Virus record (IMG/VR): IMGVR_UViG_3300045978_000284
Coordinates: 1-64,000 of that record
Strand: one strand, 5' to 3'
Length of the DNA stretch: 64,000 nt
Origin: a virus
Part shown: one piece after another, positions 1 through 64,000 of the stretch
Position numbering within the stretch: position 1 is the stretch's first letter
Layout of the letters: each line of letters starts with the position of its first letter
Notes under the pieces: generated by a model
Databases searched by the model: none
What the model was told of the DNA's origin: nothing
Seen by the model: only the letters and a program-made list of their open reading frames with translations
Program-made: the position numbers and the translations under genes

Positions 1-271
1 AAAGATCGAGCGGCCCGCGGAGGCCGACACGGGCGCGATGATCGACGCCATCGCCAAGGCCCTCAAGCCCGGGATGTTGCCGGTGGAGTGGGAGAAGGTG
101 ATCGACTGATGACGCGCGAGGAGATCCGCGCGCGCATTCTCGCGGCGGATGCCCGGGTCGCGGCGGCCATGGCCGCCGCGTCCACCGAACGCGAGCGCCG
201 TGCCGTGATGGACCGGGCCCTTCCGAAGCGGAAGACCCGGGGGCCCAGTCTGAAGAGAAAGGCGACGTGAG

Positions 272-1174
272 ATGAACACCTATCGCGAGATCCCGGTGTC
301 CCTGATCGACCGCGATCCGGGCCAGCCCCGCAAGGTCTTCAAGACGGGCCCCCTGGAGGAGCTGGCCGAGAGCATCCGCCGCCATGGCGTCCTCCAGCCG
401 ATCAGCGTGGTCGAGCTGGGTGCCCGATTCAGGATCGTCATGGGCGAGCGCCGCTGGCGCGCCGCCCAGCTGGCGCAGATCGAGACCATGCCCTGCATCA
501 TCCGCACCCCGGACGAGATGCTGCGCGTGGCCCAGATCACCGAGAACCTGCTGCGCGCGGACATGGAGCCGCTCGACGAGGCGGCCGCCCTCCAGGAGCT
601 GCTCGACCAGGGGCACGACGCCGACGAGCTGGGCAAGAGCCTGGGGCGCAAGTGCACCCCGGGCCAGTGGGTGCTCGATAAGGTGGGCCTGCTGGGGCTG
701 GCGGCCGTGGTGAAGGACGCGCTGTCCTGCGGCGCGATCAACGTTGAGAAGGCCATGCGCCTGAGCCGCCTCAACATCGAGCACCAGCAACAGGTGTTCA
801 AGGCCCTCAAGGACGGCAAGATCGGTCCCAAGCGCGAGTTCGAGTTCATGGTCGACAAGCTGTGGGCCGCCGAGCACCAGGAGGTCCTCTTCGAGTTGCC
901 GCCGGAGCAGTCGGGCCAGGCGCTCAAGCGGATCGACGAGGCCATCGACCGGATGCTGAATTTCACGCGCGCCATGTTCCGGCGGGACGACGCTCGGGTT
1001 CTGGAATCCCTGATCGGCCTCGACGGCCTCGGCCCGAGGATCGAGAAGATCAGCGCCATCATGACCGAGCTGGCGCGCGTCCGCACGGCGCTCCAGCACG
1101 CGAAAGCTGGCAACGTCGCGGTGCAAGCGGGTCTGCTCGACAGCGTAGGCGGCGCGCCCGCGCGGCGGCGCTGA
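272..1174 (+). CDS. parB: ParB/Spo0J family partition protein
   Basis: N-terminal DPGQPRK..F, LAESIRRHGVLQPI, GERRWRAA (CTP-binding arginine patch), ENLLR..EPLDEA, followed by an HTH region. Confidence 0.9.
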   Translation: MNTYREIPVSLIDRDPGQPRKVFKTGPLEELAESIRRHGVLQPISVVELGARFRIVMGERRWRAAQLAQIETMPCIIRTPDEMLRVAQITENLLRADMEPLDEAAALQELLDQGHDADELGKSLGRKCTPGQWVLDKVGLLGLAAVVKDALSCGAINVEKAMRLSRLNIEHQQQVFKALKDGKIGPKREFEFMVDKLWAAEHQEVLFELPPEQSGQALKRIDEAIDRMLNFTRAMFRRDDARVLESLIGLDGLGPRIEKISAIMTELARVRTALQHAKAGNVAVQAGLLDSVGGAPARRR

Positions 1175-1176
1175 CC

Positions 1177-1918
1177 ATGCACCAGCATCGCGCCATCCTG
1201 GCCCAGCGGCGAACCCTGCCCTGGACAGGGTGCATCCTGAGGAGGTGGCACCCCGGCCAGTCACACGGCGGGGTGCTCTACCGCGACACCTGCCGCTGTG
1301 GGGCGACCCGCGACACCGAGGCGAATGGCGGCCGCCGGGATTCTGGGGAATGGCGCGGGCCCGAGCGGATTTACCCGGGCCGAGCTGCCACTCTATGAGT
1401 CGCCACATCGTGGTCCACGACGGGACGGCCGGACGGCCGCCCCTGAGCCTGTCCTGCCTGATCTGTCAGGCGACCCTCGCCCCGAGCGTGCCCCTGCCAG
1501 CCGCGGAGTGGCTCGACTACGCGCGGGCGTTCTGGAAGGAGCACCGCCGCTGCCGCCGGCCTGTCCGCTGCGCCCGCTGCGGTGGACTGATCCCGGTGAC
1601 GAGCGCCGACCGCTACCGCGTCCATCGCTTCGCCGATCTCCGACGGGCCGGCCTGCGCTGTCCCAATTCCGGTCAACCCGTGAAAGGAACGACGGAATGA
1701 AACTGAACGAAGCCGATCTCTGCTTGAACCTGGAGTGCTCTGAAATCTTCAAGCGCCCGGACCGCGGCGTGCCGGTCTGCCCGTCCTGTACAGCGCGGCA
1801 GACCATTCCCCTCGCGGTCTTTCTGGACAGGAGGGGTCCCGACCGTGTCATTCGTGTGACGGACGAGGACCATCCATACGACGGCGTCGAGCCCGGACTT
1901 GCCCGGATCGATCCGTGA
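1177..1918 (+). CDS. Three small overlapping Cys-rich hypothetical proteins (1177-1398, 1395-1700, 1697-1918)
   Basis: ATGA-coupled ORFs with CxC/CxxC motifs (TCRCG; CLICQ, CARCG; CLNLEC, CPSC). Confidence 0.6.
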
Positions 1919-1939
1919 TGGATGATATATCATAACGCC

Positions 1940-3508
1940 ATGAAGACGCTGCGACCCTACCAGGACACCGCGTACCGCAACACCCTGGCGGCCTGGGGGC
2001 GGGGCATTCCGAGAGTGCTCCTGGTCCTGCCCACAGGTGCTGGGAAGACGGTCGTGTTCGCGCGCCTGGCGGAAGCCATGCGGCAGTACGGACGTATCGT
2101 GGTGCTCGCTCACCGGGAGGAGCTGCTCGACCAGGCCGAAGAGAAGATCTCCGCGTGGACCGCGCTGCGGACGACCATCGAGCAGGGTGACCGCTACGGG
2201 GATCCAACGGCCGACGTGCTGATCGCCTCCGTGGCGAGCCTGCGCAGCGAGCGCCGGCGCCTGCGCTTCGACCCGGCGCACTACGGACTCATGATCGTGG
2301 ACGAGGCGCACCATGCCGTCGCGGACACCTACAAGACGGCGCTCCAGTACTTCGGCCCGCGCTTCCTCCTGGGCGTCACGGCGACGCCGGACCGCCTGGA
2401 CCGCAAGTCGCTGCGCGGCACGTTCGACGAGGTGGCCTTCACCTACGAGCTGCGCGAGGCCATCAAGGACGGCTGGCTGGCCCGGATCGTTCTGAAGAAG
2501 GCCGTCATCAAGGACCTGGATCTCTCGCAGGTGCGCACGACCGCCGGCGATCTGAACGAGGGCGAGCTGGAGGCCCAGCTGCTCAAGGAGACCGTGCGGA
2601 TGGAGATGGCCCGCGCGATCGCTGACCACGTGGCGCGCCGCAAGACCCTGGTCTTCGCCACCACGATCAACCACGCCGAGGCCCTGGCGGAGGCCATCCG
2701 CGAGTTCATGCCCGAGCCCGGTCGCGTGAACCACGTGTCGGGGCGCGATAGCGCGGACGCGCGCGCGACCAAGATCAGCCTCTTCCGCAAGGGGCTCACC
2801 CAGGTCCTGGTCAACTGCATGATCGCGACCGAAGGGTTCGACGAGCCCGCCATCGAGTGCGTGGCCCTCGGCCGCCCGACCGAAAGCCGGGCCCTGGCCT
2901 CGCAGATGATCGGCCGCGGCTCCCGGCTCTACTGCCCGCGGGGCTGCGTGGCGGCGTGCGGGCATCCCGAGGCCAAGACCAGCGTCCTGATCCTGGACTT
3001 CGCGGGCAACGCGGGCAAGCACCGCCTGGTGAACCCGGTCGACATCCTGGGCGGCGCCGAGGACGAGCGCATCCGCGAGATCGTGGCCCGCGCCGAGTCC
3101 AACGGTCAGGCGCTCGACGTCATGGAGGCCATCGACCAGGCCCACCTCGAGCTGGCCGCCCAGGCCCGCGCGAAGGCGCGTCTGGACTTCATCGAGGTCG
3201 ACCCGTTCGCCACCATCAGCGGCATCCTCCGGGTGAGCCCGGCGGCCGGCCGCTGGGGCGGCATCGAGGCGACCGACGCGCAGCTCGACACCCTGGAACG
3301 TGCGGGGCTCGGACGGGACATCGACCTGGACAAGGTCGACCGCGGCCAGGCGAGCGCGCTCATCGAGGCCATCATCGAGCGCCGCAAGGCTGGCCTCTGC
3401 ACCTACAAGATGGCGAAGGTCCTGGCGCGCGCCGGGCACGACCCGGACATGGACTACGAACCGGCCCGCGCGCTCATCGACGAGCTGGCCAAGACCTGGC
3501 GGCGCTGA
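1940..3508 (+). CDS. Superfamily 2 DEAH-box helicase (UvsW/Irc3/ResIII-like)
   Basis: Q motif LRPYQ, Walker A LPTGAGKT, DEAHH, TATPDRLD, TEGFDEP, QMIGRGSR. Confidence 0.92.
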   Translation: MKTLRPYQDTAYRNTLAAWGRGIPRVLLVLPTGAGKTVVFARLAEAMRQYGRIVVLAHREELLDQAEEKISAWTALRTTIEQGDRYGDPTADVLIASVASLRSERRRLRFDPAHYGLMIVDEAHHAVADTYKTALQYFGPRFLLGVTATPDRLDRKSLRGTFDEVAFTYELREAIKDGWLARIVLKKAVIKDLDLSQVRTTAGDLNEGELEAQLLKETVRMEMARAIADHVARRKTLVFATTINHAEALAEAIREFMPEPGRVNHVSGRDSADARATKISLFRKGLTQVLVNCMIATEGFDEPAIECVALGRPTESRALASQMIGRGSRLYCPRGCVAACGHPEAKTSVLILDFAGNAGKHRLVNPVDILGGAEDERIREIVARAESNGQALDVMEAIDQAHLELAAQARAKARLDFIEVDPFATISGILRVSPAAGRWGGIEATDAQLDTLERAGLGRDIDLDKVDRGQASALIEAIIERRKAGLCTYKMAKVLARAGHDPDMDYEPARALIDELAKTWRR

Positions 3509-3690
3509 TGCGCCAGACCATCGTCGTCCCGCTGCGCTCGATGATCTGGATCCACGAACATCTGTGGGCGGCGATCTCGATCGACCATCGCCGCCGCTGA
3601 TGTCGCGGTGCACGACCTATTTCCCTGCGACCCGGTGCGCGTGCGGATTCTATGACGTGCGCTGGGTCTCGGGCCCCCTGGAGGTGGCTG

Positions 3691-4136
3691 ATGCCCAAGA
3701 CCTATCTGGTGACGATGCGCGTGGAGGCGCCGTCCCACGCGACCACTGAGGACGTGCTCGGCCGCGTGGAGCAGACGCTCGAGGACCTGCCCGCGCGCTA
3801 TCACGTGGTGAGCGTAGAAGCCCGGCTGGTCTCCAGAGACGTGGAGGTCGTCCGCCTGTGAACCTCGATCAACGGATCAAGATCTACTGAGCCGTGATGG
3901 TAGGGTACGGCGTGACCGTACCGGAGGGCCGACTCCCGGTGACCAGCGTCGGATCCCGACGCGAAGCCAAGGCCCTGATCGTGGCCACCTGCAAACGCTC
4001 CGACGCCGGCGATGGCTACTACGCCCCGGAGCTGGCCCAGGAGCAGACGCTCGAGAATCTCTACGCCTTCAGCGCGCGGGTCGAAGCCATCCACGCCATG
4101 TACTTCGCCGACACCGATCGGTGCGACTGCAAGTAG
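3691..4136 (+). CDS. Two small hypothetical proteins (3691-3861, 3894-4136)
   Basis: Short ORFs with GC3-biased codons; GGAGG RBS before 3691. Confidence 0.5.
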
Positions 4137-4142
4137 GACCAT

Positions 4143-4219
4143 GGTGGCTGTAGCTCAGCGGGAAGAGCATCGGTCTGTGAAGCCGACGGTCGCGGGTTCG
4201 AGCCCCGCCAGCCACCCCA
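4143..4219 (+). tRNA. tRNA-His (GUG)
   Basis: Acceptor GTGGCTG(4144-50)/CAGCCAC(4209-15); G-1 at 4143 opposite C73; D arm GCTC..GAGC; anticodon loop CT-GTG-AA (4177-79); GGTTCGAG T loop; encoded CCA at 4217-19. Confidence 0.95.
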
Positions 4220-4474
4220 TCCACCCCGTGCTACCGTAACGGCTGCTGACGTGGCGTGCTGCGAGCCGACACCGCGCGCTGGGTCTCCTCTTCTTCCCGG
4301 CCCGGCGGGCCCTGGGGATCGAGAGCCCTAATCCCGCCAGCACGCCATTTTCTCTCGCAGCGTCGCCACCGGACGGGCCCGGCTCGTCTCTGTCTCGAAG
4401 CTGCGCGTGCCCCCCGGGAAGTGGCGACGATAACCTGGGGTCTTGACCGCGACGCCTCCCCCAGTGCTACCGTG

Positions 4475-4820
4475 AGGCTGCTGATCGCGTGCATGCGGCT
4501 ATGGTGTTGCCGCGGGGAGTCATTACCCCCACGTCGTTCGAATCGACAGCGCATCAGCTTGGAGAGGGCGAGGGCGGGCCGGAAAGCGCGGCACAGGGGT
4601 GCATCGGCCGGTCCCGTGAGGCGCCGCGCCTGTAATCGGGGAGTTCTCGTCCTGCCCTCTCGACTTCTGGTTGACTCCGGAGGCACTCCGGGCGGATAGT
4701 CGGTCCCTGAAAAGGAACGGCCCGGGCGGGAACCCGGGCCGACGGTCACCAGCCACCACGAATGGCTGAGAGCAGCTTTGGCTCAACCATCTTCGCAAAC
4801 CCTGGTGACCGGAGTCAAGC
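4475..4820 (+). ncRNA. Candidate structured non-coding RNA / leader with a tRNA-like cloverleaf
   Basis: No convincing ORF. Complementary segments include a cloverleaf at 4480-4558 with a TTCGAAT T-loop, long stem 4562-4578/4646-4661, 4671-80/4809-18, 4743-52/4802-11 and hairpin 4718-4741. Confidence 0.55.
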
Positions 4821-4837
4821 CCAAAAGGAGGGCACTC

Positions 4838-5944
4838 ATGGCCACCACGGCAGACAGGAAGTCCACGAATCGGCGCCGCCCTGACGTTGAAGCGCTCGGT
4901 CTGATCCGCGACGCCCAGCCCAGGGTGGGCTGGTGGTGGGCCCCGAACGCCATCTTCGATCTCAGGCTCAAGATCCATACCTTCGGGGTCTACTGCTACC
5001 TGCGCCGCCTCGCCGATCGAGACGGAGTCTCCTGGCCGAAACAGCGGACCATCGCGAACGCCCTGCAGCTCTCCCTGACGACGGTCAAGATCGCTCTGGC
5101 CGAGCTGGTCGAGCGCAAGCTGCTCCATATCGAGGGTGAACCGGGCCGTGTGGCCACTTACACGCTCCTGGCTGTACCCCAGGTGACCCATGAACCACCT
5201 AGCCGCGTTGCGACCCAGACGCGTGGCGGCTACCCAACAGGTGACGACCTAGACGCGCCGCGACTACCACCTAGGCGCGTGGCGGCTACAGAAGAAAACA
5301 CAGCGGAAGAAAAACCACTTGAGGCAGGACAGCCTACGGCTGGCCCGCCGCCGTTGGCGGCGAGCGCCCCGGCCGGCCGGATCCTAGAGCCTTTGACTGG
5401 AGGAGAAGTACCGCGCGCGCGCGCGCGCGAGACTACCCCCAGCCAAGGGGTACTCCTGCCCGACGAGGGGGTGGCCGGTACCAATGGCCACGCCGTGGGC
5501 CACGGGGCGGGCCCAGCCCAGCCCACGGCGACGCCTACGGCGGAAGCCTCGGACCCGGAGGAGGACCGTCCAGCCGACCAGGCAACGGCGGTCCGGGTAC
5601 TTTCCCACTGGCGCACGCTCTGGTTCGAGCACACCCGGCAGCCCTACAAGCCAGACGCCGAGGAGCGGCGACGCGGGCTACACAACCTGCGCCATCTCAT
5701 CGGCCGCCACGGGGAGGGGGAGGTCATCCGCTGCATGGAGTGGGCCTTCATGGCTGGCAAGAACATCTACTGGCCCACGGTGTCGGCGTTCGCCACGAGC
5801 GCCACGATCATGCGGATCCAGGCCGAGAGCTCCGCCTCCGGGCGCTCCACGTCCAAGACAGCCAACAACCACGCCAACATGATGGCCTTGGCAGATCGGC
5901 TCGAGCGCGAGGCCAAGACGATCGACGCGGAGGTGATTCGATGA
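4838..5944 (+). CDS. Phage replication initiator (N-terminal wHTH, lambda O-like organisation)
   Basis: AGGAGG RBS; VYCYLRRLAD..SWPKQRTIANALQLSLTTVKIALAELVERKLL (HTH_36-like); internal iterons; followed by a DUF6475 gene. Confidence 0.8.
   Translation: MATTADRKSTNRRRPDVEALGLIRDAQPRVGWWWAPNAIFDLRLKIHTFGVYCYLRRLADRDGVSWPKQRTIANALQLSLTTVKIALAELVERKLLHIEGEPGRVATYTLLAVPQVTHEPPSRVATQTRGGYPTGDDLDAPRLPPRRVAATEENTAEEKPLEAGQPTAGPPPLAASAPAGRILEPLTGGEVPRARARETTPSQGVLLPDEGVAGTNGHAVGHGAGPAQPTATPTAEASDPEEDRPADQATAVRVLSHWRTLWFEHTRQPYKPDAEERRRGLHNLRHLIGRHGEGEVIRCMEWAFMAGKNIYWPTVSAFATSATIMRIQAESSASGRSTSKTANNHANMMALADRLEREAKTIDAEVIR
5197..5320 (+). repeat. Putative replication origin: four ~21 bp iterons plus an A-rich tract
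   Basis: ACCTAGCCGCGTTGCGAC (5197), ACCCAGACGCGTGGCGGCTAC (5213), ACCTAGACGCGCCGCGACTAC (5247), ACCTAGGCGCGTGGCGGCTAC (5269), then AGAAGAAAACACAGCGGAAGAAAAACC. Confidence 0.75.
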
Positions 5945-6696
5945 GCCCCGAGGATACGCGCCCCTTCCTGGCCGCCCTAAGCCGAGCCGCCGAATATTTC
6001 AACGAGACCCTGAGTGAGAGCAAGGGCCAGATCTACTTCGAGGGGCTCAAGCTCCTGCCCCTGGAGGCGGTGCTCCGCGGGCTCGCCAAGGCGATGGAGG
6101 GCGCGCGCTTCATGCCGAAGATCGTGGACGTGGTCGAGGCCATTGAGGGCACCCGCGCGGACCGCGCGGAGCAGGCCTGGACGCGCTTCACGACGGCCGC
6201 GGCGTCCGCTGTGGGGGCCTACCAGTCCGTGGACTTCGAGGACCCGGCCCTGCACGCCACCATCCGCGAGATGGGAGGCTGGGCCTACAGCCGCGCCATC
6301 CTCGACGTGGACGAGGACCAGCTGGGGTTCGTGAAGCGTGACTTCCTCAGGCACTACGACCGCTTCCTGCGCCTTGGGACGGGCGACAACGGCCATCCGC
6401 TCCTGGGAATCCAGGCCATCGAGAACCGGCTGACCCGCCCGTCCTGGGACCACGCGCTCGATCACGTGGACGAGGTGCTCCAGATCGGCCCCGGCGGCTC
6501 CCTGGCCCTCCCGCCGGTGCCAGCCATGGCCGCGCTGCCGCCGGCGCTCGACCCGGAGCCGGAGGCGCCCCTGACGCCCGAGGAGAACCAGGCGCGCCTC
6601 CGGGAGCTGATCGCCGGGCTCGCCAAGCCATTGCCCGGCGACAAGATGCGGAGGCTTGACACGCGGAACGGTAACGACGTATCGTCAGCGCCATGA
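5941..6696 (+). CDS. DUF6475-like replication protein (helicase loader-type partner of the initiator)
   Basis: ATGA overlap with the initiator; FMPKIVDV..AEQAW..GAYQSVDFEDPALHATIREMGGW pattern. Confidence 0.7.
   Translation: MSPEDTRPFLAALSRAAEYFNETLSESKGQIYFEGLKLLPLEAVLRGLAKAMEGARFMPKIVDVVEAIEGTRADRAEQAWTRFTTAAASAVGAYQSVDFEDPALHATIREMGGWAYSRAILDVDEDQLGFVKRDFLRHYDRFLRLGTGDNGHPLLGIQAIENRLTRPSWDHALDHVDEVLQIGPGGSLALPPVPAMAALPPALDPEPEAPLTPEENQARLRELIAGLAKPLPGDKMRRLDTRNGNDVSSAP
6656..6685 (+). promoter_or_regulatory. Putative sigma70 promoter
   Basis: TTGACA (6656-61), 18 bp spacer, TATCGT (6680-85), upstream of the RHH-like gene. Confidence 0.45.
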
Positions 6697-6736
6697 ACCG
6701 GCGCACGTCAGCGTATCTGGCTGGACATGCGAAGCC

Positions 6737-7000
6737 ATGAAGCGTCTCACCTTCAAGGCCGGCGAGAAGCCCGAGGTCCAGGAGCTGCACATCCGCAACG
6801 CCCCCCGGGCGCTGGTCACGCGACTCCGGGTGCTCCTGGCCATGACCCCGACGGGGACGTCCTACGAGGCGGTCGTCATCGGCGCCCTGACGATCGGCCT
6901 GGCCTCGCTGGAGGCCCTGGCGCGGCCCCTGGATGGGGTCAGGATCGACCCACGCCCCGCGGACGCCAAGGCGATCGCGAAGAGTCTGGGGCTCGTATGA
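6737..7000 (+). CDS. Ribbon-helix-helix-like small DNA-binding protein
   Basis: ELHIRNAPRALVTRLRVLLA resembles the FitA/Arc-type RHH pattern. Confidence 0.5.
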   Translation: MKRLTFKAGEKPEVQELHIRNAPRALVTRLRVLLAMTPTGTSYEAVVIGALTIGLASLEALARPLDGVRIDPRPADAKAIAKSLGLV

Positions 7001-7475
7001 ACTACCAGGCCGTGCACGAGCTGGCCGCGATGGAGGCCGCGTTCGCCGTGCTTCGTGTTCACTACCGAGACCTGGATCGGCTCGGCAACGCGATCCTGAC
7101 CACGCCCTCGACCATGATCCGCAAGGCCATGGGCGTGATGCAGCTCACCGAAGGTGATAGGCTGCGGCGCATCCGGGATTCGTCTAGAGTCCCAGCCGCA
7201 AGGCTGGGCGGTAGGACGCCGGGCCCCTCAGCCCGGAAACTGACGTTCGATCCGTCGATCCCGGACCAACCCCACCCACTCGCCAAACCATCCACAGGAG
7301 ACAACCGATGAAGGCAGCGAAGAAGGCCAAGCCGAACAAGCGCTGGGAAGTCACCATGATCCTGGAGGATCAGGAGCCGCGCCCGCCGGCGACCCGCCGC
7401 GGTGACATCAAGTCCTCGCTGGAGGAGGAGGCCCGAGGGATGGGTCTCGACGTCAAGAAGTCCACGGTGAAGTGA
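6997..7475 (+). CDS. Two small hypothetical proteins (6997-7311, 7308-7475)
   Basis: ATGA-coupled ORFs; AGGAG RBS before 7308. Confidence 0.55.
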
Positions 7476-7532
7476 TGGGTGAGCCGGTGGTGCCCGAGGT
7501 TCTCCCGGGTCGCTCGGTGCAGCTGGGGCCCC

Positions 7533-9188
7533 GTGGCTAACATCCACCTCGGCTTCCAGCTGGGCACCGGTGAGCCGGTGTCCATTCCGCTGCACCACCT
7601 GGTCATCACCGGGCAAACTCAAGCCGCCGGAAAGACGACCGCGCTCGAGGGGCTCGTCTCCCGGGCGGCGGTCAAGGACCACCGCGCGCGCGCCCTCGCG
7701 TTCGTCACCAAGCGCGGCGAGGGCGCGTTCACCCAGGCCCGGAGGATCGGTCCGTACTTCCGGGACCAGGGCGGCTGGGAGTACGTCGCGTCGATCCTCG
7801 AAGCAAGCCGGGGCGAGAAGATGCGCTTCGAGCGCGCGTGGATCATCCGGGCCTCCGCCGGGGCCACCACGCTGCAGGCCGTCCAGGCCAACGTGAAGAA
7901 GCTGATGGCCGGCAGCAAGGGCATGAGCGCCGACGTGTACCTGACGCTCGATGCCTACCTGGACGTGGTGGTGCCGCAGATCGCCAAGGTGGACTGGGCG
8001 CGCACCGTGGATCTCCAGCCCGGCCTGAGCGTGATGGACCTGACCGGAATGCCGGTCGAGCTGCAGCACCTCGTGATCGAATCGACGCTTGGCTGGGTCC
8101 ACGAGCGGGAGCACGACACCATCGTCCTGATGCCCGAGGCGTGGAAGTTCATCCCCGAGGGTCGCAAGACGCCGGTCCGCCGCGCCGCGGAGTTCTACAT
8201 CCGCCAGGGGGCGGGGCTCGGCAACTACCTGTGGATCGACACGCAGGACATCGCCGGCGTGTGGAAGCTGATCCTGAAGTCGGTCCCGGTCTGGATCCTC
8301 GGCGTCCAGCGCGAGTGGAACGAAATCAAGCGGACGGTGGCGGAGATCCCCGAGGGTGTCGCCAAGCCAAAGCCGGGGGAGATCGCTGCCCTGGGTCTCG
8401 GCGAGTTCTTCGCGTGCTGGGGCACGACGGTTGTCCGGGTGTACGCCCAGCCGGCCTGGATGCCGCCCCAGCGGGCCCGCACGCACGCCATCGGGTCGCT
8501 GGTTGCCATTCCGGGGCGTCCAGAGGTCGCCGATGCCGTGATGCCACAGGAGGACCCGCGCATGTGCCAGGAACACGAGCGGCTCGCGAAGGAGTTGGAG
8601 TTGGTGAGTCGCGCGCTCAACACCGAGAAAACCCGCCATGCCGAAACGCACGCCCGCGCCGAGGAAGGGGCCCAGCGCGCCTACGCCGCGGACCAGCTCG
8701 CGGAGGCGATCACCAAGTTTCTCGGCGGGACGATGGGTGGCGGGATCGCGATCGACGAGGAGGCCATCGTGCGTCGGGTGCTTGCGAGGATCCCCGCCGG
8801 CGGGACGGTCGTCCAGGTGACGCCACCCGAAAAGCTGCGCCGGGACTTCCAGACGGCGGAGGTGGCCCGGCTGCTGGCCGAGATCGGCGCCATGACCAAG
8901 CTGGAGAAGTCGGTCCTGCGGCTCCTGGAGTCGACCGACGAGTACGTCGGGCAGCAGACCGTGGCGCTGCGGCTCGGGCGGGCGACAGGGGGCGGCTCGT
9001 GGGTGGATCTCGGCAAGGCGGTGAAGGGCCTGGCCGAGCGCCGCTACCTGGAGCTGAAGGACCGCACGGGGGTCCGGAAGAACCTGCACGCGCGGATCAC
9101 CGAGGACCTGGCCTTCTACAAGGCGATGCCGGCGGAGATCGACCAGACCTACCAGGCGGTGCTCCACGCGCTGGCGACGGAACCATGA
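7533..9188 (+). CDS. HerA/FtsK-superfamily P-loop ATPase with coiled coil and C-terminal wHTH
   Basis: HLVITGQTQAAGKTT (Walker A variant), IVLMPEAWKFIP (Walker B variant), IRQGAGLG, DTQ motif. Confidence 0.7.
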   Translation: MANIHLGFQLGTGEPVSIPLHHLVITGQTQAAGKTTALEGLVSRAAVKDHRARALAFVTKRGEGAFTQARRIGPYFRDQGGWEYVASILEASRGEKMRFERAWIIRASAGATTLQAVQANVKKLMAGSKGMSADVYLTLDAYLDVVVPQIAKVDWARTVDLQPGLSVMDLTGMPVELQHLVIESTLGWVHEREHDTIVLMPEAWKFIPEGRKTPVRRAAEFYIRQGAGLGNYLWIDTQDIAGVWKLILKSVPVWILGVQREWNEIKRTVAEIPEGVAKPKPGEIAALGLGEFFACWGTTVVRVYAQPAWMPPQRARTHAIGSLVAIPGRPEVADAVMPQEDPRMCQEHERLAKELELVSRALNTEKTRHAETHARAEEGAQRAYAADQLAEAITKFLGGTMGGGIAIDEEAIVRRVLARIPAGGTVVQVTPPEKLRRDFQTAEVARLLAEIGAMTKLEKSVLRLLESTDEYVGQQTVALRLGRATGGGSWVDLGKAVKGLAERRYLELKDRTGVRKNLHARITEDLAFYKAMPAEIDQTYQAVLHALATEP

Positions 9189-9439
9189 CGCCGACCATCG
9201 AGTGCCCGCGCTGTCAGGGCACGGGACAGATTCTGGACCAGCGCGAGCTGGGTCGAGAGCTACGCGCGCTGCGCGTGGCGTCGCAGATGACCCTGCGCGC
9301 CATGTCCGAGCGGCTCGGCATCACGGCCACGTATCTGTGCGACCTGGAGCTGGGCCGCCGCGTCTGGTCACCCGGGAGGGTCCAGGAGTTCCGCGCCGTC
9401 TGTGGCGCCCGCGCCAACGGGGCCAGGAGGAAGCGATGA
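9185..9439 (+). CDS. XRE-family HTH protein with an N-terminal CxxCxGxG knuckle
   Basis: CPRCQGTG; LRALRVASQMTLRAMSERLGITATYLCDLELGRR. Confidence 0.8.
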   Translation: MTPTIECPRCQGTGQILDQRELGRELRALRVASQMTLRAMSERLGITATYLCDLELGRRVWSPGRVQEFRAVCGARANGARRKR

Positions 9440-10062
9440 GGGTCAACGTGTATGCCGAGGAGCTGCCGGTGGAGCGGCGCGTCGAGGCCGTGTCCACCAT
9501 CGCGGAGACCGGGCGGACGTTCTTCGGGGCCCGGATCTATCTGCAGAGCGCGGCGGCGCTGCACGATCGAGCCGGGGACGACGACCGCTCGGCCATCACC
9601 TTCTGGGGCCCGCGCATCCGGGTCGCCGCCCTGCTGCGCGAGGCGGCCGACGTGCTCAGCGAGCATGTCAACAACGACGGGTGCTGGGAGCTCCGCGATG
9701 AGATCGTCAAGATTCTGGTCGGCACGACCTTCCATGTTGCCGGCGGGGTGCTCGATCAATGGGCCGGGCTGCAGGCCGACGAGATCATGTCGCACATCCG
9801 CCCGCTGGCCCAGGAAGTCAACCGGCTCCGCGCCTGGGTCGACGACCTCCAGGCGGGCATGTACATCAATTGCGTGTACTGCGGCCATCGCTACGGCCCG
9901 GATGACCGCGTGCCCGCCACCATGGCCGAGGCGCTCAAGGAGCACATCGAACAGTGCCCGTCGCACCCCATGTCCGCGCTCAAGGCTGAGCGAGATCGAC
10001 TGCTGCAGGAGCTGGCCGACGCGCAAGCCCTGGTGCGCTGGACGGGCCCATCGAAGCCATGA
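9436..10062 (+). CDS. Hypothetical protein with a C-terminal Zn finger
   Basis: AGGAGG RBS; CVYCGH...HIEQC motif. Confidence 0.6.
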   Translation: MRVNVYAEELPVERRVEAVSTIAETGRTFFGARIYLQSAAALHDRAGDDDRSAITFWGPRIRVAALLREAADVLSEHVNNDGCWELRDEIVKILVGTTFHVAGGVLDQWAGLQADEIMSHIRPLAQEVNRLRAWVDDLQAGMYINCVYCGHRYGPDDRVPATMAEALKEHIEQCPSHPMSALKAERDRLLQELADAQALVRWTGPSKP

Positions 10063-10221
10063 CACCCGTTCGACGCACCACCATCCGCTGCCGCCGCTGT
10101 GGCTGGAGGACGTTCGCCGTCTATCGGGACGCGCTCGGGCGCGTGCGTGACGGCAAGGCGCAGCTGGCCCATCATCGCCGTGCCGTCCACGCCAAGACCC
10201 TTCACCCCTGAGGAGATCTCT

Positions 10222-10581
10222 ATGCGCAGCGCGATGCGGCCCGCGGCGATCCACGAGACGGCGCTTGGCGTGAGTCTGCCGGCCGGGCAGTGGGTCACGG
10301 TCCTGACGGTCGATCTCTCGGCCCATAGTCACGCCTCCTGGAGCGCCCGGAACGTGGGAGCGACCGTCATCACCGACTCGAAGCTCGAAGTGAGCCCGGT
10401 GGCCATGGACGCCCCGGACGAGGAGTGGTTCGATCATCCGCAGCAGGCCGCGAACCTGAGCAACATCGCGGTCGGTGCGTGGGGGACCGGATCGGGCTCG
10501 GAGGTCTCGTACCGCTACCATCGACTGCGGATGCGGTCGACGAGCGGCTCGATCGTCAACGCGTATGTGGACGCTCGGTGA
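10222..10581 (+). CDS. Hypothetical beta-rich protein
   Basis: AGGAG RBS; open frame with GC3 bias. Confidence 0.55.
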   Translation: MRSAMRPAAIHETALGVSLPAGQWVTVLTVDLSAHSHASWSARNVGATVITDSKLEVSPVAMDAPDEEWFDHPQQAANLSNIAVGAWGTGSGSEVSYRYHRLRMRSTSGSIVNAYVDAR

Positions 10582-10597
10582 AGGACTCGTTGTTTCC

Positions 10598-12847
10598 ATG
10601 ACCACCCAGGATCGCGGCTCGATCTTCCTCGGCATCACCCCGGGCCCGGCACGGGAGTACCTGCTGAGACTCTTCGAGCGGGCTCGAGACCGCTACACCC
10701 GGGTCATCGTCCCCTGCGTCGGCCGCTTCGCCGGCCCGCTGATGGCCATTCGCGCCGGCTACCGACCCGACCAAGTCGAGGCCTCGGACATCTCGCTCTT
10801 CTCCAGCCTGATCGGCTACCTGGCCTCGGACCAGGACGTGCGCCAGCTCTACGTGCGCTCGACGGTGCCCGTGCCCGGCCTGACGGCGATCCTCGAGACC
10901 TCGGACGGCCTCGACTACGCGGCCGCGGCCATGGTGTGCCTCAAGATCGCGACCTTCAAGTCCAACAATGCCTACCAGGCGATGGTGCACGACGATCTCC
11001 GGCGCGACTGGGAGCGCCACTACGCCAAGGCCAGGAAGAACCTCCAGACGCTGGTGGCCGAGCTGAAGGGCATCACCTACCGGATGGCCGATCTCTTCGA
11101 CGAGATCGACCAGGCGCGCGAGGACGCGAGCACCATCGTCTTCTGTAACCCGCCCGCGTATAAATGCTTGGCGCCATCGCATCGCATCCTGACTGCCGAC
11201 CTGCGCTGGGTGCCCGCCGGCGATCTCCGCGTGGGGGATCAGCTGCTCGCGTGCGATGAGCGGCGGTCCTCGGGCCACCGGGCCCGCCACTTCCAGTGGT
11301 CGGTGGTGACGCGCTCGGAGCCTGGCCGAGCACAATGCGTTCGCGTCCACCTGGCCAACGGCGACACGATCACCTGCACAGCGGACCATCCCTGGCTCGG
11401 CAGCTGGCTCGTGCCAGGGCACCCCTTCACGTCACCGCGGTGGATCGAGGCGCAGGTTCTCGCCTCGGACCAGCTCTTCGCGGGCACGAGTAAGTACGGC
11501 ACCTATGTCGTCAAGCCCCTCGACGTCTGGGGCGAGCTTCATGGTTATGACGACGGCTGGCTGGCTGGGATGTACGACGGCGAGGGGCACGTGTCGCTGG
11601 GCACCGACCACGCTCAGGTGATGCTCTCCCAGAAGCCGGGCCAGCTGCTGGACCGGGCTCTCGAGCTGCTACGCGCCAGAGGCTTTTCCCCGGGCGTGCA
11701 ACTGGCGGAGAAGGCCCACGTCGCAGGGATCCATTCCCTGAACGAGACGCTGCGCTTGCTCGGCACCTTGCGCCCGGGTCGCCTCCTCGCCAATCTCCGC
11801 GCGAAGGACATCGGCCGCCAGACGCTGCGCATCCGCCGTTCTCACCCCCTCGTGCAGGTGGTCCAGGTAGAGCACATCGGCGAGCAGGACATCCAGTCGA
11901 TCACGACGTCGAGCGGCACCTACTTCGGCGAGGGCTACGCTCACCACAATTCCGGCTACTCCAAGCAGTTCGATACCCACGGGCTCCTGGAGTGGGCCGA
12001 GCCCGCGGTCGAGCAGTTCGATTCTTCGGGCGTGGCGCACGAGCGCATTCAGTACATGGCGGAGCGCTCGAAGGGGCTCGTGCTCTACTGGCGGATCAGC
12101 CAGATGATCGCGAACGACGTCTCCCGGGCCGTGTGGGCCTTGACCAAGCCAAACTTCACCGAGTACCTGCTCTGCAACCGACCGGAGGAGGCGCGCGCGC
12201 TGTCGGGCGGCACGGTGGTGTCGATGCCGAAGCTCGCCCTGTCCTCCCCCAACCATCCGGTGTGGGGCACCGCCGATGACCGGATCACGGCGGCGACGTC
12301 GGTGGCGATCGTCCAGACCGATCGGGAGACGGCGCTCTACTACCGGGATCTCTTCGCCCATGGCCTCGGGGCGACGGATGCCCGGCAGTTCTATCTCGTG
12401 CTCCTCGACAACAAGGTGTTCGGCGCGTTCGCGCTCCACCCGGAAAGTTTCTTCCGTGGCGAGCCCTATAAGTGGCAGGCCGAGGGCGACCCCGATCTCT
12501 ACCTCTTCGAGAACTTCGGCTTCAACGCCTCCAGCCCGCACTACTCGCGGCTGAACCGGCTGCTCATGATGTTCATCACGAGCGAGGGGTTCCGGGACTT
12601 CTGGCTGGCGCGCCGGCAGACGTGGTCCTTGTGGGACCCGGCGGGGATCACCACGGTGTGCCTGGCCAAGTACCCCGAGGTCAAGGTGAACCGGGGGATC
12701 CTCCAGCTCAAGACGCGCGAGCAGATGGAGGACGGCCGCTACCACCTGCACTACGCGACCAAGTGGCACCCGGGCTCGCTCCACGACCAGCTGGTGCGCT
12801 GGGTCGCCAAGCACGGCGCGATGAGCCTCGAACCGCAAGAGACATGA
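10598..12847 (+). CDS. Adenine DNA methyltransferase-like protein (NPPxY) with an intein and an extra C-terminal domain
   Basis: IVPCVGRF (degenerate motif I), ASDISLFS, FCNPPAYK; the intein interrupts right after the NPPxY motif, spliced form NPPAYKSGYSKQF. Confidence 0.75.
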   Translation: MTTQDRGSIFLGITPGPAREYLLRLFERARDRYTRVIVPCVGRFAGPLMAIRAGYRPDQVEASDISLFSSLIGYLASDQDVRQLYVRSTVPVPGLTAILETSDGLDYAAAAMVCLKIATFKSNNAYQAMVHDDLRRDWERHYAKARKNLQTLVAELKGITYRMADLFDEIDQAREDASTIVFCNPPAYKCLAPSHRILTADLRWVPAGDLRVGDQLLACDERRSSGHRARHFQWSVVTRSEPGRAQCVRVHLANGDTITCTADHPWLGSWLVPGHPFTSPRWIEAQVLASDQLFAGTSKYGTYVVKPLDVWGELHGYDDGWLAGMYDGEGHVSLGTDHAQVMLSQKPGQLLDRALELLRARGFSPGVQLAEKAHVAGIHSLNETLRLLGTLRPGRLLANLRAKDIGRQTLRIRRSHPLVQVVQVEHIGEQDIQSITTSSGTYFGEGYAHHNSGYSKQFDTHGLLEWAEPAVEQFDSSGVAHERIQYMAERSKGLVLYWRISQMIANDVSRAVWALTKPNFTEYLLCNRPEEARALSGGTVVSMPKLALSSPNHPVWGTADDRITAATSVAIVQTDRETALYYRDLFAHGLGATDARQFYLVLLDNKVFGAFALHPESFFRGEPYKWQAEGDPDLYLFENFGFNASSPHYSRLNRLLMMFITSEGFRDFWLARRQTWSLWDPAGITTVCLAKYPEVKVNRGILQLKTREQMEDGRYHLHYATKWHPGSLHDQLVRWVAKHGAMSLEPQET
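11165..11950 (+). mobile_element. Intein (262 aa) with a LAGLIDADG homing endonuclease motif
   Basis: N-terminal CLAPSHRILTAD, block B TADHPW, GWLAGMYDGEG, C-terminal AHHN followed by Ser+1. Confidence 0.92.
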
Positions 12848-12877
12848 GACTCATGACGCAGCGTTCCACGTGAAACC

Positions 12878-13639
12878 ATGAGCAGCCTACCCAAGCCCGA
12901 GATGCTGCTGGCGCTGCCCGAGGGGTTCGAGATCTGGCGGATCGCCCCGGCGCTGTTGCGGGAGCAGGACAAGAACGCGCGGGTGCTGTCGTCGCCGATG
13001 TTCAAGAGCCTGGTGCGCAACGTCCAGGCCCGCGGGGCGCTGGAGTCGCTGCCCCTGGTGCATCGGGAGCACACGACCTTCTCAATCATCTCGGGGCACC
13101 ATCGGGTGCGCGCGGCGATCCAGGCGGAGCTGCCGACCATCATCGTCCTGGCCGACCCGATGGCGCGGACGCGCTCGGAGATCGTGGCCAAGCAGGTGGC
13201 TCACAACGCGATCCAGGGGAGCGACGACACCGAGGTCCTGCTCCAGCTGATCGATCAGATCATCGACGTGGATGCCCGCATCGAGGCGGCCATCACGCGC
13301 CAGGAGGTGGAGGATGCCGCGCGCCGGGCGGTGGCGGTCCAGGACATCAAGGTGTCGATGGATTGGAAGATCGTCACCTTCTCGTTCCTGCCGACCCAGG
13401 TGCGCGACCTGGAGCAGCTGTCGGCCCTGATCCCGGAGTCGTCGTTCCTTGGGGCGCTCCCCATTGACCAGTACGATGACTTCCGACGAACGATGCAGGC
13501 GCTGTCGAAGGCGGAGGAGATCCGCTCGGTGAGTGCCCTGATCTACCGGATGATCGAACTGACCAAGGCGCACCTGGAGGGCCTCCCGCCGGCGCCGCCT
13601 GCCGAGGAGCCGGCGAAGAAGAAGCGGGCGAAGCGATGA
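12878..13639 (+). CDS. ParB/Srx-like N-terminal domain protein (adjacent to the methylase)
   Basis: LLREQDKNARVL..SLVRNV..IISGHHRVRAA..AHNAIQG. Confidence 0.8.
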   Translation: MSSLPKPEMLLALPEGFEIWRIAPALLREQDKNARVLSSPMFKSLVRNVQARGALESLPLVHREHTTFSIISGHHRVRAAIQAELPTIIVLADPMARTRSEIVAKQVAHNAIQGSDDTEVLLQLIDQIIDVDARIEAAITRQEVEDAARRAVAVQDIKVSMDWKIVTFSFLPTQVRDLEQLSALIPESSFLGALPIDQYDDFRRTMQALSKAEEIRSVSALIYRMIELTKAHLEGLPPAPPAEEPAKKKRAKR

Positions 13640-16600
13640 GGAAGAGCCGCGTGCAGTTCGCGCACGTTGAGCCCCGTGGTCGCGAGCCGATGACGGACGA
13701 TCGCGCACCATGGATCGCCCTGCGCGACCGCCAGGACGGGATCGACGGCCTGGCCGAGATGCGCTGTGACCGTTGCCAGACGCGGACGACCGTGCAGGCC
13801 GGCATCGAAGCAGAGCAATTCTCTGCGGTGATGACCACGTTTCTGCGGGTGCACCGGAAATGCCCGGACCTGTCGAGCCTCCGGTCGTAACTCATGTCCC
13901 GGACCCATTCGGCTGGCTCCAGCCGGAGCCATGGTGCTGTCCACGGTGCGGGCTCGAGATCGTGACGAAGGACGCCTCGCCGCGCTGTGCGCGCTGCGGC
14001 CACAAGGAGACGGAATGACGAGGCTGCGGGTCTTCCAGAACTGGCTCCGGGACGTCCTCTTCGGAAAGCCGGTGGACCTGGTGTTCCCGGGCGATCCGGA
14101 TCCTGTGGAGACGGCGCTGGTGCTCTCCTGGGAGCTGGTGAACACGGTGCTGCGCGAGGGCGACGTGGGCTGCCCCGCGCACCGGCTGCCGCTGTCCCGC
14201 TGCATCGAGGACCATCGCGCGACGTTCCAGGAGTGGACCGAGCGGGCTGGGACGCCGCCGGAGGTGCCTGTAGACCCGTTGCTGGAAGAGGCCTGGGGCA
14301 TCATCGCCAACGCGGGCTGGGGCGACTGGTCCCGGGAGAGCCCGGAGTGGCAGGGCGCCGCGGCACGGTGGCGCAAGCGCTATCACGAACGGCTCGATGT
14401 GCCGCGACCGCTCCCGACCCCATGACGGTTCCCTCGAAGTGCCAGGCCTGCAAGGCGCCGGTGTCGTGGAAGCGGACGCCGGCGGGTCGCTTCATCGGCG
14501 TGGACCCCGACAAGCTCTCGTTGCGGCTGGTGCCGATCGAGCAGGCGACGCCGGACGAGATTGCCGCGGGTCGCCGGCGCACCATCGTGCTCGACACCCG
14601 CAAGTCCGAGCTCGAGATCGGGATCGAGCTGCCGTCCACGCTGGATCCGGGACGCCGGGCGATCGCCGTCTCGGGCTACGAGGCGCACTGGACGGTGTGC
14701 CCGGCCGCGAGGAGGGAGTCATGACCATGCAGGAGTTCCTCGAGGTCACCGAGGGGGAGCCGCCGATCCAGCTGATCGACGGCCGCATGGGGCTCATCAC
14801 GAGCTGGACCGAGGAGCTCGTCCTGGTGACGATCCCCGGCGAGGAGAACCACGTCGAGCTGCCATGGGCCCGACTCGCGCATGTGGGCGGCGGCGCCTTC
14901 GCCGAGAGGCCGGCCTGATGCCACGCCCGAGCGGCGGTGAATGTGCGCGCCTCCCGTGCCTGACGGGCTTTCGCCGCGTCGGGCCGGACGAGGCCGCCCA
15001 CATACCCGGGCCGTGCTCCATCCTGGGGGTGCTGCTCATGGTGAACGAGGGTCGCGTCGTCGTGACCGACGAGGCGTGGATGGCTGGCGGTCAGCTGCTG
15101 GCGACCGACATTGGGTCGGAGACCGAGGTGGAGCTGACGGTGCAGGACGAGCCCCGTCTCCTGTCCTGCCCTGTGGCGCTGTCCATCGTGCGCGCGTGCG
15201 GAGGGAGGCTGCGGATCCCCTTCGACCTGCTCCGCCGCCGGTCTGATCGGAACCTGGTGATCTCGGCGTACCGCCGCTTTGCTCAGGCCGACACCGTCAT
15301 CACCCTGCGCCGGCGCCGGCCGCGCCAGGTCGCCACGCCATGAAGGCGGTCTGGTTCGGCCCGGCGACCCGCATGTGGACGCACATCATTCCGAACGATG
15401 CCACGCTGTTCCAGCGGATGGCCCTGATCGGCGGTGAGCACGCCATGTCCGAGATGTGCCGGACGATCCTGCCCTCGGCGGGGTGCATGTGCGGCACCTA
15501 CCGGTTCCACCAGCTGGTGACCACGACGCTCATGATCCCGGCGGGCATCCGGTGGGGGCTCCACCTCGCCGGCGGGACCATGCCCTACACGCTCTACGAC
15601 TGCGCGTGCGGCCTGGCCGCGGCCTGGCACCGCTGGCCGACGTTCGAGGGCGACGCGCTGATCGTGGAGGACGACACGTTCTGGCTTCCGTATGGACCCG
15701 ACGCTGTCCCGAACCTGGAGGAGCTGCGCCAGCTGCGGACCACGCTGGTGGAGACGATGATCGCGATGGCCAGAGGCAGAGCCGCCTCCGGTGACGACTA
15801 CGGCCAGGACGAGGCGGATGGTGCTGCCTGCCGGGCCATGGCGAACGCGCTGCGGGCGGCCAGGAAGGACACCCCATGAGCGCGCGCCGCAAGCCGCTGA
15901 CCATCGTCTGCACGATCGACCAGTTCAAGGTCGGGGATCCCCCGCCCACGGGCTACCTGGACTGGTTCGAGTGGGCCTCCGTCCAGTCCCGGGCGGGCAT
16001 CCGCCAGGAGCGCCGCCGGTGCGGCCGGTGGCATTTCACCAACGAGCCCCCCTGCCGGGGTCACGCATGAGCGCGCTCGTGCCCGAGATCCCGCCCGACC
16101 TGGTGGCTGACAAGCGCGTGGTGCTGGATCTGCTGGAGGACCTTCGCGCGGCCTGGGAGAAGATCCTGAACGACTACGCGGCGGGCCGGACCAGCGCCGG
16201 AAACCTCCAGACGGAACGCGGCGGGGTGCGCTACGTGGATGCCTGGCTGGCGCTCCACAACCTGTTCAAGCTCGGGCTCGACAACCTGGTGGCGGATGCA
16301 GGGCTGAAGGGCGAGCAGGCGTCCCTGGTCTACCTGGGTGCCGCCGAGACCTTCACGAGGGCGATGCGCAAGCGGGCCGACGAGGTCCTCAAGGAGGCCT
16401 GATGTACCGCGTGCTGATCCAGTGCGACAACATCCCGGAGCACCGCCAAGAGATCCACTACGACGCCCCGAGCCTCGAGGACGCCCAGCGGTACGCCGGC
16501 CTCCTGGACGGGTCGAGCCCGCTCTACAAGTACCCGCCGCGGGAGGATCCGGACGCCCAGATCGGCCGGTGCGGGCTCTGCGGGTCGCTCTTCACCTGCA

Positions 16601-17198
16601 CGGTGCAGGAACCGACATGAAGCGTCTCCGCGGGATCCACCTGCCCCAAGTGGGTGCGGCGCCCCAGATCCCGGTGTGGCAGGAGCCAGAGGGGGTCCGC
16701 ATCGACAACCTGGGGCCCTTCGGCCCGGACGCGGCGACCCGGCTCCGGGACTGGCTCACGCGCTACCTGGAGGGGCTCTACCACGAGGAGAAAGCCACAG
16801 AGCGAGGGACGCGATGATGGGCCCCTGCCTCTGCGGCCACGCTCCGGAGGAGCATGCCGCCGGCGCTGACCGGCTGATCGAACCGGCGTGCCGCGGGCTG
16901 GTGACCTACGACGGCAAGGAGGAGCTGTGCCCCTGCGTGCACTACGAGGAGGACCGGGATGGCTGATACCGTAACGCGACGGACGCGCTGTACCGACCCG
17001 ATCCCCCACCTCGGGGGCCGCGTGCGGATCGCCCCGCGACTCGGGCGGGACGGGCAGGTCTACATGAGCGACCCACGCTCGCCCTCGGGCACGGTGCTCG
17101 CCATCGCCGATGATGGCCGCCACGCGGTGCTCTGGGACGGCCTGGACCGGGTGGAGTGGCTGCGGGAAGTCATGCTGGTCGACACGTGCGATTCTTGA
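13636..17198 (+). CDS. Cluster of ~14 small overlapping hypothetical proteins, many with CxxC motifs
   Basis: Chain of ATGA/TGATG-coupled ORFs (e.g. starts 13636, 14015, 14422, 14721, 14918, 15340, 15876, 16067, 16402, 16617, 16814, 16959). Confidence 0.55.
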
Positions 17199-17212
17199 GG
17201 TGCCTGGGCTCC

Positions 17213-17650
17213 ATGACGCGACTCGCCATGGTCCTGGGTGTCGTCCTGGCTCTGACGGTGCCATGCTCCGCTCCGCCGGCCAGGGCGACCCACTCCGAAG
17301 CCTCCACGCCTGCTCCGCCCGATCCCGGGAACCTGCCGACCTGCTGGCCGCCCGGGATGGAGCCTGACGTCCTGATCACGGCACCCCTCTCGGGCTCGAC
17401 CGTCCGGGCGGCTCTGGTCACGCCCGTCGCGGTCAACCTCTCGGGCGGACTCACGGGGGTGGCCAAGATCACCCTGCACGTCAACGGAGCCCAGAAGGCG
17501 ACCGACCTCAGCTCGCCCTATGGCTTCTCCTGGAAGCCTGCGGGGTCCCTGGTGGGCACGGAACCGGTCCTGGAGGTGCGGGCCTGGAACAGCAAGGCCA
17601 TGGTGGTGGCCACGGACCGCATCACGGTCCTGGTCCTGGGGAGGGACTGA
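17213..17650 (+). CDS. Secreted Ig-like (Big_7-type) domain protein
   Basis: Signal peptide MTRLAMVLGVVLALTVPCSAPPARA; VLITAPLSGSTV..LHVNG..DLSSPYGFSW..LEVRAWN. Confidence 0.7.
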   Translation: MTRLAMVLGVVLALTVPCSAPPARATHSEASTPAPPDPGNLPTCWPPGMEPDVLITAPLSGSTVRAALVTPVAVNLSGGLTGVAKITLHVNGAQKATDLSSPYGFSWKPAGSLVGTEPVLEVRAWNSKAMVVATDRITVLVLGRD

Positions 17651-18683
17651 TGCCGCGATCTCCGGCCACGTTCAGGCTCGGTCGCTGCGGCTGGTGTCGT
17701 CGCTCGATCAAGAAGAATTATACCGGCGGGATGTGGGTCCATCGCCTCGATGGGCGCACGTGCCCGGGGTCCGGGCACACGGAAGGGGACGGCGAGATCC
17801 TCCGCAAGCGCCGCGAGGATCAGGCATCGGGATGCGCCGCCTGGGAACACCCGGCATGAGCCGCCGGAAGCGCCGGCAGTCGAGGAGCTTCGTGCTGGTA
17901 CCGGTCGGCGTCTGCTTCTGTTGCCGGGCGACGACGGGTGGTCCCTGATGCAGAAACGCGAGCTGCGGCCGACTGTGAAGCGCCGCGCCACGGTCTGGTG
18001 GTGCGCCCCCTGCCAGCGCCGGGTCTCGAAGTTCAACGACGCCTGCCCGGCTGGACACCCGAGGCCTGGGCCGACGCTCGTGCCCCCGCCCGCCCCACCA
18101 CCTGCCACGCCATGACCCTGATCACCACGGTCCTGATCGGCGCGGTGGTGTTCTTCGGAGGCCTGGCCCTCCTGGAGTGGCGCGCCGGCCGCACGCTGGA
18201 TGACCGTGATCGCCTGGAGGCCCACCGCCGGGCCCTGAAGTGCCTCCTCCTGGGATCGGTGGCCCTGGCCATCTGGGCCCTCGTCCACCTGGTGGTGGAG
18301 TGAAGAAGCGGCGCCGCGGCTACAAGCCGGTCCCCGCCTACCGGACGCGCCCGGGCTACCGGAGGTCGGAGTACGGCAACCGGATCAAACGCTGCCTGGA
18401 CTGCCTGCGCCGCACGAAGACGCTGGAGGACGCCCGCGCCCTCGGCGAGCGCGAGGGGTTCGTGACCACCACGCTGATCTGGTCCTACGCGCTCCGGGTC
18501 TTGTTCGACGCCCGCGAGACCCTCGGCGTGCCGGCCCCCTCGACCAAGCGCGGACCGCGTACCAAGCCGATTCCCGGTCGCCCGCCCTCGGGACGCCCCA
18601 AATGGAAATACACGCCGACCGGGCGCCCGATGGGTCGCCCGCGGAAGCCGCGTCCGCCTGATGGAGTGACAGGTGATGGCTGA
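17650..18683 (+). CDS. Small hypothetical proteins (Zn-ribbon 17650-17859; two-TM protein ending 18303; basic protein 18300-18683)
   Basis: Coupled ORFs; hydrophobic segments LITTVLIGAVVFFGGLALL and LLLGSVALAIWALVHLV. Confidence 0.5.
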
Positions 18684-19467
18684 GAGCCAGCCCGAATACG
18701 CCATGGAGGAGTCCGGGCCCACGGCGCTGCCGGCCGATGTGCTGACCGGCCCCCGAGGAAAAGGCGAGGATGCGCACGCTAAACGCCTGCAAATACAGAT
18801 CGAAACGCGCGAGCAGAATCAGCGCAAGTTTGGCTGGAAGTACCCTTACGTTCGCTGGCCCAAACCGCCGAAGAAAGAACCCAAGAGAGGACGGCGCAGC
18901 CAGTTCGATGAGTTTGTCGCTCAGGAACTCATAGCATCGCGCTCGGTTGGCTTGCCGTTCGGCGACTGCGCGAGGATCGTCGGCATCTCGCGTCGGACGC
19001 TGATGGGCTGGATGACGAAGGGCCGGCGCACGCAAGAGGAGCCGCTCTACTCGTTCCAGCTCGCCATGCGCGGCGCCTTCGCCAAGTGGAAGCGCTCGCT
19101 CCTGGCTGCGGCCACGCGCGAGGCGCTCGCGGAGGGCGGCGGTAAACTCGCGCTGGAGATGCTGGCGCGCATTGATGCCCAGCATTTCGGCCGGAAAGAC
19201 GCGCTCCGGGTGCAGCCGGTGAGCCCGGAGGATGATGTATCATGGCCGGCGCCACCGGCGCTGGGGGAGGTGATCGAGGCCAGTGTCGACGACGGAAGCA
19301 GCGGCAGTCTCCCGGCCATCGTTGAGCAGCATGCGCAGGCGTTTGGCGACCACGATGCCCGCGAACTCGCTAGCGCTCTGGCTCTGGTGTCGAAACGTAA
19401 TGGGGTTCAGAATCCCCCTGGCCCCGATCTGCCCGGACCACGTATCACCATTCGCCGCACTGAGTGA
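18676..19467 (+). CDS. terS: Terminase small subunit (HTH)
   Basis: GLPFGDCARIVGISRRTLMGWM HTH, LEMLARIDAQHFGRKD; immediately upstream of TerL. Confidence 0.7.
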   Translation: MAESQPEYAMEESGPTALPADVLTGPRGKGEDAHAKRLQIQIETREQNQRKFGWKYPYVRWPKPPKKEPKRGRRSQFDEFVAQELIASRSVGLPFGDCARIVGISRRTLMGWMTKGRRTQEEPLYSFQLAMRGAFAKWKRSLLAAATREALAEGGGKLALEMLARIDAQHFGRKDALRVQPVSPEDDVSWPAPPALGEVIEASVDDGSSGSLPAIVEQHAQAFGDHDARELASALALVSKRNGVQNPPGPDLPGPRITIRRTE

Positions 19468-21934
19468 CGCCTTCTTTCGTGGGCACCGAACGGCGGTCTG
19501 GATCGCCAACCGCTCGGGGGCCAAGACGCGGATGTTCTCGATCCTGCACCACCTCAACAGCGTCTTTCATCGCTCGCACCGGACGGTGCACGGGGCGACG
19601 ATCGAGCGCCAGGCCGATCTCTGCAAGGAGTACCTGGACGAGTACCTCGACGAGGGCACGCCGCTCTTCGACGTCATGGGGCGCAAGCGGCTCACGGGGC
19701 GCACGCGCCGCTACAAGACGCGCTCGACCATCCGCTTCCTGCCCGGCACGCTCAAGAGTTTCTCGGGACCGAAGGGGCAGACGGTGGTGATCGACGAGGC
19801 GGACGCGATGGAGTGGCGGAACATCCAGCAGGCGCTGGGCATGCTGCACTCCGAGCCGGACATGGAGTCGATGCTGATCTTCGGGTCGACTCGGGAGCGG
19901 CCCTACGGGGCGATGCAGCGCCTGGTCGACAAGTCGCTGCGCCCGGCGGGCGGCGAGGACATCGTGGTCCACCCGTGGATCTGGTGCATTTTCGAGGTGA
20001 TGCAGCCCTGCCGGACGCGCTCGAAGGCGTGTCCGCTCTGGGAGCGCTGCGAGCACGGGGCCCTCTGCCAGAACGAGCTGGGGTTCGTCCCGGTCTCGGA
20101 CGTGATCCAGAAGGCCGCCCTGGCAGACGACGAGATCTGGGACACGCAGTACCGGTGTTGTCCATGGGAACAGCGGGTGACGACAAATGAGGGCGACATC
20201 GAGATCGGTCGCATCGTCGACGCTCGCCTGCCGGTGAAGGTCAAGTCGCTGGACCTCATGACTGGCAGGGCGGTTTGGAAGCCGGTCACGGGATGGTTCT
20301 ATAACGGGCCGCACGAGGGCGAGTGGTTGCGGGTTCACACGTCTCCCCGGACGACGCACCCTCGCTCGCGCCAGACCGTGACAACTCCTGACCATCTCTG
20401 GATCCTCGCGGACGGCTCGAAGTGCCGGGCCGACGAACTGCGCGAGGGTGATCAGGTTTTGCTCGAATCCCCCGTCCTGACGCCCCGGCAGGAGCAGATT
20501 GTCCGTGGAATGCTCCTGGGCGACGGCCATATCCGGGGAGGTCGCCAGCCGAACGCGCTGTCCTTTGCTCAGCATGTCGATTCTCCCCTCACGGACTGGC
20601 TCAAGGAGGCTCTGGCGCCGCTCCTGTTCTCGCAGGATCGCCGATACAAGAACACGAGGTTCATCGAAACGGCGACGTGGCCGGTCTTTGCTCGCTGGCG
20701 TCAGGTGTTCTACCGTCACCCGCTTCGCGGACACAAGTGCACGCCGTTAAAGGAAGTTGCTCAGGCGGACGAGTTGGCGCTGGCAATCTGGTACCTCAGC
20801 GACGGCGATACCGCCCAGCGTCCCGGCGATCTATTTCTCTCACTCGGTGTGCGAGCGACGCTCGACGAGGCCGCTGTGATCGCCGAATGCCTCCGCCAGC
20901 GCTGGGGCCTTGATGCTGTCGCGCGTCGCGTCAGAGCCCGAGAAAGCGGAATTGCCTTGCGCCGTGCCTCCTGGGAGATCCTCACATCGCTCGTGGCGCC
21001 TTACCTCGAACTGGGGCTCGGTCGCAAGCTGTGGGTGGCCAAGCCCGAGCTGGGGGAGGGATATGAAGGGGCGGTGACGGTACGAGTCGCCAAGATCGAG
21101 CGATTTGTCCCGCCGCGGGCGGACCGCCGCCGCCGTCGCGACGTGGGACGCTACGACATCGAAGTAGCGGACACGCACACCTTCTTCGCCGGCGGAGTCC
21201 TCATCTCGAATTGCAAACGACCCGCGCGCCACGGGCTGGTGTACGACACCTTCGACGAGTCGGTGCACATCAACGACCAGCTCGCCGAGTACCGTCCGCT
21301 CTACCCGGTGGAGATCAGCTGCGACTGGGGCTACGGGGATCCGGCGGCGGTGCTGTTCTTCCAGCGCGATCGGGGGCGTCGCTGGCAGTTCGACGAGATC
21401 TACGGCTCGCGGATGAGCCTGCCGACCCTGTGGGGCAAGGTCCTGGAGGTGCGCCAGCGCTACGGGGGCTTTCCCATCATGCAGGGCTGGGGCGATCCGG
21501 AAGGCGCCCAGGAGAACCTGTTCTTCCGGGCCCAGCTGCGCCAGCTCTGCGGCGGCCGCTTCCTCTCCAGCTATCCCAGCCTCGAACCCCACCAGCGGGC
21601 GGCCGGGCTCGTCAAGGAGCGCATCAAGGCGGTGCGCCTGGAGCTGCGGGACGGCCAGCACCGTCCCTGCTTTCACATCCACTCCCGCTGCCGGTGGACG
21701 ATCGCCGAGTTCAAGACGTACCACCTCGGCGAGCGCGGGGAAGATCTCGAGGGGCGGATGATCTACGACGACACCCCGGTTGACCAGGACAACCACGCCA
21801 TGGACTCGATTGCCCGCTATGTGTGGGCGACCCGCTACCGGGCGGGCGTCATGGCCTCCATCGCCGAGATTCATCCGACCCAGCGCACCCCGGCCAGTGG
21901 CCCGCCGATGCGGCCCATGACGGCGCGGTGGTAG
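19331..21934 (+). CDS. terL: Terminase large subunit with an intein (start uncertain, 19283 or 19331)
   Basis: ANRSGAKT Walker A variant, VVIDEAD Walker B, FGST motif III, SCDWGYGDP and DNHAMDSIARY RNase H-like nuclease motifs. Confidence 0.9.
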   Translation: MRRRLATTMPANSLALWLWCRNVMGFRIPLAPICPDHVSPFAALSDAFFRGHRTAVWIANRSGAKTRMFSILHHLNSVFHRSHRTVHGATIERQADLCKEYLDEYLDEGTPLFDVMGRKRLTGRTRRYKTRSTIRFLPGTLKSFSGPKGQTVVIDEADAMEWRNIQQALGMLHSEPDMESMLIFGSTRERPYGAMQRLVDKSLRPAGGEDIVVHPWIWCIFEVMQPCRTRSKACPLWERCEHGALCQNELGFVPVSDVIQKAALADDEIWDTQYRCCPWEQRVTTNEGDIEIGRIVDARLPVKVKSLDLMTGRAVWKPVTGWFYNGPHEGEWLRVHTSPRTTHPRSRQTVTTPDHLWILADGSKCRADELREGDQVLLESPVLTPRQEQIVRGMLLGDGHIRGGRQPNALSFAQHVDSPLTDWLKEALAPLLFSQDRRYKNTRFIETATWPVFARWRQVFYRHPLRGHKCTPLKEVAQADELALAIWYLSDGDTAQRPGDLFLSLGVRATLDEAAVIAECLRQRWGLDAVARRVRARESGIALRRASWEILTSLVAPYLELGLGRKLWVAKPELGEGYEGAVTVRVAKIERFVPPRADRRRRRDVGRYDIEVADTHTFFAGGVLISNCKRPARHGLVYDTFDESVHINDQLAEYRPLYPVEISCDWGYGDPAAVLFFQRDRGRRWQFDEIYGSRMSLPTLWGKVLEVRQRYGGFPIMQGWGDPEGAQENLFFRAQLRQLCGGRFLSSYPSLEPHQRAAGLVKERIKAVRLELRDGQHRPCFHIHSRCRWTIAEFKTYHLGERGEDLEGRMIYDDTPVDQDNHAMDSIARYVWATRYRAGVMASIAEIHPTQRTPASGPPMRPMTARW
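20156..21211 (+). mobile_element. Intein (352 aa) with a two-motif LAGLIDADG endonuclease in TerL
   Basis: CCPWEQRVTT N-terminus, TTPDHLW block B, RGMLLGDG and AIWYLSDG, YDIEVADTHTFFAGGVLISN followed by Cys+1. Confidence 0.92.
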
Positions 21935-21943
21935 AGGAGTCTC

Positions 21944-22276
21944 ATGCAGGAGAACGGACAGCCGAACCAGGAGATCACCCCGGAACAGCGGCGCGCGGAC
22001 TGGTTCAGGGCGATGACCGAGGCGATCCCGGGGCCCCGCGGGATGCCGGTCCTTGCGGCGATGGTGCTGCGGCTCGACGTCGACCAGTTCCTGCAGATCG
22101 ACGGGGTGGCGGATCTCAACCTCGGGATCATGGTGCTCCGCCGGGCGCTCCAGATGCTGGAGGACCAGCGCTACCTGAACCTGGTCAACGCCGCGGTGGA
22201 CACGTCAGTCGCCCGGGCCTCCCTGATCGTCCGCCCCGAGATACCGGGACGATGGCCACCCCACCCGGGCCGCTGA
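21944..22276 (+). CDS. Hypothetical protein
   Basis: GAGGAG RBS; open frame. Confidence 0.6.
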   Translation: MQENGQPNQEITPEQRRADWFRAMTEAIPGPRGMPVLAAMVLRLDVDQFLQIDGVADLNLGIMVLRRALQMLEDQRYLNLVNAAVDTSVARASLIVRPEIPGRWPPHPGR

Positions 22277-22815
22277 AGGTCGTACCGACCGACCTGGAGC
22301 GCCTCGCCAAGCGCCCGGAGGCCGCGATCGTGCGGGCGATCCTGGGCTACCTGCGCCTGCGGGGCGACACGTTCCCGCTCAGGATGAACACGGGGGCCCG
22401 GACGGACGTCGGCAAGGACGGCACATTCCGGTTCACCCGGTTCAATGAACCAGGGACGCCCGACATCATCGCGGTGATGGCGCCCTGGGGGCGCATGCTC
22501 GCCATCGAGGTCAAGACGCCGACCGGCACCACGAACCCGCGGCGGCTGGCGCTCCAGGAGGGCTTCCTGCGGGCCATCCGGGAGCGGAACGGGATCGCGT
22601 TCTTCGCTTCCAGCGTGGACGAGGTGCGCGCGCAGCTGCCGGACCCTCTGGTGCTCCCGGGGCTCGGGCGGAAGCTGGAGGCGCTCGCCCGGGCGCTGCT
22701 GTCGGTCGACTCGAAGGACCCGGCGCTCCTGGATCTCCTCCGCCGCACGTCGGGCAGCATCGTGCAGCTCACTCGTCACCTGTGGAGCGATGGCGCCCCA
22801 GCGGAGGTCCCATGA
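22252..22815 (+). CDS. VRR-NUC / PD-(D/E)XK nuclease (resolvase-like)
   Basis: E..IV..I..YL, GTPDII, AIEVKTPTG, Q..FL. Confidence 0.85.
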   Translation: MATPPGPLKVVPTDLERLAKRPEAAIVRAILGYLRLRGDTFPLRMNTGARTDVGKDGTFRFTRFNEPGTPDIIAVMAPWGRMLAIEVKTPTGTTNPRRLALQEGFLRAIRERNGIAFFASSVDEVRAQLPDPLVLPGLGRKLEALARALLSVDSKDPALLDLLRRTSGSIVQLTRHLWSDGAPAEVP

Positions 22816-23805
22816 ACGTGTTCGAGATGTCCAAGCAGGAGCGCCTCCGGCGCCTGGGCCTGGTGGTCTCCCGCCCGGAGATGCCGAACCTCGGTCCCAG
22901 TGAGGATCTCGTCGTCCTGCAGTCCCGGGTCGAGATGCTCGAAGCCACGATCCGGGTCCAGCGCGAGGACCTGGCCTTCCTGTCCCAGATGGTGCGGACG
23001 CTGATCTGAGGCGGCCATGAGCAACCACGGCGCGTATTGCGCGTGTCTGTCCTGTCGATCGGGGAGAGCGCAGCGGGTATCGACGTCGACGAACGGACCC
23101 GTCGCCTTGGCTGGAAAGCCGTCCCCGCAGGAGGTGGCCAAGACACCTCGACCTGAACAACTGGATCTCTCACGGCTCCCGGATTTCGCGACGGCCAAGC
23201 TGCCGGCGGTCTACCAGCAGGCCACGGCGTCCCTGGAGAAGTGCGTCCGGATCGACGAGTGTGCCGACTGGGCGAACAAGGCTCAAGCGTTAGCGAGTTA
23301 CGCGAGGCAGGCCAAGGACGACGAGCTGCGCAAGGCCGCCGACCAGATCCAGGCCAGGGCAGTCCGGCGATGCGGGGAGCTGCTGAAGGAGATCGAGAGC
23401 GCCAGTGGGGCCCGGACAGATCTGAATCAACCTCGGTCCGGCGCCGGACCGAGGTTAAAGCCACAGAAACAAAGGAAAGCTGTTGGCACGAAGTTTGGCA
23501 GGGCGCAGGCCGCCCGAGCCGCTGGCATGTCGCCCCGCCAGCAGAAGACCGCTCTCCAGGTGGCCAGCATTCCCAAGGCCGAGTTCGAGGCGGCCGTGGA
23601 GTCCGAGAACCCGCCAACGGTGACCGAGCTGGCCAGGCGAGGCACCAAGCCCAGCGACACACCCGCGGCTACCCCACGCTGGGTTGCCCGGGAAGCGGCC
23701 GGACGGCTCCGGAAGGCGGTTGATCTGGAGATGACGCGCTGGGGGTGCAGGGACCGATCGGCACTCGCCGCTGTGCTTGAGTCGCTTATCAAGAGCATTG
23801 AGTGA
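22812..23805 (+). CDS. Two hypothetical proteins (coiled coil 22812-23009; helical/HTH-like 23017-23805)
   Basis: Coupled ORFs with RBS; ECADWANKAQALASYARQAKD pattern. Confidence 0.55.
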
Positions 23806-23826
23806 AGGTCTAGCAAGGAGAGCGCC

Positions 23827-24318
23827 ATGAAGGACAAGAAGCCGAAGCCGGCCTGGATCATCCTGGAGAGCGCCGCCGAGATCGGTGCGGCGCTGATCAA
23901 GGACCGCCTGAATCCGTTCAACCACCTGGAGCGGGCCCGCATCCTGTACCTGGGCAAGCCGAGCAAGGAGTACATCGGCGGCGACGTCCAGGAGGGCGCC
24001 AACCGGCCGTCGACCGAGGCTGAGGGGCTCGTGGCGCTGGCCTGCAGCCACCAGCCGTTCTCGTATGTCCTGGAGATCCCGCTGGGGCTGTGGGATGCGC
24101 TGGCCCAGAAGGACCGCGAGGCCTTCATCTTCCACAAGCTCTGCCACCTGGACGGGCTCGACATCGAGAATGGTGTCTGGGGGGTCAGGAAGGGCCACGA
24201 CGTCAACGAGTTCACCGCGGTGCTCGCCAAGTACGGCCCCTGGCTCGCGCCGATCCGGGAGTTCCTGCGGACCGGCCGCCAGCTCGAGCTGGACTTCGAT
24301 GATGCCGGCCCCCGTTGA
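23827..24318 (+). CDS. Putative phage metallopeptidase-family protein (HExxH replaced by HKLCH)
   Basis: REAFIFHKLCHL...GHDVNEFTAVLAKYG matches the HELCH...HDVEEF family pattern. Confidence 0.7.
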   Translation: MKDKKPKPAWIILESAAEIGAALIKDRLNPFNHLERARILYLGKPSKEYIGGDVQEGANRPSTEAEGLVALACSHQPFSYVLEIPLGLWDALAQKDREAFIFHKLCHLDGLDIENGVWGVRKGHDVNEFTAVLAKYGPWLAPIREFLRTGRQLELDFDDAGPR

Positions 24319-25397
24319 CCTTGAGCACCTACGGCTCTTCCGGGCCCTCTGCGATCGCGTGCATGTCGGGGAGACCTTCACGGTCCAGGAGCTGGGCCCG
24401 CCTCCCGATGCGACCAGCTGGCTCGGGGCCATCCTCGAAGCGGTGGGCAAGGGGATGCTCATGACGCTCGGCCGGGAGCGGGCGCAGCCGCGCCCGGGCG
24501 ACCCTCCCTCCCGGGAGAGAAGGCTCACGGTGACGCGATGGAAACGACTCAAGTAACCCCGCCGTCGATCCTCGCCCTCGAACTCTGCGCGCGCCGGCAT
24601 GCGCGCAAGCTGCCGGTGATCCTGGAGCTCGGGTGGGAGCTGCGCGGGCTCGACCGCTACCTGGTGATGCGCTGCGACAGCGGGATCATCGAGGAGAGCT
24701 GGGATGCCTCGACCGGGCTCCTGATGCGGGTCAACGAGGACGTCCTCCGGCAGAACGTCCGGGGCCCCGAAGAAGGGTATCTGCCGGCGATCGGCGCGAA
24801 GGCGGTGGTGACCCCGATCCTGCGCCCGTTCTATCGCCGCGGGTGGCTGATGGACCTCTGGCGCAGGAGACCGCCGGCTGTCCCGCCGACAGCAACCCTC
24901 CATGCCGGGATGCTCTGGCGCGACGTGCCCGGGGCCGATCCATCATCGGTCTGGCACCTCCAGCTCCGGGCCTACTGCCGGTGGCATCCCGAGATGCCGC
25001 TCTGGTTCTACCCCTGGCCGGCGGGACCGCTCGACACCTCCGACGTCACGCCCATCACGCGGCTCGGGCCCGGGATCGGGGCGGCGGTGTGCCGGGTGTG
25101 CGATCGCTACTACTTCGGGGCGGCCGCGGGCCTGCTCGACCGACCGGGGCGCCCATGAACGCCGAAGACTACACGGGCTATCTCGTCAGGGCCTGGACAC
25201 TCACGCGTGAGCTGGAAGATCTCCCCCTCGCCGCGATGATCTACCTGGCCGACAAGGCGGACACGGTCGGTCCCTTCGTCGATCCGACGCTCTACCAGGA
25301 GAAGGGCCGAAGCCTCGGCGAGGATCTCAGAATGCTGCGCGCGCTTCGGAATGCCCAGGTGGCCCTCGCCGAGCTGAAGGCGACGGTGAGAGCATGA
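24302..25397 (+). CDS. Three hypothetical proteins (24302-24556, 24538-25158, 25155-25397)
   Basis: Coupled or overlapping ORFs with GC3 bias. Confidence 0.5.
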
Positions 25398-26005
25398 AGC
25401 GCTCGCCCCTGAAACGATCGGCCCTCCCGATGAAACGATCGGCCCATCCCCTGAAACGCCGGGTGCCCATGGCCGAGGCGTCGAAGCAGCGGATAGCAGC
25501 CGGCGGGCCCCTGGCGCTGGGCCGGCCGTCGCTCTCGAAGAGCGGCTACGCCACGCTCAAGCGCATGATCCGGGCGCGCGCGGGAGGCTTGTGCGAATTC
25601 TGCGGGTCGCCCGGAGTGGACCTCGACCACGTCGTGTTCCGATCCCAGGGCGGGGCGGACAGCTGGGAGAACTGCTATCTGTCGTGCCGGCATCACAACC
25701 TGCGCCGGCACTTCGGCTTCCACGAGGGCCGTCTCGTCGTGCGCGCCATGGGCGACGGCACGTTCCAGGGCATGGTCGCCTGGAACAAGCTGCGGGACGG
25801 GTTGACGTGGGTCCATCCCGACGCCGAGGTGCGCGACCGCGGCATCTTCCAGTACTGGCAGGGCGGCGCCAAGGTCTTCGGGCGTCCGCCAACGCCCACT
25901 GAGCGCGCGAAGCTGGACCGACTGGACAAGCGCGAAGCGTTGGCGGTCGACAAGAAGGCTGCGGCGCCCGGGCGCCGATCCCTATACGGAGGAGACGATG
26001 GCTGA
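25394..26005 (+). CDS. HNH endonuclease
   Basis: CEFCG..DLDHVVFRSQGGADSWENCYLSCRHHN. Confidence 0.9.
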   Translation: MKRSPLKRSALPMKRSAHPLKRRVPMAEASKQRIAAGGPLALGRPSLSKSGYATLKRMIRARAGGLCEFCGSPGVDLDHVVFRSQGGADSWENCYLSCRHHNLRRHFGFHEGRLVVRAMGDGTFQGMVAWNKLRDGLTWVHPDAEVRDRGIFQYWQGGAKVFGRPPTPTERAKLDRLDKREALAVDKKAAAPGRRSLYGGDDG

Positions 26006-27050
26006 GGAAGAGGAGGGACGTCGGATCGCTGCGCTGACCGTGGACTCGCGCCTGCTCGTAGCGGCCCTGGGCTTCCCGGAGGGCACCCAGATCATCGGGG
26101 CAGAGTGGGACTGGGCTGCTCGTCAGACGCGCCTCTACATCGAATCGCCGAAGCTCGCGCCGGTCCGGGATGGCGATCGGGCACCCGACATCGTGGCGGC
26201 GGTCCACGTCGAGACGGACGAGAACGGCCGTGAGCGCTACACGGTCCTGCTGCCCGAAGGTTCCTCCGCCGCCAAGCTCCTGCTCGGCACGCCCGGATGA
26301 CAGCCGCCGAGCGCTTCGCAGCGGCGCTGACGAGCGCCGGCCTCCCCCTGCGAGCCCCGCCGGCGGGCGATGAGATCCCGGGCGACCACATCGTCGACCC
26401 GTTGAACCTGGATCCGACCCAGCTGCCGCCAGAGACCCGCATCCTGCCCCTGGCGCGCGCCGCCGGCTGGGACGCAGGCAGCGTGCTCAAGCTCACCCAG
26501 GCCCTGATCGAGCAGGACAGCATCGGGCACGAGGACGTCTGGGAGCTCTACGAGGCGGACACGATCGGCGAGATCCTCCAGCTGATCGAGCGACGGTACC
26601 CGGCCCCGGCGGGTGCGATCCCGGACGAGGAGGACGGCTTTCACGACGAGAAGCGGGAGAGGGCCGATGGCCAAGCGGATTGATCCTTTGCCGTCGTTCC
26701 CGGAGCGGACGATGACGATCGCGGGCGGCAGCGTGCTGACGGACCAGGAGATCTCGGACCTCATCGCCACGGCGGACGAGCGCAAGCGCCGCGGGGAAAC
26801 GTGGATCCAGGTGGACACCACCGAGGAGGGCTGGCGCCTGATCGTGCCGAACACGATGAAGCTCACGCGCCAGGAAGCGGTCATGATCCTGTCCCGCGCC
26901 AACGAGGCCAAGGAGCACGCGCACTCGACCTTCGAGCTGGCCTTCCAGGATGGCCACATCGTCGCCAACCGGCTGGCGTTCTCGAACCGCGGGATGAACG
27001 GGGCCCCGTCGCTCATTCTGGGCGGCACGCGGCGCCCCCAGCAGTTTTGA
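25998..27050 (+). CDS. Three hypothetical proteins (25998-26300, 26297-26683, 26667-27050)
   Basis: Overlapping ORFs with RBS. Confidence 0.55.
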
Positions 27051-27173
27051 TCGCGGCGCGGGGGATGGGGTAGGATCAGCGGCAGCGGCGCGGGCCGCGG
27101 ATATGCCGGCTGGCGGGCCGGTGAGAGCAGCCGACGCGGCCTGCCCGCACCACAGAGCTGACGCGCAGAGCGA

Positions 27174-27204
27174 GGCTCGGGACCCGAGGTCCCGGGCCAT
27201 TTTC
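27174..27204 (+). terminator. Intrinsic terminator-like hairpin just upstream of the portal gene
   Basis: GGCTCGGGACC-CGA-GGTCCCGGGCC followed by ATTTTC. Confidence 0.55.
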
Positions 27205-27221
27205 ATGTCTGGGGGCCACGC

Positions 27222-30200
27222 ATGATCGGGGACTGGATCAAGCGCATCACGGGCCGGCACGAGCCGACCGGACGGCCGGTGATCCAGATCGTTCCGAGCG
27301 GTCAGCCGCCCACTCCGCTCCCGGGCGCCGCGACGGGCTACATCCCTCGGACCGCGGTCCCGTCGGAAGGTGGTCCACTCGCGGTCGAGAAGGAGCAGGT
27401 TCGTCTCTTCGCCGAGCGTCGCGAAGAGCTGAAGCGGTTCGGGCGCTACGAGCTCGGGGTGACGGGCACGCCGGTCTATGGCGGTCAGATCCTGACCGAG
27501 CCGAACCCGGACATGGCGTTCCCGAAGAGCCTGGCCACGTTCGACAAGATGCGTCGGACCGATGGCCAGGTGCACGCGGCGCTCCTGATCATCATGCTGC
27601 CGATCCTCTCGCTCGACTGGGCCATCGAGCCCTACGCGGAAATCGACGAATCGACCAGCACGCCAAAGGAGGTCACGCCCCTCGATCGCCAGGCGGCGGA
27701 CTTCATCCGGAAGGATCTCCTGGAAGGCTTCCAGCCCTTCAAGCACGTGCTCCGCGAGGTGCTCGGGATGATCTGGGCCGGCTTCTGGATCCTCGAAAAG
27801 ATCTACGAGGTCCGGGAGGACGGCCTGGTGCATCTGCACAAGCTCGGCACGCGCCTGCCCCAGACGATCTTCCGGTGGGGCGTGCGGCGCAACGGCGAGC
27901 TGGAGTTCGCCGTCCAGCGCGGCGTCGATCCCTCGACGGGCGGGACGATCGAGCAGACGCTCCCGGCCGAGGACATTCTGATCTTCGTCAACAACCAGGA
28001 AGGGGCGGACTGGCAGGGCCAGTCGGTGCTGCGCTCGGCCTACAAGCACTTCGAGATGAAGGACTGGCTCTACCGGATCGGCGTGATCAACGTCGAGCGC
28101 GGCGGAGGGTTCCCGGTGCTCTCGCTCCCGGAGGGGATGAACGACCAGGACCTCCAGGCCGCCCGGGACGTGGGCGAATCGATCCACGTGCACGAGCGGG
28201 CCTACGTGCTGGAGCCCCACGGGTGGCGCTTCCGGCTGGAGGGGACGACCTCGCGCATCGGCGACGTCATGGCCCAGGTCGAGCACCACGACCGGATGAT
28301 CTCGGTGAACGTGCTCGCGCAGTTCCTGGCGGCGACCGGCGGCGAGCTGGCGGGCCGCGGGTCGACGGCCGAGTACATGGACATGTTCCTGATGGCCGAG
28401 GAGGTGGTCATCGCGAACATCGAAGAGGTGTTCAACTCCGGCCTCGTCCGCCAGCTGGTGGACTACAACTTCCGGGTCGAGCCCGGGCACTACCCGAAGC
28501 TCAAGGCGCAGAACGTCCGCGGGTTCAACGTGCGGCGCATGGGCATCGTGCTGCGCACCATGGTCGATGGCCGCCTGATCACCCCGGACGAGCCCCTCGA
28601 AGAGTTCCTGCGCGAGGCGATGGGCTTGCCGCGAGCCGATCTCGATACCCGGCGCGACCCGATGGCCCAGATGATGGCCGCCGGTGGCCAGGGAGGGGAC
28701 CTCGGGGGCCTCGGGGCTCTCCTGGGGCTGGGTGGCGGTCCAAAGAAGCCAGGCGGTCCGGGTGGGCCCCCGACGCCGGGTGCCCCCACGCAGTCGAAGC
28801 TGGGCAAGCCAGGGCCGGAGACGGGTGTGCCGACCCAGGCCGCCAAGGCTGATCCCGTGTCGCCGATCCCGGGCGAGAATCCACTGCTGCCCTCCGACAA
28901 CCCGAAATGGCAGCAGAAGGAGGCGCTGCTCGCGGAGCGTGCGGAGGACGACGAGTGCATCTGGCGCACGATCGGCGGCAACCCGGTCTGCATCAAGGCT
29001 GGGCATGGCGGACACCGTGAGGGCCAGCGACCCTATCGCCACTCCTCCGGGCAAACTCCCGTGTCGAGCTTCGCGAGCGACCAGCCAAAGGGCCGCGCAG
29101 GACAGGACGAACGGGAGAACCTGCGCTGGCTGACCAGGCCCAGCGACTATGACATCGGTCGCACGTCGGACCGCTTTACCGTCGAGCACGGTCCGTTGCG
29201 CGTGGATGGCGTCATTGGTGACCGGGGCGGCACGCGGACGGCGGACATCAGGGTGTCAAACATGGAAAAGGTCGCGCCGTTCCCGTCCGGCGCCGAGCTG
29301 CCAGATCAATCCATGCCGCCAGTGGCGGCGAGCACCGTCGATCCTGGGAGCATGAGGGCGCTCCTGCGCGAGGTGCAGGCCGAGCTGGTCAAGCGCGGCG
29401 TCTCCCAGGCGATCTTGCCGCAGCCGGATAAGTCCTGGCGCGTCCCGCGCAAGATCCTTGATCGCCTCGGGGCCACGAAGGTCGACATCCCATTCCGCAC
29501 CCCTTCGCCCAAGGAGAAAGCCATGCGCCGGGACCTGGGAATCCCGGCCCCGACAGACGCCGACCGGGGCTCGCTCGTCAAGACCGAGTCCATGAAGGCC
29601 CTCGCTGAGATCTCCGATGAGGACTTCGCGCTGGGCGAGCTGGGCGAGTTCGTCAGCTCGACGGAGCTGCGCATCCCGGAGTGGGAGACCGAGCTGGCGC
29701 GCTACGCGGCCGCAATCCCCGCCGCGGATCTCGCCCAGGACGGTGTGGTCGGAAAGCACCACGTCACCCTGAAGTACGGGCTGGCCACGTCGAACGCGGA
29801 GGACCTGCGTCGGCTCGCGGCATCCCTGCCGACCATGACGCTGCGCCTGGGGGCCACGATGGTCTTCCCCAAGCCCGAGGCGGACATCCTGGTGATGCGG
29901 GTGTTCGGCGAGGGCCTGGAGGAGGCGCATGAGCAGATCCAGCGGTACACGCCCTGCCAGGAGGACGAGCAGCCGTACCTGCCGCACGTGACCCTGGCGT
30001 ATCTCAAGCCAGGCGCCGGCGTTCGCTACGCAGGAGATCCGGCGCTCGCGGGTCGGGCGGCGATCGCCACGGAGCTGTGGTTCCGCCCCTCGACGACCTC
30101 GAAGCTCCCGGACCAGGCGCTCCCGCTGGGCGTCGAGGACATGCAGCTCGCCGGGATCGAGGAGGCCTGGGCCAAGCCGCTGATGATCTCGCGCCCGCTC

Positions 30201-30995
30201 CGCCCACTCGAGCGCGCGGTCAATCTCCACGAGATCGACCGGCGCTGCAAGCTGACGGCGACCCGCATGCTCCAGACGGTGCGCCCGATCGGCCGCCAGA
30301 TGGCCGAGGCGATGGTGAAGGCCTGCCGGGAGTGCGGCGAGGACAACATCCAGTCCCTCATGGACTACCGGGTGCCGCTGCAGGGCAAGATGGCCTCGGC
30401 GTGCAAGACCTACCTCGCGGACATGTTCGACTTCGGGCAGGCCCAGGTGCGCGAAGAGCTGGCCCGGCAGCACCGCCAAGCGCAGAACCCGGAGAGCGAT
30501 CTCCTGCTGGCGGAGCCGCCGCGGCCCATCGACAACGAGAAGCGCGCCCGGGACGTCATCAACCTGAAGGCCGACCTGCTCTCGCGGCGCTGGGCGGAGC
30601 GCCTCAAGGAATCCGCCATGAACGTGATGCTGGCGGCCGCGCGCAGCGGGATGCCCCCGGGCGAGGCCGCGCAGCGCATCCAGGAGGCCGCGGACGAGAT
30701 CACCGATCGCTCGTCGCGCCAGCTCGTGATGAACACGCTCGGGGACGCCTTCGGCCTCGGGCGCCAGGTGGAGGCCCACCGGCAGCGCGACTACATCGGC
30801 GAGGCCGAGTACTCCGCGATCCTCGACGAGAACACCTGTGACCCGTGCCGTCAGCTCGACGGACGCACGGGGCAGCTGGACGAGCCGGCGATGCAGGTGC
30901 CGAACCCGAACTGCGCCGGCGAGCGCTACGGCTCGAGCTGTAGGTGCGTTCTCGTTTTTAGATATCGTGGACCATCCGGGGGCAGTGGGTCATGA
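27222..30995 (+). CDS. Portal protein (DUF935/Mu gp29-like) fused to a GNAT-like domain, a 2H phosphoesterase (Acb1/2'-5' ligase fold) and a MuF minor head domain
   Basis: Portal: FDKMRRTDGQVHAAL, GFWILEKIY, GQSVLRSAY, QLVDYNF; 2H motifs HHVTLKYG (29757) and PHVTLAYL (29985); MuF: YSAILDENTCDPCRQLDG..PNPNC..CRC. Confidence 0.88.
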   Translation: MIGDWIKRITGRHEPTGRPVIQIVPSGQPPTPLPGAATGYIPRTAVPSEGGPLAVEKEQVRLFAERREELKRFGRYELGVTGTPVYGGQILTEPNPDMAFPKSLATFDKMRRTDGQVHAALLIIMLPILSLDWAIEPYAEIDESTSTPKEVTPLDRQAADFIRKDLLEGFQPFKHVLREVLGMIWAGFWILEKIYEVREDGLVHLHKLGTRLPQTIFRWGVRRNGELEFAVQRGVDPSTGGTIEQTLPAEDILIFVNNQEGADWQGQSVLRSAYKHFEMKDWLYRIGVINVERGGGFPVLSLPEGMNDQDLQAARDVGESIHVHERAYVLEPHGWRFRLEGTTSRIGDVMAQVEHHDRMISVNVLAQFLAATGGELAGRGSTAEYMDMFLMAEEVVIANIEEVFNSGLVRQLVDYNFRVEPGHYPKLKAQNVRGFNVRRMGIVLRTMVDGRLITPDEPLEEFLREAMGLPRADLDTRRDPMAQMMAAGGQGGDLGGLGALLGLGGGPKKPGGPGGPPTPGAPTQSKLGKPGPETGVPTQAAKADPVSPIPGENPLLPSDNPKWQQKEALLAERAEDDECIWRTIGGNPVCIKAGHGGHREGQRPYRHSSGQTPVSSFASDQPKGRAGQDERENLRWLTRPSDYDIGRTSDRFTVEHGPLRVDGVIGDRGGTRTADIRVSNMEKVAPFPSGAELPDQSMPPVAASTVDPGSMRALLREVQAELVKRGVSQAILPQPDKSWRVPRKILDRLGATKVDIPFRTPSPKEKAMRRDLGIPAPTDADRGSLVKTESMKALAEISDEDFALGELGEFVSSTELRIPEWETELARYAAAIPAADLAQDGVVGKHHVTLKYGLATSNAEDLRRLAASLPTMTLRLGATMVFPKPEADILVMRVFGEGLEEAHEQIQRYTPCQEDEQPYLPHVTLAYLKPGAGVRYAGDPALAGRAAIATELWFRPSTTSKLPDQALPLGVEDMQLAGIEEAWAKPLMISRPLRPLERAVNLHEIDRRCKLTATRMLQTVRPIGRQMAEAMVKACRECGEDNIQSLMDYRVPLQGKMASACKTYLADMFDFGQAQVREELARQHRQAQNPESDLLLAEPPRPIDNEKRARDVINLKADLLSRRWAERLKESAMNVMLAAARSGMPPGEAAQRIQEAADEITDRSSRQLVMNTLGDAFGLGRQVEAHRQRDYIGEAEYSAILDENTCDPCRQLDGRTGQLDEPAMQVPNPNCAGERYGSSCRCVLVFRYRGPSGGSGS

Positions 30996-31762
30996 ACCAG
31001 CTGGCCATCCCCGCGCATAACGACCCACGCTCTTGGGCGGCGCACGATCCGGGCGATCGCTGCGGCAGCCTCCTCCGTCAGGCCAGTGGAGCCGATCCAG
31101 ACGTAGCAGCATCGCCAGCCCATGGCATTGAGCGCCGCGACCCGCCGCTGGATCTTCGGTATTCGACGCGGGTTCGAGTTGGCAGCGTGCACCTCGATGT
31201 CCAGGGCACCGATTGCCAGGTCAAGGTTGTAGGGCCCCACCGCGCGCTGCGGCTGAACGCGCAAGCCGAGGTGCCCGAGCATGATCTCCAGCTCGGTCTC
31301 CCAGCGGCCCCGCTTCCGCAGACTCCGCGCTGCGGTTCGGGCGCCGTTCGCCCGCGCCGTCTCGGTGTGTGCCCCTGCGGTCAAGGCGGCTCTAGCCGCG
31401 GTGTCCATCCGGCTCAGCCGGAGACGCAGGCTCGCCGAGCGGCCTCGGCGCGCCACGCCCGCGATGCGGAGCAGCCGAGCGACCACAAGCCGGCCGACGC
31501 CAAAGGCTTCTGCCAAGGCTTTCTCCGACTCGCCAGCCCGGTACCGAGCCAGAACCGCGTCGCGGATGTCGGCGTGGCGATCGGCATGTGCCATGAGGAG
31601 GGCCTCACGACGCGGGCGCGCCGTCACCCCGGCCAGACCAAGGTATCGCTGGATCGACGCAACGCTCACCCTCAGTTGGGTGGCCACCTGGGTATAGCTC
31701 AGGCCGCCCTGATAGAGCTCAGCCGCGAGTGCTTCAAGGTCTGGGCGGCGGGGCCGTGGCAT
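30926..31762 (-). CDS. Free-standing HTH-HTH + Vsr/DUF559-like endonuclease (homing endonuclease-like)
   Basis: Two HTH repeats (YQGGLSYTQVATQLRVS; YRAGESEKALAEAFGVG), then WETELEIML..QRAVGPYNLDLAI..DIEVH..GWRCCYVW; only convincing minus-strand gene. Confidence 0.8.
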   Translation of the reverse strand: MPRPRRPDLEALAAELYQGGLSYTQVATQLRVSVASIQRYLGLAGVTARPRREALLMAHADRHADIRDAVLARYRAGESEKALAEAFGVGRLVVARLLRIAGVARRGRSASLRLRLSRMDTAARAALTAGAHTETARANGARTAARSLRKRGRWETELEIMLGHLGLRVQPQRAVGPYNLDLAIGALDIEVHAANSNPRRIPKIQRRVAALNAMGWRCCYVWIGSTGLTEEAAAAIARIVRRPRAWVVMRGDGQLVHDPLPPDGPRYLKTRTHLQLEP

Positions 31763-31796
31763 GCGTAGAGATATATCACAACAGGAGGTCAAGCCC

Positions 31797-32639
31797 ATGG
31801 TGACGGAAATGCTGGTGCAGGCGCAGCCCCAGATCGTGATGCCCCGGACGATCTACCAGGCCGATTGCTGGGAGCACTTCCACCCGCTCCGCCTGGGCGA
31901 GTACCGCTGCTCGACGCCAGGCGGCGACTGTCCGCTCGTGAAGGCCCGGGCGGCGGTGCGGTGGCACCTGAAGTGGTCGGAGGTCTACCACAACATCGTG
32001 GTGACGGCGGGCCTGAACCACGTCATGTCTCGGCTCATGCGGTCCTCGGCCGTGGGCGGGGCCACCCTGGGCTACAACGACGGCCGCCGGCTGCCGACCG
32101 CCTGGATCGCCTCGACCGCGTACTCGGTGGGCGACGTCGTGCGGCCGACTGGGGCCTCGGCCCAGGATCCGAACAACCGCTTCTTCGTCTGCCAGGTGGC
32201 GGGCACCTCGGCGGGCTCGCAGCCGACCTGGCCGAACACCGCGGGCGGCACGGTCACCGACAACACCGTCACGTGGGCAGAGGGAAGCCAGTGGTACATC
32301 GGTCTCGTGAACGGGCCGACGGAAACCGACTACAACCCGGCCGACACGATGGCCTCGCACGCCGGGTGGACGGAGAACGTGACCTACTCGAACACGACCC
32401 GGGTGGCCTACATTCCGGGTGCGGTGTCGGCGGGCTCGTGCAACAACTCCGGGAACCTGGCGGCGTTCAACATCAACGGCAGCGCCACGATTTCGGGCTC
32501 GTTCCTGACCGACATCCAGACCAAGGGCGGCACCGCCGGACTGCTCTACGGTGTCGGGGCCTACACGGGCGGCGATAGGTCGCTGACGGGGGGCGATACC
32601 CTCAACGTCACAGTGACTACGAGCGCCACGTCGGCATAG
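31797..32639 (+). CDS. Virion structural/decoration-type protein with an inserted carbohydrate-binding-like module
   Basis: AGGAGG RBS; HNIVVTAGLN..GDTLNVT scaffold with a WIASTAYSVGDVVRP..GTS..QPTW..DNTVTW insertion. Confidence 0.6.
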   Translation: MVTEMLVQAQPQIVMPRTIYQADCWEHFHPLRLGEYRCSTPGGDCPLVKARAAVRWHLKWSEVYHNIVVTAGLNHVMSRLMRSSAVGGATLGYNDGRRLPTAWIASTAYSVGDVVRPTGASAQDPNNRFFVCQVAGTSAGSQPTWPNTAGGTVTDNTVTWAEGSQWYIGLVNGPTETDYNPADTMASHAGWTENVTYSNTTRVAYIPGAVSAGSCNNSGNLAAFNINGSATISGSFLTDIQTKGGTAGLLYGVGAYTGGDRSLTGGDTLNVTVTTSATSA

Positions 32640-32648
32640 GAGGCAGGG

Positions 32649-33026
32649 ATGCGACAGGAGACCGTCGAGAAGGATGGCAAGACGTCGACCGTGTGCGTGG
32701 TGGAGGCCGGCGAGGAGGACCGCGTGTGGCTCTTCGTCGATGCGGAGGGCCAAGAGGTCAGCCGGCTGAACGTTCCCGCGGGCCAGGCGGCGACGGTGAA
32801 GATGCCGCAGGGCTCGAAGCGCGAGAAGAACGCGGAGGGCTGGGAGCGCACGGTGCCGGTGCCGACCGTGGCGATCCTGGCCCCCGTGGAGACGGGTGCG
32901 GCCGCGGAGAAGCTCCTGGCCCAGACCGATCTGCCCCCGGGCTACGAGCTGATCCGGCTCTCGCACGGGGTGGTTCTGCTGCCGCCAAACGGGCAGGGGT
33001 GGAAGCTGCCGCCCAAGGGGGCCTGA
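32649..33026 (+). CDS. Hypothetical protein
   Basis: GGAGG RBS; open frame. Confidence 0.55.
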   Translation: MRQETVEKDGKTSTVCVVEAGEEDRVWLFVDAEGQEVSRLNVPAGQAATVKMPQGSKREKNAEGWERTVPVPTVAILAPVETGAAAEKLLAQTDLPPGYELIRLSHGVVLLPPNGQGWKLPPKGA

Positions 33027-33027
33027 G

Positions 33028-33210
33028 ATGGACATCTCGATCGCCGTCATCTGCGCCCTGATCCTGGTGGCGGCGTTCCTGCTCACGCACTTCATCCCGA
33101 TGCCTTCCTGGGTGGCAGGGATCCTCTGGGGGCTGGCGGTGCTGGCCATCATCGTCATCGTCACGCGCGCCCTCGGGATCCGAACGGGTCTTGCCATGCT
33201 CACCCTGTGA
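33028..33210 (+). CDS. Small two-TM membrane protein
   Basis: ISIAVICALILVAAFLL and WVAGILWGLAVLAIIVIV. Confidence 0.6.
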   Translation: MDISIAVICALILVAAFLLTHFIPMPSWVAGILWGLAVLAIIVIVTRALGIRTGLAMLTL

Positions 33211-33222
33211 GGCCCTAGATCC

Positions 33223-34107
33223 GTGTGGACGATCCCGAACGACGACGGGAGCGCGCAGGCCCAGTACCAGTCCCAGCTCGACAGCGTGGACCTGGAGATC
33301 CTGGTCCGCGCGCTGGGCGGGTCCGCGCGCGCCGGCGTGGTGACGGGGTGCGCGGTCAATGCCCAGGGCTCCCCGAACATGACCGTGCAGGTGACCGCGG
33401 GCCTCGTCCAGTTCGGGAATATCCTGAAGCCGATCACGGCCAAGACCGTCACCATCACCACCGCGCACGCGACCCTGCCCCGCTTCGATCTGATCGAGGT
33501 CAACGCGTCGGACGCCGGCTTCGCCCGGGAGGGGACGCCGGCAGTCTCGCCACGGTTCCCGTTCCCGGACACCGACCGGGTGGTGCTGGCCTCGGTGTTC
33601 GTGCCGGCCGCGATCTCGTCGATCGCCCAGGACAAGATCGTCGACAAGCGCGCCGGGGTGCCGGGGGTGGTCGTCAACCCGCGCCTCGCCGATCTCGCCA
33701 AGACGTCGGACAACACGATTGCGACCGATTCCGCGTTCTCGGCGCCCATGGCCGCGCAAGGGAAGTACCTGCTGATCCTCAAGATCTGGTACAACACGGC
33801 AGCGAATCCGGACTTCAAGTGGCGTCTGATTGGCCCGGCCTCGCCGGCGGCGATCAATCTCAACGGCCAGTACGTGATCCCCAACGCCACCCAGCTGGTC
33901 GCCCCGTTTCGCATGACGGCCTACTCCACGTCGGACGAGACCATCCTGTCCGGCGCGACGGGCGAAGGCTGGCTGCTCGTCGAGGGGTACATCGAGAACG
34001 GTCTCAACGCGGGATTCCTCGAGTTCCAGTGGGCGCAGAACACCTCGAACGCCACGGCCACCACGGTGCGCGGGGCGAGCTATCTGCAGCTGATTCCGGT
34101 GGGCTGA
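33223..34107 (+). CDS. Putative virion fibre/receptor-binding-type protein (paralog of the next gene)
   Basis: GVVTGCAV..MTVQVTAG..PRFDLI..VLASVFVPA..IVDKR N-terminal module; KIWYNT..DFKW..FQWA..RGASY. Confidence 0.6.
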   Translation: MWTIPNDDGSAQAQYQSQLDSVDLEILVRALGGSARAGVVTGCAVNAQGSPNMTVQVTAGLVQFGNILKPITAKTVTITTAHATLPRFDLIEVNASDAGFAREGTPAVSPRFPFPDTDRVVLASVFVPAAISSIAQDKIVDKRAGVPGVVVNPRLADLAKTSDNTIATDSAFSAPMAAQGKYLLILKIWYNTAANPDFKWRLIGPASPAAINLNGQYVIPNATQLVAPFRMTAYSTSDETILSGATGEGWLLVEGYIENGLNAGFLEFQWAQNTSNATATTVRGASYLQLIPVG

Positions 34108-34108
34108 G

Positions 34109-35020
34109 ATGTCGCTGACCATCCCGAACGACGAGACGACCTGGCTCAGCGAAGCCTTCTCCCTGCCCCAGGCAGTCGATTTCGCGATCCTGGCCGCGGC
34201 GTGCGGCCCCCGGCCCACGGGCGTGCTGTGGGGCTGCCGCGCCTACTGGGATGGGTCATCGACGATCCACGTGGACCCGGGCACCGTCCTGCTGGACGGG
34301 GCCTTTGCCATGACGCCGACCACCCCCGTGGATTGCACCAGCGACGTGCTCAGCCGGATTGATCTCATCCAGGTCATTCCCGTCGCGGAAAGCGTCGCGT
34401 CGGTCCAGATCAAGAGCGGGGCCTACTCCGAGACGCCGCGCGCGCCCCTGCCGGACCCGGGGTGCGCCGGTGTGGCGGTGGTCTATGTGCCGGGCAAGGT
34501 GAATGACTACTTCCCGCCGCTCGGGCCCGAGTTCGTGCTCGACAAGCGCGTCTTTCTGCCCGGCACGGTCCGGCGATCCAAAAAGGTCGACGAGAGCCGG
34601 TCGACTCTGACGGCGACCGACGATGACTACCTGGCCCTGCCGATCCCGAAGGGTCACGTGACCCATGTCACGATCAAGGTCTGGTACAACACCAACGCGA
34701 CCGCGGACTTCATCTGGTCCCTCGTGCTGCGGGACGGGAACGGGGTGTCATTCGCGCCGCCCACCGTGCTGGTGAACTACCAGTACACCCGGCCGACCGT
34801 GGTGACCCTCGTGGCGCCGGTGTTTTCATCGTCGCTCCCGTCGGGCATAAGCGTGAATGCGTCGGGGACGGGCGACGCCTGGCTTCTGATCGACGCGGCG
34901 ATCGGCGGGGACGCCACGCGCGACGGCGTCCTGAAGTTTCAGTGGGCCACGACCGGGGCCGGCGCGGCGATTCTGCGCGGGTCGAGCTACGCGATTGCGC
35001 GGGGCCAGGGCTGGGCCTGA
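34109..35020 (+). CDS. Putative virion fibre/receptor-binding-type protein (paralog of the previous gene)
   Basis: Shares TIPND, GV..GC, RIDLI, DKR, KVWYNT..DFIW, FQWA, RGSSY. Confidence 0.6.
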   Translation: MSLTIPNDETTWLSEAFSLPQAVDFAILAAACGPRPTGVLWGCRAYWDGSSTIHVDPGTVLLDGAFAMTPTTPVDCTSDVLSRIDLIQVIPVAESVASVQIKSGAYSETPRAPLPDPGCAGVAVVYVPGKVNDYFPPLGPEFVLDKRVFLPGTVRRSKKVDESRSTLTATDDDYLALPIPKGHVTHVTIKVWYNTNATADFIWSLVLRDGNGVSFAPPTVLVNYQYTRPTVVTLVAPVFSSSLPSGISVNASGTGDAWLLIDAAIGGDATRDGVLKFQWATTGAGAAILRGSSYAIARGQGWA

Positions 35021-37682
35021 TGTGGCTGCCCATCCAGCCGTTCACGCTGCGCGGCATCAACTCCACGGTGGGGCACCCGGACGGCGGGTACCGGGTCCGA
35101 TCGTGGGGCTGCCCGTACCCCACGCTGCTCTGGTGTTCCACCGCCTCCCCGCTCGGCACGACGCACCAGGCCCGGCTGCCGGACATGACCCCGGGGATCA
35201 CCTGGCTCCTGGCGGTGCTGACCCAGCCGCGCGTGTCGATCACGTGGCCCGCGGCGCCGAACGGCCCCTGGACCTCGCTGCTGACCGGCGACGCGCATGG
35301 CGTGGCCTCGCGACTGGCGATGGCGATGCGGACGGCGAGCGGGGCCGAGTCCAAGTTCGTGACCTACACGACGTCGGCCTCGGCGCGCTGCATGGCAATC
35401 GCGATCGCCATGACCGGCCTCTACCCGGGCTCGACGCCCGAGTTCCAGGTCGGCTGGGACGAGTTCGTGGCGGCTCCCCCGTACCCGAGCCTCACGCCGT
35501 CGTGGGGGGTGGAGGGGGAGCGGACGACCTGGCTCGCGTTCACCGGGACCGTGGACGCCGACAACGACCTGCCCTTCCATCACGCGCTGGAGGATGCGCT
35601 CCGCATCCGCGCCATCCTGATCGACCCCACGGATCGTCACGAGCAGCTGGATCTGTGCCGGCTCGATCAACCACTCGCCACCTGGACTCCGTCGGCGCTC
35701 CTGTCATCCTCCTCCGGCCTGCTGCTTGAGTGCACGGCGGTCACGATGGCGCTCAGGGCCAATACGACGGCCTGCGAGTTCACCGCGGCCTCGAGCATCG
35801 ACGGGCGGATCCGGTTGACCCTGTTCCTGCACCAGCTGACCGGCAAGGTCCTCACCATGCGGCTCATCAACGGGCACACGGTGAGCCGGAAAGCCACGGT
35901 GAGTGGGCCCGGGGGGAGCTACGAGGTGACGGCCGCACCCGGGGCCACGGAGACGCTCGACATCTCGGCGGGACTGCTCTCGCTGGACAACATCAGCTAT
36001 GGGACGAGCCAGGCCTGAATGGCCTTCGGCGATGTCCTCATCCTCGCGGAGAACACCAACACCTCGCAGCTCACCGCCTATCCCACGTCCAGCTATACGC
36101 CGACCGCGGGCCGGCTCATCGTGGCCGGGACGCTGATCACGGCCAGCAGCGCGCCGGGTACGCCCACGCTCACTGGGAACGGGCTCACGTGGTCGCTCAT
36201 CGACGAGATCGGCTACAGCACGCTGGCGGCGCCCACCAAGCTCCTGAGCGTCTTCCAGGCCCCGGTGATCTCACCGTCGTCCGGGGCGTGCGAGATCGCC
36301 AGCAGCAGCGGGACGCTCACGTCCTGCACGTGGTCGATCGTCGAGCTCGACCTGGCCGCGCTCGTGGGCGGGATTGTCCAGGCCCAGAAGGCCGGTAGCG
36401 ACGTGACCCAGACCTCCGCGCTGGTCCCCATGAACCCGTTCGCGGATGCCGGCAACCTGGCGCTGGCGTTCTCGGTCCTGAACAACCAGCAGGCCCAGAC
36501 CGAGCGCCCGAACTGGAACCGCATCAGCGATCTGCCGGGCACCGCGCCGGCGACGGGGTTTCTCTCGCAGTACTTCCTGGGTGACGATGGGGACGCCAGC
36601 GCCTCATGGGGCTCGGTCACGCGGTGGGCTATGATCGCCCTCGAAATCAAGGCCCAGGTGGCGCCGGCCCAGGTGTGGCGTCGACAGGTCCCGATGATGC
36701 TGATGCGGTAGGAAAGGACGAGGGCTATGGGACGCATGTATCGACTGCCGATGCCGGCGATCGCGATCACCGCCCAGCAGGATTTCTATGAGATCCAGTC
36801 GCCGACCGATGCCGTGACCAAGGTGCACCGGATCATCCTGAGCCAGCTGACGGAGGTCGGCGACGCCCAGGAAGAGCAGCTGTCGATCCGCGTGAACCGC
36901 GGGACGGGCACCGTCACGAGCGGCAGCGGCGGAACGACCCTGACCCCGCAGCCCATCGAGGCGGGCGACGTCGGCTACGGGGGCGTCGTGGAGATCAACA
37001 ACACGACGAAGATGGCCGTCGGAACGGGCACGCTCGTCAACCTCGGCGAGTACTCCTGGAACGTGCGCATGGAGCGGGACTTCGTGTATACCCCGGAAGG
37101 GCGCGAGGTCATCTCGCCCGGCAGTCGGCTGACGTTCGAGCTGGCCACGACGCCGGCGGATCCCATCACGGTCAAGGGCACGGTCGAGATCGAGGAGGTG
37201 GGCGGATGAGCTGGAAGGGGACGGTCCTGACGCCCGAGACGGTGCCCCCGGCCATCCGGGCGGACCTGATGCGCAAGGCCAACCGCCGCCACCCGCGCGA
37301 TCCCGCGGCCGCGATGGCCGCCCACGAGGTGCTCGTGGCCGAGTATGCCCAGGCGCACAACGAGCGCTTCCGTGTCGTGGCGTATGACGGCGAGGTGCCG
37401 GTGATCGCCGAGGAACTGGAGGCGCGAACGCTCAAGCGCCTCTCGCCGAAGGCGCGGCGGATCGCCACGGCCCTGCTCCTGAGCACGCCCGACGTGCGGG
37501 CGGAAGCGCTCGGGGCCTTCGAGGCCTCGGGCGCGCTGCGCTCGGTCCTGGAGCCCGTGCCGGCCGCTGCGGCTGAGAGCGCCCCGCCACAGGCACCACC
37601 GCCGCCGCCCCCATCCCGCCAGCCGGCGCCAGCCTCCAGCCGTCCATCGCATACGCCGCCTGGACGCTCGACCCGGCGGTAG
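35020..37682 (+). CDS. Four beta-rich/hypothetical putative virion proteins (35020-36018, 36019-36711, 36727-37209, 37206-37682)
   Basis: Tightly coupled ORFs; Thr/Ser/Gly-rich composition. Confidence 0.55.
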
Positions 37683-37691
37683 CCCCGTCGC

Positions 37692-39080
37692 GTGTCGACC
37701 GGGGTCTTCCGGCGCTATCCGCGGCGGTACCCGCGGGCCTGGATTGCCGGCGCGCCGGCGGGCGGCGTGGTCTCGGCGTCGATCGACTACGGCCTGACCG
37801 CGGCGGTGCCGGCAGCGACCACGGCGATCGCAGGGAAGTCGATCGCGTACGGGGTGGTCGTCAACGCCCCGGCTTCGGCCAGTGCCGTGCGCGCCGCGGC
37901 CCTGCCGCTCGGGGTGATCGAGGCGCTCGGCCTGGGCCGCGTCCTGTCGGCCGGCGCATCGCTCTCGCTGACGACCGTGGAGGGGCTCGTGCTCGCGGCG
38001 AGCCGCACCGCGGCCGCCGCGCTGGCGCTGGGCGTCACGGAAGCGCTGACGCCGACCGCGGGCCTCCTGGCGGTGGCGTCGCTGACCCTCGGCACCCAGA
38101 CGGCCCTGATCCTGAACGGGCTTCCGCCGGGGGCGAGTCTGGACCTCGGGATCACGACCGGGCTGGCCCAGAGCGCGGGCCTCCTGGCGGTGGCCTCGAT
38201 GCCGTTCGGGGTCACGGGCGCGATGGCCCCGGCCCCGCAGACCACACGCGAGGGGACCCTCGCCCTGTCGGTCGAGATCGGGTTGGTCCAGGTTGGCGCC
38301 GCGGTCCTCCAGGCGGCGCTCGGGCTCGGGCTGACGTCGCTCCAGAGCCAGCAGGCCGGCACGGTCGCCTCGGCCCTGATCACCTACCCCGTGCTGGAGC
38401 AGCTTGGCCTGGTGGCGGGCGGGAGCCTCATGGCAGCCCAGACGCTGGCCGCGGTGATGGGGTTCACCCCGGCCGCCGCGCCGAGCGGTGTGAGCGTCCT
38501 CGAGCTGGGTACGCAGCTCGCCCTGACCCTGCCGGCGCCGAACGCGATCATGGCGGCGATCCTGTCCATGGGGGTGCAGCATGGGATGGCGCTGGCGGGC
38601 GGCGCGATGCTGCAGGCGCTGCAGGCCCTGGGGATCACGACGGCGTTCCTGCCCGAGCCGGCGGGCGGGACCCAGCAGGCGCCGCTGACGCTGTCGCTCA
38701 CGACGGACCTGGCGCTCGCGGCCTCCCGCGTGTCGGCGGCGCTCCTCAGCCTGACGTCGATCCCGGCGCTGTCTCCGGATGCTCAGCACCAGCTCGGGCG
38801 CGCGCTGGCCCTGACGATCCAGCAGGAGCTGGCCCTGCACACGCAGACGGCGCAGTCGGCGCTGATCCAGTACGGGCTGACGGCCAGCCAGGTGCAGCTC
38901 GGCGGGATGGTCCACCAGGCGGTGATGAGCCTGGCGGCGTCGCTCGTGCTGGCCCAGAACGGGGCGCTGTTCTCGGCGATCGGCCACCGCATCCGCTTCA
39001 CGGGCGAGCAGATGCGGGCGGCCACCATGACGGGCGAGTCGATGGGCGGCGCGTCGCCGAAAGGGGAACGATTGGTATGA
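37692..39080 (+). CDS. Ala/Leu-rich degenerate-repeat protein (fibre-like)
   Basis: Recurrent ~23-aa A-S-L-x-L-G-x-T pattern through the protein. Confidence 0.6.
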   Translation: MSTGVFRRYPRRYPRAWIAGAPAGGVVSASIDYGLTAAVPAATTAIAGKSIAYGVVVNAPASASAVRAAALPLGVIEALGLGRVLSAGASLSLTTVEGLVLAASRTAAAALALGVTEALTPTAGLLAVASLTLGTQTALILNGLPPGASLDLGITTGLAQSAGLLAVASMPFGVTGAMAPAPQTTREGTLALSVEIGLVQVGAAVLQAALGLGLTSLQSQQAGTVASALITYPVLEQLGLVAGGSLMAAQTLAAVMGFTPAAAPSGVSVLELGTQLALTLPAPNAIMAAILSMGVQHGMALAGGAMLQALQALGITTAFLPEPAGGTQQAPLTLSLTTDLALAASRVSAALLSLTSIPALSPDAQHQLGRALALTIQQELALHTQTAQSALIQYGLTASQVQLGGMVHQAVMSLAASLVLAQNGALFSAIGHRIRFTGEQMRAATMTGESMGGASPKGERLV

Positions 39081-39454
39081 GGCCCAACTCCTACTGGCAC
39101 AGTACCGAGCGGACGACGGGGGCGTACACGGTGAAGGCCCTGAAGGACGAGGACGGGATCGTCCTGACGAGCCTCGATACCCTGACCCTCTCGGTGTGGG
39201 ATCTCAAATCGGGCGCGATCATCAACGGGCGCGACCGGCAGGACGTGCTCAACCAGAACGACGTGACGTTCAATGGGGACGGCTCTCTGCTCTGGCGCGT
39301 CCAGGCCGCCGACCGGCCGATCCTGGACGACACGCAGGACTGGGAGGACCACGTCGCCATGTTCGAGTTCACCTATGCGGGCGGGGGGCGAACCGGCCAC
39401 TGGGTGCTCCAGGACCGGATCGACAATCTCCAGAAGGTGCCGGCGACGCCGTGA
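39077..39454 (+). CDS. Hypothetical structural protein (BppU-N-like)
   Basis: ERTTG.Y...LKDEDG..LTL..D..SG.IINGRD.Q pattern; coupled to its neighbours. Confidence 0.5.
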   Translation: MRPNSYWHSTERTTGAYTVKALKDEDGIVLTSLDTLTLSVWDLKSGAIINGRDRQDVLNQNDVTFNGDGSLLWRVQAADRPILDDTQDWEDHVAMFEFTYAGGGRTGHWVLQDRIDNLQKVPATP

Positions 39455-42400
39455 GCGCGAAGTGGGACGTGGTTCTGGCCGAGCGCCTGCTGGCGGACAA
39501 AGAGCGCTCGGGCATCGAGGCGTTCATGCGCGGCACCGGGCGAAAGCGCGGCGGCGGCGAACAGGGTGGCGGCGGTGGTGACGAGGACGACGGAGACTGC
39601 AAGTGGGTCACCATCCGCGGTAACCCCGTCTGCCTGACGCCGGGTCATGGTGGCCACCGGAAGGGCGAGTCCATCGCGAAGTCCCAGGCGGCCTACTCCG
39701 ATGTACCCACGGGGAAGGGGGGCCGCGTGCGCGCGGTGTCCCGGATCTGGAACCCGACCGCCGAGAACACCTGGCGGGGCTCCGGTGCCGTGACACCGAA
39801 GTGGCCCAAGGGCGTCGAGCCCGGAAGAGTGCTCGACCGCTTCCGCTTCAACACGACGTCGATGTCCGCTTCCGGCCACATCGAGGAGGACGAGAACCAA
39901 CGCAAGCGGGCCGTCATCCACGAGGTGGTCAACGACACGCCGAGCCTCCTGACGTCGCAGGAGCGGCGAAACCAGCCGACCGGATCCTACCCGTCGCGCG
40001 CCGGCGAATCCCGCACCCTGCTCCGCGAGCTGATGGTCAGCCTGCGCGACAAGGGGGTGCGGGAGGCCATCCTGCCCCCCAGGGTGGTCGGGGCGGGCGC
40101 CGAGCCGTGGATGGCGTACCAGTCCACGCGCGGGGACAAGCCGTACCCGCGGAGCTGGCCCGGAATGAGCGTGCAGTTCGGCCGCGCCGAGCCCAGGCCA
40201 GGAGTCGTGGCGGGTCCAGGCCTCGGCGATGCGACGGCGCGCCCGGTTCCGCCCCATCGCATCCTCGATCGCCTCAAGGCCAAGCCGGTCACGGACGCGG
40301 GCGGCAAGATCACGGGCTACCGGGTGAACGTCGAGGAGATGCAGTACCTCTGCGAGATGGCATGGCCCGAGGATCGCGTCCTGGCGGATCCGGAGCGGCG
40401 GCGCGTGGTGGCCGCCTTCGACTTCGACGGCACGCTGGCCCAGTACCAGGGGTGGGGCGACGGGACACCGGGCGATCCGATCCCGGGCATGCGCGAGGTC
40501 ATCGACCAGCTGCAGGCCGCCGGCGCCGAGGTCCTGATCTTCTCGACGCGGGATGCCGACCAGATCCGGGCCTGGCTCACGAAGCACGAGTGGCCGGCCC
40601 TGGAGGTGACGAACAAGAAGCACCCGCGGATCACGGTGTACATCGACGACCGGGCCCTCGAGTACGAGCCCGAGACGCTCGACACCCTGGCCGTCCGGGT
40701 CATGAACTTCCGCCCGTGGTGGCAGACGGTCGACCACCAGCTGGCGGACGAGGACGACGACTGCACCTGGATCACGATCGACGGCCGCCACATCTGCATC
40801 CAGCCCAAGCACGCCTGGCATGACCGGACGCCGCGCGTGAAAGTCAGCCGCGCGCCGCACTGGCGACGTGAGCCGATCGAGGGCAAGCGCATCAGCTGGT
40901 CCCAGCAGGGGAAGATGGGGGAGCGCCTGGCGATCGCGCATCTCAAGCGCCTTGGGTTCCGGGACGCGCGGCCGGCCACGAAGATCTCGAACTTTCCCGT
41001 CGACCTGGTGCACGGGGACACCCTGGTCGAGGTCAAGACGGGGCTCGCCAGCAACACGCAGAAGAGCCAGCACTGGCGGACCACGATCGGCGAGCCCGGC
41101 AAGGCGGAGCGGCGCTGGCTGCGCGAGCTGGACCGGGACAAGAAGCTCCGGTGGAACGCCGAGAAGATGCGCCAGATCCATCTCCGCAAGCAGGCGGTCG
41201 TGAAGGCGCTCTCGCGCGAGCTGGGCCGTCCGATCAAGACGGAGACCGTCGCGCTCATCCTCGACCCGGGCCGGCGCAAGGCCGACGTGTACCGCTTCGA
41301 GGGCTTCCCCAGGCGCGTGGGATGGCGCTCGCCCACGGCCCAGCAGGGCTACGTGACCACCTACGACTACAAGCTGAGCGAGGACCTGTGGGACGTACCG
41401 GCCCCGCCGCTGCGGCCGGACGTCTACGAACTCGCCGAGCCCGAGGCGGAGCCCGCTGATCCGGAGACGGTCGATGACGAGGCCGACGACGACGCGGACT
41501 GGCCGTCCTGGGTGCCGCTGGGCGTGCGCGCCGAGGTCGAGGGTGCGCTGTCGCGCTGGAGCCGCGACGTCGAGAAGGCGATCGCGAAGGAGGACAGCCG
41601 GTCGCTCGCCGAGGAGGACGACGACGAGTGCATCTGGCGCATGATCGGGGGCCACCCGGTCTGCATCCGCGCGAGCCACGCGGAGCACGGCCGCGGCGAG
41701 CGACCGGACCGTGGGGCCCCCCGGGAGACCCGGCGGTTCCGCTCCGAGACCACCCCACGCGCCCCGAAGCCCCCGGCGAAGGGCATCAACCCGGAGCCCT
41801 TGACCACCCGGGTGGCGAGCCCTCGGCTCTTCAGCCCGGTTGCCCGGGCGGTGCCGCTGGGCCATCGCTACGGGGAAAAGCCGTCCGGCGACCCGGAGGG
41901 CCACCTGAACTCGGTGTTCCGCGTGACGCTGGAGAACGGCAACGACGCGGTGTGGAAACCGGCCGCCGGCGAGCACAGCGCGTTCTCCGGCGCCGATCCC
42001 GCCAAGCTGAAAGGATTCACGCAGGACCTCCGGGCGTTCGGCCAGCCAGGCACCTACTGGAAGCGCGAGGTGGCGGCCTCCCGGATCGCCCGGGCGGTGG
42101 GCATGGAGGACCTGGTGCCGTCCACCGACCCGGCCTCGTTCGGCACCGAGCACGGGGCGCTTCAGACGTTCCAGCGCGGGGTGAGCCCCATGACCCTCGG
42201 GCGCGATCTCTACGGCAAGCGGCTCGAGGACGTCGAGCGCGCGGTGCTGTACGACGCGGTCATCGGGAACTTCGACCGCCACTTCGGCAACTGGCTGGTG
42301 GCCCCCACCGGCAAGCTGATCCTGATCGACCATGGCCACGCCTTCCCGCGCACCCAGGTCGTGAAGCACCCGGGGGACCTCCGGGAAGGTCTCCGGGCAG

Positions 42401-42594
42401 GCGGCGAAATGAACCGCGAGATCCCGGAGGCCGTGAAGGAGCCCTGGAAGAAGATCGAGAGCCAGCTCCCGACGCTCCTGCGGGGTCTTTCGTCGGCCAC
42501 CATCAAGACGACGCGGCAGCGGCTCGGCCTCGCCCTCAAGCCAGGCCAGACGTGGATCGGCCTGCGGCGCGACCTGGAGCGGCCGTTCAAGTAG
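39451..42594 (+). CDS. Multi-domain polyprotein: GNAT-like domain + HAD phosphatase + PD-(D/E)XK nuclease + PI3/PI4-kinase/HipA-like kinase, with three C-W-I-G-C tags
   Basis: GTG start overlapping the upstream TGA; DFDGTL..FSTR..YIDDRA; GERLA..PVDL..VEVKTG; AVWKP..REVAA..DRHFGNWL..IDHGHAFP. Confidence 0.85.
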   Translation: MSAKWDVVLAERLLADKERSGIEAFMRGTGRKRGGGEQGGGGGDEDDGDCKWVTIRGNPVCLTPGHGGHRKGESIAKSQAAYSDVPTGKGGRVRAVSRIWNPTAENTWRGSGAVTPKWPKGVEPGRVLDRFRFNTTSMSASGHIEEDENQRKRAVIHEVVNDTPSLLTSQERRNQPTGSYPSRAGESRTLLRELMVSLRDKGVREAILPPRVVGAGAEPWMAYQSTRGDKPYPRSWPGMSVQFGRAEPRPGVVAGPGLGDATARPVPPHRILDRLKAKPVTDAGGKITGYRVNVEEMQYLCEMAWPEDRVLADPERRRVVAAFDFDGTLAQYQGWGDGTPGDPIPGMREVIDQLQAAGAEVLIFSTRDADQIRAWLTKHEWPALEVTNKKHPRITVYIDDRALEYEPETLDTLAVRVMNFRPWWQTVDHQLADEDDDCTWITIDGRHICIQPKHAWHDRTPRVKVSRAPHWRREPIEGKRISWSQQGKMGERLAIAHLKRLGFRDARPATKISNFPVDLVHGDTLVEVKTGLASNTQKSQHWRTTIGEPGKAERRWLRELDRDKKLRWNAEKMRQIHLRKQAVVKALSRELGRPIKTETVALILDPGRRKADVYRFEGFPRRVGWRSPTAQQGYVTTYDYKLSEDLWDVPAPPLRPDVYELAEPEAEPADPETVDDEADDDADWPSWVPLGVRAEVEGALSRWSRDVEKAIAKEDSRSLAEEDDDECIWRMIGGHPVCIRASHAEHGRGERPDRGAPRETRRFRSETTPRAPKPPAKGINPEPLTTRVASPRLFSPVARAVPLGHRYGEKPSGDPEGHLNSVFRVTLENGNDAVWKPAAGEHSAFSGADPAKLKGFTQDLRAFGQPGTYWKREVAASRIARAVGMEDLVPSTDPASFGTEHGALQTFQRGVSPMTLGRDLYGKRLEDVERAVLYDAVIGNFDRHFGNWLVAPTGKLILIDHGHAFPRTQVVKHPGDLREGLRAGGEMNREIPEAVKEPWKKIESQLPTLLRGLSSATIKTTRQRLGLALKPGQTWIGLRRDLERPFK

Positions 42595-42876
42595 CGCGTC
42601 ACGCGCCCGTCACGGTTCCGGGCTCACTAAGCGATGGGCGGGTAAGGCCGCTGAGCGAGACACCTGCGGACGCGGGCCGGGACGCGCCCACCCCGGCGAT
42701 TCACGCGCAGGACCGCGGCGCCCCGAGGACGGCGCTGGTGGTGTGGTCATGAGCGGCGAGCGCGTGCGGTACGGTCTCGCAGGAGGGAAGTTGACGTCAC
42801 GCTAGCCCGCATGCGATAAGGTCAATCAACGCGCTCCCGGCTGTGACCGGGGGCGGCATGGCTGACCCGCAAAGGG

Positions 42877-42909
42877 AGGCCCGACGCGTCGTCGTCGGGC
42901 CTTTCTCTT
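42877..42909 (+). terminator. Intrinsic terminator-like hairpin
   Basis: AGGCCCGACG-CGTCGT-CGTCGGGCCT followed by TTCTCTT. Confidence 0.55.
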
Positions 42910-43065
42910 GTCTGGTCCTGACAACGATTCGCACGGCTCGACCCAGCGCCCGGAGTCATGACCCGGGCGCCGGCGAAATGCCGGGACACCGAGGGGCGGT
43001 TTCTGGTGCACCAGCCAGGAACCGCCCTTCTGTGTTCTGGGGCCGGGGTCAGAGGGAGAGCAGGC

Positions 43066-43746
43066 ATGATCAAGCCGTTCAAGGGACTGGCGCTCTTCGG
43101 TCGCATCCGGACTCGCCGCGGCGAGGTCGCAACGTTCCCGGGCGCGCGCGCCTTCAACATTCTTCGGGTCACGGGCGTCGTGGCGGATCCGGAGACGATC
43201 ACCATCGGCGCCGATGTGTACGAGATCGACCTGGCGGCCGACGGCGTGACGGCCGGACGCATTCAGGTGGTTCCGGCCACGAACTCGGCGGACAACTTCC
43301 TCACGGCGTTCGCGGCCAAGGTCAACCAGAGCGGCCAGGGGATCGCCGGCGCCGGTGTCGAGGCGGTGCGCGCGCTCAAGATCAGCGCCACGGAGGTCGC
43401 CGTCTTCACGGCGACGCCGCGGGTGTCGACCATGGCGCTCGCCGAGAGCATGACGAACGGCGCCTGGGACTCGGCGGCCCTGCGCGGCGGCCTGGCCACC
43501 TCGGAGCGCCGGATGTTCATGGACGCCCGGGTCCCGACGGCCGGCGAGGTGACGGCGGGCACGATGCACTTCGTCCTGGACTTCACGCCGCGCGCGGTGG
43601 GGATCAACGTCGTGGTCACCTCGACGGGGGTCATCAAGGCCTGGGACGGCGGCCGCGTCCTGGCGGCCGGCCTGCTCACCCTCAACAACGCCGGATCCGT
43701 GGACTGGGCCGCCACCGACACGGTCCACGTCCTGGCCATGGAGTAG
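43066..43746 (+). CDS. Putative head-associated structural protein
   Basis: GGGAG RBS; ETITIGADVYE beta-rich motif typical of phage structural proteins. Confidence 0.55.
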   Translation: MIKPFKGLALFGRIRTRRGEVATFPGARAFNILRVTGVVADPETITIGADVYEIDLAADGVTAGRIQVVPATNSADNFLTAFAAKVNQSGQGIAGAGVEAVRALKISATEVAVFTATPRVSTMALAESMTNGAWDSAALRGGLATSERRMFMDARVPTAGEVTAGTMHFVLDFTPRAVGINVVVTSTGVIKAWDGGRVLAAGLLTLNNAGSVDWAATDTVHVLAME

Positions 43747-43754
43747 CCGAGGGC

Positions 43755-44036
43755 GTGAGCGTCGGAGGTCTGGATGCCGCAGAGCTGGCCCGCGAGCTGG
43801 CGCCGCTCAACCCGAGGATCTCGGTGGGCATTCGCCAGGGGGGCGCGGAGGGCAAGGGCAAGCGCATGCCATATGACAAGCTGAGCGGCCTGCCGGACCA
43901 CGTGCGCAAGCGCGGCAAGACGGCCAGCAAGCGCTGGCGGGCGATCTTCAACAGCGTGTTCGCGAAGGACGGCGAGGCGAAGGCCTTCGCGGCGGCCAAC
44001 GCCTCGCTGGATGACCCGCATTCCGGGCACACCTGA
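43755..44036 (+). CDS. ChaB-like protein
   Basis: MPYDKLSGLPDHVRK..ASKRWRAIFNS..EAKAFAAA (ChaB pattern starts at 43866). Confidence 0.7.
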   Translation: MSVGGLDAAELARELAPLNPRISVGIRQGGAEGKGKRMPYDKLSGLPDHVRKRGKTASKRWRAIFNSVFAKDGEAKAFAAANASLDDPHSGHT

Positions 44037-44042
44037 GACCGC

Positions 44043-45806
44043 ATGCTGAGCGACCGGATCGGTCGCGTGATCGAGGGGTACGAGCTCTCAACGTCGCTCT
44101 TCGGGGAGCCGAAGTCGAAGCTCCTGCTCTTCCCGCGCGGCCAGTTCGATCATCCGAAGTACGGCAAGATGACCTTCGACGACGAGTTCTTCGACGAGGT
44201 CGTCGCCAACTACAAGAACAAGGTGCTCGGCCGGACCGAGCCCTACATCGACTTCGACCACCAGAAGGGCCGCGCGGCCGCGTGGATCCGCGAGCTGTCG
44301 GTCGATCCCGATGGCCTGTGGGCCTCGCGCGTCGACTGGACGCCCGCCGGCGAGACGGCGGTGCGCTCGGGCGAGTACCGCTACGTGTCGCCCTGGTGGG
44401 GCTCCGTGTCCGACGCGGCGAACGGCGAGACCTACGATCGCGTGCTGCGCGGGGCCGGGCTCACGAACGTCCCCTATCTGAAGCAGCTTCCGCCGGTGGC
44501 CCAGGACGCGGTCCTTGAGGAGAGCGAGCCGCTGGTCGAGCTGATGCTCAGCGAGTTCCTGCTCGCGGGCAACCCGTACCGGGCGGCCGATGGGACGTTC
44601 ACCGACGCGGCCCACGACGTCGGCGGTGGCGGTGTCGGTGGTGGTGGCGGCAAGGGCGGCGGCGCCGGGCCCGCTGCGGTCAAGGTCTCGCGCAGCGCGG
44701 CCCGGGGCGCCCAGATCGGCTGGGACCTCGGGCGCCTCTTCGGCTCCACGAAGCTCTCCGGGGCAGCGGCGACCGGCATCGGGATCGCGGCCGGTCTCGG
44801 GTCGCTGGCCGCGGCGAATCCGGATGCGGCCATGAAAGTGGCGGGCCTGGCGAAGGCCCTCGGCTCGCGTGTCATGCGTCACGGGCCGGCGATCGCTGGA
44901 ACCGTCCTGGCCGGCGCGGGCATGCTCGGGCTGTCGCGCGTCGGCCGGCCCCCCGCGCCAGGGCGACAGTCACCGGCCGAGCTTGAAGTCGGCGCGGCCA
45001 TGGCGCGGCAGGGCTTGCTCCCGCCCGCGGCTCCCGGTGGCGCTCCCGCGAAGCCAGCGCTGGGAGCTCTGGCGACCGGGAAAATCCAGAACGCCAAGGC
45101 CGTGCTGCGCGAGGTGCTCTCGCGCTATCGCTCGATGCCCCTCAAGCCGGAGGCGCCCGCCGCTCCAGCGGCGCCCGCCGAACCGCCCTACACGTCCTGG
45201 GTCGAGCGGCAGATCGCGTCGGGCGAGAAGGGCTCGCGAGGCACGCGGCGGCTGCGCAAGGGCGGCGGCGTCGGCTACCAGGGCGGCCGCAACGTGCGCC
45301 TCGACGACGTGCTCGCCACGTTCCGGGAGTTCCGCCTGGCGGATGAGGAGGACGACGCCCTGGAGGCCATCGACGTCGATGCCATCCCGGACGATCTCGC
45401 CGAGGCGATCCTGAAGATGCTGCAGGCCTACGTGGAGCGCGAAGAGAAGGCGCTCTCCGAGCGGCTGCATCGCACGCTGACCGGCCAGGCGCTCGCCGAT
45501 GGCGACCCGGAGGACGAGGACGAGGAAGAGGACGAGGACGAGGACGAGGACGAGGATCTCGAGTCCCTGCCGAACCGGGTGCGCGCAGCCTGGAACGCGA
45601 TGTACCCGATGGGCATCTCCATGAACGGCGCGCGCCATCCCTACCTCACCAAGATCTTCGAGGAGCACGTGATCGCGGAGGACGGCGAGCGGCCGAACAC
45701 GTGGTGGCAGATTCCGTGGCGAGAGGTCGGCCCACAGATCGTCTTCGACATGGCGGCCCGCATCCCGGTCCACCAGGTGTGGCTGCCTGCGGGAGCGACC
45801 GCATGA
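44043..45806 (+). CDS. Mu gpI-like prohead protease with a C-terminal NPY-tagged cargo module and acidic tail
   Basis: IDFDH..AAAWI..DGLWA..VDWTPAG..GEYRYVSP..GAGLTNVPYL. Confidence 0.88.
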   Translation: MLSDRIGRVIEGYELSTSLFGEPKSKLLLFPRGQFDHPKYGKMTFDDEFFDEVVANYKNKVLGRTEPYIDFDHQKGRAAAWIRELSVDPDGLWASRVDWTPAGETAVRSGEYRYVSPWWGSVSDAANGETYDRVLRGAGLTNVPYLKQLPPVAQDAVLEESEPLVELMLSEFLLAGNPYRAADGTFTDAAHDVGGGGVGGGGGKGGGAGPAAVKVSRSAARGAQIGWDLGRLFGSTKLSGAAATGIGIAAGLGSLAAANPDAAMKVAGLAKALGSRVMRHGPAIAGTVLAGAGMLGLSRVGRPPAPGRQSPAELEVGAAMARQGLLPPAAPGGAPAKPALGALATGKIQNAKAVLREVLSRYRSMPLKPEAPAAPAAPAEPPYTSWVERQIASGEKGSRGTRRLRKGGGVGYQGGRNVRLDDVLATFREFRLADEEDDALEAIDVDAIPDDLAEAILKMLQAYVEREEKALSERLHRTLTGQALADGDPEDEDEEEDEDEDEDEDLESLPNRVRAAWNAMYPMGISMNGARHPYLTKIFEEHVIAEDGERPNTWWQIPWREVGPQIVFDMAARIPVHQVWLPAGATA

Positions 45807-47719
45807 GCCTCCGGACGACCCTCGCCGAGCACACCCTGGCCAACCCCTACCGGGACGAGGGCGGTCGGTTCACGACAGAGTCACAAGACACGGGTGGACG
45901 CACTGGGGGCGCGGCGAAAGGCGAGGGGCGCCTCGCCAAGACCGCCAAGCGCGTCGCGAAGGCGGCGGGGGCAGCACTGGATCTCCCGGAGGCCGAAACC
46001 CGGACGATCAGCGCCGATAGAGCGGCGGTGGGGAAGGCGATCAAGAGAGGCATCGGGCACGGTGTGGTGACCGGCCTGGTGCTCGGTCGGCGCGCCGGGC
46101 TCGTAACTGGAGCTGCGGAGGCCGTGACGCAGCTCTCCAAAGCGCCGAAGCTCCGGCGCACCGTCGACCGCGCCCTCCGCACAGTCAGTCGGGGCGCCAT
46201 CAACCTGGGGCCCAAGGGTGTCGGCCAGCTGATCAATGGCCTGGTCCTCACGGGAAGCCTCGCGTACTCGGCCTACCAGATCTACAAGGGGCTGCAGTCG
46301 CTGCGGCCCCCCGGGCCGAGTCGTCAGCTGGCCGAACCCGATGTGGCCGATCGGGAGTCGTTCGAGGCTGTGCCGGAGGTGATCTGGAAGGCCCTCCTGT
46401 CGGCCCTCAAGGACTACACCAAGCATGGCGATGGCGATCGCCTGCAGCGGGACCTGGCCGCCATCGCGCCGGCCCAGTCCGAGCTATCGGAGACCCTGCA
46501 GGAGTACGCGCTGGCGAACCCGTACCGAGATCGAGAGGGCAAGTTCACCACCGAGGCCGGCGACACGGGCGGCGGCGGGCGCGGTGCAAAGACCGAGAGG
46601 CCGCGCGCGCGCAAGCGCGGCCTGGGCGGTGAATCGGTATCCGAAAGCCTGAAGGTCGGTGCCGCCACTGGCGCGACGATGGCCGTCGGCAGCGCGTTCG
46701 CCATGCCGCCGTTGCATGCGGTTGGGGCCGGCGGCCTCTCGGGGGTCGGGGCGGCGGCCTGGAATATCGGGAAGAGCCCGAAAGGCCGCGCCGCCGTCGC
46801 CAAGACCGTGCGCACGCTGAGCAACGGTGCCATCAAGATCGGCCCCAAGGCCGTGGGCCGCATCCTGAAAGGCGTTAGCGTGGCGGCCACTCTCGGGGGC
46901 AGCGCCGTGGCCATGCACGCGCTCTACAAGGCGATGGGTGGCGGAGGGGATCTCCTCGGAACCTTCCGCGACGAGCTGGCCAAGCCGGGAGGGCCCCGGG
47001 GCGGCCCGGCCCCGTTCTCCCCCTACGGTGGGAACGTGGTGAAAGAGCCCACCTATACGGGAGGAGGTCGTCCCCCCGATCCACCCGATCCGACCATTCG
47101 CCGACCGGGCGACACGGCGGCGGTCGAGTACCGGGGCAAGACGTTCTATGGGAAGACCGAGGACGACGCCATGAACAAGCTCAGGCGAGCCCAGCTCCCC
47201 GAGCAGGGCGCATTCGTCGGAGACACGTCGACCATCTTCCGCGGAACCTCCGGGAAGCCACTCGCCCCCGGCCTCGGCATCGTCGGCTACCCGAAGACCA
47301 GGGAGGAAGCCGCGGCGCGCACGCAGGCATTCCGGAGCACGGTGTATGGAGGCCAGAAGTTCACATCCAAGTCGAAGCCGATCCCGACGCTCGAGCCGCC
47401 CAAGGCGCGGTTGGGTGGCCTCCTGGGTCCGCCGCGCGTGGACACGCTCGAAGACCTGCTGAAGCGCCCCGGCTTCAAGCTGGCCGAGCCGGACGCGCCG
47501 GACGATCTGCCCGAACCGCTCCTGAAGGCCATGGTGTCGGCCCTCCAGGACTACGCGAAGCACGAGGACGCCGACCGTCTCCGGCGGGATCTCGCGGCGA
47601 TCCAGGCGCGCGTGGACGCGGCCGCGGACCAGACGGAACCCGCACTGTCAGAACCTTCCATCGGCGAGGTCCTGGGCCAGCAGGCCCGGAGAAGCCTGCT
47701 CGCCGCGATCGCCCACTGA
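45803..47719 (+). CDS. Repeat polyprotein: 2x [NPYRD tag - basic/hydrophobic Gly-Ala segment - acidic helical module]
   Basis: LANPYRDEGGRFTT (45836) and LANPYRDREGKFTT (46511); duplicated VRTLSNGAIKIGPKAVG / LRTVSRGAINLGPKGVG and AL.DY.KH.D.DRL.RDLAAI. Confidence 0.8.
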   Translation: MSLRTTLAEHTLANPYRDEGGRFTTESQDTGGRTGGAAKGEGRLAKTAKRVAKAAGAALDLPEAETRTISADRAAVGKAIKRGIGHGVVTGLVLGRRAGLVTGAAEAVTQLSKAPKLRRTVDRALRTVSRGAINLGPKGVGQLINGLVLTGSLAYSAYQIYKGLQSLRPPGPSRQLAEPDVADRESFEAVPEVIWKALLSALKDYTKHGDGDRLQRDLAAIAPAQSELSETLQEYALANPYRDREGKFTTEAGDTGGGGRGAKTERPRARKRGLGGESVSESLKVGAATGATMAVGSAFAMPPLHAVGAGGLSGVGAAAWNIGKSPKGRAAVAKTVRTLSNGAIKIGPKAVGRILKGVSVAATLGGSAVAMHALYKAMGGGGDLLGTFRDELAKPGGPRGGPAPFSPYGGNVVKEPTYTGGGRPPDPPDPTIRRPGDTAAVEYRGKTFYGKTEDDAMNKLRRAQLPEQGAFVGDTSTIFRGTSGKPLAPGLGIVGYPKTREEAAARTQAFRSTVYGGQKFTSKSKPIPTLEPPKARLGGLLGPPRVDTLEDLLKRPGFKLAEPDAPDDLPEPLLKAMVSALQDYAKHEDADRLRRDLAAIQARVDAAADQTEPALSEPSIGEVLGQQARRSLLAAIAH

Positions 47720-47735
47720 GGAGAGGAGGCCAACG

Positions 47736-48509
47736 ATGGGCAAGTTGCTCGTTCAGCTGCGCAAGGATCTCGCCCTCGCCGAGGACGCGACGGTCGTCGA
47801 GGTCATGGACCACATGGGCCGCATGCTCGCGGACGACATGACCGAGGAGGAGAAGAAGAAGGCCGAGGAAGAGGCCGCCGCCGCCAATGCGGCGAAGAGC
47901 GCCGAGGAGGAGGCCAAGAAGGAAGAGGACAAGGAGATGTCGGAGGTGCGCGCGCTGCTCAAGATCGCCAAGCCGAAGCCGGGCGCGATCCTGACGGCGG
48001 TGCGGACTCTCACGACGTCGGCCTCCGACCACGTGCTCTCGGAGACCGCGCTGGGCCGCGAGCTTGCCGAGCTGCGCCTGTCCCACAAGGAGCTGTCAGA
48101 TCAGGTCGAGGAGCTGCGCCCCGCGGCCGCGGAAGCGACGCGCCTGGCGGCCGAGGCGAAGGCCACCAAGAAGGCCACCTTCTTCGATCGCCAGCTCCAC
48201 GAGGGCAAGCTGAAGCCGGCGGAGCGGTCGTTCTATGAGGCCCAGTACGACCTCAACGAGGACGCGGTGGTCAAGTTCTTCGGCGAGCGCAAGCCGGAGA
48301 TCAAGCTCGGCCAGTGGCCGTCGGTCAATCGCCCGGTCGAGGAGCCCGCGGCCGGGGATCCGCGCGAGCGGGTGCTGGCCGAGGCGCAGAAGCTCGCCCT
48401 CGCCGAGAAGATTCCGCTCGACCAGGCCGTGCACCGCGTGACGGCCCAGGACCACGAGCTGGCCGAATCGGTGCGGGGCATGTACGGCCCGGCGGGCGTC
48501 CGCCGGTAA
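47736..48509 (+). CDS. Capsid scaffolding protein (Mu gpZ-like)
   Basis: Coiled-coil EK-rich sequence, EGKLKPAE motif typical of the gpI C-terminal scaffold; upstream of decoration and capsid genes. Confidence 0.75.
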   Translation: MGKLLVQLRKDLALAEDATVVEVMDHMGRMLADDMTEEEKKKAEEEAAAANAAKSAEEEAKKEEDKEMSEVRALLKIAKPKPGAILTAVRTLTTSASDHVLSETALGRELAELRLSHKELSDQVEELRPAAAEATRLAAEAKATKKATFFDRQLHEGKLKPAERSFYEAQYDLNEDAVVKFFGERKPEIKLGQWPSVNRPVEEPAAGDPRERVLAEAQKLALAEKIPLDQAVHRVTAQDHELAESVRGMYGPAGVRR

Positions 48510-48542
48510 TCATCCGGCTCAGCCGGGGAAGGAGGAACCACC

Positions 48543-48947
48543 ATGACGGCAGGAATGGGCACTCTGGCGAACCCTTCGGTGGGGAACGCCAACGTCGACC
48601 TCAGCGGGTCGGTGTACCGCTTCGTCAAGCGGCTCAGCACGGGGCTCATCGACCTGACGACGGCCGCGGCCGATCTCCCGGTCGGCGTGCTGTTCAACAA
48701 GCCCAAGGCGGGTGAGGCGGTCAACTGCTTCACGGTCGACGGGGGCATCGTCAAGATGATCTGGGACGGGGTGGCGGGCACGCCCCTGGTCCCGGGCGTC
48801 GCGTTGAAGCTCTCGGCGGCCTCGCCGGGCGCGGTGACGCCCACGGTGACGGCCACCGACAAGGTGGTGGCCGTGCTCGAGGACGCCAACGGCGCCACCG
48901 CGGTCGGTCACGTCATCACGGCTCAGCTCAAGGGCGGCACGCTGTAA
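48543..48947 (+). CDS. Capsid decoration/cement protein (DUF2190-like)
   Basis: DLS..YRFVK..GVLFNKPKAGE..A.LEDA; located between scaffold and capsid genes. Confidence 0.75.
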   Translation: MTAGMGTLANPSVGNANVDLSGSVYRFVKRLSTGLIDLTTAAADLPVGVLFNKPKAGEAVNCFTVDGGIVKMIWDGVAGTPLVPGVALKLSAASPGAVTPTVTATDKVVAVLEDANGATAVGHVITAQLKGGTL

Positions 48948-49010
48948 CGCCCTCGTGCCGGCGGCCCCCGACGCCGGCACGCACCCAGGGGAGAAAGTTG
49001 AGGCGCACGA

Positions 49011-49952
49011 ATGCCTCCGGCACGGCTCGACCCACGTGATGTGCGTATCGACCCGCTGCTGTCGTCGATCTCGGTGGCGTATGTGAACCGGGCCTACATC
49101 GCCCCGGGGATCGCGCCGGTCATCCCGAGCGACCTCGACGGCGGTCGGTACACGGAGTACAACCAGGCGGACTGGTTCCGGAACGAAGCGTCCAAGCGCG
49201 CGGCCGGCACGCGCTCGCGACGCGGCGAGTACGGGATCACCTTCTCGACCTACTTCTGCGAGGAAGTGGCGTTCTCGCGGGAAATCCCGGACGAGATCCG
49301 GCAGAACGCGATGCAGCCGATCCGTCCCGACACCGACGCCACCAACTACGCCACGGACAAGGTCATGCTGGCGAAGGAGGTGCGGGTCGCCACCAAGATG
49401 CGGACGGCGGCCAACTGGCCCGGCTCGGTGGCCCTGACCGGCACCAACCGCTGGAACGACTACGCGAACAGCGATCCCATCTCTGACGTCGAGGCGGGGA
49501 TCGACCTGATCCACGGCCGCACGGGGTACGACGTCAACACGATGGTCCTGCCCCATCCGGTGTGGAAGAAGCTCAAGCATCACCCGGACATCATCGACCG
49601 CATCAAGTACAGCCAGCGCGGCTTCGTGAACGTGGAGCTGCTGCAGGAGCTGTTCGAGGTCGAGCGGATCATGGTGGCCAAGCCCGTGTACACCCAGAGC
49701 AACGAAGGGCTGGCGGCCGGCGCCGAGACCTACCAGTACGTGTGGGGCAAGGACGTCTGGCTCGGCTACATCACGGGCAATCCGGGCATCCAGGAACCGA
49801 CGGCGATGTACCAGTTCGTGAGCGGCCAGCGGGCCACGCGCACCTGGCGGGAAGAGCCCGAGCACCAGGACGTGGTCGAGGCCTACGAGAAGGTGGACGA
49901 GAAGGTGATCAGCCAGCTGCTGGGCTATCTGATCGCCACCGCGATCGACTAG
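49011..49952 (+). CDS. Major capsid protein (HK97 fold)
   Basis: IDPLLSSISVAY.N, RWNDYANSDPI.DV, NTMVL...VWKKLKHHP.I, YVWGKDV. Confidence 0.88.
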   Translation: MPPARLDPRDVRIDPLLSSISVAYVNRAYIAPGIAPVIPSDLDGGRYTEYNQADWFRNEASKRAAGTRSRRGEYGITFSTYFCEEVAFSREIPDEIRQNAMQPIRPDTDATNYATDKVMLAKEVRVATKMRTAANWPGSVALTGTNRWNDYANSDPISDVEAGIDLIHGRTGYDVNTMVLPHPVWKKLKHHPDIIDRIKYSQRGFVNVELLQELFEVERIMVAKPVYTQSNEGLAAGAETYQYVWGKDVWLGYITGNPGIQEPTAMYQFVSGQRATRTWREEPEHQDVVEAYEKVDEKVISQLLGYLIATAID

Positions 49953-50028
49953 CAGCACCGCGCTTCAGGCGGGCGCAGGATCTGCGGACAGGGGACCGTC
50001 CGTTCCCGCCTCGCGCAGGAGAGACACG

Positions 50029-50628
50029 ATGCAGATGCTGGTGACGAAGGACATGACGGCCGCCGGGGTGCGGTACAAGGCCGGCGACCTGTTCAACGTG
50101 CTGGGGGTGCAGCATCGCCAGTTCTTCGGCGACAGCCTGATGCCCATCACGGACCCGGATCTCATCAAGGCCGCCCGGCTCGGCCAGAACTGGTACACGG
50201 TGGTCGCCCCGTTCCGATGGGCGCGCCACGACTACGCGGCGGGCGATCTGATGCGCGTCGAGGAGCGCTCGATGCTGCGGCGCCTGCCCAAGACCGAGGA
50301 CGGCCAGTCGAGCGTGCGCCCCGCGACGGGCGACGAAGTGGTCGCGTGGTACCGTCGGATCCAGGCCACAGGAGCGCTCCCAGAGGACACGGGGGCACGG
50401 GATGCCGGATTCGACGCGACCGGCGAGGACGACGACGAAGACGACGCGGGCCCGCCCCTCGTGGCCTCCGGGCGCATCGACGCGGAAACGCAGCCGGGTG
50501 AGCCCGACGACGACGAGGACGACGACGAGGACGACGACGACGAGGACGAGGACGACGGGGGCACGGTGACTCAGCCGCCGCCGCCGGCCCCGGCCGGTCG
50601 TTCCAGGGGGCGACGAGGGCGCCACTGA
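50029..50628 (+). CDS. Hypothetical head-associated protein with an acidic tract
   Basis: Two Y.AGDL repeats; poly-Asp/Glu stretch at 50506-50556. Confidence 0.55.
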   Translation: MQMLVTKDMTAAGVRYKAGDLFNVLGVQHRQFFGDSLMPITDPDLIKAARLGQNWYTVVAPFRWARHDYAAGDLMRVEERSMLRRLPKTEDGQSSVRPATGDEVVAWYRRIQATGALPEDTGARDAGFDATGEDDDEDDAGPPLVASGRIDAETQPGEPDDDEDDDEDDDDEDEDDGGTVTQPPPPAPAGRSRGRRGRH

Positions 50629-51131
50629 TGCGCTACTGCGAGATCCAGGACGTCCAGGCGCTGCGGACGAACCACCCCATCACCCCTTCGTCCAAGCCCT
50701 CGACCAACGACGTCCAGACGATCATCGAGAACCTCACCTCCCGGGTGAACGGGCGGCTCTCGTCGGCGGGATACATCGTGCCGATCACCGGACCCGCGTC
50801 GCTGGAGTACCTGCGCTCGATGGTGGCGTTCGGCGCCGCCGGGATCATCCAGGACTCCCAAGCCGCCGGGATCGCGCCGGAGCTGCATGGCGTCAACGTC
50901 GAGAATCGCTACTGGAACACCTTCGAGGTCATGCTCGAGGAGTCGGTCAGCGTCGACGGGGTGCTGTCGGACGCGCCGCGCGGCCAGGGCGAATCGAGCG
51001 CCGGCGCCAACGGGCGGCCGCTGCCAGAGAGCTTCTTCACGCGCTACCCGGACGCCAACCCGGACTCGGGCCAGTTCGGCCGCCTCTCGGGGACCGCGGT
51101 CAACCGCTTCCAGATCGGGAAGCAATACTGA
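50628..51131 (+). CDS. Head-tail adaptor protein
   Basis: MRYCEIQDVQ..VNGRL...GY.VPI pattern; position after the capsid gene. Confidence 0.7.
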   Translation: MRYCEIQDVQALRTNHPITPSSKPSTNDVQTIIENLTSRVNGRLSSAGYIVPITGPASLEYLRSMVAFGAAGIIQDSQAAGIAPELHGVNVENRYWNTFEVMLEESVSVDGVLSDAPRGQGESSAGANGRPLPESFFTRYPDANPDSGQFGRLSGTAVNRFQIGKQY

Positions 51132-51583
51132 TGCTGGAGATCGCGTTCACCACCAAGGGCGAGGATCCGGCGGCGTTCGTGCTCCGCTTCGAGCGGACGA
51201 CGGAGCGCGTGGTCAACTTTCGCCCGGCCTTCATGGAGATCGCCCGGGCCCACGGGCTCTACATGGACGAGGTGTTCACGACCGAGGGGCGGACCGGCCT
51301 CGGCCAGTGGCGGGAACTAACTCCGAGCTACTCGAGGTGGAAGGAGCGGGCCTACCCGGGGATGCCGATCGGCACGCGCACGGGCGATCTGCGCCGCGAC
51401 GCCGGGCGCGCGGTGATGGCGGGGTCTAACCGGATCCTCATGGGCCCCCAGGCGGTGGCCTACGCGCCCTTCTTCAACGCGGAGCGTCCCTTCCTGCCGA
51501 TCAATGAGCGCCAGGAGCGCATGTACCGGGAGATCTTCCGGCGTCACGTGCTGGACGCCATCCACGGGGCCCGAGGTGCCTGA
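51131..51583 (+). CDS. Virion morphogenesis protein (Mu gpG-like)
   Basis: F..EG....W..L.PSY..WK, TG.LRR, YA.F.N..RPFL. Confidence 0.75.
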   Translation: MLEIAFTTKGEDPAAFVLRFERTTERVVNFRPAFMEIARAHGLYMDEVFTTEGRTGLGQWRELTPSYSRWKERAYPGMPIGTRTGDLRRDAGRAVMAGSNRILMGPQAVAYAPFFNAERPFLPINERQERMYREIFRRHVLDAIHGARGA

Positions 51584-52074
51584 TGCCGCCCCGCATGTTC
51601 GAGGCGATCGCCACGAGCCTCCGGGACCTGCTGGTGGCCGAGCTACCGGCCCAGATCGACGCGCTCAACGCGGACCGGGCCGACGACATCGTGCTCGACC
51701 ACATCAAGGACGTGATCATCGGGGAGCGCCTGGCCCTCAACTGGCCGGCGCTCTGGGTGCACGTCGATCGCTCCCGGGTGCCGTCCGATCGGCCGGACAT
51801 GCGCCAGCTCGGGCTGGAGGGTGTGGGGGACTGGGTCTACATGGCGAGCGTCGCCATCGCGGTCACGGATCCCGACAACCCGGACAACCTGCGGCTGCGC
51901 CTCTACCGCTACGCCGAAGCCTTGGCCCTGATCGTCCGGGAGCACATGTACCACCAGACCGGGTGGTACTTCGCGCTCGGCATGGACATCTCGCTGAGCA
52001 CGGCCGGGTGGGTGCGCCAGTCGCTCTGGCGACAAGACGTCCAGTTGCAGGTGGAAATCCACCGCGCTGACTAG
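51583..52074 (+). CDS. Tail terminator/completion protein
   Basis: Position; WPALWV and LYRYAEAL pattern. Confidence 0.6.
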   Translation: MPPRMFEAIATSLRDLLVAELPAQIDALNADRADDIVLDHIKDVIIGERLALNWPALWVHVDRSRVPSDRPDMRQLGLEGVGDWVYMASVAIAVTDPDNPDNLRLRLYRYAEALALIVREHMYHQTGWYFALGMDISLSTAGWVRQSLWRQDVQLQVEIHRAD

Positions 52075-52083
52075 GAGGAGACC

Positions 52084-52287
52084 ATGCCCCCGTTCAACCC
52101 TGGCGATCAGGTGACGGTCCCGAGCGGACCCGAGGTGCTGACGGTCGTTCCCTCGAAGCCTGGTGATCCCGCGGGATACGTCCGGGTGGACGTGCGCGCG
52201 GCCGATCCGGCGTCACCGCCCTACGAAGGCCCGGACACCGGGCCGCATGCGCTCTACGCGGAAGGCGACGTCACCCCCAGCCCCTAA
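52084..52287 (+). CDS. Small hypothetical protein
   Basis: AGGAGG RBS; FNPGDQV..SG. Confidence 0.5.
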   Translation: MPPFNPGDQVTVPSGPEVLTVVPSKPGDPAGYVRVDVRAADPASPPYEGPDTGPHALYAEGDVTPSP

Positions 52288-52314
52288 CGAGACGCGACCG
52301 AGGAGGAAGAACCT

Positions 52315-53289
52315 ATGGCGGCGCCTGCCGTTCCGCTAGTCGAACGAAGGACCATCGCGCTCAAGATCGAGACGGTGTACGGCACGGACGTCTTCGCGGG
52401 GACCGTGACCCTGGCGGACGTGATGGAAGCCTACGAGATCATGCCCGAGAGCGGACCGCAGAACGTCGACATCCCGACGATGGGCGGTCTTCTGACGAAC
52501 CTCGGGTCGGTGCCCGGAACGCGGATCGGTCAGGTCAGCTTCGCCATGATGCTGCGCGGCGGCGGGTCGGCCTACAGCACGACCGTCAAGCCCGCGGTGG
52601 ATGTCGCCCTCCGGGCGTGCGGCATGCTGGGGACGTTCTCGGCCACGCCGACCCCGAACTGGGTCTACACCCCGAAGTCCACGGGCTTCGAGGCGGTCAC
52701 CTGTTACGTGATGAACGAGTACGGCCCGACCGTGAAGCTGACCGGTGCCTTCGGGAGCGGCCAGATCATGTTCTCGATGGGGCGGCCGGTCATCATGCGG
52801 GTCACCCTGCAGGGGATCTACACGACGGAAACGGACACCCCGACCATCGTGACCAAGGCGGTGAGCACGTCGCCGGCCTGGCCGACGTTCCTGAACGCGG
52901 CCGCGGTGTGGGGGGCTTACAGCCCCGTCCTGGCGAACGCGAGCCTCAACTTCGGCAACTCGCTCGACGTCATCGAGTCGGCCAACAACGCGGCGGGCAT
53001 CGCCGGCGTCATCTTCGGCACGCGTCGCCCATCGGGCTCCATCGACCCAGCGGTGACCGTGCGGGGCGCCAGCGGCTTCGACTTCATCGCGGACTGGGAA
53101 GCGGCCACGCCGCGCCTGGTGGCCTGGGGCACCAACGGTGTGCAGTACCAGCGCTGCAAGGTGGAAGCCCCGCGGGCCGTCATCCGGTCGCGGCCCTGGA
53201 TCGCGCGAGGCACGAAGGCGGCCTGGCAGCTCGGCTTCGACTGCACGCCGAATCTCGGCGATGACGATTATAAGATCACCTTTGATTGA
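52315..53289 (+). CDS. Major tail (tube) protein
   Basis: IALKIETVYGTD, ALRACG, YTPKS, ITF C-terminus; no sheath gene seen. Confidence 0.8.
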   Translation: MAAPAVPLVERRTIALKIETVYGTDVFAGTVTLADVMEAYEIMPESGPQNVDIPTMGGLLTNLGSVPGTRIGQVSFAMMLRGGGSAYSTTVKPAVDVALRACGMLGTFSATPTPNWVYTPKSTGFEAVTCYVMNEYGPTVKLTGAFGSGQIMFSMGRPVIMRVTLQGIYTTETDTPTIVTKAVSTSPAWPTFLNAAAVWGAYSPVLANASLNFGNSLDVIESANNAAGIAGVIFGTRRPSGSIDPAVTVRGASGFDFIADWEAATPRLVAWGTNGVQYQRCKVEAPRAVIRSRPWIARGTKAAWQLGFDCTPNLGDDDYKITFD

Positions 53290-53438
53290 CTACTGAGTAC
53301 TTTTCGCTTGACTAAGCGATGAGCGACAAAGAGCGCGAGGGCCCGTTCCGCCGGCTGTTCTCCGCCTGCATCCGCGGGACGGCTGCCCTCCTGCGGTGGA
53401 TCGCGGGTCGGTCGGGCGAGAAGCCGAAGGACGGCTGA

Positions 53439-53648
53439 AATGGCCGGGCCATGGTGGTGGCCTCGATCCTCGCGGCGCTGCTGCTGACGGGGTGTGGCGT
53501 ACACTTGGCGAGCGACGCCGAGTCGTCGGTCGTCTCGGCGTGCGGCAACATTCACATGGCGCATCGGCTCCTGATCGAGAAGGGGACCGTCGTGCGGATC
53601 ACGCAGTCGTGCTCGGTCATCATCGAGCAGCAGCGCGACGAGCCGTGA
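53439..53648 (+). CDS. Small lipoprotein (start uncertain, 53439 or 53451)
   Basis: ILAALLLTGC lipobox. Confidence 0.5.
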   Translation, partial: NGRAMVVASILAALLLTGCGVHLASDAESSVVSACGNIHMAHRLLIEKGTVVRITQSCSVIIEQQRDEP

Positions 53649-53736
53649 CGATCAGGGGGCTCATCGTCGCCGCCGGTCTGCACAGCTGAAACTGCCAGTA
53701 CCATAGGCGCGACCGAAGGGCATCTGGAGGCCATCT

Positions 53737-54402
53737 GTGAGTGATACGACGAACGGACTGCCGCCCGGCGCGGTCGTCCTCACCGAGGAGATGTTCGACA
53801 AGACCTGGCACGAGTGGGTCCGCCTGCCAGGCCTGAGCGCGCGCGTGTCCAGGATGACCACCACCCAGCTGCTGCTGCGCGGGTTCCTGCGACCGCCGCG
53901 CGAGTGGGACCCGGTCGAGGTCGAGCGCGTGAAGGTGCTCGCCCTGGCCGCCCGACCGCCGATCGAGGAGGGCGCCGAGACCGAACCGGTGGAGGAGAAC
54001 GAGCTGCTGGAGGCTCGCGCCCAGGAGCTCCGCCGGGACGGCGTGCACGTCGAGATCGGCATGGTGGGCTTTGCCGAGGTCGTGTCCTTCCAGCCCGTGA
54101 TCCCGGGCTCCGAGGCGTGGCCGCCAGAGCATCGCCAGCAGCTGGCCGGCCAGTGGTTTCAGGCCCAGCCGCCCGAGGTCCAGGAGGCCCATCTGGAGGC
54201 ACTCCTGCAGGCGCAGTACCGGATGGTGTCGGCGGGACTCCTGACGCCGCAACTCCGGCCCGACCAGGTGGTGCGCTACAAGGACGACGCGTTCTACCTC
54301 GCAGCGCGGATCGCCGACCTGTCGGGGGTGGGGTTCGGGGCTCCCGCGGCCGAGCCCGCCGCGCCGGCCCCCGACCCTGGACGAGACGCCCCGGACGCCT
54401 GA
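53737..54402 (+). CDS. Tail assembly chaperone
   Basis: GGAGG RBS, GTG start; between tube and tape measure genes. Confidence 0.6.
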   Translation: MSDTTNGLPPGAVVLTEEMFDKTWHEWVRLPGLSARVSRMTTTQLLLRGFLRPPREWDPVEVERVKVLALAARPPIEEGAETEPVEENELLEARAQELRRDGVHVEIGMVGFAEVVSFQPVIPGSEAWPPEHRQQLAGQWFQAQPPEVQEAHLEALLQAQYRMVSAGLLTPQLRPDQVVRYKDDAFYLAARIADLSGVGFGAPAAEPAAPAPDPGRDAPDA

Positions 54403-54451
54403 CGGCTGGTACGAGCTGCCCTTCCGGTCGCGCCGGTTCGGGCAGCCCGTC

Positions 54452-54913
54452 ATGGTCCGTCTCCGCGAGGTCTCCGTCGACGAGCTGCTCGAGGCGGGGA
54501 TGCCGGACCAGGTGTGCGATCCCTACGGGGTGACCTACCGGGCCATGGATGCCGACGAGCAGGTGGCGCTGCGCCTGTCCTGGGAGCACTGGATGAACCG
54601 GCTCCTGGCCACCGCCATCGAGGAACCCGCTTTCCTGCGCGACGAGCGGAAGATCAACCTGATGGGCCCGGACCGGGATCGGGTCGGCTACGCGATGCTG
54701 CGCCGCTGGGGGATCCTCTCGGACACGCCCGGGCGGCTCGATACGACGATGAAGCGCCGCCACTTCCTCGGCATGGTGCAGCGGTTCTCGCTCCGGATGC
54801 GCATGCTCCCGACGGACGTGCTCGCCATGCCGGCCAGCAAGTTCTGGCGAAACTACCTGATCCTGTTCGGCGACTTCGGGTCTCCCGACGAGGAGGTGAT
54901 GCGCGGTGCCTGA
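54452..54913 (+). CDS. Second tail assembly chaperone (possibly a frameshift extension)
   Basis: Frame stays open well upstream of the ATG and overlaps the previous gene; LPTDVL..P C-terminal pattern typical of GT-like chaperones. Confidence 0.55.
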   Translation: MVRLREVSVDELLEAGMPDQVCDPYGVTYRAMDADEQVALRLSWEHWMNRLLATAIEEPAFLRDERKINLMGPDRDRVGYAMLRRWGILSDTPGRLDTTMKRRHFLGMVQRFSLRMRMLPTDVLAMPASKFWRNYLILFGDFGSPDEEVMRGA

Positions 54914-57900
54914 CGAACGGCTGATGTACGAGGTGCAGGCCACCTGGCGGGACAACGCCACCCAGGGCATCCGCGAGTTCCAGCAGCAGCTCGCCACCAC
55001 GACGAAGAACACCGTCGACTGGATGGCGACGACGCGAGATGCCATCCCGATCGCCGGGCAGCTCCAGCAGCGATGGAACGAGGTCGCGCTGGCGATGCGC
55101 AACGTGGCGCCGTCGATCGCCCAGACCATGACCAACCTGACGTCGCTGCACGGCGTCATCCAGCTGGGGGCCCGGCTGATCACAGACCGGATCACCGCGA
55201 CCAACAAGGCCGCGGAGAGCCAGGCTCAGTGGAACATCTCGATTCGCAGCATGACGATGGACGCGTTCGAGGCGGAGCTGGCCTCGGCCAACCGCTCACT
55301 CGAAGAGTTCACGGTCCGCAGCGAGAGCTTCCTCGGGCGCCTGGTCAACGCCTGGACCGATGCCAAGAAAAAGTTCCAGGAAGGCCAGACGACCCGCGAA
55401 CAGTTCCAGGCCGCCCAGCAACAGTTCAACGAAGCGTTTACCCTACGCGAGCTACCGCAGCTGCAGATCCGCGACCAGCTGGAGATGCTCGCCATCCAGC
55501 GACGCATGGCCGAGGCCAAGCGGGACGCATCCCGGACCGAGCAGGAAGCCGCCCAGCACGAGCGGGAGCGCGTGCTCATCATGCGCCAGCAGCGCGAGCT
55601 GCAGCTCGAGCTGGAGCGGATCGAGCTGCGCCGCCAGATCGCCGCCTCCCAGGCCATGGGGCAGACGGCCCGAGCAGAGTACTACCAGGGGCGCCTGGCT
55701 CGGGTGGACCAAGCGGGGGTCGCCGCCCAGCAGATCGAGGATCTCGAACGCCAGCCGCGACGCGGCACCGTGACGGGCACGGGCACGGTCAGCTTCCGGG
55801 AAGGCCGCCAGCTGATCGCGCCGGCGGTCGCCGCGCTGGCGCCCGAGTTTGCCGGCCCGGTCTTCCAGGGCGCCCAGGCCCTGCGCCTCGGCGGCTTCGT
55901 CGCGGCCTCGGGAGCGATGGGCGCCGGCATCGCCCTCGGTGCGATCGGCGTCGGCGTGACGGCGCTCGCCGCGTACATGAACGCCGCGAACGAGGCGGCG
56001 CAGGCGCAGGCCGCGCTGAACCTCGCGGTCCGCTCCTTCGATGTGAGCGGGCTCCATTCCCAGCTGCGCTCGCTCCACGGGGACCTGGAGCTGATCGACG
56101 TCCGTGCGGAGTCGATCACCGGGCACTTCGTCAACATGAGCGCGGCGTTCTACAAGTTCCTGACCGGCATGCCCACGGAGCGCGAGCTGTTCGTCCAGCG
56201 CGCAGCCGCGCTGTCGGCGATTTTCGCCGAGACCGAAGGAGCGGCCGCGACGGCGCGGGCCAACCAGGCGATCATCGGCGGCCAGCAGGCCGGCGTCGGG
56301 GCCCAGCTCGAGGAGGCCCGCTTCCGTCGTGGCCTGGCGGTGTCCCCGGGGGCGATCGCGGGAGCCGTCGGGGTGGAGCGCGGCCTCATGCAGCGCCAGA
56401 CCGAGCTGGAGGTGCAGAGCCTCAACGAACAGCTGCGGGAGCTCGAAGCGCAGCGGCGCAGCCGCCTGAAGCCCATCGAGGATCTCATCCGTCGCTTCGA
56501 GAACATCCCGGGCGGCGACATGGGCGAGCGCGCCGGCCAGATGAGCCGCGACATCGAGGCGCGCCTCAGGTGGGAGATGCGCACCGGCTTCCGGGACCCC
56601 GCGCTCCCGCGATTGAGGGAAGAGCAGCAGACCATGGCGCGGGCCGCCAGAGCGGGCGGGCTCGAACAGCTGCGCACATCGGCGGAGGAAGAGTTCGAGG
56701 GCCGGCGCCAGCAGCTCATCATGCAGCGCGCCGCCGTCGAAGAGCGCGGGGCGACGGCGCGGCGCGGGCTCGACATCGAGCTGCAGCTGGGCAATCTCCA
56801 GCGCATCCAGGAGGGTCTGCAAAGCATCATCTCGGCGCGCACGCTCCTGTCGCAAGGCACCATCGAGGGAGCCCGCTACGAGCGCGGCCGCGCCATCATC
56901 CCCCAGGACATCGAGCGCGCCGGGGCCATCGAACGCGCGGAGATCGTCCAGACGCTGGACCTCGAATCGTGGACGCTCAGGAATCAGCTCACCCAGCTCG
57001 ACGAGGAGCGAAAACTCCGCGGCAGCGAACCCTACGGTCGCCGCGAGGCGCTCGAAACCCAGCTCGACGCCCTGGCCCGCCGCCGGCTGAACGTCCTGCA
57101 GCAGTTCGACGACCGCCTCCAGGCCGAGCGCCAGGCCATGATCGAGGCCATCCGGGTCCGGGAACAGCAAGGCGAGCTGCTGCTCGACTCCGCGCTCTAC
57201 GGTGCGGTGAGCCCCCTGGCCCAGCAGCAAGCGGAGGAATACGGCCAGCGGATCATGGCCGGCCAGGAGCTGCAGCGCACCTACAACCTGCCGGCCATCA
57301 TGGAGCAGCTGCAGGGGCGCATCCCGGAGGCCTTGCGCGAGCGCCTGGGGCGCGCCGCGCCGGCGATCGCCCCGATGGAGATCTCCCAGATCCAGCGCGA
57401 GATGGACTTTCGCGCCCAGCAGGAGCAGTACCGCCTGGCGGGACGCGACCGCGAGATCCAGGCCCGTCAGGAGCAGTTCCAGGCGCTCTACCAGATGGGC
57501 CAGATCACACAGCCCGAGATGTCCCGCGCCGAGATCGCCGGCATGGCGGAGCAGGTCGACGTCCTCACCGACCGCATCCGCGAGCTGAACCGCCAGCGCG
57601 ACGCGCTTGCCGACACCAGCCAGAACCAGGCCCAGCGGGAAGCGCTCGTGGAGGAGACGCGCAAGACCACCGCCGAGATCGAGCGGCTCTACCGGGACAT
57701 GATCGTGTCGATCAAGGAAGTGGGGGACCAGGAGGACCCCTTCGCCGGCGTCATCAAGGGCCTCCAGGACGTGGCCTCCGGCGCCGAACAGTGGGGCACC
57801 CGGATGCGCTCGATCGTGCAGGGCACGGCGTCCGACCTGGGCGGCTTCATGTCGAACAGCTTCTTCACCGTGGTGGACGAGGGATTCAAGGGGCTCGGGC

Positions 57901-60635
57901 CGCTGGCCGAGCAGGCGGGGCGCGCCATCGTCACGCGCTTCCTCTCGGCATTCGCAGAGGCCCAGCTCTCGGATCTCGCCAAGATGTTCCTGGGCCAGGG
58001 AGCCGCCCGCGGCTTCCCGACGCTGACGAGCATCGCCCCGTCGGGTGCCGCCGACGGCGGGGCTCCCACCACAGGCGGCATCCTCCCGGCGGCGGCGGCG
58101 ATCGCGCCCTTCGTGTCGAGTGGTCCGATCGCGCATCCGGCCGAGCCCTCGAGGCCGACGGGTGTCAGCGTACCCGCTGCGGTCCCGGCCGTCCCGGCGG
58201 AGCCCGTCGAGATTCCGGAGCCCGTCGCGATCCCCGCCGAACCCGCGGAGCCCGTCGAGATTCCGGAGCCCGTCGCGCTGCCCGCGCCGCCCATCGGCGT
58301 TGTCCAGCTTCCGCATCTTCTCGCGATTCCAGCCGATCCTCTGGCGCCCATCGACATCCCGGAGCCCATCGCCCTGCCCTCCGGCCCCCTGCTGCCGATC
58401 GAGATCCCGGAACCCATCGCGATTCCGTCGGATCCGCTCGTGCCGATCGAGATCCCCGCGCCCATCGCGCTCCCGGCGGGCCCGCTCCTCCAGGTCGAGG
58501 TCCCGGAGCCGATTGCGCTCCCGGCGGAGCCGGTCGATCTGACCGCGATGCCATCCGTGGCCACGGTGGCGCCGCCGCTGCTGCCAGAGTTCGTGGCCTT
58601 GTCGCCCGCGCCGACCCAGACGCCGCTTGGGTTGGCGGGTCAGATTGGCCAGCTCGCCCGCATCCTCACGGGCGGCCTCGTGGGAGGTCAGCGCCAGCCG
58701 ATCGCCGTCCCGCCTGACCTGATCAGCGCCTTGGTCCTGCCCGGAGCGGCCGTGCCAGGCGCGCAGGCCGTCTCCGGCCCCATGGAGCCGATGGGGCAAG
58801 GCTTCGCCTTCCCAGACGTCAGCCAGTACAGCTTCGGACTGGGCCGCGTCACGGCGCCACAGGTGGGGACCCCCGTCGTCCCTCGTGCACCGGCCACTGG
58901 GTTCTCGGGATTCGTCGAGGGGCTGGGAACGTCGGTGCGCGGGTTCCTCGGCACGCCGATCTCGCAGTTCTTCGGCGGCGGGACGTCCGCGGCCGCCCAG
59001 GCGCGGCAGCTCCAGAGCATGGACGCGTTCGCCACGTTCGACGAGATGGGCACGGCGATGCCCTCCCAGACACCTGGGTTCCAGTCCATGACGCGGTTCG
59101 GCGAGTTCGGCGAGATCACGCCTTCGGTGTCGGCCGCCGGCGCTGGGAGTGGCTTCGACCTGACCGCGGCGCTGCAGTCGCTGACCGTGGGCCAGGGGCT
59201 CGGCCTCGCGCTCTCCTCGGTGACCTTCGGTGTCGGCCTCTACTCGGCCTACCAGTCGGGATCGCCCCTGGCGGGCACGATCACGGGCGGGCTCTCTGGC
59301 GCGGCCCTGGGCGGCCAGCTGGCGGCCACGGGCCTCGTCCCGGTGGCCAGCTCGACGGCCGGCGCGATCGGGGCGGGCGTGGGCGCCGCGGCGGGGCTCG
59401 CGCTGGCGCTCGCCGGTCGGGCCAAGACGAAGCAGGAAAAGCGAACAGCTATCAACCGGACGCGGCGCATGGGGGCCTATGCCACGGGAGCCGCGCGCCT
59501 CGTCCGCCGTCTGGCGCAGGGGCTGGACGAGGCGGTCGACCGGGCGAACGAGGAGGTCCAGAACGCCGCGAAGAACGCCACCCTGGCGAAGCCGGTCGCG
59601 GTGCTCGACGAGTATCTACGGACGCACGTCGTCGGCGATCTGGGCGACCCCGGCTACACCATGACCAACGGGTGGAAGACCTTCGGCGGCACGATGAAGG
59701 GCATCACGGGCGAGATCCAGTACGGCCAGGCGATCGCTTTCAAGGACCCGCTGCCGAAGGGGTGGGGCATCCGCCCGGGCGGCCGCGTGATCGACCCGGA
59801 CCCGAGGTTCGATGTCATCCTGCACGAGGCCGACCTCGGGGCCGGCACGCCCCCCACAGAGTTCTGGGGCTACGCGGACGCCGGCGACGTGGTCACGGTG
59901 CTGGCTGAATACGTCCGGGTGCGGGAGAGGTTTCAGGAGATGCAGGACCGACTCGACCTGGAAGCGGCGGGCGACCGCCTGACGGCAGCGGCGGAAGCGG
60001 CGGACGAACACGTGGCGGCCATGGCCAAGCTCGCCTATGGTCAGCCGCGCGCGGCGGCGATCTTCTTCGAGTCGCTCCGGGGCGGCCAGGTGGCCGGACT
60101 GCCCCTCGGCGGCGTGATCCGGAAGCTCGCCCAGCTCAACCTGGCCGGTCGCTTCGGGCAGGACTGGCCGGTCGATGCCGAGCTGCAGGGCCTCGCGGAC
60201 GACGAGCGCCTGGGTCCCGCGGTGGATGTGCCGGACTCGTTCATCGCGGCGGACAATCTGGGGCGCCTCCGGTCGATCGTGGAGGGCGCCCGCCGCGGGC
60301 GCGAACAGCTGGACGAGGCAGACGCGGACCTGCGCGCCCAGTTCCAGGAAATCGGTGAAAAGGCCCCCATCGCCTATGATGAACGCTCGACCGTGGGGGG
60401 CGTGACCAGGCGGACGTACTTGCCGTTCCAGGCGCGGCCGGGCGGACCGGCCGACGACGTGTATGAAGCGCCCCGGGGCCAGCAGTTCCTCGTCAGCGGC
60501 CAGCAGCTCGGCTCGCTCGGACTCACGGACGATCAGGTGTCGGATCTGATCAAGCACATCCGCGAAGTGGCAGGCCGCCGGGGCATGGTGATGGACCTCG
60601 GGTCAGATGATTTCATGATGACCGGCCTCGGCTGA
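54906..60635 (+). CDS. Tape measure protein (1909 aa)
   Basis: Very long Ala/Gln/Glu helical protein, WRDNAT N-terminus, glycine-zipper TM segments; follows the chaperones. Confidence 0.88.
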   Translation: MPDERLMYEVQATWRDNATQGIREFQQQLATTTKNTVDWMATTRDAIPIAGQLQQRWNEVALAMRNVAPSIAQTMTNLTSLHGVIQLGARLITDRITATNKAAESQAQWNISIRSMTMDAFEAELASANRSLEEFTVRSESFLGRLVNAWTDAKKKFQEGQTTREQFQAAQQQFNEAFTLRELPQLQIRDQLEMLAIQRRMAEAKRDASRTEQEAAQHERERVLIMRQQRELQLELERIELRRQIAASQAMGQTARAEYYQGRLARVDQAGVAAQQIEDLERQPRRGTVTGTGTVSFREGRQLIAPAVAALAPEFAGPVFQGAQALRLGGFVAASGAMGAGIALGAIGVGVTALAAYMNAANEAAQAQAALNLAVRSFDVSGLHSQLRSLHGDLELIDVRAESITGHFVNMSAAFYKFLTGMPTERELFVQRAAALSAIFAETEGAAATARANQAIIGGQQAGVGAQLEEARFRRGLAVSPGAIAGAVGVERGLMQRQTELEVQSLNEQLRELEAQRRSRLKPIEDLIRRFENIPGGDMGERAGQMSRDIEARLRWEMRTGFRDPALPRLREEQQTMARAARAGGLEQLRTSAEEEFEGRRQQLIMQRAAVEERGATARRGLDIELQLGNLQRIQEGLQSIISARTLLSQGTIEGARYERGRAIIPQDIERAGAIERAEIVQTLDLESWTLRNQLTQLDEERKLRGSEPYGRREALETQLDALARRRLNVLQQFDDRLQAERQAMIEAIRVREQQGELLLDSALYGAVSPLAQQQAEEYGQRIMAGQELQRTYNLPAIMEQLQGRIPEALRERLGRAAPAIAPMEISQIQREMDFRAQQEQYRLAGRDREIQARQEQFQALYQMGQITQPEMSRAEIAGMAEQVDVLTDRIRELNRQRDALADTSQNQAQREALVEETRKTTAEIERLYRDMIVSIKEVGDQEDPFAGVIKGLQDVASGAEQWGTRMRSIVQGTASDLGGFMSNSFFTVVDEGFKGLGPLAEQAGRAIVTRFLSAFAEAQLSDLAKMFLGQGAARGFPTLTSIAPSGAADGGAPTTGGILPAAAAIAPFVSSGPIAHPAEPSRPTGVSVPAAVPAVPAEPVEIPEPVAIPAEPAEPVEIPEPVALPAPPIGVVQLPHLLAIPADPLAPIDIPEPIALPSGPLLPIEIPEPIAIPSDPLVPIEIPAPIALPAGPLLQVEVPEPIALPAEPVDLTAMPSVATVAPPLLPEFVALSPAPTQTPLGLAGQIGQLARILTGGLVGGQRQPIAVPPDLISALVLPGAAVPGAQAVSGPMEPMGQGFAFPDVSQYSFGLGRVTAPQVGTPVVPRAPATGFSGFVEGLGTSVRGFLGTPISQFFGGGTSAAAQARQLQSMDAFATFDEMGTAMPSQTPGFQSMTRFGEFGEITPSVSAAGAGSGFDLTAALQSLTVGQGLGLALSSVTFGVGLYSAYQSGSPLAGTITGGLSGAALGGQLAATGLVPVASSTAGAIGAGVGAAAGLALALAGRAKTKQEKRTAINRTRRMGAYATGAARLVRRLAQGLDEAVDRANEEVQNAAKNATLAKPVAVLDEYLRTHVVGDLGDPGYTMTNGWKTFGGTMKGITGEIQYGQAIAFKDPLPKGWGIRPGGRVIDPDPRFDVILHEADLGAGTPPTEFWGYADAGDVVTVLAEYVRVRERFQEMQDRLDLEAAGDRLTAAAEAADEHVAAMAKLAYGQPRAAAIFFESLRGGQVAGLPLGGVIRKLAQLNLAGRFGQDWPVDAELQGLADDERLGPAVDVPDSFIAADNLGRLRSIVEGARRGREQLDEADADLRAQFQEIGEKAPIAYDERSTVGGVTRRTYLPFQARPGGPADDVYEAPRGQQFLVSGQQLGSLGLTDDQVSDLIKHIREVAGRRGMVMDLGSDDFMMTGLG
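58194..58540 (+). repeat. Seven ~16-aa Pro-rich tandem repeats inside the tape measure protein
   Basis: PAEPAEPVEIPEPVAL, PADPLAPIDIPEPIAL, PSGPLLPIEIPEPIAI, PSDPLVPIEIPAPIAL, PAGPLLQVEVPEPIAL and similar. Confidence 0.9.
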
Positions 60636-62821
60636 TGCCGGTCGCCGACGTCGAGTACTTCGGGTTCGGCGCGGTCACGCCGGGGGGCACCGGCCAGTCG
60701 GAGTTCCACGTCACGAACCTCAATTCGAGCGGTCCGGGCTCGCTGCGCGATGCGGTGTCGGCGAGCAACCGCTTCATCGTCTTCGACGTCGCGGGCGAGA
60801 TCCCGGTGCTCTCGGGTCCCGGGGAGAACGAGATCCGGGTCCTGGGCGACCACATCACCATCGCGGGCGAGACCGCGCCCCAGCCTGGCATCACTATCAC
60901 CGGGCGCGGCATCATCATGCGCGGTGACCTCGGAGCCCACGACGTGATCTGTCGCTACCTGCGGATCCGGAACGTCCTGTTCGACTGCATGCAGCTCTTC
61001 CGGGGGGCGTACAACATCGTCCTGGACCATCTCTCGCTCCGGCGCGCGGACGACGGCGCGTGCGACATCTCCGGGGACGCTCAGAGCAACGACCCGTCCA
61101 GGACCACCTACAACGTCACCCTGAGCAACTGCTTCCTGCACACCGGGTCGACCAGCAACAAGACCCAGCTCATCGGCTACCGGTCCAAGCGGATCTCGGT
61201 CTGGCGCAACCTCTACCGCGGCAACCAGCGGAACCCCCAGTACAAGTGGAACCCCACGGACTCGGAGTTTCTCGAGGACCCCCAGGTCGTCATGGGACCT
61301 CCGCCGGACGATACCTGCCTCGACTTCCGGAACAACCTGATCTGGGAGTGGGTGACGCAGGGCAGCTGGCTGCACCACGAGGGGCTCGGCAACTTCGTCG
61401 GCAACTACTACAGCGCGCCCAGCCGACCCAAGAGCGACCAGGTGCACGCCCTGACCATCGGGGACCCCGACCTCATCACCGGCACGGCGACGGATCGCCG
61501 CGAGGGGTTTGCCTTCTGCTATGAGAACTTCTCGGCGGACAACCTCAGCTTCGAGCTCGACTCCCGCGGGAACAAGGCCACCCCGTACCCCACGACAGAG
61601 CTCCCGATCCTGGATCCCTGGGCCTCCGCGTCCCTGGTACGCCAGTCCGCTGGCGTGGTGCCCGTCTTTCCCCGCGATGCCGAGGAGCAGGCCATCGTCG
61701 ATTCGATCGTCCTGCAGGGGCGCCCGCGCCAGCCGGTCGTCCAGATCATCCCGACCTTCGCGGCGAGCCGGGCCCGGTGGAACGGCATCACGTTCGATCT
61801 CCCGGAGCGCACGGTGGAGGCCGCGCCGGCGATCACGGCCATCCGGGGCGTCAACGCGCTGCAGAGCGGGCATCGCGAGTACCTCTTCTCGCGTTACGAC
61901 TACACGGCGCGCGTCGATCTCCTGCTGGAGAGCCCGGAGTACCAGGCGTTCCGGATGTTCTGGGAGCAGACGGCCGGACCCGGGGGCGCGTTCGAGTTCT
62001 GGCTCGATCGCTGGGTGGGCAGCGCGTGGAGCTTCGAGCGCACGCTGGCGGACCAGAACGGCCTGGTGCTGACCATGCGGAATGCCCCCAGCCGGATCCC
62101 CTACGCCGAGGTGGGCGAGGGGCGAGGCGTGGTCCTGAGCGGCAACCGAGACCTGAGCGTCTTCACGGCCCAGGCCTCTGCGCCACAGCCCACGAACTAC
62201 GACGACCCGTTCGATTATCGCGAGGGCATCGTGGCGGTGCGCGTGCGACCGGCCTTCGCGGCAATGGACAGCTCCACGCGGGTCTTCGTGGACACCGAGG
62301 AGAGCCTGTCGCCGCCCGGTTCGAACCGGCTCCTGCTCTGGAAGACCGCGGACAACCACGTGCGCTTCGATGTCTGGGACGGCACAGGCCTGAACCGCCG
62401 CGTGTACCACGTCCTCACGCCCGGCGTGGATACGTGGGAGGCCGGCCAGGGGCTCGAGCTGGTGGCGCGCTGGGGCGCGGACGGTACCCTGACGGCGTGG
62501 TACGCGGTGGATGCCGGCACGTTCATCAAGATGGAGCAGCTGGACGTGACGGGGAACGGCTTGATGTCGGCGCTCCCGCCACGACTCCTGATCGGGGCCC
62601 GCAACGACCAGAGCGGTCGCGCGGCCGGGACCTACGAGAGCGTCACGTTCTGGAAGCGCGCCTGGTCGGGGGACACGCCGTGGCGCCTGTTCGCGGCGCG
62701 CCGCCCCGTGTGGCGCAACTACTACGGCCGCGGTGAGCTGCTCTCGGCGGAGTTCGAGCCCGACCGTCCCGTGCTCAGCCGCCACCTCTGGCGCGTGACC
62801 GTCAACCTGCGCTCGGTATGA
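60635..62821 (+). CDS. Tail protein: N-terminal pectate lyase (PL1-like beta-helix) fused to a Dit-like/LamG-like domain
   Basis: GFG..TPGG..HVTNLNSSGPGSLRDAV..IVFDVAGEI..ITIAGETAP..YLRIR..DHLS..DDG..RNP; C-terminal half paralogous to the next gene. Confidence 0.85.
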   Translation: MPVADVEYFGFGAVTPGGTGQSEFHVTNLNSSGPGSLRDAVSASNRFIVFDVAGEIPVLSGPGENEIRVLGDHITIAGETAPQPGITITGRGIIMRGDLGAHDVICRYLRIRNVLFDCMQLFRGAYNIVLDHLSLRRADDGACDISGDAQSNDPSRTTYNVTLSNCFLHTGSTSNKTQLIGYRSKRISVWRNLYRGNQRNPQYKWNPTDSEFLEDPQVVMGPPPDDTCLDFRNNLIWEWVTQGSWLHHEGLGNFVGNYYSAPSRPKSDQVHALTIGDPDLITGTATDRREGFAFCYENFSADNLSFELDSRGNKATPYPTTELPILDPWASASLVRQSAGVVPVFPRDAEEQAIVDSIVLQGRPRQPVVQIIPTFAASRARWNGITFDLPERTVEAAPAITAIRGVNALQSGHREYLFSRYDYTARVDLLLESPEYQAFRMFWEQTAGPGGAFEFWLDRWVGSAWSFERTLADQNGLVLTMRNAPSRIPYAEVGEGRGVVLSGNRDLSVFTAQASAPQPTNYDDPFDYREGIVAVRVRPAFAAMDSSTRVFVDTEESLSPPGSNRLLLWKTADNHVRFDVWDGTGLNRRVYHVLTPGVDTWEAGQGLELVARWGADGTLTAWYAVDAGTFIKMEQLDVTGNGLMSALPPRLLIGARNDQSGRAAGTYESVTFWKRAWSGDTPWRLFAARRPVWRNYYGRGELLSAEFEPDRPVLSRHLWRVTVNLRSV

Positions 62822-63900
62822 TTCTCCCGTTCCAGCCGACCTTCTCGTACCCGCGGATCCGCTGGACGCCCCAGGGGACCTCGACGGCGATCCTGCTCGA
62901 TCTCGCCGAACAGGCCACGGAGCACTCGGCGAGCACGACCTCCCAGCGATCGACCAACATCGTCCAGGGCGGCAAGGGGGAGTACCTCTTCGCGCGGAAT
63001 GAAGAGATCCAGCGCGTGGCCTTCTTCTTCGAGGATGCGGACTACATGGCCCTGCGCACATTCTTCGAGACCCATGGCGGTCTGGGGCGGCCCTTCGAGC
63101 TGTGGGTGGACCGCTATCAGGGCAGCGTCTGGCACTTCGAGTGGAGCCTGGCGGACCAGAACGGCCTCACCTGGTCGCCCGTCGGATTCACGCCGAGCGT
63201 GGCGTCCTACGAGTGGGCGTTCCGGGGCCGCGGCATTCGGCTGGCCACCTCGCAGTACCTCACGATGAACTCCGTCCAGTCGACCGCCACACCGAACCGG
63301 ACGGGCTATGACGATCCCCTGATCAAAGAAGAGGGCATCGTCGTGGTCGACTGCAAGCCCTCATTCCCGTCCGGGGACGGTGTCCAGCACTCGTTCTTCC
63401 AGGCCTACACCAGCCCGGACACTGGGAAGAACGCGATCTATTTCTTCAAGGACACGAGCAATTTCCTGAACTGGTATTTCTTCGACGCAGCCGGCGTCGA
63501 CAAGCGCCGCTTTGCCGCGGCCGTGTGGAATACCAACGAACGGCTGACGCTCGTCGGACGCTGGACCGCAACGGGCGATCTCTCGGCCTGGTTCTCGGTC
63601 AACGGGGCGTCGTTCCAGGAGTTCACGGGCGCGGCCGGAGCGGGCACGGGGATCCTGTCGACGCAGCCGGCGACCCTCGACGTCGGCGGCACGGCCGAGG
63701 GCCTCTATGACTCGCTGGCGATCTTCAAGTTCGCCTGGCCCAACGATGCGCCGTACCGGGTCCTGGCCAACCACTTCCCGGCGTACCGCAACTACTGGCC
63801 CTATGCCGAGCTGGTGACTAACGAGTTCAACCCGCAGCGCGTGTACAAGACGCGGCACCTGTGGTCCTGGTCGCCGCTCATCCGCAACGGCGCGGCCTGA
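62818..63900 (+). CDS. Distal-tail-like protein with a LamG/concanavalin-like insertion
   Basis: Shares EYLF.R, FE.W.DR..GS.W.FE..LADQNGL, YDDP...EGIV, RNY with the previous gene. Confidence 0.65.
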   Translation: MILPFQPTFSYPRIRWTPQGTSTAILLDLAEQATEHSASTTSQRSTNIVQGGKGEYLFARNEEIQRVAFFFEDADYMALRTFFETHGGLGRPFELWVDRYQGSVWHFEWSLADQNGLTWSPVGFTPSVASYEWAFRGRGIRLATSQYLTMNSVQSTATPNRTGYDDPLIKEEGIVVVDCKPSFPSGDGVQHSFFQAYTSPDTGKNAIYFFKDTSNFLNWYFFDAAGVDKRRFAAAVWNTNERLTLVGRWTATGDLSAWFSVNGASFQEFTGAAGAGTGILSTQPATLDVGGTAEGLYDSLAIFKFAWPNDAPYRVLANHFPAYRNYWPYAELVTNEFNPQRVYKTRHLWSWSPLIRNGAA

Positions 63901-64000
63901 TGCGGCGCGAATCCTCACGGTACCGCCTGGAGCGCCAGCGGATGGCCACCCGCCCGGTGGCCTTCGTCGTCTTCAGCGTGGTCCCGAACATGCTCGACCA
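63900..64000 (+). CDS. Start of the next tail protein (truncated by the window edge)
   Basis: TGATG coupling; open to the end of the window. Confidence 0.5.
   Translation, partial: MRRESSRYRLERQRMATRPVAFVVFSVVPNMLD

Follow-up and report, generated by a model that had tools for sequence, protein, structure and literature searches.

Tagged enzyme modules and a candidate cut-site motif in the Mu-type head gene block of an uncultured phage

In phage T4 the prohead protease gp21 cleaves at L/I-x-E, the cut takes off the capsid targeting sequence, which precedes it, and both basic internal proteins and enzymes such as Alt are loaded into the prohead and injected. The prohead proteases of giant phages (phiKZ gp175, SPN3US gp245) also cut themselves, and cleave long propeptides at several positions; with SPN3US gp245, the cuts in the portal and in ejection proteins fall after A-x-E (PMC10052503). 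The polymorphic MuF toxins of temperate phages consist of an N-terminal MuF domain and one C-terminal toxin, with an immunity gene following, and the text describing them says nothing of a linker or junction motif (Jamet et al. 2017, PMC5576092). Polyvalent proteins, including 2H domains fused to portal or MuF, kinases and GNATs, have already been published (Iyer, Burroughs, Anand, de Souza, Aravind 2017, PMC5512222). Packaging, injection and proteolytic release are predicted for them, release being ascribed mainly to embedded zincin-type or C-terminal assemblin-type peptidases, and the text searched contains no junction tag or cut-site grammar (PMC5512222).

The locus described here lies in a window of 64,000 nucleotides, positions 1 to 64,000 of IMG/VR record IMGVR_UViG_3300045978_000284. 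The record is an uncultured phage genome of 108,431 bp (108 kb), rated as a 96% complete virus, for which no cultured relative was found. Coordinates are those of the window, and all features given are on the + strand. The genes for Portal_Mu, MuF, Mu-like_Pro and the major capsid protein share one + strand block, and Pfam matches to Portal_Mu (8e-33), Phage_Mu_F (2.1e-8) and Mu-like_Pro (1.2e-17) indicate a Mu-type head module. Some 8 kb of unrelated orphan genes also lie inside the block. A coding signature is seen in all five ORFs studied (GC3 0.85-0.93). The original prediction, made from the sequence alone, described the head ORFs as strings of modules with two repeated short tags, and this description holds: tag A occurs four times and tag B three times, and a regex scan of all six frames found no further copy of either in the 108,431-bp genome. 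Seven of the nine cargo modules bear a tag; the exceptions, the 2H and HAD modules, are a point against explaining the tags as cargo labels.

The portal fusion gene (27222..30995) encodes 1257 aa in the order portal, linker, tag A, domain X1, 2H and MuF. Pfam places Portal_Mu at aa 106-428, 2_5_RNA_ligase2 at aa 847-932 and Phage_Mu_F at aa 1143-1244; solved portal structures align with aa 64-492, and GC3 of the gene is 0.90. Tag A copy 1, AEDDE-CIWRTIGGNPVCI-KAGHGGH, follows L-A-E at aa 570-572 (28929..29045 in all), a placement behind a Mu-type portal as in protein P0048 (Portal_Mu 36-366, tag A at 476). Domain X1 (29046..29609) ends in L-A-E (aa 794-796) and is by BLASTP a paralogue of domain Y1 of the polyvalent gene below (E 4e-15, with much of the score coming from the tag). 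The two had been taken for GNAT-like domains. Their paralogy is supported, but neither has a Pfam match at E up to 1, and the best Atlas GNAT row scores 0.85, with the family carried by just 22% of the cluster's members. With other tag A proteins X1 aligns in the tag alone, and in P0054 and P0062, which have a portal, tag A, GNAT architecture, no similarity to X1/Y1 is detectable beyond the tag. The 2H phosphoesterase label was borne out by Pfam (2_5_RNA_ligase2, 2.7e-8); the core (29760..30017) contains two H-x-T motifs (HVTLKYG, HVTLAYL), and the module scores 34.5 bits with the generic 2H model and 17.7 bits with Acb1 (PF23474), under the cut-off of 27.

The polyvalent gene (ORF39451; 39451..42594, GC3 0.93) encodes 1047 aa in the order leader with L-A-E, tag A, Y1, L-A-D, HAD, L-A-D, tag A, nuclease-like module, acidic spacer (L-S-E, L-A-E), L-A-E, tag A and kinase. 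Its tags are copy 2 (39571..39687), copy 3 together with its preceding L-A-D (40741..40857) and copy 4 together with its preceding L-A-E (41605..41721). The HAD phosphatase-like module (40393..40740), which has a DFDGT motif and no tag of its own, has its label supported by phrog_1238 (4.7e-12) and by several Pfam matches under the cut-offs (HAD_2, Hydrolase and Hydrolase_6, each at about 1e-3). The PI3/PI4-kinase label likewise agrees with Pfam (PI3_PI4_kinase, 8.3e-9, 36.1 bits, over the cut-off of 27.1), the catalytic core with DRHFGN and IDHG lying at 42229..42357. For the PD-(D/E)XK-like module (40858..41382, ending in L-S-E), the E...D-L-V...E-V-K motif on which the label was based is present on reading the sequence (GERLA...FPVDLV...LVEVK), but there is no Pfam match and the database backing consists of a weak Atlas lead to PDDEXK_14 clusters (0.90). 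No alignable relatives of the cargo genes were obtained.

The protease gene (44043..45806, 587 aa) was assigned to the Mu type, as Pfam Mu-like_Pro (1.2e-17, aa 29-163) and phrog_328 head maturation protease (5.8e-19) confirm. The Mu-like_Pro domain (nt 44127-44531) is followed by L-S-E and tag B, a basic Gly/Ala module, L-A-D with an acidic helix, and a C-terminal domain. A nested internal start that would give a scaffold like Mu gpZ was rejected for want of a convincing ribosome-binding site. The repeat protein gene (45803..47719, 638 aa) consists, by alignment, of two units, each with a leader ending in L-[AS]-E, tag B, a Gly linker, a basic Gly/Ala module and L-A-E-P-D with an acidic helix; the protein has no close relative in IMG/VR, and a search of 5.8 billion proteins gave no homologue of comparable length. 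Its basic modules contain 25 and 21 Lys+Arg vs. 7 and 6 Asp+Glu. With the module of the protease they form a homologous set of three, which had been interpreted as membrane-active peptides; three related modules do exist, but they are strongly basic, Gly/Ala-rich and only weakly hydrophobic (maximum Kyte-Doolittle 1.2-1.45), and a membrane-active peptide is no better a reading than a DNA-associated internal protein. A scaffold-like protein of 257 aa with eight L-[AS]-[ED] sites (47736..48509) is encoded just 5' of the gene for the major capsid protein (49011..49952; phrog_1005, 1.7e-86). The capsid protein, which has no L-[AS]-[ED] site and no tag, matches Phage_cap_E alone in Pfam (3.4e-5) and is not of the Mu gpT type, its matches being limited to Phage_cap_E and phrog_1005. 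Its closest cultured relatives are those of Arthrobacter siphophages (36% identity).

Tag A consists of an acidic run, C-x-W-x-T-I-x-G-x-x-V-C-I and then H-x-x-H, with its Cys at nt 28956, 39598, 40762 and 41629. AlphaFold2 models it as a beta-hairpin (pLDDT about 86) with disordered flanks, the strands in copy 4 falling at residues 11-16 and 19-24. Tag B, with the pattern L-A-NPYR-x3-G-x-F and its Asn at nt 44571, 45842 and 46517, occurs after L-S-E in the protease gene (copy 1, LLAG-NPYRAADGTF; 44547..44600 with the motif) and in the repeat protein gene after L-A-E (copy 2, 45821..45871) and L-S-E (copy 3, 46484..46546). For copy 2 AlphaFold2 gives a helical leader and a tight turn across NPYR..G.F. 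Identical residues of different tag copies often differ in codon (e.g. 6 of 14). These synonymous differences rule out recent gene conversion or recombination junctions as the source of the similarity; the copies are old and have been kept by selection at the protein level.

Module boundaries were said to carry L-[A/S]-[E/D/N/G]. In its E/D forms, L-[AS]-[ED], this tripeptide is about five-fold enriched, by comparison with composition-preserving shuffles of each protein, in the polyvalent protein (7 observed vs. 1.4 expected), the protease (6 vs. 1.5), the repeat protein (5 vs. 1.2) and the scaffold (8 vs. 1.1). The excess in the scaffold (P = 1.4e-5, Poisson with a composition-based expectation; 8 sites reached in 0 of 500 shuffles) fits the known degradation of scaffolds by prohead proteases. 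Enrichment is not significant in the portal fusion (4 vs. 2.1), where the sites at aa 1065 and 1096 fall within the probable MuF region and so speak against a cut-site reading, and the remaining proteome is near chance (53 vs. 42). The order of the residues matters: L-[AS]-[ED] occurs 30 times, each of the other five arrangements of these residue classes 2-16 times, so that it is four times as frequent as its permutations are on average. Short N-terminal leaders end in L-[AS]-E at aa 11 of ORF39451, aa 9 of the repeat protein (ORF45803) and aa 16 of the scaffold, and the sequences of o34109 and o36019 also begin with leaders of the L/I-x-E-ending type. Both tags sit 3-8 residues downstream of L-[AS]-[ED]. 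No description of the cleavage specificity of Mu-I-type proteases was found in the literature searched.

A profile search among 1.84 billion representatives identified tag A in 74 proteins, with 128 copies and a maximum of seven per protein. These include about ten portal fusions and six MuF proteins, three of which have 6-7 tags each; some of the tag A MuF proteins run to 2000-2400 aa. The cargo families comprise Acb1/2H, ADP-ribosyltransferase (ART), Zeta toxin, RelA_SpoT, topoisomerase IB, GNAT and PI3_PI4 kinase, with true Acb1 domains in four other tag A proteins. In nine proteins whose domains were mapped, tag A lies between a head domain and an enzyme or between two enzymes, directly before the cargo enzyme. 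At locus L056 the gene order is terminase, portal, MuF-polyvalent protein and capsid, with a seven-tag protein between the portal and capsid genes. The original prediction would have been refuted by tags in homologues with no link to head genes; the portal fusions, the MuF proteins and the L056 gene order instead display such a link. In unrelated tag A proteins, L-x-E stands just upstream of 40 of 125 foreign copies (control mean 10.8) and L-x-E-A upstream of 26 (control 2.2), figures that overstate the support since several copies may come from the same protein. A change of the cut-site motif with the protease family did not emerge from the comparison with L033 and L056, whose candidate proteases have no detectable similarity to that of this phage and no Pfam match. 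All tag A proteins checked are metagenomic. In 50,697 GenBank phage records tblastn, which is insensitive for queries of about 30 aa, found no tag A and returned nothing usable for short tags in general; strict DNA patterns for tag A recovered only three further phages in IMG/VR, the profile search being far richer. The capsid protein and PF10123 had no match in five tag-bearing virus records, where the control was equally silent.

With several unrelated enzymes in one polypeptide, encoded among head genes of a portal-terminase phage, the system resembles the polyvalent proteins of Iyer et al. Taking at least two unrelated domains as the definition, ORF39451 combines HAD, PI3_PI4 kinase and a nuclease-like motif, and the portal fusion carries 2H. 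It differs from those proteins in that a separate Mu-type prohead protease is the candidate processing enzyme and in that the modules are headed by two short tags. As in T4, short N-terminal leaders end in an L-x-E-type motif and the scaffold has many sites, here as a sequence feature. Unlike T4, the protease belongs to Mu-like_Pro (PF10123/phrog_328) and not to the gp21 (S77) family, and the cargo is polycistronic at the protein level, that is, made as fusions. The suggested likeness to T4 capsid targeting thus applies to the leaders ending in L-[AS]-E but not to the conserved tags, which lie 3-8 residues past the putative cut and would stay on the cargo, whereas the T4 targeting sequence is removed. 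Giant phages share the candidate three-residue motif ending in Glu and the portal among the targets; there, however, N-terminal propeptides are cut off single proteins, and no portable repeated tags or enzyme polyproteins are described (PMC10052503). As in MuF toxins, a MuF head domain is joined to variable effector domains, but in this phage the portal is part of the fusion and MuF lies on the C-terminal side of the cargo. The grammar was thought to be undescribed, and no account of tag A, tag B or the junctions was found in the literature; the claim is narrowed by the portal- and MuF-fused polyvalent effectors already published (PMC5512222).

Judging from these comparisons, both tags probably mark capsid-carried proteins. 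We lean, with slightly more confidence than doubt, towards a virion-packaged polyvalent cargo that the Mu-type prohead protease cleaves at L-[AS]-[ED] and whose modules keep their tags. This reading draws on the restriction of the tags to the head block, the age of the copies, the enrichment of L-[AS]-[ED] only from portal to scaffold, the linkage of tags to head genes and the upstream L-x-E in other phages, the AlphaFold2 hairpin and turn, and the published precedents. It also draws on tag B in other phages: NPYRD..G[KR]F is widespread in IMG/VR at all GC contents, at N-termini, behind a domain that by eye looks portal-like, and in large proteins with Gly zippers that adjoin MuF fusions. Scaffold and capsid protein would assemble into the procapsid together with the portal fusion, the polyvalent protein with its four enzymes, the C-terminally extended protease and the repeat protein; there the protease would cleave after L-[AS]-[ED], analogously to T4 at L/I-x-E and SPN3US at A-x-E. 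The cuts would destroy the scaffold at its eight sites and split the fusions into about nine cargo units; a cut 3-8 residues ahead of a tag would leave the released unit with the tag at its new N-terminus, as a Cys-flanked beta-hairpin (A) or an NPYR..G.F turn (B). The tags may dock by strand addition on a conserved component inside the head, such as portal/MuF, scaffold or the inner side of the capsid, which would keep the cargo in the head, or steer its exit, after cleavage. The acidic helical segments might be pro-regions, later discarded, that keep the basic modules neutralised until the arrival of DNA. At infection the 2H, HAD, nuclease-like and PI3/4K-like kinase modules, the two paralogous domains of unknown function and the three basic modules would exit with the DNA. 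What we infer and propose here is that cleavage occurs, where exactly it falls, what the tags dock on, and that the cargo is packaged and injected.

A less probable explanation accepts packaging but sees the tags not as loading or retention labels but as signals that let the cargo exit or thread through portal and tail, or as peptides on which a host factor docks after injection, the protease merely separating the modules. The position of the tags downstream of the putative cuts, one per module, favours it, as a single tag per polyprotein would suffice for loading. So does the occurrence of tag B in phages with very different head proteins. Nor does capsid lineage predict the presence of tags: at the 24 loci (about 30% GC) with capsid relatives of 36-43% identity there is no tag within 10 kb, and the tags do not track the head-gene lineage. 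Against this explanation, the tags are fused right behind portal and MuF, themselves head-resident, and a host-factor motif was recognised in neither tag.

It is rather unlikely that no processing takes place and that the proteins act as intact multidomain polyvalent proteins like the N4 virion RNA polymerase, with the L-[AS]-[ED] excess reflecting helical acidic linkers and the tags serving as connectors, tag A perhaps as a zinc knuckle. Some polyvalent proteins are transferred whole (PMC5512222), many of the L-[AS]-[ED] sites do lie within acidic helical stretches, and high-GC variants of tag A offer four potential metal ligands (C, C, H, H). Yet metal binding cannot be what tag A does in general, since about 29% of its copies have Gly for the first Cys and the His pair is missing from many. 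Acidic linkers also sit poorly with an ordered tripeptide at four times its permutation mean that occurs in leaders at the N-terminus and where recognised domains begin or end, and whose eight sites in the scaffold fit degradation.

That the enzymes are late cytoplasmic and unpackaged, the tags serving assembly-site recruitment, co-regulation or turnover by the protease, might be argued from the inferred status of packaging and from the 8 kb or so of orphan genes breaking the head block, but is very improbable given that portal and MuF flank one tagged set within a single polypeptide, that the tag follows portals and MuF in other phages, and that the cargo families match known or predicted injected effectors.

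Extending the packaged-cargo reading beyond this genome, we tentatively suggest, as a possibility that falls somewhat short of an even chance, that the hairpin and the NPYR/HPR..G[RK]F turn serve tailed phages at large as an address system, in which any protein placed after cut site and tag is loaded, freed and delivered to the next host, the tag being kept as a retention or exit handle. The present phage would then be a compact example using both tags and a Mu-type protease at L-[AS]-[ED]. If the grammar holds, it would provide a sequence rule to predict capsid-travelling phage proteins and would point to early counter-defence or takeover enzymes of uncultured phages, of which the Acb1-type 2H esterases, ADP-ribosyltransferases and kinases that follow tag A would be examples. 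Head maturation proteases would double as polyprotein processors, and the short tags might be used to load chosen proteins into phage capsids. Tag A itself fits a W-x-T-x-x-G-x-x-[IV]-x-[IL] hairpin type that heads modules fused to or beside portal or MuF, and the tag copies of P0007 and P0008, WITKNGRRICI, compare with its [WF]ITKGGRR[IV]F[IL] type.

The virus record (108,431 bp, estimated to be 96% complete, about 69% GC) carries nearly all of its genes on the + strand, and the window is its first 64 kb. The head block opens with a 1257-aa fusion of Portal_Mu, 2H phosphoesterase and MuF domains, identified by curated models (27222-30995, +), followed by about eleven orphan ORFs without a Pfam match (30992-39454, about 8 kb) and a polyvalent gene of 1047 aa, ORF39451 (39451-42594, +). 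Two small genes separate this from the gene of a Mu-like_Pro protease (44043-45806, +; curated model), whose C-terminal extension is long and which is directly followed by a 638-aa repeat protein, ORF45803 (45803-47719, +). The block is completed by a scaffold-like protein of 257 aa (+), a small ORF and, matched to phrog_1005 (1.7e-86), the major capsid protein (+). The nearest cultured relatives of the capsid protein are in Arthrobacter siphophages (36% identity), and a downstream ORF of 1909 aa (54906-60635) is a candidate that probably encodes the tape measure, which would make the phage a siphovirus. The 397-aa ORF at 42843-44036 resolves into two genes read in separate frames, the first at 42958-43746 with GC3 up to 1.0 and the second a small ChaB-like ORF (MPYDKLSGLPDHVRK..., about 43750-44036; Pfam ChaB E value only 0.28) directly 5' of the protease.

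Two repeated tags heading modules of the head genes had been predicted, and both proved to be confined to the head block, no further copy of either being found across the 108-kb genome. Of the four copies of tag A (an acidic run, C-x-W-x-[TM]-I-x-G-x-x-[VI]-C-[IL] and H-x-x-H), one lies in the portal fusion and three lie in the polyvalent gene; tag B (L-A-(G)-N-P-Y-R-x3-G-x-F) has one copy that follows the protease domain and two within the repeat protein. The copies have residues in common, often written in different codons, which argues that they are old and kept by selection at the protein level.

The putative cut site L-[AS]-[ED] was compared with the expectation from composition-preserving shuffles. 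It is enriched in the polyvalent protein (7 observed vs. 1.4 expected), the protease (6 vs. 1.5), the repeat protein (5 vs. 1.2) and the scaffold (8 vs. 1.1); the excess in the portal fusion is not significant (4 vs. 2.1). The capsid protein has no such site, and the remaining proteome is near expectation (53 vs. 42). The tripeptide in this order was counted 30 times; with its residue classes permuted, the counts were 2-16. Sites lie in the N-terminal leaders of ORF39451, ORF45803 and the scaffold (aa 7-16), at the borders of recognised domains and, for six of the seven tags, 3-8 residues upstream of the tag.

The three tag B units are homologous (alignment A1) and share one order: after a leader that ends in L-[AS]-E and tag B itself, a Gly linker leads into a Gly/Ala-rich basic segment containing a conserved GP, and L-A-[ED] then precedes a segment that is acidic and helical. 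In the two units of the repeat protein the basic segments hold 21-25 Lys+Arg vs. 6-7 Asp+Glu in 146 residues, and the one behind the protease 13 vs. 4 in 126 residues. The original prediction took these modules for membrane-active peptides; three homologous basic modules are indeed present, but given their charge and Kyte-Doolittle maxima of only 1.2-1.45, a basic internal, DNA-associated protein is an equally well supported reading. The scaffold N-terminus (LLVQLRKDLALAED, 47736-47800) resembles the acidic helical module ends DRLQRDLAAI and DRLRRDLAAI (46430-46480 and 47600-47660), and there are hints in the sequence that these modules are scaffold-like. Among the predicted domains, the 2H, PI3/4K-like kinase, portal, MuF and protease labels are backed by curated models, HAD by a PHROG match and several Pfam matches below their cut-offs, and the nuclease-like module by a clear E...D-L-V...E-V-K motif and a weak Atlas lead; for the "GNAT-like" pair, X1 behind tag A in the portal fusion and its counterpart Y1 in the polyvalent gene, only paralogy was recovered.

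A 38-position profile built from seven copies of tag A was searched against 1.84 billion representative proteins and matched 74 at E <= 0.001 (16 at <= 1e-10), with 128 copies in 70 matched proteins; 24 copies fall inside residues 1-45 of their protein. As a consensus, the tag reads: an acidic run, [DE], [CG], x, W, x, T, [IL], x, G, x, x, [VI], [CFY], I, with a tail of either G-H-x-H or G-x-I-x-K-G-P-x-x-L-x-G-K; no Pfam family covers it. P0007, P0008 and P0010 are MuF proteins of 2078-2434 aa with 6-7 copies each, and 66 further tag A proteins include about ten with portal domains and three with MuF. Enzymes in tag A proteins include Acb1, generic 2H, ART-PolyVal, exoenzyme-type ART, Zeta toxin, RelA_SpoT, topoisomerase IB, GNAT and, in one protein, PI3_PI4 kinase. 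The tag lies between domains in the nine proteins mapped, e.g. portal, tag, GNAT in P0054 and P0062, Acb1, tag, ART, MuF, tag in P0038 and P0049, and Portal_Mu, tag, ART in P0048, the same order as in the fusion studied here. The tie to head genes extends to other phages, which goes against the proposed refutation that the tags would lack such a link elsewhere: on its IMG/VR contig the P0008 gene sits between portal and capsid genes (terminase, lambda-type portal, MuF-polyvalent, 687-aa protein, capsid). All tag A proteins checked are metagenomic. Neither tag occurs within 10 kb of the capsid gene in any of 24 IMG/VR loci with capsid relatives (L057-L080; 36-43% identical, about 30% GC, 46-62 kb in the six with full-length records), so capsid lineage and tags do not go together, and these loci yield no alignable relative of the cargo genes. 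In P0007 (2434 aa, seven copies) an intein-like insertion lies inside the Cys motif of the MuF domain (Intein_splicing E 5.5e-7, 30 bits, below the family cut-off of 35.8 bits).

In the 16 residues upstream of foreign tag A, L-x-E was found for 40 of 125 copies (control mean 10.8, maximum 25 in 200 resamplings) and L-x-E-A for 26 of 125 (control 2.2), statistics that overstate independence because copies within one protein are related. Another phage type (G001, 107 kb, 48% GC, and the 31.8-kb contig L033) has the junction motif F-L-S-R-[FY]-A-Q-N-L, which precedes tag A in L033, with similar forms at N-termini and C-termini of proteins from the head block; in this L033 block there are also genes for a 2H enzyme and for a small GNAT-like protein, and one N-terminus is tag B-like (YRADQARDERGRF). 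A lineage-specific motif before a shared tag is what a putative protease site plus tag would predict. No tie of junction-motif type to protease family was established.

For tag B, a degenerate DNA pattern for NPYRD..G.F returned 30 IMG/VR loci, about 19 of them with real in-frame copies (33-72% GC), almost all reading G-[KR]-F, though the pattern did not require it. These copies stand behind a portal-like domain (recognised by eye), at N-termini or inside Gly-zipper proteins of 1300-1700 aa, whose genes, in high-GC phages (about 93-100 kb), follow MuF fusions at a distance of one or two genes. Gly/Ala-rich "glycine-zipper" proteins of 1260-1690 aa in L010 (3470-8353, -), L011 (7112-10891, +) and L007 (4654-9729, -) carry NPYRD..GKF and EHPRD..GKF tags, and one nearby MuF fusion is InPase-MuF. 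They resemble enlarged tag B modules of the present genome.

On balance we lean, from these sequence patterns, towards a reading in which the head-gene fusions would be packaged in the procapsid as polyvalent cargo, where the Mu-type protease would cut them behind L-[AS]-[ED] and the tags would stay on the products. Each step has a precedent in other phages. T4 gp21 cuts after L/I-x-E and the T4 scaffold is degraded, and in Mu the portal gpH becomes shorter as the head matures. The T4 capsid targeting sequence is removed by processing, whereas the tags proposed here would be retained. In SPN3US, cleavage after A-x-E affects the portal and the ejection proteins (PMC10052503). Published work already describes polyvalent proteins, as well as 2H, kinase and GNAT domains fused to portal or MuF, and predicts packaging and proteolytic release (PMC5512222). 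In the literature that we searched, neither the tags nor the pairing of cut site and tag were described. This genome contributes the presence of both tags in one head block, a Mu-type protease combined with an L-[AS]-[ED] motif that is statistically clean, a protease gene that contains a tag B module, tag B units in which a basic part precedes an acidic one, and the position of the tags on the product side of the putative cut.

From a 14-copy alignment, AlphaFold2 predicted tag A as a two-stranded hairpin (strands C-I-W-R-M-I and H-P-V-C-I-R, block pLDDT 86) with both flanks disordered, and for tag B it predicted a leader helix and, across NPYR..G.F, a tight turn (pLDDT about 76), then disorder. 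Since these elements are too small to fold alone, it is reasonable to suppose that the tags dock by strand addition. Cys/His ligands are not universal in tag A, Gly replacing the first Cys in 29% of copies.

Among the orphan ORFs, 34109 and 36019 have N-terminal leaders ending in L-S-E (aa 13-15) and L-A-E (aa 9-11), respectively, and may therefore be processed as well. A 60-aa peptide at 33028-33210 has, by appearance, two transmembrane segments.

Follow-up and report, generated by a model that had tools for sequence, protein, structure and literature searches.

Hairpin tags and the genes that carry them

The window, a 64,000-nucleotide stretch of an uncultured 108-kb phage (full record, 108,431 bp), encodes four copies of an acidic, Cys-flanked hairpin tag of ~30 residues, each of which heads a head-associated module. 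One copy is found in a portal-X-2H-MuF fusion, whereas the other three share a single polyprotein gene. The two genes and their modules are listed below.

27222-30995, plus strand: fusion gene, portal (Mu type)-tag-domain X-2H phosphoesterase-MuF, 1257 aa (Pfam Portal_Mu, 8e-33; 2_5_RNA_ligase2, 5.8e-7; Phage_Mu_F, 2e-8; PHROGs)
28929-29015, plus strand: tag copy 1, in the portal fusion after a Gly/Pro-rich linker; L-A-E, acidic run, C-x10-C hairpin (predicted by AlphaFold2), H-x2-H
29016-29600, plus strand: domain X, after tag copy 1
29760-30017, plus strand: 2H phosphoesterase (LigT/Acb1-like) module; two H-x-T motifs; L-A-E at 29601 ahead, without a hairpin
30648-30953, plus strand: MuF (SPP1 gp7-like) domain, C terminus of the portal fusion; L-A-E at 30507 ahead
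39451-42594, plus strand: polyvalent cargo polyprotein (P0003), 1047 aa; tag-X'-HAD phosphatase-tag-nuclease-like-tag-kinase-like
39580-39657, plus strand: tag copy 2, first of the polyprotein, after a Gly-rich linker
39658-40380, plus strand: domain X', after tag copy 2
40363-40746, plus strand: HAD-family phosphatase module (phrog_1238, 5e-12; phrog_415; tblastn to Gordonia phage PNK, 9e-16)
40741-40821, plus strand: tag copy 3; L-A-D, acidic run, hairpin; heads the PD-(D/E)xK-like module
40890-41565, plus strand: PD-(D/E)xK-like nuclease module; D...EVK motif; weak Foldseek matches, the top ones all to that fold
41605-41688, plus strand: tag copy 4; L-A-E, acidic run, hairpin; heads the PI3/PI4-kinase-like module
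41689-42594, plus strand: PI3/PI4-kinase-like (atypical kinase) module (Pfam PF00454, 9e-9, core match 42229-42357)

All four tag peptides are internal to their proteins and are found in frame on the plus strand, at the coordinates given in a first-pass annotation made from the sequence alone. A profile search of the full virus record returns the same four copies and none elsewhere. The codon of the first Cys lies at 28956, 39598, 40762 and 41629 in copies 1 to 4, and these four places are the only matches to a degenerate DNA pattern encoding C-x-W-x2-I-x-G-x2-[VI]-C-x4-H-x2-H; none of 100 dinucleotide-preserving shuffles contains a match. Mean column identity among the copies is only 69% at the DNA level, with copies 1 and 4 close in the core, indicating that conservation acts at the level of the protein. 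The C-x10-C spacing and the His residue four positions after the second Cys had been recognized before; a second invariant His had been missed. The ligand pattern in this phage is therefore C-x10-C-x4-H-x2-H (a CCHH set), with both Cys and both His residues invariant. The acidic run is also real: across the family, the 8 residues ahead of the first Cys include an average of 3.2 acidic and 0.3 basic ones. In copy 2, L-A-E precedes the Trp by 38 residues and L-A-D by 43.

Each copy does precede a cargo domain, as the annotation had it, but copies 2 to 4 are internal polyprotein junctions in one ORF and not the heads of separate genes. The annotation did not mention that three copies share one polyprotein, or that a probable protease site lies close upstream of each of them. 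The length of this protein is counted from the GTG start of the public gene call (39451); the ORF opens at 39196.

Domains X and X' are homologous to each other (BLASTP, 2e-14), and their alignment takes in the tag itself. Domain X has no match in Pfam. Both had been labeled GNAT-like; nothing supports that identity, and only the mutual homology is seen. The HAD module resembles the phosphatase part of phage polynucleotide kinases and is headed by L-A-D alone, without a hairpin. Of the other two labels, the kinase is supported by Pfam as PI3/PI4-kinase-like, and the nuclease is weakly supported by the D...EVK motif and the Foldseek matches. Homologs of the nuclease-like module in two other phages (P0004 and P0005) are fused to portals and carry an HPR...GEF tag in place of the hairpin.

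The tag family and its predicted fold

A profile built from the four window copies and run against 1.84 billion proteins retrieves 36 proteins at E ≤ 1e-3, 35 of them real and all of these metagenomic. They contain 85 tag instances, with up to seven copies per protein; as the profile was derived from copies with both cysteines (CC copies), this census is biased toward such copies. No match in Pfam, NCBIfam, PHROG, PDB or cultured phages covers the tag, with no PDB chain found at E ≤ 10, and the Pfam models that leave it uncovered include the LPD families derived from the work of Iyer et al. The tag is previously undescribed and is seen again in other uncultured phages, in giant proteins of the head.

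Twelve copies (in 11 proteins) are found within 40 aa of the protein N terminus and a single one near the C terminus, and some free-standing proteins open with the tag. The spacing between copies is mostly 125 to 640 aa, i.e., domain-sized. The domains found in tag-bearing proteins are Phage_Mu_F (6 proteins), Zeta_toxin (3), ART-PolyVal (2), ATLF (2), Acb1, RelA_SpoT and DRAT, and the modules that follow the tag include MuF, DUF7178, Zeta toxin, ParB-like (a weak match), phrog_2859, nuclease-like and kinase-like ones. The phages themselves have portals of different Pfam families, and the ORFs in their protease and scaffold positions share no BLASTP similarity. In one of them, a protein with seven tag copies (P0010) is encoded directly after TerS, TerL and the portal, ahead of the capsid gene. 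The claim that the tag is portable is supported, as it precedes many unrelated domains in phages with different portal families. Confinement to a single domain, or a lack of any relation to virion genes, had been named as an outcome that would count against the claim; the domains prove varied and the link to head genes is present.

In the AlphaFold2 prediction, strands flank the G-x turn and form a β-hairpin at a pLDDT of about 87; outside the hairpin, the model is of low confidence. Among the 85 instances, 67 have both Cys residues, 18 have neither (with G...F/Y instead), and none has just one. The prediction and this perfect coupling together support the "stapled β-hairpin" of the first-pass annotation. 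The Cys-less variants retain the fold signature. The invariant Trp and Gly residues, together with the coupling of the Cys residues, suggest that a fold is under selection. Of the 67 CC copies, 43 contain H-x1-3-H, and none of the 18 others does. With the Cys pair perfectly coupled and the His pair found only alongside it, a Cys2His2 metal site, most likely binding Zn, is the favored reading of the sequences in the lineage of this phage. Variants with the Cys pair and no His also occur and are compatible with either a metal or a disulfide. In other lineages, Gly and Phe/Tyr replace the Cys pair, and the aromatic residue could stack on the Trp instead. The turn residues are basic in many copies (K-x-G-R-R in P0010).

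Like the classical zinc modules (C2H2 fingers, CCHC knuckles and zinc ribbons), the hairpin and the segment following it combine two Cys and two His within about 20 residues, and at the sequence level these four ligands are conserved and co-vary, being invariant in this phage and coupled in pairs. However, the spacing is C-x10-C-x4-H-x1-3-H, with the Cys residues at the hairpin ends and not in a C-x2-4-C knuckle, and related copies of the tag do without any ligand.

Junction sites, head protease and a second tag type

The following features are found downstream of the polyprotein gene.

44043-45806, plus strand: Mu gpI-type head protease ORF (Pfam Mu-like_Pro, 1e-17, residues 29-163); contains an NPYR...GxF tag
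44571-44609, plus strand: NPYR-x3-G-x-F-T tag after L-S-E, the second tag type of the phage
45842-45880, plus strand: NPYR...GxF tag after L-A-E
46517-46555, plus strand: NPYR...GxF tag after L-Q-E
47736-48509, plus strand: putative scaffold, identified from its position alone; 257 aa with eight L-[AS]-[DE] sites, versus 1.1 in shuffles
49011-49952, plus strand: major capsid protein (Pfam Phage_cap_E)

Within a few residues upstream of the tag there is usually a probable head-protease site, L-A-D/E in this phage, followed by the acidic run. The polyprotein contains 7 L-[AS]-[DE] sites versus 1.4 in shuffled sequences, the protease ORF 6 versus 1.4, and the ORF after it 5 versus 1.3; the major capsid protein has none. 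In the tagged proteins (the portal fusion and the polyprotein), the sites fall at domain borders. The Mu gpI-type protease is the candidate processing enzyme. Not every junction requires the hairpin, as the 2H, HAD and MuF domains have L-A-[DE] ahead of them but no hairpin.

In the phage that encodes P0010, [LQM]-x-E-A is found ahead of all seven hairpins, is enriched in the ORF preceding the capsid gene, and is found within the capsid ORF at residue 250, directly ahead of the capsid domain at residue 256. Across the family, an upstream element accompanies 37 of 77 tag instances, at a nearly fixed distance, versus 3.9% at random positions. The AlphaFold2 model has a weak helix ending in the L-x-E, which could therefore be a structural part of the mini-fold and not a cut site. 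Helical scaffold proteins naturally contain Leu-Ala-Glu triplets.

The HPR/NPYR...G-x-F tags resemble the hairpin in heading cargo modules of portal- or MuF-linked proteins and in having L-x-E upstream. This phage uses both types, the NPYR tag three times. However, the HPR/NPYR tag is a different peptide, without Cys, Trp or the hairpin signature, and the hairpin family is much the rarer of the two. Neither the hairpin tags nor the 35 hairpin proteins of other phages contain the [HN]-P-[RY]...G-x-[FW] signature. We found no publication on HPR/NPYR junction tags.

Known systems and possible roles of the tag

The tag bearers are phage polyvalent proteins of the type described by Iyer, Burroughs, Anand, de Souza and Aravind in 2017 (PMC5512222). 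Such proteins are long chains of unrelated effectors, encoded next to MuF and portal or as fusions with them. Their packaging in the head and their injection are predicted, and processing into separate units has been proposed. The effectors here are 2H, kinase-like and nuclease domains, and those of the relatives include ART-PolyVal, Zeta toxin, RelA/SpoT and zincin peptidase. Each window protein has at least two unrelated effector-type domains: HAD, PD-(D/E)xK-like, PI3/PI4-kinase-like and one of no assigned family in the polyprotein, and 2H and domain X in the portal fusion. Copy 1 is located within the portal-MuF fusion, and the polyprotein gene has the portal gene on one side and the genes for the head protease and capsid on the other. 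Among the hallmark domains of the class, 2H is found in the window, and ART-PolyVal, ATLF, Zeta_toxin, RelA_SpoT and Acb1 are found in other tag-bearing proteins. A zincin-like peptidase in cis, which is common but not universal in the class, is absent from both window proteins in Pfam searches; the candidate processing enzyme of this phage is instead the Mu gpI-type protease. Term searches of PMC5512222 gave no sign of a repeated Cys/Trp hairpin at junctions.

The capsid-targeting sequence (CTS) of phage T4 proteins IPI-III and Alt is a short conserved N-terminal peptide that suffices to load foreign proteins into the head and is common to otherwise diverse injected anti-defence proteins (PMC3012670). 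The tag is carried by diverse modules and in 11 proteins lies within 40 aa of the N terminus; all four window copies are internal. The CTS is about 10 residues long, unstructured, located before the cut and removed, whereas the hairpin follows the probable cut, would stay on the cargo, has a Cys2His2 set, and is internal and repeated in polyproteins. There is no sequence similarity between the two. The CTS ends in an L/I-x-E head-protease site, like the L-A-E/D here.

The head-morphogenesis module of temperate phages encodes MuF polymorphic toxins (PMC5576092; Jamet et al. 2017), in which the MuF head domain is likewise joined to variable enzymatic or toxic domains. These toxins combine an N-terminal MuF with a single toxin at the C terminus and have an immunity gene next to them. 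In this phage, by contrast, MuF is C-terminal in the portal fusion, several modules are present, the neighboring ORFs show no recognizable family, and no immunity gene was identified. Term searches of PMC5576092 returned nothing on a motif at junctions or linkers.

We favor, with a probability of roughly 0.45, a reading in which the tag is a compact, autonomous head-piece at the start of cargo modules and serves as a handle to load protease-released enzymes into the capsid, or retain them there, until ejection. The order of elements is fixed: a hydrophobic-x-Glu/Asp element, an acidic spacer of 5 to 7 residues, and a Trp-centered predicted β-hairpin with its ends probably tied by the Cys pair, which two further His residues would complete to a Cys2His2 site, most likely for Zn, in this lineage. 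The prohead would incorporate the polyprotein together with the portal's C-terminal extension, and the Mu gpI-type protease would cut at L-[AS]-[DE], both in the junctions and along the whole scaffold. Every enzyme set free in this way would retain an acidic hairpin at its new N terminus, and this common handle would load or hold the cargo until it leaves with the DNA. We infer metal binding, cleavage and loading or retention alike from sequence, as the first-pass annotation did in proposing a capsid-targeting or ejection signal. The tag is thus a candidate handle for both loading and separating injected enzymes. The portal-fused copy needs no addressing signal, which counts against a loading role.

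Distinctly less probable is that the tag has no part in loading or delivery and is only a protease-recognition element, a hairpin on the primed side that presents the upstream L-x-E/D to the head protease or to a zincin in cis. The nearly fixed distance of the upstream site fits this, as do the ATLF-like zincin peptidase domains upstream of the hairpins in P0014 and P0017 (the only relatives that have them) and the peptidase processing of polyvalent proteins proposed in PMC5512222. However, probable sites without a hairpin are found at other junctions and, eight times, in the scaffold; the tag spans phages with different portal families whose protease- and scaffold-position ORFs have no detectable kinship; and the free-standing proteins that open with the tag offer little or nothing to cut off.

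It is somewhat less probable still that the hairpin acts after delivery and is unrelated to the capsid, as a metal-binding knuckle that tethers the enzymes to nucleic acid or a common host target, or as an oligomerizing element. The CCHH set and the basic turn residues do resemble nucleic acid-binding knuckles, and several cargo domains (nuclease-like, 2H and HAD/PNK-like) act on nucleic acids or nucleotides. Yet an acidic run always precedes the hairpin, Cys-less variants keep the fold signature, and zinc finger families in Pfam or PDB give no match. The hairpin also heads MuF, which is a structural head domain, and the Zeta toxin domain; known Zeta toxin relatives act on a cell wall precursor and not on nucleic acid.

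An unlikely alternative makes the tag chiefly an evolutionary joint, a conserved but structurally neutral spacer for the recombinational exchange of cassettes, like the conserved motifs bounding the variable ends of polymorphic toxins. The cargo set indeed varies widely, one cargo domain is headed differently from phage to phage, and the module of tag plus domain X occurs as a duplicate, once in the portal gene and once in the polyprotein; against neutrality, the divergence of the copies at the DNA level indicates conservation of the protein, and the coupled Cys pair with its invariant Trp and Gly indicates a fold under selection. Chance resemblance, or a trivial recent internal duplication without function, could be suspected from the three copies in one gene and the close cores of copies 1 and 4, but is refuted by the empty shuffles and by conservation of the pattern across lineages, in all 85 instances from the 35 proteins of unrelated metagenomic phages.

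The tag and its modules in the window phage

The tag, an acidic Cys/Trp motif of about 30 residues, is found in four copies in the window, at 28929, 39580, 40741, and 41605 (+ strand), where all four peptides reported in the first-pass annotation are present. A degenerate DNA pattern of the motif matches these four places in the window and nothing in 100 shuffles, and a profile search of the whole genome returns the same four copies; a chance origin of the tag is excluded. The DNA identity among the copies is only modest, and recent gene conversion among them has been rejected. The virus record comprises 108,431 bp, with about 69% G+C and an estimated completeness of 96%, and the window is its first 64 kb. 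Almost all long ORFs of the window are on the + strand, and the head-assembly block has the following order.

Head-assembly block of the window phage
27222-30995: portal fusion gene, 1,257 aa; portal (Mu), Gly/Pro linker, tag, domain X, 2H phosphoesterase, MuF
30992-39454 (+ strand): about 12 ORFs of 60 to 462 aa, filling the space between portal fusion and polyprotein
39451-42594: polyprotein gene, 1,047 aa; tag, domain X', HAD phosphatase, tag, PD-(D/E)xK-like domain, tag, PI3/PI4-kinase-like domain
44043-45806: Mu gpI-type protease ORF
44571-44609: NPYR tag, L-[ASQ]-E-x-x-L-A-(G)-N-P-Y-R-x3-G-x-F-T, behind the protease domain
45842-45880: NPYR tag in the next ORF
46517-46555: NPYR tag in the same next ORF
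47736-48509: putative scaffold
49011-49952: major capsid gene

The tags had been described as each heading a cargo domain; their positions agree with this description, but copies 2 to 4 are internal to a single ORF, the polyprotein. Domains X and X', which follow the first and second tags, respectively, are homologous (BLASTP, 2e-14, for an aligned region that includes the tag). Their previous assignment as GNAT-like found no support, and searches of the ESM Atlas and PDB give domain X no identity. The 2H phosphoesterase of the portal fusion (29760-30017) contains two H-x-T motifs and shows a weak match to Acb1 (anti-CBASS); a strong Acb1 domain (6e-38) is found in another tag-bearing protein of the census. 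The nuclease label of the domain behind the third tag agrees with its D...E-V-K motif and with the top Foldseek entries, all of them PD-(D/E)xK enzymes, although the Foldseek matches are weak. Taken together, the 2H, HAD/PNK-like phosphatase, nuclease-like, and kinase-like domains look like a kit for nucleotide-signal or RNA-end processing that is codelivered with the DNA.

Among cultured phages, blastn finds no DNA-level relative of this phage, and blastn and tblastn searches with the portal fusion and polyprotein genes find no relative beyond the HAD domain. The approximately 12 ORFs between these two genes match no Pfam family, and the two that were compared with PHROGs gave no match. This block of unknown genes is unusually long for a head module and may be a source of further virion cargo.

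Census, position, and cargo of the tag family

A profile made from the four window copies was searched against 1.84 billion representative proteins (E ≤ 1e-3) and matched 36 of them, one being a false match to a tandem repeat and the other 35 being metagenomic proteins with 1 to 7 copies each, such as P0008 (2,434 aa; 7 copies), P0009 (6 copies), and P0010 (7 copies). Four more proteins came from an additional search, and JGI names one of these an SPP1 gp7-family head morphogenesis protein. The domains of the 35 proteins include Phage_Mu_F (in 6), Zeta_toxin (in 3), and ART-PolyVal, ATLF-type zincin peptidase, and DUF7178 (2 each), as well as Acb1, RelA_SpoT, and DRAT. P0008 additionally contains an intein splicing domain (residues 386 to 619) right behind its MuF domain.

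The tag is usually followed by a Pro/Gly/Ala/Ser-rich linker and then by a domain. Successive copies are mostly 125 to 640 residues apart, i.e., at domain-sized spacing. Twelve copies, distributed over 11 proteins, are no more than 40 residues away from the N terminus, several of them directly behind the start codon, and only one lies near the C terminus. Among the domains found right after a tag are MuF and DUF7178 in P0008 and P0010, a Zeta toxin in P0015 and P0019, phrog_2859 in P0016 and P0023, a ParB-like domain (a weak PHROG match) and members of other phrog families in P0011, and the four modules of the window phage. Given this diversity of directly following domains, the tag is a module head-piece that is not bound to one cargo.

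The capsid-targeting or ejection signal proposed in the first-pass annotation was to be portable and tied to the virion; the census finds the tag at the head of many different domains and shows a link to genes of the virion for at least two lineages, the two whose genome context was read. This link is provided by the head block of the window phage and by the surroundings of the P0010 gene, which in its IMG/VR contig is located directly 3' of the genes for TerS, TerL, and a lambda-family portal and 5' of the capsid gene. The P0010 phage, as present on a 125-kb metagenome contig, carries 11 tag copies in three ORFs. The two lineages differ in the Pfam family of their portals, and their ORFs in the protease/scaffold position share no BLASTP similarity.

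Other peptides are found in the same place. Homologous nuclease-like cargo is preceded by the hairpin tag in the window phage and by a W-D-E-S-x-H-P-R-G-x5-G-E-F peptide in P0004 and P0005, the portal fusions of two other phages. The window phage itself has three copies of an N-P-Y-R-x3-G-x-F-T peptide, one in the protease ORF and two in the ORF behind it; a Gly linker and then a basic segment rich in Gly and Ala come after each copy, and the peptide is similar to the H-P-R...G-E-F tag found in P0004 and P0005. The hairpin and the HPR/NPYR-type tags are positionally equivalent.

The tag is rare. Neither cultured phages nor the GTDB genomes (one per species) nor the remainder of IMG/VR contain it; in IMG/VR and the GTDB genomes, strict DNA patterns gave only chance, out-of-frame matches, and the true DNA-pattern matches outside the window genome come only from the P0010 phage and three metagenome sources. 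No related locus was found with the portal fusion or with a 47-aa tag alignment, a Cys-less tag peptide had no match in cultured phages, and the Cys-less copy of P0039, used as a query in a word-index search, returned nothing. Neither Pfam, NCBIfam, and PHROGs nor the PDB (sequence profile) has an entry covering the tag.

Conserved residues and predicted fold

The consensus of 85 instances is [L/Q]-x-E-A-x-D-D-[D/A/E]-C-x-W-[I/V/R]-T-[I/K]-x-G-x-x-[V/I]-C-I-x-x-G-H-x(1-3)-H, in which the Trp, the Thr at Trp+2, and the Gly of the turn are nearly invariant. In the four window copies, a second His, overlooked in the first-pass annotation, is invariant and extends their signature to C-x10-C-x4-H-x2-H. 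In this census, which is skewed to Cys-bearing copies, the coupling of the two cysteines is perfect: both are present in 67 instances, neither in 18, and only one in none, with about 28 mixed instances expected for independent positions. Cys-less copies have Gly (or Ile/Tyr) in the first position and Phe, Tyr, or Pro in the second. They are found side by side with Cys-bearing copies within P0019, P0024, P0025, and P0041, indicating that the switch occurred within lineages. The His pair is confined to Cys-bearing copies, 43 of which (out of 67) have it; copies without it run on as G-x-I-x-K-G-P.

From an input of 11 copies, AlphaFold2 predicts a G-G turn flanked by the strands C-I-W-R-T-I and N-P-V-C-I-K (pLDDT of ~87, the rest being of low confidence), with the Trp and both cysteines on one face; this model and that of the nuclease-like domain are both of modest confidence. 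The proposed structure is a hairpin that would be closed by a Cys2His2 metal site in the window lineage and by a cross-strand pair of the Trp and an aromatic residue in the Cys-less forms, with a disulfide as the alternative for the forms that have only the cysteines. The perfect switch between a Cys pair and a Gly-aromatic pair is a clean natural experiment with two ways of stabilizing one mini-fold. An intein-like or Cys-dependent self-cleavage is out, as Cys-less variants exist and there is no H-N or other splicing residue; an HNH or beta-beta-alpha-metal nuclease is also out, as both the helix and the catalytic pattern are missing.

Probable upstream protease site and possible role in capsid loading

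Three of the four window tags have L-A-E or L-A-D at a distance of 7 to 9 residues on the N-terminal side of the first Cys. Both triplets also precede the fourth, but farther away, at 38 and 43 residues from the Trp and with a Gly-rich linker in between. Compared with the mean of composition-preserving shuffles, L-[AS]-[DE] is enriched in the polyprotein (7 versus 1.4), the protease ORF (6 versus 1.4), the ORF after it (5 versus 1.3), and the putative scaffold (8 versus 1.1), in counts that may be inflated by helical proteins rich in Leu, Ala, and Glu. The major capsid protein has none (0.3 in shuffles), and the tail genes show no significant excess. In both tagged proteins, the sites are located at domain borders. 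In the P0010 phage, [L/Q/M]-x-E-A precedes all seven hairpins and is enriched in P0010 (12 versus 2.9), the ORF before the capsid gene (6 versus 1.2), and the portal (4 versus 0.8). The capsid ORF of this phage (L005, 20061-21803; 580 aa) is similar to the C-terminal portion of a PHROG with the annotation head maturation protease and has this motif at residue 250, just before the start of the Pfam capsid domain (residues 256 to 573); it is probably a fusion whose 250 N-terminal residues are removed at that site. Family-wide, 37 of 77 instances have such an element at 5 to 10 residues from the first Cys on its N-terminal side, versus 3.9% at random positions. T4 gp21 cleaves after L/I-x-E and degrades the scaffold, and the distribution seen here is the pattern expected of a probable head-protease site. 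Papers on polyvalent proteins, MuF toxins, and JBD30 yielded no definition of a Mu-type protease site.

In the mechanism that we propose, the modules would reach the prohead as part of the portal, which is present in 12 inward-facing copies, or as a free polyprotein. Cleavage by the head protease at L-[AS]-[DE] would leave each freed enzyme with the acidic, stapled hairpin at its N terminus, a shared handle by which it would be loaded or retained until ejection. The boldest reading, at a probability of about one in four, is a general, transferable signal for capsid loading and retention, any bearer of which would enter the prohead, be freed at the upstream site by the head protease, and be injected with the DNA, the metal- and aromatic-stapled forms being two solutions for one docking fold. 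One rival takes the tag as a pure protease-recognition element; against it, sites are also found at borders that lack a hairpin, namely, those in front of the 2H, HAD, and MuF domains and the one behind the nuclease-like domain. A knuckle that binds nucleic acid or a target after delivery is a further candidate, to which the predicted Cys2His2 site would lend itself in the window lineage and the Cys-less forms would not. A recombination joint would suit the varied cargo and leave the residue coupling aside.

Phages inject enzymes that disarm host defenses, many of them strung together in giant polyvalent proteins, and we know of no account of how these are loaded and separated outside T4 and its relatives. 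The tag beside a probable protease site is a concrete, testable candidate for this step. It can also be used to locate module borders in uncharacterized phage proteins and might serve as a tool to load chosen proteins into capsids. If the boldest reading is true, the tag would be a defined, engineerable address for protein packaging into non-T4 phage heads and, along with the HPR/NPYR tags, part of a hidden code organizing phage cargo polyproteins.

In their set of domains, the tag proteins match the phage-type polyvalent proteins (Iyer et al. 2017, PMC5512222), and they are members of this published class; searches in the text of that paper and of those on MuF toxins and JBD30 found no mention of the motif. 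In its proposed working, the tag comes closest to the T4 capsid targeting sequence (PMC3012670). In contrast to that peptide, which precedes its cut, the tag follows the probable cut, is a folded, ligand-bearing hairpin, and is repeated inside polyproteins.

Several neighboring genes of the window phage merit mention. The ATG of the ORF after the protease (45803) overlaps the protease stop codon (45806) as ATGA, and the GTG start at 45701 of the longer ORF-finder call is unlikely to be in use. A 203-aa HNH endonuclease gene (25394-26005) lies just 5' of the portal gene, a slot often occupied by terminase-associated HNH proteins. An 883-aa ORF (19283-21934) contains a LAGLIDADG_2 homing-endonuclease domain at residues 405 to 561 (1e-13), which could belong to an intein or to an endonuclease that has been inserted; this ORF, too, has more L-[AS]-[DE] sites than its shuffles (5 versus 1.3).

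Follow-up and report, generated by a model that had tools for sequence, protein, structure and literature searches.

Proteins carried in the phage capsid are active ahead of all phage gene expression and are for this reason prime candidates for first-strike anti-defence tools; to our knowledge, few of them have been studied outside T4, P1, N4 and giant phages. The N4 virion RNA polymerase and P1 DarB are ejected as uncleaved chains. The MuF polymorphic toxins of Jamet et al. 2017 reportedly combine an N-terminal MuF domain with one C-terminal toxin, often next to an immunity gene. In T4, Alt and the internal proteins bear a capsid-targeting propeptide (CTS) of 10-20 aa that is cut off by the prohead protease, the protease motif of phage SPN3US is AXE, and cargo of this kind is injected and counters host defence (PMC7411985, PMC3012670). 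Among the domain classes of phage-type polyvalent proteins, described by Iyer, Burroughs, Anand, de Souza and Aravind in 2017 (PMC5512222), are GNATs and kinases, the latter being of the truncated Ser/Thr/Tyr type.

Here we analyzed a window of 64,000 nucleotides (positions 1 to 64,000 of IMG/VR record IMGVR_UViG_3300045978_000284) from an uncultured 108-kb phage, in which four enzyme-like domains are encoded on one chain among head-assembly genes (Table 1). The frame is open from a GTG at 39451, which overlaps the stop of the preceding ORF (39077-39454), to the stop at 42594, and an identical 1047-aa protein is already on record as P0002. Since GC3 per 60-codon block was uniformly high (0.85-0.98) across the entire ORF, a reading of 39451-42594 as several genes or as frameshifted was rejected. 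Megablast searches of cultured phages with the gene gave no match, and in tblastn searches the HAD part alone matched, to small stand-alone phage HADs. No close relatives were found by a peptide-pattern search of IMG/VR, and single-sequence PDB searches with each of the four segments returned no significant match. A first-pass annotation of the DNA had proposed a polyprotein of a GNAT-like domain, a HAD phosphatase, a restriction-like nuclease and a PI3/4K/HipA-like kinase; all four domain types were upheld, the GNAT-like one at the level of predicted fold only, and each motif was found where it had been placed. The kinase score, the HAD match and the invariance of the nuclease residues given below set these motifs above chance.

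Table 1. Features of the polyprotein gene and of its head-module surroundings (window coordinates)
Feature	Position	Strand	Basis
Portal_Mu - tag - GNAT-like paralogue - 2H phosphoesterase - MuF fusion, 1257 aa	27222..30995	+	domain matches, shared tag
Tag copy 4, in portal fusion, LAE just before	28944..29015	+	pattern
Polyprotein gene, 1047 aa (P0001)	39451..42594	+	continuous frame; 1047-aa record match
N-terminal 16 residues, LAE (9-11) and LAD (14-16); candidate removable capsid-targeting propeptide	39451..39498	+	inferred, T4 CTS analogy
Tag copy 1, aa 44-69: acidic run, C50-x-W52-x2-I-x-G-x3-C61-x4-H66-x2-H69	39580..39657	+	pattern; modelled beta-hairpin
GNAT-like fold domain, aa ~125-302, ~55-aa disordered Pro/Gly insert	39823..40356	+	predicted fold; paralogue in portal fusion
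L311-A-D313, candidate protease site between GNAT-like domain and HAD	40381..40389	+	triplet
Cap-less HAD phosphatase domain, aa ~318-430; D324xD326, S/T-R, K390, D399-D400	40402..40740	+	motifs, phrog_1238 match
L431-A-D433, candidate protease site immediately before tag 2	40741..40749	+	triplet
Tag copy 2, aa 434-457	40750..40821	+	pattern
PD-(D/E)xK nuclease module, aa ~478-641, helical-hairpin insert; E491, D518, E527, K529	40882..41373	+	model, fold matches, invariance
L642-S-E644, candidate protease site where homologous proteins end	41374..41382	+	triplet, homologue C-termini
Acidic linker, aa 645-721	41383..41613	+	holds sites L661-A-E663 and L719-A-E721
Tag copy 3, aa 722-746	41614..41688	+	pattern
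PI3/PI4-kinase-family domain, aa ~797-1040, type II PI4K-like; K836, E873, D942-R-H-x-x-N947, D960	41839..42570	+	Pfam, profile
Presumed processing enzyme: prohead protease of the Mu-I type (domain at aa 29-163), extended at length beyond its C-terminal side	44043..45806	+	Mu-like_Pro match
Presumed scaffold, most L[AS][DE]-enriched ORF in genome (8 observed, 1.1 expected)	47736..48509	+	triplet count

No Pfam family matched the nuclease module in a scan of the polyprotein, and its profile found no match among PDB sequences, so that a fold search was required for its assignment. The predicted model (pLDDT 92) has an alpha-beta-beta-beta-alpha-beta core with the E...D...ExK residues, and the top 11 VIA rows were all PD-(D/E)xK enzymes (Z 6.0-8.8), with I-Ssp6803I (Z 8.8), NhoI (8.5) and Hjc (7.7) among the fold matches. 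The four catalytic residues, E491 (nt 40921), D518 and the acidic and lysine positions of E527-V-K529 (nt 41035), were invariant across 30 homologues, which bears out the nuclease predicted from E..D..EVK at ~40920-41040. The module was matched at E<1e-30 by at least 144 protein clusters (50% identity clusters); none of 50,697 cultured phage records contained it, and it was almost lacking in 185,579 prokaryote genomes. The locus adds a widespread nuclease module that apparently lies outside Pfam.

In relatives, fusions with portal, MuF, ART, Acb1/2H, NUDIX and InPase domains end in the nuclease module, which is their commonest C-terminal piece. Our Pfam network scan covered 34 + 6 relatives; the 34 nuclease-module relatives gave 17 matches to portal-domain families, and six carried MuF, six ART-PolyVal, five Acb1, two NUDIX and one InPase. 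Other architectures join the modules seen here to one another (2H, HAD and kinase in P0109, nuclease and kinase in P0006, HAD and nuclease in P0007). Judged from sequence, this set of fusions is the published polyvalent protein network (PMC5512222). Like phage-type polyvalent proteins, which have at least two distinct effector-type domains per polypeptide (here four), the polyprotein is encoded within the virion gene set of a portal-terminase phage and its modules belong to the portal/MuF/ART-PolyVal/2H-Acb1/NUDIX/InPase network. Unlike them, it has no MuF, portal or zincin peptidase domain in cis, and whereas some polyvalent proteins have an in-built metallopeptidase, the processing proposed here would be carried out by a prohead protease at a short code. 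The principle of polyvalent cargo was published in 2017; the domain set, the linker tags and the apparent cutting code are new details. In particular, the locus adds a HAD phosphatase and a type II PI4K-like kinase, neither a phosphatase nor a PI3/4K-type kinase having turned up in text searches of the 2017 catalogue (PMC5512222).

The HAD domain was as first annotated (DFDGT at 40420, STR, YIDD): DFDGT (D324/D326) is followed by FSTRD and then YIDDR, and motifs I-IV (D324/D326, FSTRD, K390, D399-D400) are all intact and invariant in four homologues. It matched phrog_1238 (4.7e-12), and a PDB profile search gave 1xpj as the best match (1e-5), while scores stayed below the curated cut-offs of PF00702 (14.8 vs 26.4) and TIGR01662 (14.6 vs 44.6). 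The domain is a divergent minimal form, small and cap-less, and its closest relatives are stand-alone early-region phage HADs annotated as PNK type.

The kinase scored 36.1 bits against PF00454 (PI3_PI4_kinase; gathering cut-off 27.1), and its motifs VWKP (K836), REVAA (E873), DRHFGN (942-947) and IDHG (D960) were in place, with K836, E873, D942-N947 and D960 conserved in its relatives. Its best solved-structure matches were the type II PI4-kinases PI4K2A/B (E 7e-4), and it weakly matched the actinobacterial SCO1664 family (TIGR03843). With both groups it shares D-x2-IGN-x-DRH-x-GNW followed by LID[HN]G-x2-FP, in a significant alignment limited to ~45-70 residues; unlike them, it is a stand-alone 250-aa domain within a phage polyprotein. 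Of the initial PI3/4K/HipA-like designation the kinase part stood, and HipA as primary label was dropped in view of the profile matches to type II PI4K. HipA families were absent among the Pfam matches of P0001 at E<=1, and the relative P0044 also touches HipA_2. A reading of the locus as a defence system was discarded as well, PADLOC having given only a weak kinase-loop match to the candidate PDC-M66A (E 4e-4).

The N-terminal domain was assigned from its predicted structure, modelled from a four-row alignment with a mean pLDDT of 57 (75-87 in the core). The model was assigned to the GNAT fold (beta2-beta7 core with alpha3/alpha4) by structure comparison: GNATs made up 49 of 50 VIA rows (best Z 6.8), including AcrVA5 (Z 6.0 over 85/95 residues), and nearly all Foldseek rows were GNATs, with probabilities of up to 0.99. 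Pfam, PDB and database sequence searches gave no sequence match for the domain, a word-indexed search from either it or its paralogue in the portal fusion found no homologue, and the protein atlas yielded sub-threshold leads only. The N-terminal arm is missing, and the acetyl-CoA pyrophosphate loop (canonically Q/R-x-x-G-x-G/A) reads S-R-A-G-E-S in the polyprotein and D-P-G-S-M-R in the paralogue. Because of this non-canonical loop and the lack of a sequence-profile match, we refer to the domain as having a predicted GNAT-like fold rather than as a member of the GNAT acetyltransferases.

The gene sits in a head module, as had been proposed, and this module is of the Mu type, with the portal fusion upstream and the Mu-I-type protease and the major head protein (at 49011) downstream. 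The accompanying statement that no structural or MuF domain is present held for the polyprotein itself, in which a Pfam scan of P0001 at E<=1 found neither MuF (PF04233) nor any other structural family, but a MuF domain lies in cis with the portal in the fusion 8.5 kb upstream, the only place where it was found, and this fusion has the tag and the GNAT-like paralogue in common with the polyprotein. For the polyprotein, which lacks a portal or MuF domain of its own, any route into the head is conjectural. The absence of MuF from P0001 also led us to reject its reading as a MuF toxin: it resembles these toxins in the presumed head-associated delivery of variable toxin-like enzyme domains and differs from them in having no MuF domain and no evident partner. 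The first-pass annotation had suggested that, with no adjacent immunity gene evident, the uncleaved precursor may be self-inhibited; alternatively, a late-expressed cargo enzyme may simply need no immunity gene. In tblastn comparisons with 60 related loci, the head genes of the phage were mostly too divergent, with matches to the MCP at seven loci, the portal at six and the protease at two.

The genome contains exactly four copies of the Cys/His hairpin tag, three in the polyprotein and one in the portal fusion, compared with no occurrence in 30 shuffles. Copy 1 was modelled as a beta-hairpin (pLDDT 72-76). Searches of IMG/VR found this form of the tag in no other virus, and its profile had only a non-significant PDB match, to a PAAR spike-tip protein (E 0.8). 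The sole JGI metagenome match (L063) was a chance match within hydrogenase genes.

The domain borders of the polyprotein are also where its L-[AS]-[DE] triplets are placed. The three most triplet-enriched ORFs among those passing our ORF filter were the scaffold, the polyprotein and the protease, the polyprotein exceeding expectation 5-fold; the p-values are optimistic, since the motif was defined after inspecting the same sequences. Triplets within the first 25 residues were found in head-module ORFs only, and the major capsid protein has no site. As with T4 IPI-III/Alt and the SPN3US ejection proteins, the cargo gene is grouped with head genes, and the protein starts with a short peptide that closes with a (here candidate) site of a small residue followed by an acidic one. 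The prohead protease of those phages also cuts the scaffold, and here the scaffold is likewise triplet-rich and presumably cleaved. There is no sequence homology to the T4 proteins, whose genes are separate, in contrast to the four cargos per chain with internal sites seen here; the presumed protease is of the Mu-I type, and the likeness is known from sequence alone.

We consider that the polyprotein is probably a phage-type polyvalent head-cargo polyprotein that is packed, cut after L-[AS]-[DE] and injected as enzymes together with the DNA. It would be expressed late together with the head genes, although co-transcription with the protease may fail because of a terminator-like hairpin 3' of the gene. 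The chain would most likely be incorporated into the core of a Mu-type prohead, beside the portal with its GNAT-like, 2H and MuF domains, and the short peptide at its N-terminus, with LAE/LAD at its end, would serve as a T4-like capsid-targeting propeptide. Cleavage after the triplets, most likely by the Mu-I-type prohead protease, would yield tag plus GNAT-like domain, HAD phosphatase, tag plus PD-(D/E)xK nuclease and tag plus type-II-PI4K-like kinase, the tags providing a common, probably metal-stabilised handle that heads each mature piece. These enzymes would then exit the capsid along with the DNA and act inside the new cell prior to any phage gene expression, on targets in host defence or host takeover. 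The earlier proposal of a cassette of injected effectors gained comparative support, since the nuclease and kinase modules recur in other phages in fusions with portal, MuF, ART, 2H, NUDIX and InPase domains; packaging and injection themselves are inferred.

Packaging and ejection could also involve an uncleaved 115-kDa chain, with the triplets being a by-product of linkers rich in Leu, Ala and acidic residues. Full-length transfer of some polyvalent proteins is cited in Iyer et al. 2017 (PMC5512222), and the post hoc choice of the triplet and its absence from the capsid protein would fit such a scheme. We nevertheless regard it as unlikely, given the 5-fold excess of triplets, their presence at every domain border, the enrichment shared with scaffold and protease, and the coincidence of one triplet with the natural C-terminus of homologues. 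About equally unlikely is a late, non-virion multi-enzyme acting in the cytoplasm of the producing cell, such as a suite of a 3'-phosphatase-like HAD, kinase and nuclease that processes nucleic-acid ends or clears nucleotide signals, and to which the 2H of the portal would be a stray relative. The PNK-type annotation of the closest HADs, the 2H, HAD and kinase set of P0109, the presence of RNA ligase and nuclease as separate genes in the head region of the distant Arthrobacter phage Kovu and the downstream hairpin are all compatible with such a suite, but the same nuclease module is covalently joined to portals and MuF in many phages, the tag and GNAT-like paralogue are common to the portal fusion, and the kinase belongs to the PI3/4K superfamily and not to the P-loop polynucleotide kinases. 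Least probable, in our estimate, is a lack of catalytic activity in some or all domains, which would then fill the inside of the capsid as structural or DNA-binding elements. The GNAT-like domain with its aberrant loop and missing arm would suit this role, and inactive effector domains are known in MuF itself (Iyer 2017, PMC5512222); the catalytic residues of HAD, nuclease and kinase are, on the contrary, intact and invariant across homologues.

For the preferred cargo reading, the legible layout of propeptide, tag, domain and cleavage triplet makes the hypothesis of cargo loading and processing directly testable. More tentatively, and with considerable doubt, the acidic run and C-x-W-x2-I-x-G-x3-C-x4-H-x2-H hairpin might constitute a new metal-binding cargo header, which together with the propeptide and L-[AS]-[DE] would form a code for loading, cutting and ejection and would be one of several interchangeable headers marking capsid cargo in many uncultured phages. 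If this were true, virion-delivered effectors would become predictable from sequence alone. The other members of this putative set would be a Cys-less WVTIxGxHVxI form and HPRxxxGxF / NPYRxxxGxFT.

The polyprotein is encoded by one continuous gene, since G+C at third codon positions is 0.85-0.98 in every 60-codon block of its ORF (G+C of the window is about 69%). Its GTG start codon shares bases with the stop codon of the ORF before it, the product is 1047 aa long, and an entry identical to this product exists in the protein database. The source IMG/VR record is 108,431 bp long and estimated to be 96% complete, the window being its first 64 kb. A check of the sequence bore out all the HAD, nuclease and kinase motif positions of the first-pass annotation. 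Because a portal fusion lies upstream and a Mu-like_Pro prohead protease and the major head protein lie downstream, we place the gene in a Mu-type head module. The polyprotein was said to contain no MuF domain, which holds; a MuF domain is, however, present on the upstream portal chain. The stem-loop 3' of the gene may act as a terminator or as some other kind of RNA element. Beyond the hairpin gap follow a 227-aa ORF, a small ChaB-like ORF, the protease with a long extension, a 672-aa ORF, the presumed scaffold (257 aa) and the major head protein.

Features of the polyprotein gene and its surroundings
Feature	Window position (nt)	Residues (aa)	Remarks
Portal fusion	27222-30995	1257 in all	Portal_Mu (106-428), Gly/Pro linker, one tag, GNAT-like paralogue, 2H, MuF
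Portal fusion, tag	28944-29015		strict pattern 28956-29015
Portal fusion, 2H phosphoesterase		847-932	LigT/Acb1-like
Portal fusion, Phage_Mu_F		1143-1244	
Repeat-containing ORF	37692-39080	462 in all	Ala/Leu/Gly-rich, internal repeats, no family match; two genes upstream of polyprotein
Polyprotein ORF	39451-42594	1047 in all	
Triplets		9-11, 14-16	N-terminus
Tag 1	39580-39657	50-69 (strict pattern)	
Triplet		311-313	between GNAT-like domain and HAD
HAD motif DFDGT	40420	D324, D326	
Triplet		431-433	before tag 2
Tag 2	40750-40821	438-457 (strict pattern)	
Nuclease catalytic residues	40921-41037	E491, D518, E527-x-K529	
Triplet		642-644	residue where homologous proteins end
Triplet		661-663	
Triplet		719-721	before tag 3
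Tag 3	41614-41688	727-746 (strict pattern)	
Kinase motifs VWKP, REVAA, DRHFGN, IDHG	about 41950-42330		
Intergenic stretch	42595-43062		about 470 nt, low coding signal
Hairpin	42991-43030		17-bp GC-rich stem-loop, terminator-like, weak T tail
Small ORF	43866-44036	56 in all	just before protease; weak ChaB-family match (E 0.007), below cut-off

Candidate prohead-protease triplets, L-[AS]-[DE], were counted in each ORF and compared with the composition-based expectation. The polyprotein contains 7 (1.4 expected), the scaffold 8 (1.1), the protease ORF 6 (1.4), ORF 45701 5 (1.2), the portal fusion 4 (2.2) and the capsid protein 0 (0.3); scaffold, polyprotein and protease are the three most enriched of the 91 filter-passing ORFs in the genome. 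Since the motif was defined post hoc, these statistics are indicative only, and the placement of the triplets is the stronger argument. In the portal fusion, triplets stand ahead of the tag, of the 2H domain and of MuF. A triplet within the first 25 residues was seen only in head-module ORFs. In T4, the prohead protease clips a capsid-targeting propeptide of 10-20 aa off the internal proteins and Alt, and the SPN3US protease cuts after AXE (PMC7411985; PMC3012670). The triplet pattern of the polyprotein parallels both. Two other head-module ORFs (34109-35020 and 36019-36711) have L[AS]E within their first 15 residues, as do the scaffold and the polyprotein, and may encode additional protease-processed head proteins.

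Translated in six frames, the whole genome contains four copies of the tag, C-x-W-x2-I-x-G-x3-C-x4-H-x2-H; 30 shuffles gave none. An acidic run precedes every copy, and D, C, W, I, G, C, H and H do not vary among the four. In the predicted model the segment from W-x-x-I through the second Cys forms a beta-hairpin, and the Cys pair and His pair of the pattern point to a candidate metal site. Searches of IMG/VR and JGI metagenomes did not find the Cys/His form elsewhere. A Cys-less form, WVT[IVL]xGxHVxI, is present in two relatives, once directly before the nuclease module, and an HPRxxxGxF-type motif directly precedes that module in many others. The same phage also has three NPYRxxxGxFT motifs (at 44571, 45842 and 46517, shared between the protease extension and ORF 45701-47719), all with an L[AS]E triplet before them and Gly-rich basic stretches after them; these are a second kind of putative cargo header. 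Comparison of the tag profile with the phiKZ PAAR-repeat spike-tip protein gave a non-significant match (E 0.8) over an I-x-G-x-P-V-C segment; three tags per chain echo three PAAR repeats, a likeness without support.

Pfam did not detect the nuclease module of the polyprotein. An AlphaFold model of aa 465-645, built with 30 homologues, had a mean pLDDT of 92, and its Foldseek matches were weak yet uniformly PD-(D/E)xK. A Foldseek-independent aligner placed I-Ssp6803I (Z 8.8, 119 aligned residues), NhoI (8.5) and Hjc (7.7, 7.5) at the top, with Eco15I-N, PvuII and EcoRV in further top rows. Since the top PD-(D/E)xK matches span model residues 16-173, the long helical hairpin is an insert inside a single nuclease domain.

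The kinase had been described as PI3/4K/HipA-like. Its PI3/4K part stands, at 36.1 bits against Pfam PI3_PI4_kinase (curated cut-off, 27.1); no HipA family in Pfam matched the polyprotein, although one relative also touched HipA_2. The best solved relatives of the family profile were type II PI4-kinases alpha and beta (E 7e-4 to 1e-3), followed by Fam20B, and the actinobacterial SCO1664 family was a weak NCBIfam match. The HAD domain scored under the Pfam cut-offs and matched phrog_1238 (4.7e-12) and phrog_415 (7.7e-6) in PHROGs. Its profile matched 1xpj, a minimal HAD of 126 aa (1e-5), and more weakly mammalian PNKP, GmhB, Pnkp1 and the T4 PNK phosphatase domain. It is the sole part of the polyprotein with relatives in cultured phages, where it stands alone at about 110 aa, as in Gordonia phage Nithya gp83 (44% identity). 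For aa about 125-302, the paralogue in the portal fusion was the only sequence relative found in our searches. A model from a 4-row alignment (mean pLDDT 57; secondary-structure core, 75-87) returned almost only GNATs with two independent aligners, one of them Foldseek; the matches included Naa50, RimI, NatC, AtaT, TacT and AcrVA5, a minimal GNAT from a phage that aligned over 85 of its 95 residues (Z 6.0). GNATs made up 49 of 50 rows (best Z 6.8). Because the acetyl-CoA loop is non-canonical, we limit the label of this modeled domain to a predicted GNAT-like fold and claim neither GNAT membership nor activity.

A full-database HMMER search with the polyprotein gave 2827 matches (144 at E<1e-30), nearly all over aa 470-641. 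Across relatives (proteins of 134-3184 aa and 60 viral contigs), the nuclease module is nearly always the extreme C-terminus, ending about 100 residues past the conserved WRxTIG motif; it is internal in the polyprotein and a few other proteins. Among 34 module-bearing proteins scanned with Pfam, we found Portal_Mu in 10, other portal families in 7, ART-PolyVal and Phage_Mu_F in 6 each, Acb1 and 2H in 5 each, PI3_PI4_kinase in 3, NUDIX in 2 and InPase in 1. Pieces of the polyprotein architecture recur in particular relatives: nuclease then kinase (P0006), HAD and nuclease (P0007), 2H, HAD and kinase (P0109), nuclease and 2H (P0139), nuclease, InPase and MuF (P0093), two kinases, ART and nuclease (P0003), and four tandem PI3/4K-like kinase domains in 3184 aa (P0044). 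Such partners make up the domain network of phage-type polyvalent proteins, a concept published in 2017 (Iyer et al. 2017, PMC5512222). What is new is how the domains are combined, a widespread nuclease module apparently outside Pfam, the tag with its Cys and His residues, and an easily read layout of candidate propeptide, tags and sites. No match to the module was found in 50,697 cultured phage records, and 185,579 prokaryote genomes gave a single one, in a Vicinamibacterales MAG contig (L066). The family looks restricted to uncultured phages, which are probably virulent. Three viral contigs (L029, L031 and L032) encode 2224-2248-aa proteins in which the module is internal rather than C-terminal.

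We propose that the polyprotein would be made late, together with the head genes, and would enter the prohead core via its N-terminal peptide and/or tags. The Mu-I-type protease would cut after L[AS][DE], yielding GNAT-like, HAD, nuclease and kinase pieces that would be kept with the DNA, be ejected and act early in the host. The recurring company of 2H, HAD, kinase and nuclease domains suggests nucleic-acid ends or nucleotide signals as targets; from the PI4K-II likeness of the kinase, lipid or protein targets are possible.

Packaging of the polyprotein as an uncleaved chain is unlikely in our estimation. We give just as little credence to a late cytoplasmic enzyme acting outside the virion. 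Still less probable is that some or all of the domains are catalytically dead filler: E, D, E and K of the nuclease are invariant in the homologue alignment, HAD motifs I-IV are invariant across four homologues, and an alignment of the kinase with the domains of five relatives keeps [VF][WF]KPxxGE, RExAA, GSxQxF, DxxIGNxDRHxGNW and LID[HN]GxxFP.

Several related contigs also encode a homologue of the major head protein, 3-6 kb downstream of the nuclease module. The capsid proteins nearest to the major head protein are those of Arthrobacter phages (34-36% identity). In one distant capsid relative, Arthrobacter phage Kovu (locus L064, 12190-19028 of its record), the interval from the maturation protease gene to the capsid gene holds separate genes whose annotations read RNA ligase, VRR-Nuc, nuclease, ribonuclease and endonuclease VII.
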